Source of the DNA: Saccostrea cucullata
Taxonomy: Eukaryota
Assembly (NCBI RefSeq): GCF_032062105.1
Contig: NW_026924061.1
Location: 62,001 to 126,000, forward strand
DNA length: 64,000 nt
Reading direction: 5' to 3'
Shown here: piece after piece, positions 1 to 64,000 of the stretch
Layout: every line of letters starts with the position of its first letter
Numbering within the stretch: the first letter of the stretch is position 1
Notes under the pieces: model-generated
Told to the model about the DNA's origin: nothing
The model's input: the letters and a program-made list of their open reading frames with translations, nothing else
Databases searched by the model: none
Made by a program: the position numbers and the translations under genes

Positions 1-560
1 GGAAGTGTAGATTCAGGTTTGTTCATATCATGACCCCGGGGGAAGGGTGGGACCACAATGGGTTATTTAAGTTTAACAAAGGAATGCACTGGAAAAATCT
101 TTTAAAAATCTTCTTTTCAAGAACCACTGGGCCAGGAAAGATGAAACTCATGTCGAAGCATCCGCATGTAGTGTAGAGTCAGTTTAGTTCATATCATAAC
201 CCCCGGGAGAAGCTTTGGACCACAATAGGGTATCAAAGTTAAAAGTACATATACAGAGGAAAATTCTTTTTCTCAAGAACCACTGGACAGGAAAGATGAA
301 ACTCGTGTTTAAGCATATCCTCATGTAGAGAAGATTCAAGTTTGTTCATATCATGACAGGAATAAGGTGAGGCGATAATTGGGTATCAAAGTTTAATATA
401 TGAATAGGAAATACATGGGGAAAATTGTTAAAATTCTCCACAAGAACAACAATACCATGATTGATCATCAATATAAAGCATCGAAAAAGGTAATGTTGAT
501 TTAAATTTGACCAAATCATGACCAATTAGGAGAATAGGATAAATTGGATCATAACAAAGG
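1..560. repeat. Degenerate ~120-bp tandem repeat, probably the interior of a non-autonomous Helitron/Helentron-type element (truncated by window edge)
   Basis: Unit gtag..ttca.gttt.ttcatatcatgacccc..ggaccacaat.gg recurs near 8, 172 and 330, and ccactgg..caggaaagatgaaactc recurs near 124 and 280; unit spacing is irregular and decays rightwards. Element class is inferred from resemblance to oyster repeats. Confidence 0.5.
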
Positions 561-1934
561 AAAATAAAAGACATATCATCTTATAAACAGCAAAGCCATT
601 ATATGTCTTATTAATTCAAAAGCATTCTTAGAAGATTTAAGTCTGCTCAAATACACCCCCTCCCCTTCCACCTAGGATCTATTTGGATTGCTGTATATTA
701 AGCAAAAAAATACAAAAAAGTATATATATAGTTTGAAGTATATTAATAAATGTCAACTTCAAAAAAATATTTCAATAAATAAACGGCCATTATGCTCCAT
801 TAAATATAACTGAAAGTGAGTAAATTATATTCATTTAAAAGATTAGTACGATAAATTATATTTATTTTAAATCCAATGCTAGTATATGGATTTCTTTCCT
901 AGCACAGTACATGTATCTTAAACAGAAGATTAATTAAACTCAGTAGCCCTCATCCTATGCCATTTTAGGATATAATATCCCGTCTTAGTTGATTTTCTAC
1001 AGCTTGAGTATCTCTGACCGAGTGGGACCAGTCGGCACGGAATGCATACTCTTCAGAGGCACCTGAGCCCATATTTATGGAGGTCTGTGTTTGCTGTGAT
1101 TGCTACAACCGATTTGAATTGTTTAAATGGATTTTTTTTAGCTTAATGGCTGTTACTTACATGTACCTCGATATTTCACAATTTTAAGGAAAACTAACAG
1201 TCTTCTAACCTAGAATTTTGAAAAAGGTAACTTTTTTAAATTACATCGGCACAGATAAATGTTTTAAAAATAATTTGTTTTTTTTAATTTAGAATTAAGA
1301 CAAATACATTTTTGACTTATAAAGAATAGAAATTACCCTCTAACGAGTAAATAAATGCTTCGATAAAGAGATTACATAGCACTTTATGGTCTTGCATATT
1401 TATTTACATCAATAACCTCCGTAGAAAATAATAATTTCTTTTATTATTTTGGCTTTTTTAATCTAAAATACTTCTTTTTCAGGAATCAACCATTAGGAAG
1501 ATGACATTGGCTGCCCCAATCAAATGTATATATGATTTTTTTTATACTTATTATAATTAAGATGACGTTTACTCAGGTTTTCAAAAATTAAAACGAATTT
1601 TATAAAGTACAGTATGTTTCTTCAAAAATTGTTTTAAATGGATAAAATAAACAAGTTATAACTCAATATCAGAAATATGATGATGCAGAGGAAATTCTGA
1701 CTAAATTCTTCTGAATCTTTCGTTTTTGTCAAAGTGTTATTTCCTGCAATATCAATTACAAAGTAAATGTTCCTTTAAAGATCTTTTTGTAAATATTCTG
1801 TGAGTTAAAGCTCATGAATTATTTCAAATAAGTAAATGTCATTAAAAAAATCAAATATATATACAAAAACCATAAGCAATTGATAAAGAAATAAGTGAAT
1901 TTCCATTTTATCAGTGGAATTTTTTGTCATATGA

Positions 1935-2248
1935 GTACAGCAATCGCAACTTCTCGGGCCTTTCCGACTAGCGGGAAAACGACCTCGAATGTATATGGTA
2001 GACGCCATGACAACCCTCCCTTTTCGCGATCTTTGAAATAAATGCATGGAGACCTTTTATCTGTGGAATATGGACTTTATTCAATGTAATGATATTACTA
2101 CTATAGTAGGGACTTCTAACTCCGTCTATCCTATATTTGAATAAACAGGAAATGTATAAATTTTTAACATCCGGTGATGTTAATACATTCGAGGTTGTTT
2201 TTCCAACCTCTGACAGACAGACCCGAGATGAGGCGACTGATGAGTACA
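1935..2248. mobile_element. MITE-like element with imperfect inverted arms
   Basis: aaaacgacctcgaatgta (~1976-1993) is inverted to tacattcgaggttgtttt (~2184-2201); related copies at ~46105-46228 (truncated) and ~57295-57614. Confidence 0.6.
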
Positions 2249-2514
2249 GTGAATGTCATCGTTACTGACCTTACTTTATATTCTTAAATATTAAGATATC
2301 TGTAATTTCATTATAAACATTTTAACTTAAATACTGATATGCGTTATAATAAAACTCAGTATAATTTAATGAATTTCACAATTTTTAGGGGGGGGGGGAT
2401 CAGTGTGTTAGTAAAAATCATTTAATTTCAAAAGCTAACTGTGAATATTTTGTAATATATGAAGACATGGGAATATGTATTGTCTTTGTAGCTATTGTCA
2501 ATGGCGTGATGAAG

Positions 2515-3301
2515 ATGGCACTGGAAATCGTGGAACCTACCATACAAGAATGTTCTCATGAGGAGCGCAGGGAAGTAGAAGAACTTATGAAATGCTGCGC
2601 TGTAAAGGAAGCTACCCTGACCAACTCCCTTGCCCTCAAAACTTCCGGATGCAGAATTGCGAGAAAAGGTCCGAAAGCTTCTCTCGAATGACGATTATAG
2701 GAAAATATGCGAGTATGTCGATAAAGAAACATTTACGATGACGATTACGGGCTCTGAAGCAACCTTTGAGCGTGGAGGCAAAAGATTCCTTGACCCCATA
2801 CAACTTAACTCCATGGAATGCATTACAAATGCCAGTATTTACCAAATAGCTAGCATTTACATTGAAAGCATATTTCTGGTTCTAGGTGTCATTGGAATTA
2901 AACTAAGCTTTGATGAGGCCTTGATACACAAAATAATCAAAGAAATCATTCCAATCGTGGAGCAGCCCGCTTTCAGAAGAATCATAGATGAATTTGTTCA
3001 CAGCTGGATATCAGGAAATGCTTGGGGAAAGGCAAAGGCAATTTTCACTTTACTGAAAGACACCTATTCTTTTGGCATATTCTGGAAAGTTGTTAAAATC
3101 GCTTTTTCGGAAATGTCATGGATGGAACGAATCAAAAATCTCGTCCTGGTTGCCACGATGATTGTTGCTGCATTTGCAACAGACGGTATTGCCCTCATTG
3201 CCAGCATCTCTGTCAATGATGCATACAACCTTGCGAAAAAGATCATTAACATGACAAAATTGAAAGCTTTGGCCTCAGATCTTAAAAAAATAGGATGCTA
3301 G
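2515..3301 (+). pseudogene. Uncharacterised ~260-aa mostly helical protein with hydrophobic segments, split by a +1 frameshift near 2629 (pseudogene or sequence error)
   Basis: Splice-acceptor-like ttgtctttgtAG ends at 2491; ATG 2515 opens MALEIVEPTIQECSHEERREVEELMKCC..; the long 223-codon frame 2630-3301 starts at TTG with an in-frame TGA at 2618-2620, so the two frames join only by losing 1 nt around aactccCttg. Composition is coding-like against the AT-rich background. Confidence 0.65.
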
Positions 3302-3875
3302 CTCAATGGACTGCGTGAAAAAAAAATTACCTAATTGCCTGACTTGATTTTATAATCTTGATCAAATATCTAATCTTATTACTTGTATAAACATCTACTG
3401 TTAGCAGCTATATTACTGACAAAGTATGTATTTTTCTTTTCTATTTTACATGTAACCATCAGAAAGATTGATTTTATATATACTAATTAGTTATATAAAC
3501 ATGTACTTGATGTAGTCATATTACTGAAAAAGTAGATATTTTTCGTTTTTACTAATATTTTTCATGTAAGCAAAATAAAGAAAAATTACAATATAGGTGT
3601 GCCTTAGGCCATCAAATTTCACGTTTGTGCGTATATTAACAACTGTGACGGACGCTGCAAAAAGTCTTAAAATCTTTTAGTCTCATATATTTCGGAGGAA
3701 ACGTTGTTGATGAGATATTGAAAAGTTCATATTTTTCCTGTATCTATTGATATTCTATTTAACCAAATTAAATAAAAACAAAAGAGCAACTGACGGTGTT
3801 AACTCAATTTTGTTCGGTGTGAACATGGTATCCATGTCTTACTTTTAGGAAAGAAATAATATCCCTTGTTACATT

Positions 3876-4276
3876 ACTAGTGGTACTGTGAGCACTGAGC
3901 TCACTAAATGATACCCCCCGCCTCCCATAATGTCGATGTGTTGCTTTATATTGTTTTACGGTAATGTGTAAAGAGGAATAAATCGTCCTATCAAATGTTA
4001 TCCAGAAGCTTCTATATGTGACGTCATAGGTAAACATATAATGGTAAAGTCCATGTTTTGCTATGGAAAACCTAAAATATGTGTCCAATAAAAAAGTAAA
4101 ATAGGAGGTGCACAATGGCAATATATAATAAAGGTTCTGGGAATGTTTCATTAAATTTCACTCAGTAGTATAAGAGGAGTTGCGGATAAGAGATAAAGCG
4201 TAACAGACGGACGGACGTACAGACGGAAATCCCGATTACTATATACCCTCCCACTTTTCAAGCGGGGGATATAAAA
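3876..4276 (-). mobile_element. Short non-autonomous Helentron-type (HINE/pearl-like) element
   Basis: actag end with adjacent hairpin (gtgagc..gctcac), ACGG/ACAG microsatellite at ~4203-4226, terminal hairpin ccc..aagcggggg; duplicated at 7854-8262 and related to 9241-9724. Confidence 0.65.
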
Positions 4277-4567
4277 ATGGTAATATAAATGTTCCTTTAT
4301 TTTTAATTGTTTTCTCTGTGATAACTCTTTAAATGTTGGGAGAGTTGATTTCCTGATTCCTAATTCAGCAGGTGAAAGACAAGATGCCTCATATGCATGC
4401 CAATCTTAGGCGGGACTATTGATGTTTAAATAAGGTCTCGTATATTTTGAATCCTTTAAATTCATATTTATAATTTTGAATATAAAGAATGATTGTCTAG
4501 TTTGTTGAGTATGTCAGAGATATCAACAACATTTTAAAACAAGGGTTAACAAATAAGCCCAATTCTA

Positions 4568-5339
4568 GTGGAACCTACCATACAAGAATGTTCTCATGAG
4601 GAGCGCAGGGAAGTAGAAGAACTTATGAAATGCTGCGCTGTAAAGGAAGCTACCCTGACCAACTCCCTTGCCCTCAAAACTTCCGGATGCAGAATTGCGA
4701 GAAAAGGTCCGAAAGCTTCTCTCGAATGACGATTATAGGAAAATATGCGAGTATGTCGATAAAGAAACATTTACGATGACGATTACGGGCTCTGAAGCAA
4801 CCTTTGAGCGTGGAGGCAAAAGATTCCTTGACCCCATACAACTTAACTCCATGGAATGCATTACAAATGCCAGTATTTACCAAATAGCTAGCATTTACAT
4901 TGAAAGCATATTTCTGGTTCTAGGTGTCATTGGAATTAAACTAAGCTTTGATGAGGCCTTGATACACAAAATAATCAAAGAAATCATTCCAATCGTGGAG
5001 CAGCCCGCTTTCAGAAGAATCATAGATGAATTTGTTCACAGCTGGATATCAGGAAATGCTTGGGGAAAGGCAAAGGCAATTTTCACTTTACTGAAAGACA
5101 CCTATTCTTTTGGCATATTCTGGAAAGTTGTTAAAATCGCTTTTTCGGAAATGTCATGGATGGAACGAATCAAAAATCTCGTCCTGGTTGCCACGATGAT
5201 TGTTGCTGCATTTGCAACAGACGGTATTGCCCTCATTGCCAGCATCTCTGTCAATGATGCATACAACCTTGCGAAAAAGATCATTAACATGACAAAATTG
5301 AAAGCTTTGGCCTCAGATCTTAAAAAAATAGGATGCTAG
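4568..5339 (+). pseudogene. 5'-truncated duplicate of the 2515-3301 gene
   Basis: Matches 2530-3301 at offset 2038 with the same translation and same frameshift, but starts at gtggaacct, lacking the ATG and the upstream acceptor. Confidence 0.75.
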
Positions 5340-5623
5340 CTCAATGGACTGCGTGAAAAAAAAATTACCTAATTGCCTGACTTGATTTTATAATCTTGAT
5401 CAAATATCTAATCTTATTACTTGTATAAACATCTACTGTTAGCAGCTATATTACTGACAAAGTATGTATTTTTCTTTTCTATTTTACATGTAACCATCAG
5501 AAAGATTGATTTTATATATACTAATTAGTTATATAAACATGTACTTGATGTAGTCATATTACTGAAAAAGTAGATATTTTTCGTTTTTACTAATATTTTT
5601 CATGTAAGCAAAATAAAGAAAAA

Positions 5624-7563
5624 CTAGGAGACTTATTGTTCACAGAACAATAAGAGGTCTTTCCACCTTTTTAAATTTCTTATAGTTTTATATTTTACTC
5701 TCTTATTTAATTTTAAGGAAAATGGCTTAAAAAAGAAAATGAAAATTAAAAAAAAATGGAAATGACCTTGACCTTTGACCTTGATCAGATCTTCAAGGTC
5801 AAAGGTCAAGGGTCACATTGCAATTGACCCCATGCCTTAATGATTTTTAGTTCTATAGTTATAAGTTTAAATATGAAGTGCAAAGAAGTTAAAGGGCAAT
5901 AACTCATATAAGGGGTCATTAAATCCTTTAGTACTTATACAATGAAGGTGTGCCTAAAGACCCTTAAGACATCTGTGAAGATTTCATGCCTCTACGATCT
6001 ACAGTTATGAAGAAGTAGTGATAAAAATGTTTTTCGCATAAGGGGCAATAACTTTTGATAGGGTCAATCTTGGGGAACAAGAATGAAATCTTTGAAATAG
6101 TTTTAAGAGTACATATTAATGATGCAAAGACTGTTTGCATATGTTAAAAGACAAAAGAAATATAAAAATAGCTTAATTTCTAATGTTTGAATTGACCTTG
6201 ACCTTTGACCTTGACAAAATATTCAAGGTCAAAGGTCAAGGGTCACAATGCAATTAACCCCATGCTTCTACCATTTATAGTTTTCAAGATACAAGGTTTA
6301 ATAGTAAGTATAAAGAAGTTAAAGGGCAATAACTCATATAAGGGGTCATCAGATTCTTTTGCACTTATACAGTGAAGTTAGGCCTAAAGTGAAAGGTCAA
6401 GGTCATCCCAAAAAAAAGCACTTAGCCTTATAAACTTGAGTTTTACACTTGAAGCTGAATCTAGGTAAAGATAATGAATATATCTTTTTAAACTTTTGAG
6501 AAAAGGTCAATGGTCAAGGTCTAATATCAAGGTCAAAGGTCAAGGTCATTTTAACCAAAAGCCCGTAAATAAACAATTTTGATACTTTCCCAATGACCTT
6601 GACCTTTGACCTTGACCTAATATTCAAGGTCAAAGGTCAAAAGATCTCATGCAGTTGGGCCCATGTCTTTACGACTTGTCGTTAAGAAGTTTTTAGTTCT
6701 TTGTAAACATCATAAACTGCCAGGGGCAATAACTGCATAAAATGTTTACGAATTCTTTCGCACTAATAGGATGAGAAGTGTACTAAATTAGTTGCAGACA
6801 TTGTTGAAGGTTTTGTACCTCTACGGTTTACGGTTTCGGAGGAGTAGCGATAACAAGGGTTTACACTAAAAGGGGCACTAACTTTTTGAGGGTTCAATCT
6901 TAGGGGACAAGCATGGAATCTCTGAAATGGTTTTAAGAGTACATACTAAAGATGCAAAGAAGTTTAGAATTTGGTAAAGAACAGAAGAGCTATAAAAAAT
7001 GCTGAATTTTACCTATTTTGAATGACCTTGACCTTTGACCTTGACCTACATTTTAAGGTCAAAGGTCAAGAAATCTTTTGCATTTGGCCCCATGTCTCTA
7101 CGCCTTGTCGTTTTAGAAAAATTCTTGATATTTGTAAACATCGCAAACATTCAGGGGCAATAATTCATTATAGGAGTTTATGAATCCTTTCGCAATGTTT
7201 GATTGGAGAGTCTACTAAATCAGTCGTAAACATTAATAAAGGTTTGGAATCTCTGCGGTTTATGGTTTCGGAGGAGTAGCGATAACAAGCTTTTATTGCG
7301 AAAGGGGTCGTAACTCCGAAAGGGGTCAAAGTTCATATACGCAGGGTCAACTGCAAAAATCTTTTACGGAGTACATTTTTATCGACTGAAAATCTTTTCG
7401 ATAAATCTTGAAACAAAAAATCACACGGCGGAAAAATAATAAAGAAAAAGGAAAAAAAGAAACAGAAGAATATCAATAGGTCTTTCCAGAGAAAGCTGGA
7501 AAGACCTAATAATAAACAGAAGAATATCAATAGGTCTTTCCACAGAAAGGTGGAAAGACCTAA
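5624..7563 (-). mobile_element. Non-autonomous Helentron-type element (HINE) with internal ~400-430-bp tandem repeats
   Basis: Empty site visible in the sister copy (aagaaaaa|ttaca at ~3585); inserted in an A/T run with no distinct TSD; ctag end plus hairpin cttattgttc-aca-gaacaataag; subterminal inverted repeats aggtctttccacc / ggtggaaagacct; palindromic tgaccttgacctttgacc..ggtcaaaggtcaa units at ~5763, 6193, 6594, 7023; terminal ~53 bp duplicated at ~7460-7563. Confidence 0.85.
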
Positions 7564-7853
7564 TTACAATATAGGTGTGCCTTAGGCCATCAAATTTCAC
7601 GTTTGTGCGTATATTAACAACTGTGACGGACGCTGCAAAAAGTCTTAAAATCTTTTAGTCTCATATATTTCGGAGGAAACGTTGTTGATGAGATATTGAA
7701 AAGTTCATATTTTTCCTGTATCTATTGATATTCTATTTAACCAAATTAAATAAAAACAAAAGAGCAACTGACGGTGTTAACTCAATTTTGTTCGGTGTGA
7801 ACATGGTATCCATGTCTTACTTTTAGGAAAGAAATAATATCCCTTGTTACATT

Positions 7854-8262
7854 ACTAGTGGTACTGTGAGCACTGAGCTCACTAAATGATACCCCCTCCC
7901 CCCCGCCTCCCATAATGTCCATGTGTTGCTATATATTGTTTTACGGTAATGTGTAAAGAGGAATAAATCGTCCTATCAAATGTTATCCAGAAGCTTCTAT
8001 ATGTGACGTCATAGGTAAACATATAATGGTAAAGTCCATGTTTTGCTATGGAAAACCTAAAATATGTGTCCAATAAAAAAGTAAAATAGGAGGTGCACAA
8101 TGGCAATATATAATAAAGGTTCTGGGAATGTTTCATTAAATTTCACTCAGTAGTATAAGAGGAGTTGCGGATAAGAGATAAAGCGTAACAGACGGACGGA
8201 CGTACAGACGGAAATCCCGATTACTATATACCCTCCCACTTTTCAAGCGGGGGATATAAAAA
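7854..8262 (-). mobile_element. Second copy of the short HINE/pearl-like element
   Basis: Duplicate of 3876-4276. Confidence 0.65.
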
Positions 8263-9240
8263 TGGTAATATAAATGTTCCTTTATTTTTAATTGTTTTCT
8301 CTGTGATAACTCTTTAAATGTTGGGAGAGTTGATTTCCTGATTCCTAATTCAGCAGGTGAAAGACAAGATGCCTCATATGCATGCCAATCTTAGGCGGGA
8401 CTATTGATGTTTAAATAAGGTCTCGTATATTTTGAATCCTTTAAATTCATATTTATAATTTTGAATATAAAGAATGATTGTCTAGTTTGTTGAGTATGTC
8501 AGAGATATCAACAACATTTTAAAACAAGGGTTAACAAATAAGCCCAATTCTAGGCAGGTAGCAGCAGGGGTGGGGTGGGGGTGTCCATGGGATTTATTTT
8601 TCCTAGCAGAACTTTTTAACATAGAAAATGTACATTGTTAGGCCGGTTATTCTTTTGTTGTAGTTTAGAAAATAAGGATAATGTATTAGTGAATGAAAAA
8701 TGATATTGAATGAAGTTTGATAGGGGCGGGGGGGGGGCAAAATAGGATTTTCCAGTTTTACCAAGTTATCCTTTTTTGCTTTTCTTTTTTTTTTTTAGGG
8801 TTACTTTTTTTTCTCTGCCCCCCCCCACCATTTCCATTTTTTTCTATGTCCCTGACGTTTACAACTATTGTTGATACATACCCAATAAACTAGATAGTAA
8901 TCCTAAAATATGTTAACCCAAAACATAAATCTACGTATGTTAGTACTAGCTACATGATTACTGCAATAGTTATTCGAAATAAAATGCAACATCGTGAGAA
9001 CGAAAATAAAAACCTTCGAGTTTTTAACCTCCTTGTCATTAAATTAAAAACTTAATGAAATAATTTTTAAATGTTGGTATCATATGTACATATATGATCT
9101 AAGTTTATCTCCTCATTTTTTTTTAAAATCTAAAACATGTTGTTTTGGGCGAGGTTTTCGAAAAATCGATATAGTTCACCATGCATGGAATGACAAAGTC
9201 GTAGATCAGTCTAGTGTATATATTGTATAAAAAAGTAACA

Positions 9241-9724
9241 ACTAGAGGTTCTCAGAGCACGGAGCTCCCTAAATGATACCCTGCCCCCACCTCCCGCATG
9301 ATTATAATGGCAAAGTCCATGTTTTGTTCTGGGAGACACGGAATAAGCGTCAGATCAAAAAGCTAAAATAGGAGGTGCAAAATTGCATTCTGCTATAAAG
9401 AATCTGTAAATGTATCATAAATTTTATTCAATGGAATAGGAGGAGATATGGGTAAGAAATTTGTACTCTTCAGTAGTAAATAAAGAATTGCAGTGTCCAT
9501 GTTTTTGCTATGGGAAACCCGAAATAAGTCTGCGATCAGAGTATAAGAGGAGATTCACAATATCATTATGTGACAGAGATTCTGAGAGTTGCGGATTAGC
9601 TCCCACCCAAGAGTTATGGCAAAGTTAAAGTTCTGGCGGACAAACAGACAGACGGACTGACAGACGGATTGACAGACAGGACAAAATCTACATACCCCCG
9701 AATCTGCGATTACGGGGGATAAAA
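9241..9724 (-). mobile_element. HINE/pearl-like element
   Basis: actagagg..gagcacggagctccctaaatgatacc end similar to 3876; ACAG/ACGG microsatellite ~9640-9680; terminal hairpin cccccg..cggggg. Confidence 0.65.
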
Positions 9725-9843
9725 TTACCAGTATCTTTCTAACTGAAAAAATCTTGCTTTAATATCAAACTTCCTGCATAATTTTCAAATCATATTTTCA
9801 ATACATGTTACACATTGACTTTGATTTTTGTTTGATTGTTGTT

Positions 9844-9879
<36 letters not shown>

Positions 9880-10543
9880 GGGGGGGGGGTATTAATTATT
9901 ATTATTTTCATAAAAAAAGGTTATTACGCATGATCAACTCTACTAATTACCAACATCATAGCAGTGTTTATCTATCGCTATTTGCTTTAATAAGAATTCC
10001 TAATGGTCTTTTTTCTCAAATACCTACTAGTTTTCTTTGTGCTTTTCTACTGCCTCTCTACTAGCGGAAGGGAGGGGGTTGGGATCCTTGCATGTGCTTT
10101 AGTGTCATTTGACCTCTTCTTTGCTTCCTTTATTAAGGTTTTGCAACATTTAAATCCGCGGCCTCGACATGGATCATCTTCTTAAAATTATATCAAGATT
10201 TTTGATCCGCCTTACCTCTCAATAGAAGTGAACGCTAATAAACTTTTTCGTTATACATTTCTATAGCATCGCTCGTCGTCATCATGTACAAGTTTACAAT
10301 TAAACACACTCACAGTCACACATACAAGCAATATTTCTAATTCCACGTATACATTATACTGGATCATTTCAATTGATAATTACATGTTTACAATTAATTA
10401 GAGATCCTTTAAGCTGCAGGCACATCATATATTCTTAAAGAAACAGTGCAATACAAACAAACAAACACTCAAATTAAAGTATTTATATATATCATGCATA
10501 TATTTTATTCTTTGCAATGGAATTCTGTCACTTGATCATGAAG

Positions 10544-11607
10544 TCATTTTTTGCAGACACAGCTACTGTCAGTACATTTACAATTTTCAGGTCCGGTACA
10601 CCCCTTCCCACAACCGCAGGTTCCTGAAAATTTAAAAGAAAATTGCTTGAATTGATAAATATGCCATAAGTAACTAACAGCAAGAATTCTAACATACGCA
10701 AGTTATGAAGTATAACAAGTTATATAGCCAAATATTTGTAGGGCAATCAGTGGATTATAAGACACCACCCCTTCCCTCGAAATCATTTTAACTGTTTTGT
10801 TATGATATTTATGATAAAAGTGTCAGGAAAAAACTGATTTTAAGCACCCTTTTCAAAAATCGTTCAGCTTTTTTTTTTTTCTTTTATCCTTTTTACTTTT
10901 TTGTGCTTTCAAATATGGCTCTCTTTCCCAAATTTATATGAGTCAATTCAGTTGAGAACAATGATTCTCTAAATATGTCTGAAACAGTATAAATGTATAT
11001 GTACATGGTTTTTATACATACTAAGTATTCAGTGGCGAATCCAGGAATTTCGTAACTGGGGGGAGCAGTAGAAGGCAGGTGGTTTAGGGGGGGGGCTGCA
11101 ATGTAGCCCCCAGTGGTTCTAGGGCAAGGCCCTGGTGGGGGGTCCCAAAAGCTGACATACTTTTACAAATAAGAGATTTTTTTCTTTGATTTTAGGATAA
11201 CGGACAAATAAGTTTTACATACAAAAAATTCAAGGGGCGCATGCACCCCCGGCTTGCCGGCCCTGGATCCGCCTTTGGTATTTCTTTTTTTAAATAAACC
11301 TATGTACATGTATGTACATTCATGGATAAAGATATCAACTTACCGCTGCAGTTGCATTTGAGTTTACATCCGGGACATTTACAGCTGGGTCCACATTTAC
11401 AGGTGGATCCGCATTTACATCCACTTGAGGGGCAGGAATCTGCGCATTCGCACTTTCCAGCTAGAAAAAAAAATAAATTTTCATGTTTATCGAAGTATAA
11501 AGAGCGACAACTCGAACATATTACAAGGCTTGTTATCGGTAATATTTGATACACGTACAAGGAAATTGTCCCAACTTACTTTCTATGCAGTTGCAGGGGT
11601 CAGACAT
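10544..11607 (-). CDS. MT: Metallothionein MT-a (subtype A), 74 aa, 21 Cys
   Basis: Exons 11607-11580, 11460-11344, 10623-10544 with GT-AG sites; [74 protein letters not shown]; mollusc MT-I Cys pattern; AATAAA ~40 nt after the stop; non-coding exon donor ~11766. Confidence 0.95.
11030..11277. mobile_element. MITE in intron 2 of MT-a
   Basis: Ends cagtggcgaatccagg / cctggatccgcctttg; flanked by gtatt on both sides. Confidence 0.6.
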
Positions 11608-11881
11608 TTTTTTTTATCGTGTGTTTGCTGAAAGGAGAAAATGATGTTTGAAGCTATGATAATATTGGTACATTAGTCATGAAATTAATATTGATTTTTT
11701 TTCCATCAGTATCGTAAACATTGTAAAAATTCTATGTTCAATATAAAGAAAGAAAATACAACCTACCTTTTACTGTCGAGAATTGTATATTCCTTTTTAA
11801 AAGGAGTTCTTATGAGTATCACTCCCTTTGAATAAAGAATACAATATTACGTATATACACGTTATACAAATATTCAGCATC

Positions 11882-11923
11882 GTGTGCAAATAGCGATAGG
11901 TTGTATACACAGTATCGTGTGCA
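11882..11923 (-). promoter_or_regulatory. MRE pair of MT-a
   Basis: TGCACAC (MRE core TGCRCNC) at 11882-11888 and 11917-11923, just upstream of the non-coding exon. Confidence 0.85.
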
Positions 11924-12862
11924 AAATGTATAAATTTTAATATTTTTTTACAAAGTTGATAAGGGAATAACTACAGACTGTGGCATAAAACAGTAAATAT
12001 TTACTATAGCTTACATCAAACTTATCAATGTATAGCGTGTGACATAGAAAAAGGAATAAATGAATCTATTTTCAAGACTTTCCTATATTGTCAGCTTTGT
12101 CGATTATTTTTTTTTTTAAATATCGAAGTCACATTACGTGATGTTCTTGGCAGATATCCAAATTTGTATTTTAATCAGAGCTTTAGGTAATTGTGCAAAT
12201 GTACTTGTCACGAGATAGCTAAAGTATAAGATATGTACTAGTAACTGTAAAAGTACATGCGTAAATTGTAATATTTTCTCTCTCAATCTCTCAGGATAGA
12301 AATTAAAATGAAAATGTTGGAAATGGGTAAAATAAATTGTTTTAGAAAATGCATGATTTTTCAATATTTTTGTTGATTTGATAATTTTTCTGAAAAAATA
12401 TTGTGCATATATATAATTACGATTTTTCATAAAATGTTACTCAAAACATGATGCTTTATTTCTCGATCACTTCAAAACTTCACTTACATATAAAAATTGG
12501 TAATTATATCTAAGCTGTCATATGAAATTATTCTCCTAATAAATACTATACAGTTTCCTGACATTTGCGTTGGTTACGTATGTTAAATAAATGTTATTGA
12601 GAAGAAAGCCAGAAATGGGATTCAAAGAAAAACATATACGGAATCACAGTTCGGGGAAGTAAAACCTCGAAAACTTATTTTCACTTTTCAACACGGCACT
12701 ACTACAAAGTCATCAGTTAATTTGTGCCCCCATCCCCACCCCTCGCTTCTTAAATCTTTCTTAATGTATGTATTACCCGGATTCAAACAATAGACCCATA
12801 TATTTGACCCTATCAAACGCTTTCTACCTGCATCCTTTCACTCTTCAGGAGTGAACGGTCAC

Positions 12863-13273
12863 CAGGGGAGGATCCAATCTTTACCATTACAGGGGAGGAT
12901 CTAATCTCTACCATTACAGGGGAGGATCTAATCTCTAGCATTACAGGGGAGGATCTAATCTCTACCATTACAGGGGAGGATCTAATCTCTAGCATTACAG
13001 GGGAGGATCCAATCTCTAGGATTACAGGGGAGGATCTAATCTCTAGGATTACAGGGGAGGATCTAATCTCTACCATTACAGGGGAGGATCTAATCTCTAG
13101 CATTACAGGGGAGGATCTAATCTCTAGCATTACAGGGGAGGATCTAATCTCTAGGATTACAGGGGAGGATCTAATCTCTAGGATTACAGGGGAGGATCTA
13201 ATCTCTACCATTACAGGGGAGGATCTAATCTCTAGCATTACAGGGGAGGATCCAATCTCTAGTATTACAGGGG
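12863..13273. repeat. 27-bp minisatellite, ~15 copies
   Basis: Unit ttacaggggaggatctaatctcta(cc/gc/gg)a. Confidence 0.95.
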
Positions 13274-13522
13274 ATCCGATTTTTACGCCCTCTTCACAAG
13301 TATGTATTCTTTATAGATTTTTTAGATTCATCAGTTTTCTTTAACTTTCCCCGTTTTCATTAATTTGTAGCATATACTATTACATTATATGATGTATACA
13401 TGTAATATTATATTAAAGAAATATTTTCTCAAGTATAAGGAACAAAAAAAGAAACTCAATTTATGCTATATATTAGGCATTTTTGTTCCTTACAAGTGGA
13501 ATTCTATCATATAGCCATGAAG

Positions 13523-14462
13523 TCATTTCTTGCAGACACAGCTACTGTCAGGAGTGAGGTTTGCGAAAGCACAGGTTCCTGTAAATTACACAAAACATCA
13601 ACGGGAATGTAATACTGGTATCGTTTTCTTAAGTAAAAAGGAAACTAGTAAAAATATTAACAAATACATCGAATGATATACTAGTATTACTGTATGTAAC
13701 TAAAAATGAGGCCACCTAGCCTTTCAATAAACATTTTCAGTAGTAAAAAAATTTTATGGGGATAAAGTTGGTTGGGAGAACTTCCAGTTTGGTAGGGTGA
13801 TACTTTGGTGTCTGCATTTTTATCAAAATGTTGAATAGGATGCATGGCATAGATAGCAAGAAATATTAAGGAATGGCAAAATCAATGTGAAAAAAAGAAA
13901 ACCAGACACTGAACTTGTCAGTAAAAATTTTAATATTTCAATGCCATGAGTATGAGCTAGGAAGAATGATCAGGTTGGGAATCTTATATAAGAATATTTT
14001 AAAATTGATAAATAAAAATTATATATATGAGCTAGGAAGAATGATCAGGTTGGGAATCTTATATAAGAATGTTTTAAAATTGATAAATAAAAATTATATA
14101 GTTCCTTGATTGTTGTTTTTAATTCACAACAAACAGTGTCCAAGGCTTGATCATTAACAGAAAGAAACAAGCTGTAAAAGTTTCATAGTGTATATAAGAT
14201 GGTATTTCAGATGCTCTTGTATTTTACAACTAAGTTTTTAAAAAAAACATAGACCTACAGCGAAGATCTATAAAAAAAATTACCGTTCAGTTGCATTTAA
14301 CTTTACATCCGGGACATTTGCAGCTGCAGATATTTCCCGCCAAAATAATATTGTCCAAAAATTTCATACAGACAAGGAACAATAACTCTAACTATCTTGA
14401 ACCAATTCAAAATATTTCATAATACATATATTTCTTGCTAGACAGTTTCATGGATCAGACAT
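13523..14462 (-). pseudogene. MT: Metallothionein pseudogene (subtype B)
   Basis: Exon 1 (14462-14435) ATG TCT GAT CCA TGA has a stop at codon 5 and donor GT>GA; exon 2 remnant (~14339-14284) has acceptor AG>GG, a ~60-nt deletion and a stop; exon 3 (13578-13523) is 24 nt short (TCAFANLTPDSSCVCKK). Confidence 0.9.
13951..14100. repeat. 75-bp tandem duplication
   Basis: tatgagctaggaagaatgatcagg...aaattatata occurs twice with one substitution. Confidence 0.9.
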
Positions 14463-14850
14463 CGTTCTCTATCACTGATGTATCCTGAAATTATAGAATA
14501 CAAATAAAAATTATACAATACAAATTTTAAAAAATCAAATACATATGGAAAATTTAGAATACAAATAAAAATTCTACAATGCAAGTGAAAAATTTTACAA
14601 TGCAAATGAAAAATTATGCAATACAAATGGAGAATTATACAATGTAAATAAGAATAGAAAAGATCGAACACATGCCATATAAATACACAGGAACACTCAA
14701 GTTTTAAAAAGAGAGTTAATTGTTCAAAGTTGTCCGCAGTAAGGTATGTATCCGGTACATGGTTAACTCATCCTATACAAAATATGGGTTCAAAATGTAT
14801 AGGGTCCACACAAATGGTGATTCGGGGAAGACTATAGACTGTATAGCATA

Positions 14851-15232
14851 NNNNNNNNNNNNNNNNNNNNNNNNNNNNNNNNNNNNNNNNNNNNNNNNNN
14901 NNNNNNNNNNNNNNNNNNNNNNNNNNNNNNNNNNNNNNNNNNNNNNNNNNNNNNNNNNNNNNNNNNNNNNNNNNNNNNNNNNNNNNNNNNNNNNNNNNNN
15001 NNNNNNNNNNNNNNNNNNNNNNNNNNNNNNNNNNNNNNNNNNNNNNNNNNNNNNNNNNNNNNNNNNNNNNNNNNNNNNNNNNNNNNNNNNNNNNNNNNNN
15101 NNNNNNNNNNNNNNNNNNNNNNNNNNNNNNNNNNNNNNNNNNNNNNNNNNNNNNNNNNNNNNNNNNNNNNNNNNNNNNNNNNNNNNNNNNNNNNNNNNNN
15201 NNNNNNNNNNNNNNNNNNNNNNNNNNNNNNNN
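14851..15232. other. Assembly gap (382 N)
   Basis: Run of N. Confidence 1.
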
Positions 15233-15900
15233 ACTAGAGTAAGATAGTTTTTGTAACAAGACATAATGTTCTTTCAGTATTCGTAAATATATTTATGTAA
15301 AATATTATTTTCAGTACGATATTGTGTACTGTGATTTCCTTTGATTTTTTTTTCTTCAGATTTTCCCTAGATTTCTCTTAAAGCTTTTGAGGCTTATTTA
15401 CATTTCTGACATTTAATTTGGTGATATTTAAAAAAAAAAACGGTTTTGAGCAAAATCTCAGACAATTCTAAATTTTAAAGAAATATAATTATTTGGAATC
15501 ACGGTTTGATGAGATAAAACCGTGGACACCGATTCTTACTACGGCTTAAAACTGCTAAAGAATTACCAGTTTATCTGTGCCCCCCTCGCATCCCTTTGCG
15601 GGGAATCGAGTTCGTATTCCCCCTAAGAATGTTAGATCCTATTAATTAAATTATTATACCTATTTCTGAAATTGACCCTATTAATTATTTCCTACCTTGT
15701 TTCACACATTGGATGTGATTGGTAAACTATAGGGGGATACTAACTCCTCCTAGGCACCTGATCCCACCTCTCTGATTTCCACAAGTCCGTGTTTTATACC
15801 CCCTTAACAGATTTGTATAATTGTTTATAGATTGTTGAGATTGCTCACTGTTTGTTAGCTTCCCTTTTTTATTATATCATACGCTATATAATATCATGTA

Positions 15901-16501
15901 AGGGGTGTTAAGAAAGTTCGTTCCTTGATGAAATATTTTCAAAAATTTCAAAGTATAGTGCTTAACTAAAGAGATGAATTTTCTAGTATGAAAAAAATCA
16001 CAAGACTGTGCTTTAGATTTATAGGAATTCATTTCAAGCAGGAAGCTATAGGATATTTCTTCCGAATGAATATATACATAACATCTTTAAAGCACCCGAA
16101 TGATAGAAATGCTAGTCATTTTGAGTAAAAATAAAGAATTGTTCTTGCATCACACAAGCTGGTGAGCGTAGATATAAGAACGATAGATCATTTTCAAAAG
16201 AATAGGTTTGTCATTTTCTCATTCTTCACCGACTTAATAATTTTTGTATAGTACTAGTATTTGAAAGGATGTTTTGACTAATAAATGTCACAAATATGCG
16301 TCACCCCTGATTTTTCTGCACAGACATCATCTGTTTTAATGTCTGCCCTCCCCCTATTGATTCAACAAAAGACAATGAAAACTTTATCAGTAGCCAGAAT
16401 GGACTCTATAAACATGAAATATAACACATTGTAAATATTTTCTCGTCATATTTTTTATCGAAAATAAAAGAAAAATGTGGAATGAACTTTCTTAACACCC
16501 T
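15901..16501. mobile_element. TA-flanked MITE (Tc1/mariner-type ends)
   Basis: TIRs ag(g)ggtgttaagaaagttc / gaactttcttaacaccct with TA on both sides; right part repeated at ~21557-21688. Confidence 0.7.
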
Positions 16502-16669
16502 TAATATAATAATATGATAATATTTTCTCGTCAAGTCTATACGTGTACTGTCGTAAAACAAAGTATAAGGAGCTTAAAGAAAAAAAAGTCAAGAAACACT
16601 TCATCTATGGTAAAATATGCATTTATTATATAGTTCTTTATAATTGAATTCTGTCACATGGCCAGGCAG

Positions 16670-18072
16670 TCATGTTTTGCAGACACAGCTACTGTCAGTA
16701 CATTTACAGGACTGGGGTCCAATGCATCCCTTTGCGCAAGCACAGATTCCTGTAAATAAAAAAAATGCTAGACATGAAATATCCTGCATGTTTATAGTGA
16801 AAGGTGCAGCCAAAAAAAATTAAAGCTTAACACCCCCACTCCAAAGAAAAAACTTTGAATTTAAAAAAAACAATGTAAAAGAAAACTATCCAGAATTCAA
16901 AATCCTAATCCTAGTAATCCTGAGTGGGAGGGGGTGTTATTAACAATAAAATCCTATATATAAATATGTTTCTACATTATGGAGAGAAAAATTAATAGAC
17001 GTAATAACGCCAAAATGGCGTAATAACGCGAAAAAAGCATCATTACGTCTTTTCAAAAGACGATAAAATTCATCAAAATGCATTTTTTACGCTTTTTGGA
17101 AAGGCCTTGGCAGGCCCGTTCATTTGAAGTTACTGAGGAGTGAGGGGTCCGAAAAAATTGACAAGCAAGCAAAAAGCAGACAGGCTATTCTCTCCTTACT
17201 TGGCCTTTCCAAAAGGCGTTGTTATGCCTTATAATTTTTTTTCTCTGTAAATTGATTCTAATAGGCTTTAGTTCCAACCAGACTTTCAATAAACACTTCG
17301 CGTTTCAAGAGGAAAAAGTTATGCTCGGAAAAAGTGGCGTAAGGGGCTTCCCCCTCCCTAGTACTTCGTGCCTGCATTTTTATCTAATTGTTGAATATGA
17401 TCTAAGTGATTCTCAATCAGCAAGAAATATTTAGTAAATAAAAATGAGAAGGAAAAAATAATAGCGACAAAACTATGTTTGGCATAATCAATGTAAATAA
17501 AAGAAAACACACCCCCTACAAACAATATTATTTTGTTTTTAATGTTTTGGTTTTTTAATGTTATGTATACCAAAAGAACACATGATCTGAGTCTCCTAGA
17601 AAATATTTGGAAGGCACTTATCATAATTGTTTGTGGGTTTGTTTGTTTCAAAAAATTTGAAATACTACCCCTGCCAAAATTTGAATAATCTTTTCAACTA
17701 GAAGAAAACACTTATATGTCTGATAGAGAAATAGAGGTAGTAGTACAAAGCAGTAGGTATTTTAGATGAATATTCATTTTTCCAAAGTGTATGAAAATAT
17801 CCCCCTACCATTACAGTTGCAATTCACTTTACATCCGGGACATTTACAGCTGGATCCACATTTACACCCGCCCCCACATTTACAGCCACTTGATGGACAC
17901 GGGTCTGCGCACAGACATTTGCTGGCTGAAAGAAAATTTAAATCAATTCATTTCATGCGGACAAGGATCGATAACTCTAACAGCATTGAACCAATTAAAT
18001 GGGGCAAAATACATGTAGAACCAATTCAAAATAGAGTAACTTACTTGCTAGACAGTCGCATGGATCAGACAT
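16670..18072 (-). CDS. MT: Metallothionein MT-b (subtype B), 74 aa, intact ORF but promoter deleted
   Basis: Exons 18072-18045, 17925-17809, 16749-16670; MSDPCDCLATSKCLCADPCPSSGCKCGGGCKCGSSCKCPGCKVNCNCNGICACAKGCIGPQSCKCTDSSCVCKT. Confidence 0.9.
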
Positions 18073-18731
18073 TTTTGTTTATTTATGATGTTTTCTGGAA
18101 AAGTTATTTAAGTGCCTGAAGACATTGTAAAACAAACAAGTATACTGTTATACATGTATGTGCATTCATGTGGTAAAATACAACTGCAATATTTCATATA
18201 TACATGTAAAGGCTTATATGTATTTATGCCAAAAGTTTGCATGCAGGGATACAATGTACAAGCATTTTTTATACAGTGTTTTTAAAGTGTTTCTTCAGAC
18301 CTGTTAGGCTCAAGATATTGTATTTATGATTTCTAATTTAGAAAAAGAAAATCAAAATTCATACTTGTTCTGGTCATAGATATCATAAACAATGAATAAT
18401 TGAATAAATTACTTGCGGAAAATCACTCTACATTGCATTTTTATACATTTGTACTAGTTTGTTAGAAAATAGTACCAAATGCATACACAACTGCCCTTAA
18501 AGTGATATTTACAATATATATATTTTTTTTAACCAACACGTACTTCATACTTAATCACATTTAAATTTATATGTTGGAGTGGGGAGTCATAATTATTTGG
18601 GGGATTCTGTGAGCTACATGACCACCATTCCCTTCAAGAAAAACAAATAAATAAAGAAACCCTCCATTTACGATATATTATGCAATTATTATTTTGTTCT
18701 TCACATAGAATTCTCTCAAGTGACCAGGGAG

Positions 18732-19522
18732 TCATTTCTTGCAGGCACAGCTATTTTCGGTATATTTACAGGACTATGGTCCGGTGCATCCCTTTGTGCA
18801 AGCGCTGGTGCCTGTAAATTTAAATTTTAAAAAATATATATATTGATTGATGAGGATGTCTTGAAGTATTTAACAAGAAGACATATACATTATATTATTA
18901 TATTTACATTCATTGTATACATGTATATTCAAATAAATGCAATGCAACACAATACAACGACACCAGCCTCACCACACGCCTTCCCCAGGAATTTTTAGTT
19001 CTCTGTAATGCATTTCTGCAAAAAAAGCTAGAAATTTTGGCTTTCCTCTCTTAAAAAATGCTAGGCAATGATTTTTGTTTGTGCGTTTGTTTGCTTTTGA
19101 AATTTCAACTGTAAAATTGACATCCCCTAAATTTGATCAGGGTGTGTATCTCAGACTTTAATTGAGAACTTGAGGTACTGTGTGTTTTGTTGCCCCCCCC
19201 CTTTTGTAATACAGGGTGTTGTCTGAGGAAGAGAAAATTATTTTTTTTAAATACAATGATATTAATGAGAAAAATAATTAATTTCCTACTCATTTTTTTC
19301 ATCATACAAACAGTATTGTAAATCCCCTCCAGTTCTAAGTAAATAGAAAATAAGAACTTAAAAAGTGTATATTAATTATTCCTTGTACAAAGAAGCGCTA
19401 AGTATTTTCTCACAACTATATATAGAATAAAATATGAATACACACACATGTATAGAAACGTTATACAAATTTTCAGAATCGTGTGCAAAAATTGATAAGT
19501 TGTATATACAGTACCGTGTGCA
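18732..19522 (-). pseudogene. MT: MT relic unit 1: last exon plus promoter, coding exons 1-2 absent
   Basis: Exon-3 homolog 18811-18732 with internal TAG and two Cys losses; MREs at 19481-19487 and 19516-19522. Confidence 0.85.
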
Positions 19523-20500
19523 AAATGTATAGGTTCAAAAATAGAATGTAAACATTTACGTAGAAATATAAATATCTTACTGTGATCTTGGCAAATGGCC
19601 ATACATACAATCTAATGTATATACATGTACAGTTTATATATATATCATTGTGTGCTTTTAGTTTTATTGTTCGGACTTAATGCAAAATATGAATGATGAA
19701 CTGGTGTTTGATTTAAGCATGTTTTATTGAAACATAATCAATGGAATTTTTGAAAGTTTATTAATCTTAAATTGTCCTATGTAACACAAACAAATGACAA
19801 AAACATATACATGTACTTTACCGTGCGTCGATTGTGTTATATTATTATTATTCCATGCATCAATTTATTTTATTCTCTGCTTGCGAAGAGTCATTGTTTC
19901 CCCGGAGGGGGTAAACACTCTGAAAATCCCGGAGCAGACCCCCCCCCCCCCCCGCACACACACACACACATCGGCTTCCCCTTCGAAATATGTATGCTCC
20001 CTGTGTCTCTTTGCGGGGGAGGGAATTCACTTTGCTTATTAAGTATTTTACAACATTCGGACTCCCTCTCCAAGCATGCATTATCCATTTAAATTAAATC
20101 TAAATCTTTCATCCGCTCCAATCCCGTGTATAATAAGTCTTGTTGATGTCAATATCAAATACTAGTAATTGATTGTGCGACATCCCTCTACATTTTATAC
20201 AACTGCACTAGTTTACTAGTAAATAAATGCATGCATCACAACCCATCAAAGTGAGAGACTGAGAGCTACAATGTTTATATCAATTTAATTTCACATACAA
20301 GCACTTCATATTTATTCACATTTAAATTTATATGTAGGATTGGGGATTCATAATTATTTTTGGGGATTTTTGGAGCTACATGGCCAGCATTCCCTACAAG
20401 ATAAACAAATAAATAAACAAAACCCATTTATGATACGAGTATAAATTATGCATTTCTTGTTTTGATCTTTACAATGGAATTCTGTCACTGGACCAAACAG

Positions 20501-21266
20501 TCATTTTTTGCAGACACAGCTACTGTCGGTACATGTACAGGACTGTGGTCCGATGCAACCTATTGCGCAAGCGCATGTGCCTGTAAATTCAACAACAACA
20601 AAAAATAAAATATTTTTACTGAGTGATTAGGGTATCTTAAAGTATTTAACAAGAAGACATATACATTATATATATGCATTCATTGTATAAAAACTAGTGT
20701 AGGCAATCAAATAAATGCAATGTGACACAACGCAACAACGCCAGACACAGCACGCCCCTTCCCCAGCAATTTTTATTACTCTAATTATCATTTGTGCCAT
20801 AAAGCTTGAATTTTTGGGTTTCCTGAAAAAAAAATGCTAGTCAATGATTTTTGTTTGTGCTTTTGTTTGGTTTTAACATTTCAACTGTAAAAATACAAAC
20901 CCCCTCCCCCCAAATTTGAACAGGGTGTGTCTCCCAGACCTCCATTAATTGAGAACTTGATGCACTGTAAGTTTTGCTGTCCCCTCCTTTTGTATTACAG
21001 GGTATTGTCTGAAGAGGAGAAAATGATTTATTTTTTTAACACACTGATAATAATGAAAGAAAAATTATTTTCTCCTCATTTTTTCATCATACAAACAGTA
21101 TCGTAAATCCCCTCTGCTTCTAAGTATAGTAAATTAAACTTAAAAGTGTATGATTATTCCTTGTACAAAGAAGCGCTAAGGATTTTCTCACCACTCGAAT
21201 ATATAGAATATAATATGAATATACACATGTATAGAAACGTTACACAAATTTTCAGAATCGTGTGCA
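20501..21266 (-). pseudogene. MT: MT relic unit 2: intact last exon plus truncated promoter
   Basis: Exon 20580-20501 GTCACAIGCIGPQSCTCTDSSCVCKK* with intact acceptor; one MRE at 21260-21266. Confidence 0.85.
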
Positions 21267-21854
21267 AAATTGATAAGTTGTGTATATGAACAAAATGCAT
21301 TTAGAGTCAATTGAATAACATAATTTCTAAAGATCATGCTAGTTTACTTCGGGGAAAGAAAGAATAATCCACAGATCTGCTATTAGCATAACAGCTTACA
21401 TATATAACAATGTCACTTAAACACGATTTATTGTTATTGGAATATACCTGAAATTGGACTATTATTTGTTTCCTGATACAGAACAGTTAAACATGATTTT
21501 TTGGTATTTTTCTACACCTCAAAAACTGATAAATACAAAAACAATCCTGTATTTTCGCACCCGAATGATAGAAATGCTCCAGTAGCAAGAATGAGCTCTA
21601 TACACATGAAATACCACAAATTGTAAATATCTTATATTTTTCTTCGAAAATAAAAGAAAAATGTGGGATGAACTTTCTTAACACCCTTTATATAATAATA
21701 TGATAATATTTTCTCGTCAAGTCTATACGTGTATTGTCGTAAAAAAGTATAAGGAGCTTAAAGAAAAAAAAAATAAAGAAACACTCCATCTATGGTAAAA
21801 TATGCATTTATTATACAGTTCTTTATAATTGAATTCTGTCACGTGGCCAGGCAG

Positions 21855-23259
21855 TCATGTTTTGCAGACACAGCTACTGTCAGTGCATTTACAGGACTGG
21901 GGTCCAATGCATCCCTTTGCACATGCACAGATTCCTGTAAATAAAAATTGCTAGACATGAAATATCGTGTTTTAAGTGAAAGGTGCAGCCAAAAAAAATT
22001 AAAGCTTAACATCCCCTCCCAAAGAAAAAACTTTGAACTTTATAAAAAAAAAACATTGAAAAGGAAAACTATCCAGAATTCAAAATCCTAATCCTAGTAA
22101 TCCTGAGTGAGGCAGGGGGAGGGGGTGTTATTAACAATAAAATCCTATAAATATGTTTCTGCGTTATGGAGAGAAATATTAATAGACGTAAGAACGCCTT
22201 TTGAAAAAGGCGTAATAACACCAAAATGGCGTAATAACGCGAAAAAAAGCATCATTACCTCTTTTCAAAAAGCGATAAAATTCATTAAAATGCATTTTTT
22301 GCGCTTTTTGGAAAGGCCTTGGCAGGCCCGTTCATTTGAAGTTACTGATGGGGGAGGGGTCCCAAAAAATTGACAAGCAAGCAAAAAGCTATTCACTCCT
22401 TACTACGCCTTTCCAAAAGGCGTTATTATGCCTTATAATTTTTTTCTCCGTAGATTGATTCTAATAGGCTTTAGTTCCAACCAAACTTTCAATAAACACT
22501 TCGCGTTTCAAGAGGAAAAAGTTATGCTCGGAAAAAGTGGCGTAAGCCCCCCCCCCCCAGTACTTCGTGCCTGCATTTTAATCTAATCGTTAAATATGAT
22601 CTAAGTGATTCTCACTCAGCAAGAAATATTCAGTTAATAAAAATGCGAAGGAAAAAATAATAGCGACAAAAATATGTTTTGAATAATTAATGTAAAGAAA
22701 ACACACACCCTACAAACAATATTATTTTGTTTTTAATGTTTTGGTTTTTTTAATGTTATGTACCAACAAGAACACATGATCTGAGTCTCCTAGAAAATAT
22801 TCGGTAGGTACTTATCATAATTGTTTGTGGGTTTGTTTGTTTCAAAAAATTTGGAGAACTATCCCTGCCAAAATTTGAATAATCTTTTCAACTAGAAGAA
22901 AACACATAGGTCTGATAGAGAAATAGAGGTAGTAGTACCATGCAGTAGGTATTTTAAATGAATATTCATTTTTCCAAAGTGTATGAAAATATCAACCTAC
23001 CATTACAGTTGCAATTCACTTTACATCCGGGACATTTACAGCTGGATCCACATTTACATCCGCCCCCACATTTACAGCCACTTGATGGACACGAGTCTGC
23101 GCACATACATTTGCTGGCTGAAAGAAAATTTTAAATCAATTCATTTCATACGGACAAGGATCGACAACTCTAACAGCATTGAACCAATTAAATGGGGCAA
23201 AATAGAACCAATTCAAAATAGAGTAACTTACTTGCTAGACAGTCGCATGGATCAGACAT
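21855..23259 (-). CDS. MT: Metallothionein MT-c (subtype B), 74 aa
   Basis: Exons 23259-23232, 23117-23001, 21934-21855; MSDPCDCLATSKCMCADSCPSSGCKCGGGCKCGSSCKCPGCKVNCNCNGICACAKGCIGPQSCKCTDSSCVCKT; non-coding exon donor 23460. Confidence 0.95.
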
Positions 23260-23548
23260 TTTTGTTTATTTATGATGTTTTCTGGAAAAGAGAATAAAAC
23301 TTTTTCACAAAAAAGAAAAACTTTCTAATTTTTGACAAATTTAATTTTGACTATAATTAATTTTTTTTTCAAAATCGCCAAAGAATTCTATTATTTTGTT
23401 TCTTTTTTTTTCTTTATTTTTTTTTAAACTTATTTATTTATTTATACGATATACACATACCTTCTTAATATGAATTGCTAAAATTCCTTGCACAGAAGGC
23501 CTTGTTAAAACGTAGATTGAATAAAGAATACACGAAGCACAAGCCCAC

Positions 23549-23843
23549 TTTATACATTACACATTTGGTATCGTGTGCAAGCCATTAAAGTCACGAGATG
23601 TATACATATACTAAGTAGCGTGTGCAAAAAATGTATAGGGTTCAATTATAATGGGATTCAAAATAAACAAAGCATAAGCGCACTTTATACATTATAGATT
23701 TAGTATCGTGTGCAAACCATCATGAGATGTATATTGAGTAGCGTGTGCAAGAAATGTATAGGGTTCAATTATATCAGAGTAGGGGATTTAAAATATCGCT
23801 TGAGATACCAGTATACAATTGATTGTATATTTAATTTGCACAC
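23549..23843 (-). promoter_or_regulatory. MT-c promoter with duplicated TATA+MRE cassette
   Basis: TATAAA at 23549-23554 and 23684-23689; TGCACAC at 23573, 23620, 23708, 23743 and on the opposite strand at 23837. Confidence 0.85.
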
Positions 23844-24213
23844 GGCACTATAGGTATACAATGTGTAAATTCCAACTGATGATTATTCATAGCGAGAATA
23901 CGGCAGTTATTTAAGTGCCTGAAGACATTGTAAAATAAACAAGTATACCGCTGTACATGTACGTGCATTCATGCGGTAAAATACAACTGCAATATTTCTT
24001 ATATACATGTGTAGGTTTATATGTATTTATGCTGAAAGTTTGCATGCAGGGATAAAATGTACAGGGGGAGTCATAATTATTTGGGGGATAATGTGAGCTA
24101 CATGACCATTATTCCTCTCAAGAAAAACAAATTAAAAAACCCTCCATTTACGATTATATTATGCAATTATTATTTTATTCTTAACAGTGGAATTCTCTTA
24201 TGTGACCAGGGAG

Positions 24214-25004
24214 TCATTTCTTGCAGACACAGCTACTGTCGTTGCATTTACAAGATTGTGGTCCGGTACATCCCTTTGCGTAAGCGCAAGTTCCTGTAAA
24301 TTTGAATTAAAAAAAAATATATTGATTGATGAGGATGTCTTGAAGTATTTAACAAGAAGGCATATACATTATATTATTATATTTGTATTCTTTGTATACA
24401 TGTATATTCGAATAAATGCAATGCAACAAAACACAACGACACCACCCTCACCAAACGCCTTCCTCAGGAATTTTTAGTTCTCTATAATGCATTTGTGCAA
24501 AAAAAAAAGCTAGAAATTTTGGCTTTCCTGGGAAAAAAATGCTAGGCAATGATTTTTGTTTGTGCATTTGTTTGCTTTAAAAATTTCAACTGTGAAAATG
24601 ACACCCCCTAAAATTTGATCAGGGTGTGTATCTCAGACTTTAATTGAGAACTTGAGGTACTGTGTGTTTTGTTGCCCCCCCCCCCCTCTTTTGTATTACA
24701 GGGTGTTGTCTGAAGAAGAGAAAATGATTTTTTTTAAAATATGATAACAATGAGAAAAATTATTAATTTTCTCCTCATTTTTTTAATCATACAAACAGTA
24801 TTGTAAATCCCCTCTGCTTCTAAGTAAATAGTAAATTAGAACTTTAAAAGTGTATATTAATTATTCCTTGTACAAAGAAGCGCTAAGGATTTTCTCACCA
24901 CTATATATAGAATAAAATATGAATATACATATGTATAGAAACGTTATACAAGTTTTCAGAATCGTGTGCGAAATTGATAAGTTGTATATACAGTACCGTG
25001 TGCA
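24214..25004 (-). pseudogene. MT: MT relic unit 3: last exon plus promoter
   Basis: Exon 24293-24214 GTCAYAKGCTGPQSCKCNDSSCVCKK* (one Cys>Tyr); proximal MRE mutated (CGCACAC, 24964), distal intact at 24998-25004. Confidence 0.85.
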
Positions 25005-26347
25005 AAATGTATAGGGTCAAAAATAGAGTGTAAACAATTACGTAGAAGCATATCTTACTGTGTTCTTGGCAAATGTCCATATATATATACATGTAATCTA
25101 ATGTATATACATGTACAGTTTATATATATCATTGTGTACTTCTAGTTTGAATGTTCGGACTTAATGCAAAATATAAATGATGAACTGGTGTTTGATTTAA
25201 GCATGTTTTATTGAAACATAATCAATAGGATTGTTGAAAGCTATTCCATCTTAAATTGTCATCTCCGACACAAACAAATGACAAAAAACATACAAATAAA
25301 CGTGTTATGAGGGTGTAAAATATACTTTACCGTGCGTCAATTGTGTTATATTATTATTATTCCATGCATCAATTTATATTATTCTCTCTCTCGATCGATC
25401 GATGGAATTAATTATAGGAAAAGAGTACCGCTGTGCTGCATGCTTTCAATTATAAGAGATTTCACGGTTTTTCAAGAGTCCGTTTAATTATATTTTTTAA
25501 TTTTCCCCGAAGATATTTCACTATGATTTCCTGTGATAAATTCTTATCTTCAGTACATGTAGCACTAGACTTCTAGTATAGCTCTGCACCCTCCTCTTGC
25601 GCGGATCCAGGAACTTTTTCAATGAAGGGGCGTGTATTAAACACCCACTTAAAAAACAAAACTCAGGAATTATTTAAAATTTCACAAACAGAAAAATCTT
25701 TCTCAAAGGCAAAAAAAACTTTTTGGTGTGAAGTCGTTTTTCTTTGATTTTTCTGACTTTTCTAATAACCTTACGAAGAGGGGGTAACCACTTTAAAAAT
25801 CCCGGGGGCAGACGCCCCCCCCCCTCGGCTTCCCCTTCGAAATATGCATACGCCCCGTGTCTCTTTGCGGGGGAGGGAATTCACTTTGCTTATTAAGTCT
25901 TCCACAATATTCGGACTCCTTCCCCAAGCATGTTTTATCCATTTAAATTAAATCAAAGTCTTTGATCTGCTCCAACCCCGCGTATAATAAGTCCATGCTG
26001 TTGATGTCAATATTAAATAGGGGCCTAATTAACTGTGCGACATATCCCTTTACATTTTTTATACAACTGTACTAGTTTACTAGTAAATAAATGCATGCAT
26101 TACAACCCATCAAAGTGAAGGACTGAGAGCTACAATGTTTATATTATTTTAATTTCACATACAAGTACTTCATATTTATTCACATTTAAATTTATATGTA
26201 GGAATAGGGATTCATAAGTATTTGGGGGATTTTCGGAGCTACATGACCTGCATTCCCTACAAGATAAACAAATAAATAAACAAAACCCATTTACGATACT
26301 AGTATAAATTATGCATTTATTGTTTTGATCTTTACAATGGAATTCTG

Positions 26348-53282: not shown

Positions 53283-54077
53283 TCATTTTTTGCAGACACA
53301 GCTACTGTCGGTACATTTACAACTTTCAGGTCCCGTGCAGCCCTTTCCACAACCACAGGTTCCTGCAAATTTCACAAAACAGTTTTATGTAATTGATGAA
53401 TAAGTCCTAATTAACTTTTAAAAGATAATAAAGAATATAAAAGGGAAATAAATTATGAATAAATGAAGTCAAAATATATGTAAGTAATCAGTAAAAAAAA
53501 AAAAGACCTCCAAAAGTAAAACCTTTGAGTTTTAAAATTTTGAAAGTGTAATGATAAATATCATTAAGAAAAAGTCTTGTTTTCAAATGTTCTTTTAAAA
53601 GGTTGAGATGAATTTTTTTTGTTTTGTGCCGTTAAAAAAAAATTGGGCACAGCGTGCCTCCTCATACAAGTACATTGAACTTGAGTCTGATGTAGATACA
53701 ATGTTTTTGTTTTTGTTTTTGTTGTTTTTTTTTTAATGAATATAAGGTATTTTAAATGACAAATTTTCTTTCTGACATTTAAATGCATATCTTTGGGCAA
53801 ACGACTTACCGCTGCAATTGCATTTGACTTGACATCCGGGACATTTACAGCTGGGGCCACATTTACAGGTGGGTCCGCATTTACAACCACTTGAGGGACA
53901 GGAATCTGCGCACAGACATTTCCCGGCTAGAAACGGAGAAAATGAGCATACTATAATTATATGTAAATCGACGTATGAAGAGCGACAACTCGAAACTTTC
54001 AAATGGCCAAATCATTGGTATTTGGTACAAGGAAATTCATATAACTTACTTTCTGAGCAGTTGCAGGGGTCAGACAT
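53283..54077 (-). CDS. MT: Metallothionein MT-h (subtype A), 74 aa
   Basis: Exons 54077-54050, 53926-53810, 53362-53283; [74 protein letters not shown]. Confidence 0.95.
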
Positions 54078-54338
54078 TTTTTTTCTTTTTTATAATGTGT
54101 TGTCTGAAAAGGAGAAAATGATGTTTTAAGCAAGTATCATACTGTAACATCGATCATGGAATAATTATTAATTTTTTTCATGTTTTAATTTACATTCAAC
54201 ATCGTTAAAATGATAAACCCTTTACATGGTAAATTAGTAAAATATATCTTACCTATTGTATATTCCTTTGTTGAAAGGAGTACTTATAAGGATCACGCCC
54301 GTTGAATAAAGAATATAAATTAAATACGTATATGTATA

Positions 54339-54409
54339 TGCACACGTTATTCAAATATTCAGTTTCGTGTGCAAATAATCAATAGGTTGTATACACAGTA
54401 TCGTGTGCA
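54339..54409 (-). promoter_or_regulatory. MREs of MT-h
   Basis: TGCACAC at 54367 and 54403, opposite strand at 54339. Confidence 0.85.
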
Positions 54410-55710
54410 AAATGTATAGAGTCTATACAAAGTTGATAAGGAATGTGTATCTATAGACAGTATAATTAATTTAGCATAAAACTTATAAAAATTCATAGCT
54501 TACATCTAAGTTATCAGTGCAATTAGAACAGAAAAAAATGGACTTAAAATACATATATACAAGTGTATCATAAACATTTATCTAAGTATAAAATCAGCTG
54601 AAATTGTTTCATTATTAATTTTATTGTTATAATTTTGTCAAATCACTTTTCATGTGATCATCTCTACGTTTTTGGCAGAGGTCCATATAAATGCACTTTA
54701 CGCAAATAGTCTGTTGGACTTTAATTAGTCGATTTAAAATACTTGTGTACTTGTCACGAGATAAATAAAAAATATACATGTATACAGAATGTACAAAATG
54801 TGTTTGAAAACTCTCTCTCTCTCTCCAACTATAAGTGCGCGGATCCGTGGGAGTGGGGTAGGGATTGGGGTGGAGTGGCGGGGGGAGGGCGGGGGTGTCG
54901 GAACTCCCACCCGCTGGAAGGAGGTAGTTTATTTGTCTTGGAGGAGGAGTTGGCGTGGATCCTCACACGTAATGATTGTAAAATAAGCAGAATTCTATAT
55001 TTGTAAATTAAGAAGACCATGACTTGGTACATGTAGGTTAATTACGAAACTTTTATTCGGTCACATACATTTCACTACCTATCCTTTTTTGGTCTGTAAA
55101 ACTACCTTGGTTGGGATGAAGGGTATGCATATTTTGCCAGCTTTTTATCAATTCAAAACAAATCTATCCTTCGTAACGCGGATCGCTTTGAAATATTTCC
55201 TACATGTATCATTCTAAAACTTTATCATCCCTGCGTCATAATGACTGAGATTAGTATAATACCGACAACGGAAATTCTTATCACTGCATTTAACTGCATT
55301 TTACATGATCATTTTCAGTTGTGACAAATTATTTAAGCTTTATCGACTGTTATATTATGTTATACATTCACCGCACGGACGTAATTTTGTTGTTTTATGC
55401 AGGTTCTTGTATAGAACACAAACCATAATCCACAGCTGACTCTCACGTTCAGAAAAGTTATGTGTAGATGCATGATTACAGTGTACAAGATCAATGGCCT
55501 TGTCACGATTTGCATTTCGCTCTTTTAAAGATTTCTTTTTTTCTAAATTTTAAAATTATTTGTGCATACAAAAATGTTTTGAGAGTATTACTTTTATCTA
55601 TTTGTTATCGTGGTGTTCTGCAGGTTTCATGCATTTTGCTCGGCCCAGTAAATCAAAATTAATATTAAAGTTATTTTGTGTCTAAATATATACACAGTAT
55701 ATATCCAAAG

Positions 55711-55957
55711 CAAAGGCGGATCCAGGGCCGACGCGCCGGGCGTGCCCCCCCCCCCCCCCGTTTGAAGTTTTTGTATGTAAAACTTAATTTATATGTCCAT
55801 TATTTTAAAATCAAGGAAAAGACATCCTTTATATGTAAGAACGTGTCAGCCCCGGACCCCCAAAAAGGACCTTGCCTTAGACCCACTGGGGCTAAGCCAC
55901 CAGAACCCCCATGCCTTCTACTGCGCCCCCGTTACGAAATTCCTGGATCCGCCACTG
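55711..55957. mobile_element. MITE (same end family as 11030-11277)
   Basis: Ends caaaggcggatccagg / cctggatccgccactg; flanks atatc(c)aaag duplicated; absent at the paralogous site ~44410. Confidence 0.75.
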
Positions 55958-57796
55958 ATATCAAAGGAATTTGATGTATTGACAATGAAATTCAAACAAA
56001 CAGAAGTGCGGAAAAAGGGGGCTTAGGCTGTTGGTTAAATATTACCGAATTCTGACTCAACCTCAAGGGCATATTTCATTTTCAATTTGTCCTTCAAAAG
56101 ATTACGATGAATGCGTTTAGTTTACAAATAAATTTTATATTGAAATAATTAAATATAGTTTCACTCAAAATTAGACACGAAACTCATAATGTTGACCCTG
56201 ATTACCAAACACAGACTTCCTGTGTAATGCTACGTATACACAGATTTTTGACATCTTGGGTATTGGGGGTCTCCAGGTAAATAACACCACTGTTACTTCG
56301 ACCACTCCCCCTCCTCAGGTCACCGTACGGTAAAAAAAAAATTGTCTTTTTTTTAATCCTTGGAAAAAATTGTGATGGCAGCAAGGATAATATAATTAAA
56401 TATATTCTTATATTTAAGATGCGTGAATGACAAATCGATAATAACACAAACTACAGTTAATTTCAGTGCCGTATATACATGTATTATTTCATAGAATTTC
56501 ACATCTTAGATCTGAAAGAATTTTCGATTGATGTTTGAATTTCATCAAAAAATGAATGCATTTTGCATATGGAATATAATTGAATCAACATGTAAAACTT
56601 TTAACACACTACGCTGTTATTGAAATGATAATATATAAAACCAAGGGCGCACTGATTGAGATTGCATTTATTTACAATTAATTCAATTTCAAATGAAATA
56701 TTTAGATAAATCTAAATTATCATAAGCGAAAACTTAAACACTTCATTTTCAGTATAATAGCATATCCAAAATTCATCTAACTTTTTGTATGTACCTTGTC
56801 CCCTTTTCACTACTGGGAGATTGATATTTCAGAAAAATAATTTAAGCCTGGATTATAAAATCAATTAATTTTAGGTGATCAGGCTTCAAGACCAAAAACT
56901 GAGAACACAATAAGTCTGTAGTTTGGGATTTTGCATGTTTTTCTTTTTTTTTAATTTGTGCTTAAAAATACATGTACGTTATGATTGGATCCTTGTTACA
57001 CTCGCTGATATTCGCCCGAATTTCTATCCCAAGTATAATTCAAAAGTAAATGAGAGGCTGCTGTGTAAATTTCAGACGTTAATTAATTATGTAATGTTGA
57101 GAATATACCACGCCTTACTGAAAGTCCAAGGATAACAGAGAATTGTAATATTACACTGATGCTCATTCTCTCGAAGGTAATACAAGGTTGATCAATTTAA
57201 TGCAGTCACTTCTGCAAAACAGTAAACAGTTTCAGTGTCTTTCAATGCAAACTAGACATAATTTAAAGTAATTTTAATGTTGTTTACATCTTCATACATC
57301 AATCGCATCATCTAGGATATTTAAGGTCGAAAAAACAACCTCGTATGAATTACGTAAACGCCATGACCCCCCCCCCCCCCTTTTCACAAACTTTAAAATA
57401 AATGTTGGAAGACCTCATTTCTGTGAAATATGGAGTTAAACTTGATCAAAAATACACAACAGAAGGAACTTTTAACTCCGTCTATTCTATACATGTAGTT
57501 AAATAAACAGAAAATTTAAATATTTTAAAACATTCGGTGTTGTCAATTTACATATGCATTGGAGGTTGTTTTTCCGCTGGTCGGAAAGGTCCGAGAAGCT
57601 GCAATTGCTGCATATATACGTGTTTCTAGCTCCAGACTGTACATAGTCAAAACCTGCAGTTTCATTGCAATGAAATTAAATACAATTACCTCTGTTTACT
57701 TGGAAACGAAAAGACAGATGTAACAAGAAAAACAGTTTAATGTGTTCTTTGTTTGTGAAACTTAACAAATTCTCGGATCACCGTTGTACTGTTTAG

Positions 57797-58310
57797 TCAC
57801 TTTTTGCAGCAACAGTCATTTGCGCATTTGCAAGATTCAGGTGCGGTGCAGCCTTGTCCACAGGCGCAATTACCCGCTAAAAAAGATAAAGCATTTTTAT
57901 TATTTTCTTGTTTCTTTTACTAATCCTGCATTATAAATGTTACTTTACAAGTTAAATCCTTAGCTTATTTTATATATACAAAAATTGGAAATTCGTATGC
58001 TTTTAACTCATTTTTAACCATATGTCATATATTTAAAATTAAACAGTCAATCAAATCATTCCATTCAAACTTACCGGTGCAGCTGCATTTCACTTGACAT
58101 CCGGTGCACTTGCACCCGGGTCCACACTTACATCCGGATCCACATTTACATCCGCTACGTGGACAGGTTTCCCCGCACTCACATTTTCCAGCTGTAAATA
58201 GTCAAAGATCGATAACTCTAATAATTTTCATGATACAGATAGAAACTGCGTTGTTTAATAAAATGCGCAAATCATTACTTACTTTCTAAGCAATTGCAGG
58301 GATCAGACAT
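57797..58310 (-). CDS. MT: Metallothionein MT-i (subtype C), 74 aa, 22 Cys with C-terminal CCC
   Basis: Exons 58310-58283, 58191-58075, 57876-57797; [74 protein letters not shown]; non-coding exon donor 58529. Confidence 0.93.
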
Positions 58311-58636
58311 TTTTGTGGTTACCTGTTGAAAGGAAATTAAATTTTCATTAACATGCATTCTATCTCTACAAAATGTTGTAAAAGGTAGCTAGATTTGTGT
58401 AATTTAAAATTGGCGTTCAATTAAATTAATTATGCTAATTTTTTTCTAGAATATATTCTAGTTGCACATCAATATTTTAAATAACAATTATCAGAGTTAT
58501 CAAATCCTTAGATTAAAAAGAGGACATACCTTACTGCGTCAAAGCTAAACTGTTCACACCACGCGTGTTTGGCGCCAAATAAATGAGGTTCCACGAATTA
58601 ACAGGATATGGGCCGGTAAAAAAAAAAGGCGGTGCC

Positions 58637-58646
58637 GTGTGCACAC
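58637..58646. promoter_or_regulatory. Palindromic double MRE of MT-i
   Basis: GTGTGCACAC contains TGCACAC on both strands. Confidence 0.75.
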
Positions 58647-60165
58647 TACATACGTAGTCTGTTCCGGGGAGTCAAAACATAAAATTACGTATTTTGAGTT
58701 AAACCAAGCAATGTAAATTTAAATAAGTTACAGTTTCATATGTTTTATACACTATAGGGCTAAGTGACGCAGCAAGCCTAATGCAGAGAATTTGTTTCCC
58801 CAGCTTAGGGAAAAAAGAAAAGTATGCACAGTTCGGGGGGGGGGGGGTGTCGGACCCCCCCCCCCCTCCGTGGACTTGTAATGAAATTTAATACCGTAAC
58901 TCCCTAGGGCCTCTCTCATCCCCTCAAAGTGTCCCGCCCTGTTTTTAAAATTATTATTTATTGTATTAAAAGTCGCTTGGCACTGTTTTTAGCACAGGGG
59001 CATGTGGAGAGGTATTTGATTTAAACATACATTGTATTTTATTGAACACAATCAATGGGATTGGACACAAGTTATACCAACTTTAGTTAAGTTAGAGATT
59101 TAGTAAGTATCATTTAGGTTGTCGGTGGACTTTATATTCTTATTACATAGAATTGTTTAGTAAAGGCTAAATTAGACACCATGTATTGTGTAAAATTTCG
59201 ACAATATCGAAAATGAATGTAAACATTATATGTGACATAAGGTTTGCATTAACTATGATAGTATTCTGAAATGAAAAAAAAAGTTATTACGTCTCATTGT
59301 ACAAACCCATAACAGTGTGATAAGTATTCAACATAAAAACAAATATTCTATACACATAATAAAGAATAAGCAATTAAGGGTACTTACCACAAACAAAAAA
59401 TGGATGTGCGGGTTGATATATATTTTTTGACTGATTTTGATTTGTAATGACATAAATAATAAATCCCTGAAATATAAAGAAATCGTAGGTTTTCCTTGGT
59501 GCTTAGATTTGAGATTTAATTTTGCCTTCTATATAATTCGATACAAAATTTTGCACAATTTTTTAACTTGATGACAAAATCTTATAAAATTCTCTCACTC
59601 TACTTGGTAAACATTATTCAGGTTGTCAATTTAAATGTAAATTTATGAGAAATAATGCTGATTTCTGAAAAAAGTTTGTTTGTGTTATTTATCCTTAAAT
59701 CTTTATATCCATACTGGTATTTTTATTTGCTTTAATATACATATTTCTACAAATTCAGGGGGGGGGGGGTAATCTTCAGTACATAATTTAATATTTCTGC
59801 AAATCCGGGGAAGGGAGGGAGGGCGGACTCAACCCGCAATCTGAGCGTCCTTCTTTCTTTCTTTTTTTTTTCCTTCAGCGGGGCACAGATATTTCCGGAA
59901 TAAGCTTGTGTTTTGAACCATTAAAATTGTGAAGATGGGTAGATTTTTAATGTAGATAATTTACTTCTAAACTGAAATAATTTTGATCCGCAAATTTTAT
60001 AGTCAGCAACAGTGTAGAGGGCGCTTGATTCGATACTAACTGAAAAATTGATTTGAAACACGGATAACAGAGGCGAGGTTGTCGTAATTTGGCATCTTTG
60101 GGCCTGTATACCACAGGTGTTTGTGGACAGGACCCTACTTTTAGGATGCACTCCACTTCTATGAT

Positions 60166-60530
60166 TTAAGGAATCACTGTCTAGTTCATATAGTATGCCA
60201 GGGTATCAACGATAGTGGGAAACATGGGATAATTTGCATAAATTATCCCATGTTTCCCACTATCGTTGATGTCCCTGGCATACTATACGAACTAGACAGT
60301 GATTCCTTATACATGTATTTCCATTTCATTGTGAAATGAAATTGTAGATTTAGATTTTTCTTTTACAATTTTATTTCACAATGAAATGGAAATACAAGGA
60401 ATCACTGTCTTACTTAGTATAGTATGCCAGGGACATCAACGACAGCGGGAAACATGGGATAAATTATCCCATGTTTCCCACTATCGCTGATGCCCTGGCA
60501 TACTACACTAACTAGACAGTGATTCCTTAA
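60166..60530. mobile_element. TTAA-ended triple-hairpin foldback element
   Basis: Hairpins at 60167-60309 and 60396-60529 share sequence; a third hairpin lies at 60315-60395; ends ttaaggaatcactgtc / gacagtgattccttaa. Confidence 0.75.
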
Positions 60531-62045
60531 ATTACTATAATCTTAATATAATTTTCTTTATTTTTTTATCTCTTACTACCATCCTTCATCTACACATTCC
60601 TGCTCATTAAAAAATCACCTTTAAATCCGACACATCACCTTTCTATATACCAGGATATAATATTTATAGGAGTATTGGATGTTAGAATTTGCATCTGCCT
60701 CAGATTTCAAGGCAAAGTAAGCAAAATATAATTTTTAAAACCTTATTCATGAGTTTTTATTTCATCGAGGTAATGAAAAAATAAAGCCTTAACAACTGCA
60801 TGGAAAATCCTCAATGTGTACATTCTAACTTCACCACAAATAATAATAATTTTGACAAACTGTATTTGAAGTGTGAACAGATTATCATATTCATGTATGT
60901 TTTTGTTGATTTCTTATTTTACTGAAAGTCAATTCTGGATTTGAGATTTTGTTTTTAGAATTTAATATTATATGCTTGTATATTACCACGTGGTATCGAA
61001 AACTTATGTAACACGAGAAATTATAAACACATATACTTGACAAATGTATACTTTAAAGAAAATGAGTAACCCATTACACATATTATCATTTTATTATTAA
61101 ACTGTCGACAACCGAGTGAAAAACCACAAAGTGCTTGTCATTTTTAGCATGATTACAAAACTATACAATGTTATTGTCAATTTTTTGTTATATACTAGCA
61201 CTGTACCTATAAATTTGGTTCATATATATATAATCTTTACTAAAATGACAGGTATTTTTAAAGTTAAATTAAAGCGGTCATGAAAAGTAAACGTTTTACC
61301 ACTGAGTGGGATACTAGAGACTTTTTTCCACGTTGTATCATACTGATATTATAATTTAGCGGACGAGTTGTCAAATACATGTATTCATACACACACTATT
61401 TCTGTTGGCCACACAAAGTCTTACCCCCTGCTCACCAACAGTTATTTCGCTAAAATGTCAATTAAATTTCTACAAGTTACCAATTTTTGTTTCCCTTATA
61501 CATGTACAGCGTATACAATAATTTCTCTGCTAAAAGTGTCCACTCAAACCTTTAGAAAATTCCTCTATGTGTATGTTCAGTGGCAGAACAAACTCTTCCC
61601 AGGATTCTTGCTCTTTGGTTTTGATGTTTGTTTGATAAATGAAATTAATTTAGTTTTCGTGAAGTCTCAGTCATATATGGTGTAAATTTTGAATATATAC
61701 CAGATGGCAGTAAATTCAAAATTTAAAACACCGCATCTCCATAACTTAGTTGACATAAAACTGAAGCACAGAAAAGGTTTTAAGAAATTTATTCAAGAAA
61801 ATCATATCGAACACGTTCAACTTGACAAAAAGGAGGTATATTGTTTGATAGATCACAGAATTAATAACAATATTAATATTGACTTTTATACTAATATTTT
61901 TTTTTAGAAAATATACACACAAAAACCAATGTCGCGATCATCCGTTGAATTGGCACCCATAGGTTATTTTTATTATTTTTTTTTTTAACTTTTTTTTTTG
62001 CAGAAAAAAGTCTTGACCTTCCTACTTCTTAACTCCCCCATGACG

Positions 62046-63137
62046 TCACTTTTTGCAGCTACTGCAGTCGGCTTTTTCACATTTGCCAGTCTCAGTGTTC
62101 TGACAACAATCCTTTGTACCTAAAAGATTTACATTGTAACTTTTAATTGCATCTTATTTTAGTATTTGCCTTTTCTACAGAACATACATTTACAATCAAA
62201 CCTTTTGATGCTTCGATTTTGAGGTTTTCGAGGATATAGGAGATACCGAGCTCCAATATAATATATTATGTGAAAATGTGATTGAAATAAACTGCCAAAC
62301 CACTTCGAACTATCACTGGTTTCGAGACACAGATATGTGATTTAATACTACTATGTAAAATGCATATAAACAAAATGTGAATTTGTATAATGAACAAGTT
62401 TCGTACTTTTTTATGTACATGCAGAAGTTGAATATTCCAAGAATATGGGACCTTTTTTTTCAACGATCAATAAAAATTCTCAAAGTGAACTTTTTTTCAT
62501 TTGAATTGTTTTCAATAGAAGTTGAAACAAATAAACCCCCGTGTGACTCCGTATTAGGATTCTTACCAGCACAGCAGGCTTTGGTGGGACGCTTACAGTT
62601 GCCACATTTACAGATTCCGCCCGGTTCTGTACAATTACAACCAGGCCCGCACCTACAGGATCCACCCGCAGGTTTCTCTTCTAAAATTAAACAAGAGAGT
62701 TTTTTGGTAAGCATTGTTATAGTACATGAACAGAGAAATAGACATTGAACTTTTATGATAAATGGTACATGTTCTTGCAACTCAAATTAGAAAATGGAAT
62801 ATGTACTTTAGATGAGGGTAATCGTTATTTGTTTGATGAATTTTGGTCTTCGTTGCTTTTAAAATTATTTCCTCTTTTAATTGACATGTTAACCAATGAA
62901 TAGCGTCTCCATCCAAGTTAATATTTTTGGAGATTTTAAACTTAAAAAGGGTAGGTAAGGTTTGGTATATTTTTCGAAATGATGTGTACTAAGAGAGATA
63001 ACTCTAAAATATATATAATTTACAAAAAGAGTTACCCGAACATAAGAAATAATATTGCTATTTTGGATTTAATTTCATGGGTTATAAATAGATGGACACT
63101 TACTTTCACAGCATTTGATCTCTCCTTGGTCAGACAT
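62046..63137 (-). CDS. Divergent metallothionein-like protein MT-j, 73 aa, 16 Cys with CC doublets
   Basis: Exons 63137-63104, 62680-62567, 62119-62046, all GT-AG and phase 1 like the neighbours; MSDQGEIKCCEKEKPAGGSCRCGPGCNCTEPGGICKCGNCKRPTKACCAGTKDCCQNTETGKCEKADCSSCKK; acceptor 2 nt before ATG and non-coding exon donor at 63285. Confidence 0.85.
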
Positions 63138-63350
63138 TTCTACAAAAGACTATCTAGAATTAGAAGAAAAAAAATATTTTACGTTTTCTAAATAAAAATG
63201 ACGCTATTTCATAAAATAATAAAAACATTCTAAAAACTCAACTGAAATTTAATTCTAAAATCTAAATATTATTTTATGTTTTACCTCTATCGATATCTCT
63301 TACGAATCTGCACAGTCCCCTTGTTTACCGCCGAGATGAAACTTGTTTAC

Positions 63351-63406
63351 TTATAATATACAGGGAAAGTTACTTTTTTTTTCTTAAATTTTTTTATCCG
63401 TGTGCA
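63351..63406 (-). promoter_or_regulatory. TATA-like box and single MRE of MT-j
   Basis: TATTATAA ~63351-63358; TGCACAC at 63400-63406. Confidence 0.7.
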
Positions 63407-64000
63407 AATGAATAGAATGTTGTATTTGGTGAAATTGCGGCGTAGAAATATTAAGCATCTACTTGTACAGTACTTTGTGAATAGTAAATTAACAAATGGT
63501 TAATTGTTTTTTTTAATATCGGATCACTCGCTAAAGTTCAAACTCATACTAGTAAATAAATACTTTGTCCCTTTAATTTTTCTTGTACAATAATTAATGT
63601 AGAGATTGAATCGAGGTCTAATTTAATTATCAATTTATGGAAGTGAATCTAGAAGTAACACAGAGGAACCCTGCTGAATATTAGGGGGAAAAGCCTATTC
63701 ATACATATGCAGATAAGATACTGGTATTTGATTTACAAAAAAATGTGACTGACTTAATTGGCGGTGTTTCAAATTCAGGGGCGGATCAATAATCTCATTG
63801 TATGTTACAGGGTATGGTTTTATATACTGGACGACATACCGGTATAATAACGCCTTCTTTAGTTCTTTAGGTACGTTCGTGTATACTGTGAAATACTGAA
63901 CATAAGGATACCAAAAATCAAAACATTTCCTCGGAAAAGACCATATCGGTCGTGAGATACATTATTACTTGTTTACTTCCGTTACGCACATACTTACACC

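What the first reader, a model, noticed from the sequence alone, without database searches (positions are those of the whole stretch)
11506..63006. Conserved intronic 10-mer GAYAACTCKA in the first coding-region intron of all 11 MT loci
Seen on the + strand: GACAACTCGA 11506, AATAACTCTA 14381 (pseudogene, 1 mismatch), GATAACTCTA 17970, GACAACTCTA 23163, GATAACTCTA 33105 and 39231, GACAACTCGA 42265, GATAACTCTA 50191, GACAACTCGA 53984, GATAACTCTA 58211 and 62997. It persists between subtypes whose introns look otherwise poorly alignable (91 bp to 2.3 kb) and in the divergent MT-j. Its distance to the acceptor ranges from ~20 to ~320 nt, so it is not a fixed-position branch point, and it is not an MRE. 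Inference: an undescribed cis-element (transcription-factor site, partly GATA-like, or RNA element U(A/C)GAGUU(A/G)UC) coordinating the cluster.
Basis: partly seen in the sequence, partly recalled or inferred. Interest (0 to 1): 0.75.

Follow-up and report, generated by a model that had tools for sequence, protein, structure and literature searches.

The report
Conserved intron motif in metallothionein genes
Every metallothionein gene copy in this oyster-type genome keeps the same roughly 19-letter word in its first coding intron, but the same word also sits in hundreds of unrelated places and in several mobile-element families, so it is a real conserved element of unknown function, not a switch special to this gene cluster.

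Summary
There are 10 exact GAYAACTCKA copies and one 1-mismatch copy at the stated places (0.39 expected). The genes lie on the minus strand, so the gene-strand word is TMGAGTTRTC. It is the core of an 18-19-nt block, TTMGAGTTRTC-NN-TCYTT(G). Eight further MT loci outside the window, four of them on other contigs, carry it too (19 of 19 loci).

It is more conserved than shared ancestry alone predicts:
- Intron 2 of the same genes shares no 10-mer beyond chance.
- Closely related pairs differ at 3/72 block sites against 58/366 flank sites.
- Dead gene copies have lost more of it.
Without the divergent MT-j gene, however, the deep-branch evidence is only suggestive.

It is not cluster-specific. 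The bare 10-mer is at chance density genome-wide (8,933 vs 8,876). The 18-mer occurs 882 times against 11 for its reversed control, in three large repeat families and about 28 other contexts, some of them unique DNA. In repeat copies it decays like its flanks.

Best reading (about 0.4): a binding site for an unidentified sequence-specific DNA-binding factor, kept in MT intron 1 and also carried by transposable elements. Rivals are a splicing or branch-region element and a neutral relic. I found no support for "coordinating the cluster". Cross-species data could not be obtained.

The parts
11499..11516 (-). Locus A: 18-nt block TTCGAGTTGTCGCTCTTT in intron 1 (11461-11579, 119 nt), 45 nt from exon 2
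14374..14391 (-). Locus B (pseudogene: stop in exon 1, donor and acceptor lost): TTAGAGTTATTGTTCCTT, with 1 core mismatch
17963..17980 (-). Locus C: TTAGAGTTATCGATCCTT in intron 1 (17926-18044), 44 nt from exon 2
23156..23173 (-). Locus D: TTAGAGTTGTCGATCCTT in intron 1 (23118-23231), 45 nt from exon 2
33098..33115 (-). Locus E: TTAGAGTTATCGCTCTTT in the 2286-nt intron 1 (33073-35358), 32 nt from exon 2 and 2244 nt from the donor
39224..39241 (-). Locus F: TTAGAGTTATCCTTCCTT in intron 1 (39185-39280, 96 nt), 46 nt from exon 2
42258..42275 (-). Locus G: GTCGAGTTGTCGCTCTTC in the 622-nt intron 1 (42200-42821), 65 nt from exon 2
50184..50201 (-). Locus H: TTAGAGTTATCGTTCCTT in intron 1 (50108-50221), 83 nt from exon 2. 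A second, decayed copy of the unit lies about 35 nt further 3' (tandem duplication)
53977..53994 (-). Locus I: TTCGAGTTGTCGCTCTTC in intron 1 (53927-54049, 123 nt), 57 nt from exon 2
58204..58221 (-). Locus J: TTAGAGTTATCGATCTTT in intron 1 (58192-58282, 91 nt; splicing confirmed by contigs), 19 nt from exon 2
62990..63007 (-). Locus K (divergent MT-j): TTAGAGTTATCTCTCTTA in intron 1 (62681-63103, 423 nt), 97 nt from the donor and 316 nt from exon 2. The intron sequence is unique in the genome
40100..40175 (-). Orphan exon-2 fragment upstream of locus F. The homologous place reads TAAAATTAAA (4 of 10 core letters changed), while the neighbouring GATCTTTC and CATGAAA boxes remain

Best explanation
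The 10-mer is the core of an 18-19-nt asymmetric word. On the gene strand it reads TT-A/C-GAGTT-A/G-TC-NN-TC-Y-TT-(G). The ancestral metallothionein gene already carried it in its first coding intron, and all 19 descendant loci found in this genome have inherited it.

In working MT genes it evolves several-fold more slowly than the intron around it, so it is probably functional there (shown only statistically).

The identical word, including a 19th letter G that was not part of my search pattern, recurs in about 30 unrelated contexts among 100 sampled genomic places. These include three abundant interspersed-repeat families and unique DNA. The most economical mechanism (inferred, not shown) is therefore that it is the recognition site of one sequence-specific DNA-binding factor, for example a multi-zinc-finger protein. 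Such a site would be spread by transposable elements, decay neutrally in most of their copies, and be retained by selection where it is used. In the MT genes it would act as an intragenic, non-MRE transcriptional input next to exon 2.

It is a property of each gene, not a device that coordinates the cluster.
For: 1. Presence in every MT locus found. 13 loci have an exact core and 6 have one mismatch, out of 19 exon-2 loci: 11 in the window, 4 elsewhere on the contig, and 4 on other contigs.

2. Excess conservation.
- Among five subtype representatives the best shared 10-mer of intron 1 is the motif, with a total distance of 2. The last 120 nt of intron 2 give 7, and 100 shuffles give 6-11.
- Four closely related pairs differ at 3/72 block sites against 58/366 flank sites (Fisher 0.008).
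- Four independent deep contrasts differ at 9/72 block sites, where fourfold sites differ at about 0.30 (P = 4e-4).
- Core mismatches are 6/40 in four dead copies against 4/160 in 16 intact-looking loci (Fisher 0.005).
- In locus H one copy of a tandem duplicate has decayed while its flanks stayed identical.
- A roughly 88%-identical contig of another organism's run differs from the J intron at 9 listed places. None lies in the 10-mer, and 2 lie at the two N positions.

3. The same word occurs elsewhere.
- The 18-mer is found 882 times against 11 for its reversed control, while the bare core is at chance (8,933 vs 8,876).
- The first 100 listed places fall into families of 29, 26 and 8 copies plus 28 other contexts.
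- Two tested singletons are unique DNA.
- Letter 19 is G in 19 of 31 contexts (background 0.16, P = 2e-8) and in 11 of 18 MT copies.

4. Copies inside repeats are passengers. In 39 members of family F2, chosen by their flank alone, the word diverges 0.057 per site against 0.063 for the flanks.

5. The genome-wide copies show no link to 3' splice sites (4/31 vs 23/155 control anchors). The MT introns show no RNA structure (z 0.0 to 1.5). Both point away from an RNA role for the word as a class.
Against: - No factor is known. The word matches no transcription-factor consensus I could recall, and recall is not a test.
- No chromatin, binding or expression data were available.
- Without the divergent gene K the deep-branch test is only suggestive (6/54, P = 0.07).
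- Fourfold sites between the other subtypes differ by only 0.18-0.43, so much of the identity is what moderately recent duplication would leave.
- A DNA-level site does not explain why the word stays 19-83 nt from exon 2 in 17 of 19 loci even where the intron grew to 622 or 2286 nt.
- 'Intact-looking' was judged from exon 2 and exon 3 matches only for the loci outside the window.
- The singleton contexts were tested for uniqueness in only 2 cases.
- The window of best conservation was chosen after looking, so the P values are optimistic.
Confidence: 0.4

Rival explanations
1. RNA-level splicing element. The block marks the 5' edge of the 3' splice-site region of the short first coding intron. 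Its 3' half (TCYTT-N-A-Y) supplies or frames the branch point, and the core binds a splicing factor that helps define the acceptor.
For: - The word lies 19-83 nt from exon 2 in 17 of 19 loci. It stays there when the intron expanded upstream (E 2286 nt, G 622 nt).
- In the E-type loci conservation runs unbroken from the word to the acceptor, and stops sharply at its 5' edge.
- yUnAy-like strings directly follow the core in subtypes a, e and j and in F and H (sequence read).
- The stretch between word and acceptor is poor in AG. There are 4 AG against 12.1 expected over nine loci outside the E-type and K (Poisson 0.007; the loci are related, so this is not independent).
- Dead genes lose the word.
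Against: - K has the word 316 nt from its acceptor with 11 AG in between.
- C and D (and the pseudogenes B, L036 and L060, which sit with the f subtype) have no A at the candidate branch position.
- In H the perfect copy is the distal one.
- A branch region does not need 18-19 specified letters.
- Genome-wide copies are not followed by 3' splice-site-like sequence more often than control anchors (4/31 vs 23/155). Their flanks show no T/A skew (mean 0.024, t = 1.3).
- There is no similarity or complementarity to this genome's U2 snRNA beyond shuffles.
Confidence: 0.22
2. Neutral relic. An ancestral intron sequence, possibly a fragment of a mobile element that carried the word, was copied with each gene duplication and has simply not yet decayed. 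It has no function in the MT genes.
For: - Fourfold sites between subtypes a, c, e, f and j differ by only 0.18-0.43. The block differs by 0.11-0.32, so the contrast is modest.
- Other short intron boxes also survive between subtypes a, c and f.
- Without K the deep contrast is not significant (P = 0.07).
- In two close pairs (C/D, L051/L052) the block is no better kept than the flanks.
- The word is abundant in repeats, where it evolves neutrally.
Against: - Intron 2 of the same genes, which is equally old, shares no 10-mer beyond chance (7 vs 2).
- Pooled close pairs give 3/72 vs 58/366.
- Decay is greater in dead copies (6/40 vs 4/160).
- K keeps 10/10 of the core and 17/18 of the 18-mer as read in locus E, although its fourfold sites against the other genes differ by 0.64-1.0. 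Its intron has no repeat homology.
Confidence: 0.28
3. A structured or processed intronic RNA (mirtron, snoRNA or other Rfam family), or a site that pairs with a second copy in inverted orientation.
For: In K, a 9-bp inverted partner (one G-U pair) lies about 30 nt upstream of the word, and the donor-proximal ACTCTA in C and D could pair with it (sequences read).
Against: - No Rfam family reaches threshold in the window or in 15 motif loci.
- Seven short introns fold no better than shuffles (z 0.00 to 1.49).
- At up to 2 mismatches, an inverted partner within 200 nt appears at H (2 mismatches) among the 18 MT copies scanned, and at 1 of 13 other loci. None appears within 1.5 kb, except at L016.
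Confidence: 0.03

Closest known systems
Intron-1 regulatory region of the sea urchin metallothionein gene SpMTA
   Same: A metallothionein gene whose first intron carries cis-regulatory sequence that works alongside the MRE promoter.
   Different: That region was defined by reporter assays and has different sequence motifs. Here nothing functional was tested, and the word is shared with hundreds of non-MT places.
Transcription-factor or insulator sites spread by transposable elements, such as CTCF sites in rodent B2 SINEs (recalled general knowledge)
   Same: A long asymmetric word occurs in the consensus of several repeat families and also at unique sites. The repeat-borne copies decay neutrally, while the copies in working genes are kept.
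   Different: No binding protein, ChIP signal or footprint is known. The word resembles no motif that I could name.
Branch-point and 3' splice-site region of U2-type introns
   Same: The position is 19-83 nt upstream of the acceptor in most loci. yUnAy-like strings sit just 3' of the core. The stretch down to the acceptor is poor in AG.
   Different: - It has 18-19 specified letters instead of a degenerate pentamer.
- It is not at a fixed distance.
- K and the C/D subtype do not fit.
- The genome-wide copies are not near acceptors.
Metal response element (MRE, core TGCRCNC) and GATA sites (WGATAR); both consensus strings are recalled
   Same: Both are short cis-elements expected in or near MT genes. 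Some copies contain GATAA.
   Different: The word has no TGCRCNC. Six copies read GACAA, and most GATAA copies have C or G at the W position.

Membership tests
GATA-factor site | WGATAR on either strand (consensus recalled) | tested here: not met
   On the + strand only K reads AGATAA. C, E, H, J, L051, L052, L053 and L060 read CGATAA, F reads GGATAA, and B and L058 read CAATAA. A, D, G, I, L032 and L033 read GACAA. The 19th copy, L036, has GATAA, but its flanking base was not printed in the form used here.
Metal response element | Core TGCRCNC (consensus recalled) | tested here: not met
   No copy of the 18-mer contains the core on either strand (sequences).
Branch-point region of a U2-type intron | A yUnAy branch adenosine about 15-50 nt upstream of the acceptor, with no AG between it and the acceptor | tested here: inconclusive
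   Candidates directly 3' of the core exist in subtypes a, e and j and in F and H, but not in C and D or the pseudogenes B, L036 and L060. K is 316 nt away. There is AG depletion of 4 vs 12.1 expected. No lariat data.
Known structured RNA family (Rfam), mirtron or snoRNA | A covariance-model match, or a fold more stable than shuffles | tested here: not met
   0 matches at gathering score in the window and in 15 loci. z-scores are 0.00 to 1.49 for 7 introns.
Fragment of one of the interspersed repeat families that carry the word | Homology to the repeat beyond the word itself | tested here: not met
   The flanks of the MT copies do not resemble the flanks in families F1-F4. K's intron has only its self-match in the genome. 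The shared 18-19 letters alone cannot show descent from a repeat.
Terminal inverted repeat of a DNA transposon or MITE | A second, inverted copy at the other end, and one flank that varies between copies | tested here: not met
   No inverted copy lies within 1.5 kb in 29 of 30 loci. In the three large families both flanks are conserved. The ends of family F2 only loosely resemble the word (by eye).
Cluster-specific coordinating element (locus-control type) | Restricted to the cluster, or to a controlling position in it | tested here: not met
   The word is present in MT genes on four other contigs and at 882 places genome-wide.
Sequence-specific protein-binding site (DNA level) | Demonstrated binding, a footprint, or loss of activity on mutation | not testable with these tools
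   Support is indirect only: conservation in working genes, recurrence in unrelated contexts, and neutral decay in repeat copies.

The most novel reading that the evidence does not exclude
TTAGAGTTATC-NN-TCTTTG is a genome-wide cis-element of this oyster lineage, read by a so far unidentified sequence-specific factor. At least three transposable-element families seeded it around the genome. Purifying selection has held it in the first coding intron of every metallothionein paralog, including the divergent 16-Cys gene. There it gives the metal-response genes a second, MRE-independent regulatory input.
Probability: 0.3. Interest if true: 0.6.

Novelty: new member of a known kind. Interest (0 to 1): 0.4.

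Why it matters
Oyster metallothioneins are widely used markers of metal exposure, and their regulation is usually explained through promoter MREs alone. A conserved intragenic element kept through at least 19 duplications would be a concrete second handle on their expression or splicing. It is short enough to test by mutation, pull-down or footprinting.

The wider point may be the more useful one. The same 19-letter word is about 80 times over-represented genome-wide, in repeats and in unique DNA. That is how binding sites of dedicated DNA-binding proteins look in better-studied animals, and no such motif-factor pair is characterised in bivalves as far as my searches went (listings only).

If it turns out to be a neutral relic, the result is still useful as a caution. 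Tandem paralogs share intron words by descent, and a word that looks cluster-specific inside one window need not be so in the genome.

Tried and rejected
A protein search with the stop-to-stop frame that holds exon 2 of locus A gave one hit only (P0001; 2 candidates). A pattern scan of metagenome contigs with a conserved exon-2 string gave 22 stretches. None is a bivalve-type MT gene, and the only 1-mismatch core hits lie upstream of the two pattern matches in L070, a single site that I take for chance.
- RNA structure and known RNA families: rejected.
- Inverted-repeat partner or TIR pair: rejected.
- U2 snRNA mimic or complement: scores lie within shuffles, with the fraction of shuffles at or above the observed score running 0.22-0.95.
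- Splice-acceptor association of the genome-wide copies: none.
- Orientation bias by T/A skew: none.
- Coding potential around nine singleton loci: the ORF list was uninformative.
- Literature: four searches were seen as listings and abstract starts only. One paper (PMC5412396) was read as seven found passages. None mentions this word.
- Earlier notes of the scan gave nothing on the word.

Flawed steps that I replaced:
- One search stopped on a script error.
- trimmed away J's copy and included exon 1. Its numbers are void, and one search replaces them.
- The close-pair counts (2/72 vs 27/316) were my by-eye estimate. The computed values (3/72 vs 58/366) replace them.
- The 7/72 entered is replaced by 9/72.
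- The 18-nt frame called 'block' runs from 2 nt 5' of the 10-mer to 6 nt 3' of it. That is one letter 5' of the true 18-mer, which slightly inflates block differences.
- In one search MAFFT aligned H's decayed proximal copy to the word, and the upstream flanks of subtypes a and e are poorly aligned. The flank rate of 209/322 is therefore inflated.
- In one search my clustering filter missed three small families (L087/088/093/102, L085/112, L137/148). I merged them by eye.

Full report
WHAT IS THERE. The window holds a tandem array of three-exon metallothionein (MT) genes on the minus strand. Nine start codons of the type ATGTCTGAYCC were found directly. Locus E starts MPATCNCSE at 35386, and the divergent locus K starts at 63137. 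Cys-rich second and third exons follow each start. The only database relative found, P0001, is a 74-residue protein that its source names 'metallothionein-like [Saccostrea cucullata]'. By eye, its pieces equal the three exon translations of locus A.

THE OBSERVATION. Shuffles give a mean of 0.39, and none of 100 reaches 10. The eleventh copy, at 14381, has one mismatch. The nine other one-mismatch hits lack the flanking extension and fit the chance expectation of 10.3. In the transcript sense the word is TMGAGTTRTC.

With GT-AG models, each copy lies in the intron that follows the 28-nt first coding exon (34 nt in K). Intron lengths are 91-2286 nt. The distance from the word to exon 2 is 19-83 nt in ten loci and 316 nt in K.

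For J the model is confirmed. Contigs of runs X7 and X5 skip exactly 58192-58282 (91 nt, CT..AC on the + strand). They also skip intron 2 and a 207-nt intron in the 5' untranslated region, so 'first coding-region intron' is the right wording.

The assembly gap at 14851-15232 lies 461 nt from the nearest copy and touches no intron 1. I could not test continuity across it, and no conclusion here depends on it.

THE ELEMENT IS LONGER AND OLDER THAN REPORTED. Aligning the copies on the word shows a block of 18-19 letters, TT-M-GAGTT-R-TC-NN-TC-Y-TT-(G). A search of the whole assembly (1.17 Gb) with P0001 found exon-2 matches at eight further loci. Four are elsewhere on the same contig, and four are on contigs C8726, C13386, C15332 and C7787. 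All eight have the block upstream of exon 2. Three have an exact core and five have one mismatch. So 19 of 19 MT exon-2 loci carry it, and none without it was found. Seven of these eight copies lie 30-43 nt from exon 2. In L036, a likely pseudogene, an insertion has pushed it to about 385 nt.

IS IT MORE THAN SHARED ANCESTRY?

For constraint:
- Among representatives of five subtypes (I, C, F, E, J), the best shared, non-low-complexity 10-mer of intron 1 is the word itself, with a summed distance of 2. The last 120 nt of intron 2 of the same genes give 7, no better than shuffled sequence (6-11 in 100 shuffles, none below 6).
- In four closely related pairs the block differs at 3 of 72 sites and the aligned flanks at 58 of 366 (Fisher 0.008).
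- In four phylogenetically independent deeper contrasts (I-A, C-F, E-L053, J-K) the block differs at 9 of 72 sites. Fourfold-degenerate sites of exon 2 differ at about 0.2 for the first three and 0.67 for J-K. The binomial P is 4e-4 at a mean of 0.30.
- Core mismatches number 6 of 40 letters in four dead copies: B, L036, L060 and the orphan exon-2 fragment at 40.1 kb. They number 4 of 160 in sixteen intact-looking loci (Fisher 0.005).
- In H a 35-nt unit is tandemly duplicated. One copy of the word is perfect. The other has about five changes, while the duplicated flanks are identical.
- A roughly 88%-identical contig from another organism's run differs from the J intron at nine listed places. 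None is in the 10-mer, and two are at the two N positions. That table was truncated, so this is weak.

Against constraint:
- Fourfold sites between subtypes a, c, e, f and j differ by only 0.18-0.43, and the block by 0.11-0.32.
- Without K the deep contrast is 6 of 54 (P = 0.07).
- In the pairs C/D and L051/L052 the block is no better kept than the flanks.
- Subtypes a, c and f share other short boxes.
- I chose the block after seeing it.
- Within subtypes, conservation continues 3' of the word, and in the E-type loci it runs through to the acceptor. It stops sharply at the 5' edge of the word.

IS IT COMMON GENOME-WIDE? The bare 10-mer is at chance density: 4479 + 4454 = 8,933 matches against 8,876 for the reversed control, about 7.6 per Mb. 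Ten in 64 kb is therefore a real local excess. The 18-mer pattern that I derived from the MT copies, however, occurs 433 + 449 = 882 times against 5 + 6 = 11 for its control.

I fetched the first 100 listed places and clustered them on their flanks with the word masked. Three families hold 29, 26 and 8 places. Seven small families hold 2-4 places each. 21 are singletons. That makes 31 distinct contexts. The flanks of the families resemble neither each other nor the MT introns.

Two singletons tested against the genome are unique DNA. One also has a 92%-identical second copy, probably the other haplotype, in which the word is intact.

The letter after the 18-mer, which was not in my pattern, is G in 19 of 31 contexts (background 0.16, P = 2e-8) and in 11 of 18 MT copies. 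That is independent evidence that the MT block and the dispersed word are the same thing.

In the largest family (at least 1,613 first-look candidates) I took the 39 best matches to a flank segment that excludes the word. 22 of the 39 keep the exact 18-mer, and it diverges from the consensus at 0.057 per site against 0.063 for the flanks. It therefore decays neutrally there.

WHAT IT IS NOT.
- Not an MRE, and not a consistent GATA site: six copies read GACAA, and only K has WGATAR (the consensus strings are recalled).
- Not a known RNA family, and not a stable fold (z 0.00-1.49).
- Not one arm of an inverted repeat.
- Not similar or complementary to this genome's U2 snRNA beyond chance.
- Not a fragment of a recognisable repeat in K, whose intron has only its self-match.
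- Not a cluster-restricted signal.

HOW IT MOST LIKELY WORKS. What is shown is a word of 18-19 letters that is inherited by all MT paralogs, evolves more slowly than its surroundings in working copies, and recurs in many unrelated contexts. The rest is inference.

A long, asymmetric, information-rich word that sits in the consensus of several mobile-element families, decays neutrally in their copies, and is kept at particular host sites is the pattern known for binding sites of dedicated DNA-binding proteins (general knowledge, recalled). I therefore rank a DNA-level factor site, acting as an intragenic transcriptional input, first, at about 0.4.

The main rival is an RNA-level role in 3' splice-site or branch definition, at about 0.22. 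It alone explains the steady position near exon 2 through two intron expansions, the branch-like strings 3' of the core, and the AG-poor stretch (4 vs 12.1 expected). It fits badly with K, with the C/D subtype, and with the lack of any acceptor association among the genome-wide copies (4/31 vs 23/155).

A neutral relic, perhaps of an ancient mobile-element insertion, keeps about 0.28, because the family is not very old by its fourfold sites. A T/A-skew test for strand bias relative to transcription was uninformative.

COMPARISON WITH WHAT IS KNOWN, AND NOVELTY. The nearest precedents are the intron-1 regulatory region of the sea urchin SpMTA gene and transposon-borne factor sites such as CTCF sites in B2 SINEs. 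Both are recalled, and neither was read here. I found no paper that mentions this word or an intronic element in bivalve MT genes. Four searches were seen as listings only, and one paper was read as passages. Subscription journals, where the oyster MT gene-structure papers appeared, are not covered.

I class it as a new member of a known kind, namely a conserved non-coding element shared with mobile elements, and not as a new kind of system. Interest is moderate. The element is real and testable.

LIMITS.
- No cross-species DNA could be obtained.
- Only one intron was verified by reads.
- All runs laid were contigs, so neither depth nor absence is informative.
- The gene model of K and the intactness of the loci outside the window were not verified.
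- Uniqueness was tested for 2 of 21 singletons.
- Several P values come from related sequences and from a window chosen after the fact.

Noticed in passing
window 58320-58527 (minus strand): Locus J has a 207-nt intron in its 5' untranslated region, just upstream of the ATG at 58310. Contigs of runs X7 and X5 skip it with CT..AC ends on the + strand.
   Followed up: partly
G000:C6198 at 27782, 31092, 51490 and 53986; C8726:20924; C13386:381343; C15332:464904; C7787:154342 (loci L032, L033, L036, L060, L051-L053, L058): The MT family extends beyond the window. There are four more loci upstream on the same contig, two of them apparently dead. There are also four E-type genes (GKCQC...EFQ...) on other contigs, some of which may be alternative haplotypes of each other.
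   Followed up: partly
window 40030-40175 (minus strand): An orphan exon-2-like fragment sits upstream of locus F, with no exon 1 or exon 3. The intron word in front of it has decayed (4 of 10 letters), while neighbouring boxes survive.
   Followed up: partly
window 50108-50221 (minus strand): Intron 1 of locus H contains a tandem duplication of a roughly 35-nt unit. The two copies of the word differ at about five letters, although the duplicated flanks are identical. L033 has a smaller partial duplication of the 5' half of the word.
   Followed up: partly
L004 and 28 other loci (family F2); ends seen in L004, L005, L008, L011, L015, L018, L028: This is a MITE-like element of about 730 bp with imperfect terminal inverted repeats of about 35 bp and at least 1,613 first-look candidates in the genome. 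The 18-mer lies about 160 nt from its right end. By eye, its right terminus (...ACTATCGTTCGCAGTTCTTT) loosely resembles the word.
   Followed up: partly
L022:1250-1770 and L194: One unique-DNA copy of the word lies inside what looks like a 275-nt GT-AG intron, in sense orientation. It sits between open frames, one of which contains GGNDIS. The second copy on contig C6767 is 92% identical over the stretch by the search's figure (96% mean column identity in the alignment), and the intron is at least as well kept as the flanking frames.
   Followed up: no
L014, about 280 to 40 nt upstream of the word: An open frame (…RERVFRDRTNPLDFLNDQEVIERYRLPR…) resembles, from memory, the N-terminal part of Harbinger/HARBI1-type transposases. 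The word lies in a possible 70-nt intron just after it, flanked by an 8-bp inverted repeat (CCGAGTCC / GGACTCGG). No family search was run.
   Followed up: no
G000 contigs C5565, C15113, C5039, C6734, C407: U2 snRNA genes stand in long tandem arrays with a spacing of about 1.72 kb. 48 were scored, all at about 187 bits.
   Followed up: no
window 2630-5339 (+ strand): Two identical 223-codon open frames lie 2,038 nt apart (2630-3301 and 4668-5339). Each holds a Cys-rich stretch (…PGCHDDCCCICNRRYCPHCQHLCQ). It is a tandem duplicate of unknown nature beside the MT array.
   Followed up: no
L070, L076, L079, L081, L082 (metagenome contigs): Unrelated low-GC metagenome contigs encode long runs of CKCG-type repeats (for example CKCGDD and CKCGSQ units), apparently MT-like genes of other small eukaryotes. 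They are not bivalve-type.
   Followed up: no

What the first reader, a model, noticed from the sequence alone, without database searches (positions are those of the whole stretch)
62046..63406. Divergent 16-Cys metallothionein-like gene with a rewired Cys pattern at the head of the cluster
Seen: a clean three-exon ORF, only partly visible in the ORF track, with the same strand, phase-1 introns, non-coding first exon, MSD start, CKK end, MRE and intron motif as the neighbours. Its Cys layout is CC-x9-CxC-x3-CxC-x6-CxC-x2-C-x6-CC-x5-CC-x7-C-x4-C-x2-C (16 Cys vs 21) and it is rich in Glu/Lys/Thr. Known: oyster MT-I is 21-Cys alpha/beta, MT-III is beta/beta, and MT-IV is Cys-richer with doublets and triplets; as I recall them none matches this. 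Inference: a separate MT subfamily with a 9-Cys N-terminal and 7-Cys C-terminal cluster, possibly with different metal stoichiometry or preference.
Basis: partly seen in the sequence, partly recalled or inferred. Interest (0 to 1): 0.85.

Follow-up and report, generated by a model that had tools for sequence, protein, structure and literature searches.

The report
Oyster metallothionein with rearranged cysteines
At the head of a rock oyster's cluster of metal-binding (metallothionein) genes sits an intact, much-changed copy whose 16 cysteines follow none of the published mollusc patterns, so it probably holds fewer or different metal ions, though neither expression nor metal binding has been shown.

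Summary
The gene is real as described: minus strand, coding exons 63137-63104, 62680-62567 and 62119-62046, GT-AG phase-1 introns, 73 aa, 16 Cys. The organism is Saccostrea cucullata (a neighbour equals XP_062603816.1). It is single-copy and first in a tandem cluster of at least 12 alpha/beta1 metallothionein genes. It shares their extended MRE word (27 copies in the cluster, none in the 104 kb beyond) and an intron-1 word. Neutral decay to this divergence kept all coding features in 0 of 4000 simulations, so it was under purifying selection. It meets no strict mollusc domain motif (Calatayud 2021). The 7-Cys C-terminal part is undescribed, and its ancestry is ambiguous (beta1 by DNA, alpha head by protein). 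I predict 5-6 Zn/Cd versus 7. No ortholog, RNA read or metal data could be obtained; database blanks are uninformative because canonical neighbours were mostly missed too. Cys-depleted MT domains have precedents (FcaMT2, Biomphalaria, Oikopleura t-12C). The scan showed no earlier report of this gene on other DNA. Verdict: new variant of a known kind, moderate interest.

The parts
63399..63408 (-). Metal-response element (core TGCACAC 63406-63400) in the extended word shared by the cluster's promoters; single copy here, 269 nt before the ATG
63351..63360 (-). TATA-like box about 40 nt downstream of the MRE (inferred)
   Evidence: sequence; similar MRE-TATA spacing in neighbours
63284..63335 (-). 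Putative non-coding first exon and its donor (GT at 63303 or 63284); boundaries not established
   Evidence: sequence; by analogy with neighbours, no reads
63104..63137 (-). Coding exon 1 (34 nt; MSD start, first CC pair; phase-1 donor GTAAGT)
62997..63007 (-). Intron-1 word TTAGAGTTATC shared with intron 1 of at least five neighbours
62567..62680 (-). Coding exon 2 (114 nt; three CxC pairs, one single Cys, 6-residue linker, CC pair; donor GTAAGA)
62046..62119 (-). Coding exon 3 (74 nt; CC-x7-C-x4-C-x2-C-KK, stop TGA)
61969..61974 (-). AATAAA polyadenylation signal 72 nt after the stop (second one 253 nt after)
57797..58310 (-). Context: adjacent 22-Cys alpha/beta1 gene ending in CCC-KK; its exon 3 is the closest DNA relative of exon 3 of the finding
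10544..54077 (-). Context: rest of the tandem alpha/beta1 metallothionein cluster in the window (seven more complete-looking genes plus partial units)

Best explanation
A functional, long-diverged paralog of the oyster alpha/beta1 metallothioneins, made by tandem duplication at the cluster edge. SHOWN: intact gene, same exon count and phases as the neighbours, shared MRE word and intron word, purifying selection. INFERRED: relative to the 12-Cys alpha domain it lost the middle CxC-x3-C block (5' part of exon 2), leaving nine Cys in beta2 order, which should form an M3S9 cluster; the C-terminal part kept seven Cys, with CxC pairs turned into CC and two pairs broken into singles, and should hold 2-3 divalent ions, probably only together with the first domain. 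The protein is a cytosolic chelator (no signal peptide, no aromatic or His residues) holding about 5-6 Zn/Cd instead of 7, with a more labile C-terminal site, possibly helped by extra Glu. It is transcribed under MTF-1 through one MRE, probably less inducibly than neighbours with 2-3 MREs; a buffering or metal-donor role is more likely than bulk Cd sequestration.
For: Model and pattern. Exon 2 matches neighbours' exon 2 and exon 3 their exon 3 at DNA level against codon shuffles (p down to <0.0005 and 0.0005), while exon 3 does not match their exon 2. Codon-aligned DNA identity is only 44-63% and introns do not align, yet neutral evolution to d = 0.5 left an open frame in <=0.1%, >=16 Cys in 0/4000 and no F/W/Y/H in 0/4000 runs. 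Promoter and intron words. Nearest ESM Atlas clusters with a family name are metallothioneins, at lead-level scores of 0.83-0.86. Nine-Cys domains bind three divalent ions (PMC7826182); a 7-Cys trimmed domain binds three but needs its partner (PMC8283569).
Against: No RNA run was listed, so expression and junctions are unverified. No ortholog was found. No metal data exist. Metal preference cannot be read from Cys pattern (PMC7826182). Exon 3 also matches the neighbours' N-terminal 25 residues strongly at protein level, so the simple collinear history may be wrong for that exon. Snail MTs with Cys-poor C-termini are poorly selective and not Cd-inducible (PMC11101346).
Confidence: 0.62

Rival explanations
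1. It is a fast-evolving member of an already named oyster lineage (MT-IV, or less likely MT-III), not a separate kind. CC-x5-CC across intron 2 would be the remains of MT-IV's cysteine triplets (CxC to CCC to xCC).
For: Exon 3 is closest to the 58k and 33k genes (62-63% DNA identity vs 44-55%), and the 58k gene ends in CCC-KK. From memory only, not tested: Crassostrea MT-IV has two triplets four residues apart at this junction with a similar spacer. A triplet-type last exon was not found elsewhere in the assembly with a pattern recalled from memory. Both halves end in C-x2-C like MT-III domains (Table 1).
Against: 16 Cys and no triplet; strict beta2 and MT-III C-terminal motifs are not met; no internal repeat signal between the two halves (p 0.24 protein, 0.41 DNA); the exon-3 tree placement has 44% support and the exon-2 tree does not group it with the 58k/33k genes.
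Confidence: 0.2
2. Same function as the best explanation but another ancestry for the C-terminal part: exon 3 is a second, truncated copy of the alpha-domain head, or a chimera of alpha head (5' part) and beta1 end (3' part), rather than a worn beta1 domain. Not exclusive of the best explanation's function.
For: Exon 3 peptide aligns with residues 3-25 of canonical neighbours with 14 identities in 23 columns; with Cys positions fixed, p < 1/5000 for five of eight neighbours, DNA p 0.001-0.1. Alpha-repeat MTs exist in oysters (MT-II).
Against: The matching stretch spans intron 1 in the neighbours, so an intron loss or cDNA-mediated step is needed. DNA similarity to exon 3 of the 58k gene is as strong (p < 1/5000), and terminal position, phase and the CKK-TGA-C ending are those of beta1 exons. 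MT domains share short motifs, so convergence is possible.
Confidence: 0.35
3. A recently silenced or decaying paralog: once functional, now not expressed.
For: The cluster has other broken or partial units; single MRE; weaker exon-2 donor; no reads.
Against: Long neutral decay is excluded; start, stop, four splice sites, MRE, intron word and poly(A) signal are all intact; every exon length change relative to neighbours is a multiple of three.
Confidence: 0.08
4. The real mRNA uses another in-frame donor in exon 2 (62596 or 62656), giving a shorter protein (63 aa, 14 Cys for 62596), so the stated pattern is partly wrong.
For: Both cryptic phase-1 donors are in frame; a small family-trained matrix scores 62656 at 6.6, 62566 at 5.8 and 62596 at 4.4.
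Against: Only 62566 has G at -1 plus GTAAG; it puts a Cys pair just before the donor as in all neighbours; the 58k gene also carries a perfect exonic GTAAGT from Cys-Lys codons.
Confidence: 0.07

Closest known systems
Oyster MT-I (alpha/beta1, 21 Cys), e.g. S. cucullata XP_062603816.1
   Same: Same cluster, strand, three coding exons with phase-1 introns, MSD...CKK ends, MRE word, 73-74 aa, no aromatic residues.
   Different: 16 vs 21 Cys; alpha and beta1 motifs not met; three CC pairs; only 44-63% DNA identity in alignable codons.
Mollusc beta2 domain and oyster MT-III (beta2/beta2); beta2/beta1 MTs of Scaphopoda, Monoplacophora, Solenogastres (PMC7826182)
   Same: N-terminal nine Cys in the order four pairs plus one single, ending C-x2-C; 6-residue linker as in Solenogastres beta2/beta1.
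   Different: First pair is CC not CxC; loops x9 and x6 instead of x5 and x4; second half has 7 Cys and fits neither beta1 nor beta2. The paper's hypothesis that beta2 is an alpha domain trimmed in the middle matches what the exon-2 alignment shows here.
Oyster MT-IV (details from memory; the paper notes only gain or loss of Cys in CgiMTIV)
   Same: Adjacent cysteines around the exon 2/3 junction; nearest DNA relative in the cluster ends in CCC-KK.
   Different: MT-IV is Cys-richer and has triplets; this gene is Cys-poorer and has none. No MT-IV sequence could be fetched for a test.
Patellogastropod gamma domain (CCx5CCx4CCx6CCx7CC)
   Same: Begins with CC-x5-CC like the C-terminal part here.
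   Different: Gamma has five CC pairs, is N-terminal and limited to limpets; motif not met. Convergent at most.
Cys-depleted MT domains: Falcidens FcaMT2 delta-like (9 of 14 Cys), Biomphalaria/Lymnaea C-terminal tails, Oikopleura t-12C (7 Cys)
   Same: Show that MT domains lose cysteines and stay in use; t-12C binds three divalent ions but needs its neighbour domain.
   Different: Unrelated patterns and lineages; none has both halves rearranged with CxC to CC shifts.

Membership tests
Metallothionein superfamily | Small, Cys-rich (about 15-30%) protein with CxC/CC motifs and no aromatic residues | tested here: met
   73 aa, 21.9% Cys, no F/W/Y/H; criteria from PMC7826182
Metallothionein superfamily | Forms metal-thiolate clusters with Zn, Cd or Cu | not testable with these tools
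   Needs recombinant protein, ICP-AES and ESI-MS
Metallothionein superfamily | Match to a Pfam metallothionein model | tested here: inconclusive
   No hit for the exons, but the full canonical neighbour P0001 has no hit either
Metallothionein superfamily | MRE in the promoter, metal-inducible transcription | tested here: inconclusive
   MRE present and cluster-specific; induction not testable, no RNA run listed
Oyster MT gene cluster (paralogy) | Same exon structure, phases, regulatory words and exon-to-exon similarity | tested here: met
MT-I (alpha/beta1) | 12-Cys alpha motif | tested here: not met
   neighbours pass as positive control
MT-I (alpha/beta1) | 9-Cys C-terminal beta1 motif | tested here: not met
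beta2 domain / MT-III | Order of four Cys pairs plus one single Cys | tested here: met
   N-terminal order PPPPs; definition
beta2 domain / MT-III | All pairs CxC with x5, x3, x4, x2 spacing | tested here: not met
   CC first pair, x9 and x6 loops
beta2 domain / MT-III | Second 9-Cys beta2 domain | tested here: not met
   7 Cys, order PPsss; no internal repeat signal
MT-IV | More than 21 Cys with CCC triplets (definition from memory) | tested here: not met
   16 Cys, no triplet
MT-IV | Orthology to Crassostrea MT-IV by phylogeny and synteny | not testable with these tools
   No MT-IV sequence or other oyster genome could be fetched
gamma domain | Five CC pairs | tested here: not met

The most novel reading that the evidence does not exclude
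The gene represents an unrecognised oyster-wide metallothionein subfamily: an independently derived beta2-order N-terminal domain joined to a new 7-Cys CC-CC-C-C-C domain that folds into a defined cluster with its own metal preference (for example Zn donor or Cu(I) binder). It would be a seventh mollusc MT domain type and a traceable case of the proposed alpha-to-beta2 trimming.
Probability: 0.28. Interest if true: 0.62.

Novelty: new variant of a known kind. Interest (0 to 1): 0.42.

Why it matters
Oysters accumulate very high Zn, Cu and Cd, and MT transcripts are used as pollution biomarkers; a paralog this divergent would be missed by MT-I primers and by standard homology searches. For MT evolution it offers a case where a 9-Cys beta2-order domain sits collinearly beside 12-Cys alpha paralogs, which makes the 'alpha trimmed in the middle' hypothesis (PMC7826182) testable, and a small 7-Cys domain for testing how Cys spacing sets cluster stoichiometry. 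It stays within a well-known protein class and does not change what MTs do.

Tried and rejected
The joined 73-aa protein was not sent to any search, as the operators' note requires; all searches were exon by exon, by reference, and joined translations were made only inside local scripts to count and compare residues. Exon-2 homologue searches were blank, but the control with a canonical neighbour's exon 2 was blank too, and a four-sequence profile found only one bivalve MT, so the blanks show little. Pfam missed even the full canonical protein and PF00131 found nothing in the genome. PDB sequence hits (HiPIP E 0.59, a scorpion peptide E 1.8) are chance; no signal peptide, so a secreted disulfide peptide was rejected. 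The AlphaFold model of exon 2 alone (pTM 0.32) and its fold search were uninformative. ESM Atlas gave nothing for exon 3. Metagenome scan: none. No RNA run was listed. No hidden in-frame exon in either intron. Degenerate Cys patterns over the genome were too unspecific or showed only the cluster; no MT-III locus was identified, which does not show absence. [quoted passage not shown] The N stretch at 14851-15232 was left alone.

Full report
Observation. The minus strand carries three coding exons, 63137-63104 (34 nt), 62680-62567 (114 nt) and 62119-62046 (74 nt), with GT-AG introns of 423 and 447 nt, both phase 1. Neither intron hides an in-frame exon. With matrices trained on the neighbours, the two acceptors are the best two in the locus and the first donor is the best donor; the second donor is weaker than the neighbours' and has two in-frame competitors inside exon 2. 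A non-coding first exon is likely by analogy but not shown. The composition claim holds for Glu, weakly for Lys, not for Thr.

Setting. A profile of neighbour exons retrieved one protein, XP_062603816.1 of Saccostrea cucullata, on a contig of the same length as ours; it equals my model of the 11.6-kb gene at 74/74 residues. This identifies the organism and validates the neighbours' 28+117+80-nt architecture. The contig holds at least 12 canonical exon-2 copies, all on the minus strand, and four more lie on other contigs. The neighbours I modelled are 74-aa alpha/beta1 proteins with 21 Cys, one with 22. The finding is the first gene of the array; no further Cys-rich exon follows in 104 kb, and a filamin gene starts about 15 kb away on the other strand. 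It is single-copy in the assembly.

It is a true paralog. The extended MRE word TTTGCACACG occurs 27 times on the contig, all within the cluster, including once at 63408-63399. The word TTAGAGTTATC lies in intron 1 of this gene and of five neighbours; it is five-fold enriched genome-wide but still expected only about 5e-4 times per intron and strand. Against codon shuffles, exon 2 matches neighbours' exon 2 (p < 0.0005 to 0.047) and exon 3 their exon 3 (p 0.0005 to 0.045) but not their exon 2. Exon 2 also shows weaker similarity to neighbours' exon 3, as expected from motifs shared between MT domains.

It is not a long-dead copy. Codon-aligned identity to neighbours is 44-63%, branch lengths are 0.7-1.1 substitutions per site, and introns do not align. 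Simulated neutral evolution of neighbours to a similar alignment score (d about 0.5) kept an open frame in at most 0.1% of runs, 16 or more Cys in 0 of 4000 and freedom from F/W/Y/H in 0 of 4000 (the simulation uses assumed mutation and indel rates). Very recent silencing cannot be excluded, since no RNA run was listed.

What changed. Anchored on the introns, the alpha domain lost its middle CxC-x3-C block at the 5' end of exon 2, the first pair became CC, and one loop grew from 3 to 6 residues. The result, four pairs and a single Cys, is the order that defines the beta2 domain; PMC7826182 proposes that beta2 arose by just such trimming of alpha. The strict beta2 spacing is not met, nor is any alpha, beta1, beta3, gamma or delta motif, while neighbours pass alpha and beta1. 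The C-terminal seven Cys (CC-x5-CC-x7-C-x4-C-x2-C) match nothing in that catalogue of 272 mollusc MTs as summarised in the text; its supplementary alignments are not held. Their origin is unresolved. DNA, position, phase and the CKK-TGA-C ending point to the beta1 exon of the adjacent 58k/33k-type genes (p < 1/5000 for the 58k gene with Cys fixed), but the peptide also matches the neighbours' first 25 residues (14 identities in 23 columns, p < 1/5000 for five of eight), a stretch that spans their intron 1. A chimeric exon or convergence on a shared turn motif are both possible. From memory, MT-IV has two CCC triplets at the exon 2/3 junction, which would be a natural step from CxC to CC; I could not fetch MT-IV to test this.

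How it most likely works. By established MT chemistry, a 9-Cys domain binds three divalent ions, and the 7-Cys trimmed domain of Oikopleura binds three but gives mixed species unless paired with its neighbour (PMC8283569). I therefore expect 5-6 Zn/Cd per molecule against 7 for alpha/beta1, with a more labile C-terminal site. The 9+7 split rests on intron-anchored homology and the six-residue Cys-free linker; it is an inference. One MRE against two or three suggests weaker MTF-1 induction (inference). Metal preference depends on non-ligand residues and cannot be predicted. Snail MTs with Cys-poor C-termini are unselective and poorly inducible (PMC11101346), which is a realistic outcome here.

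Novelty. No relative was found, but the searches were shown to be insensitive for these proteins, the joined protein was not searched, and the main oyster MT papers are not held. I found no description of this pattern in the literature I could read. Degenerate MT domains are known elsewhere. The finding is a real, intact, unusual variant of a well-known family; subfamily status and altered metal binding remain hypotheses. Interest 0.42.

Noticed in passing
window 27262-26351, 25005-24217, 21267-20504, 19523-18730 (minus strand): MRE-bearing promoters followed by a last exon without coding exons 1-2, within tandem 5.2-kb duplications; the 18.8-kb exon has an in-frame stop. Could be partial duplicates or alternative last exons of the 23k and 18k genes (the scan's note s1-711042 describes the same).
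   Followed up: partly
window 14462-14391 (minus strand): An exon 1 with TGA at codon 5 and no GT at the usual donor, still carrying a one-mismatch copy of the intron word: a probable pseudogene beside the N stretch, which was left unread.
   Followed up: no
window 35386-30182, and L018-L021 on four other contigs: A distinct MT type (starts MPAT, two extra residues in the alpha domain, long introns) with four close copies dispersed outside the cluster, each with a similar MRE pair upstream; groups with the 58k gene (99% bootstrap, exon 2).
   Followed up: partly
window 58310-57797: 22-Cys gene ending in CCC-KK with a 4-residue spacer at the exon 2/3 junction; a candidate for the MT-IV lineage in Saccostrea (from memory of MT-IV).
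   Followed up: partly
window 63007, 58221, 50201, 39241, 33115, 17980; genome-wide: The word TTAGAGTTATC is kept in intron 1 of many cluster genes and is five-fold enriched genome-wide (2519 vs 496 for the reversed control): a possible transcription-factor site or repeat-derived element.
   Followed up: partly
contig C6198 about 140-206 kb (L003, L030-L035): Filamin gene (CH domain, Pfam E 3e-16) head-to-head with the MT cluster; a useful synteny anchor for finding orthologs. Exons that look like a cytochrome P450 follow near 217-219 kb (by eye, not tested).
   Followed up: partly
window 2621-3298 and 4659-5336 (plus strand): Two identical 226-codon open frames inside a 2-kb tandem repeat, with diverged copies elsewhere on the contig; no Pfam hit.
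   Followed up: partly
L017 (contig 31.1 kb): An MT exon 2 with two Cys replaced (Tyr, Trp) and an altered last exon: a decaying copy, a useful contrast to the intact finding.
   Followed up: no
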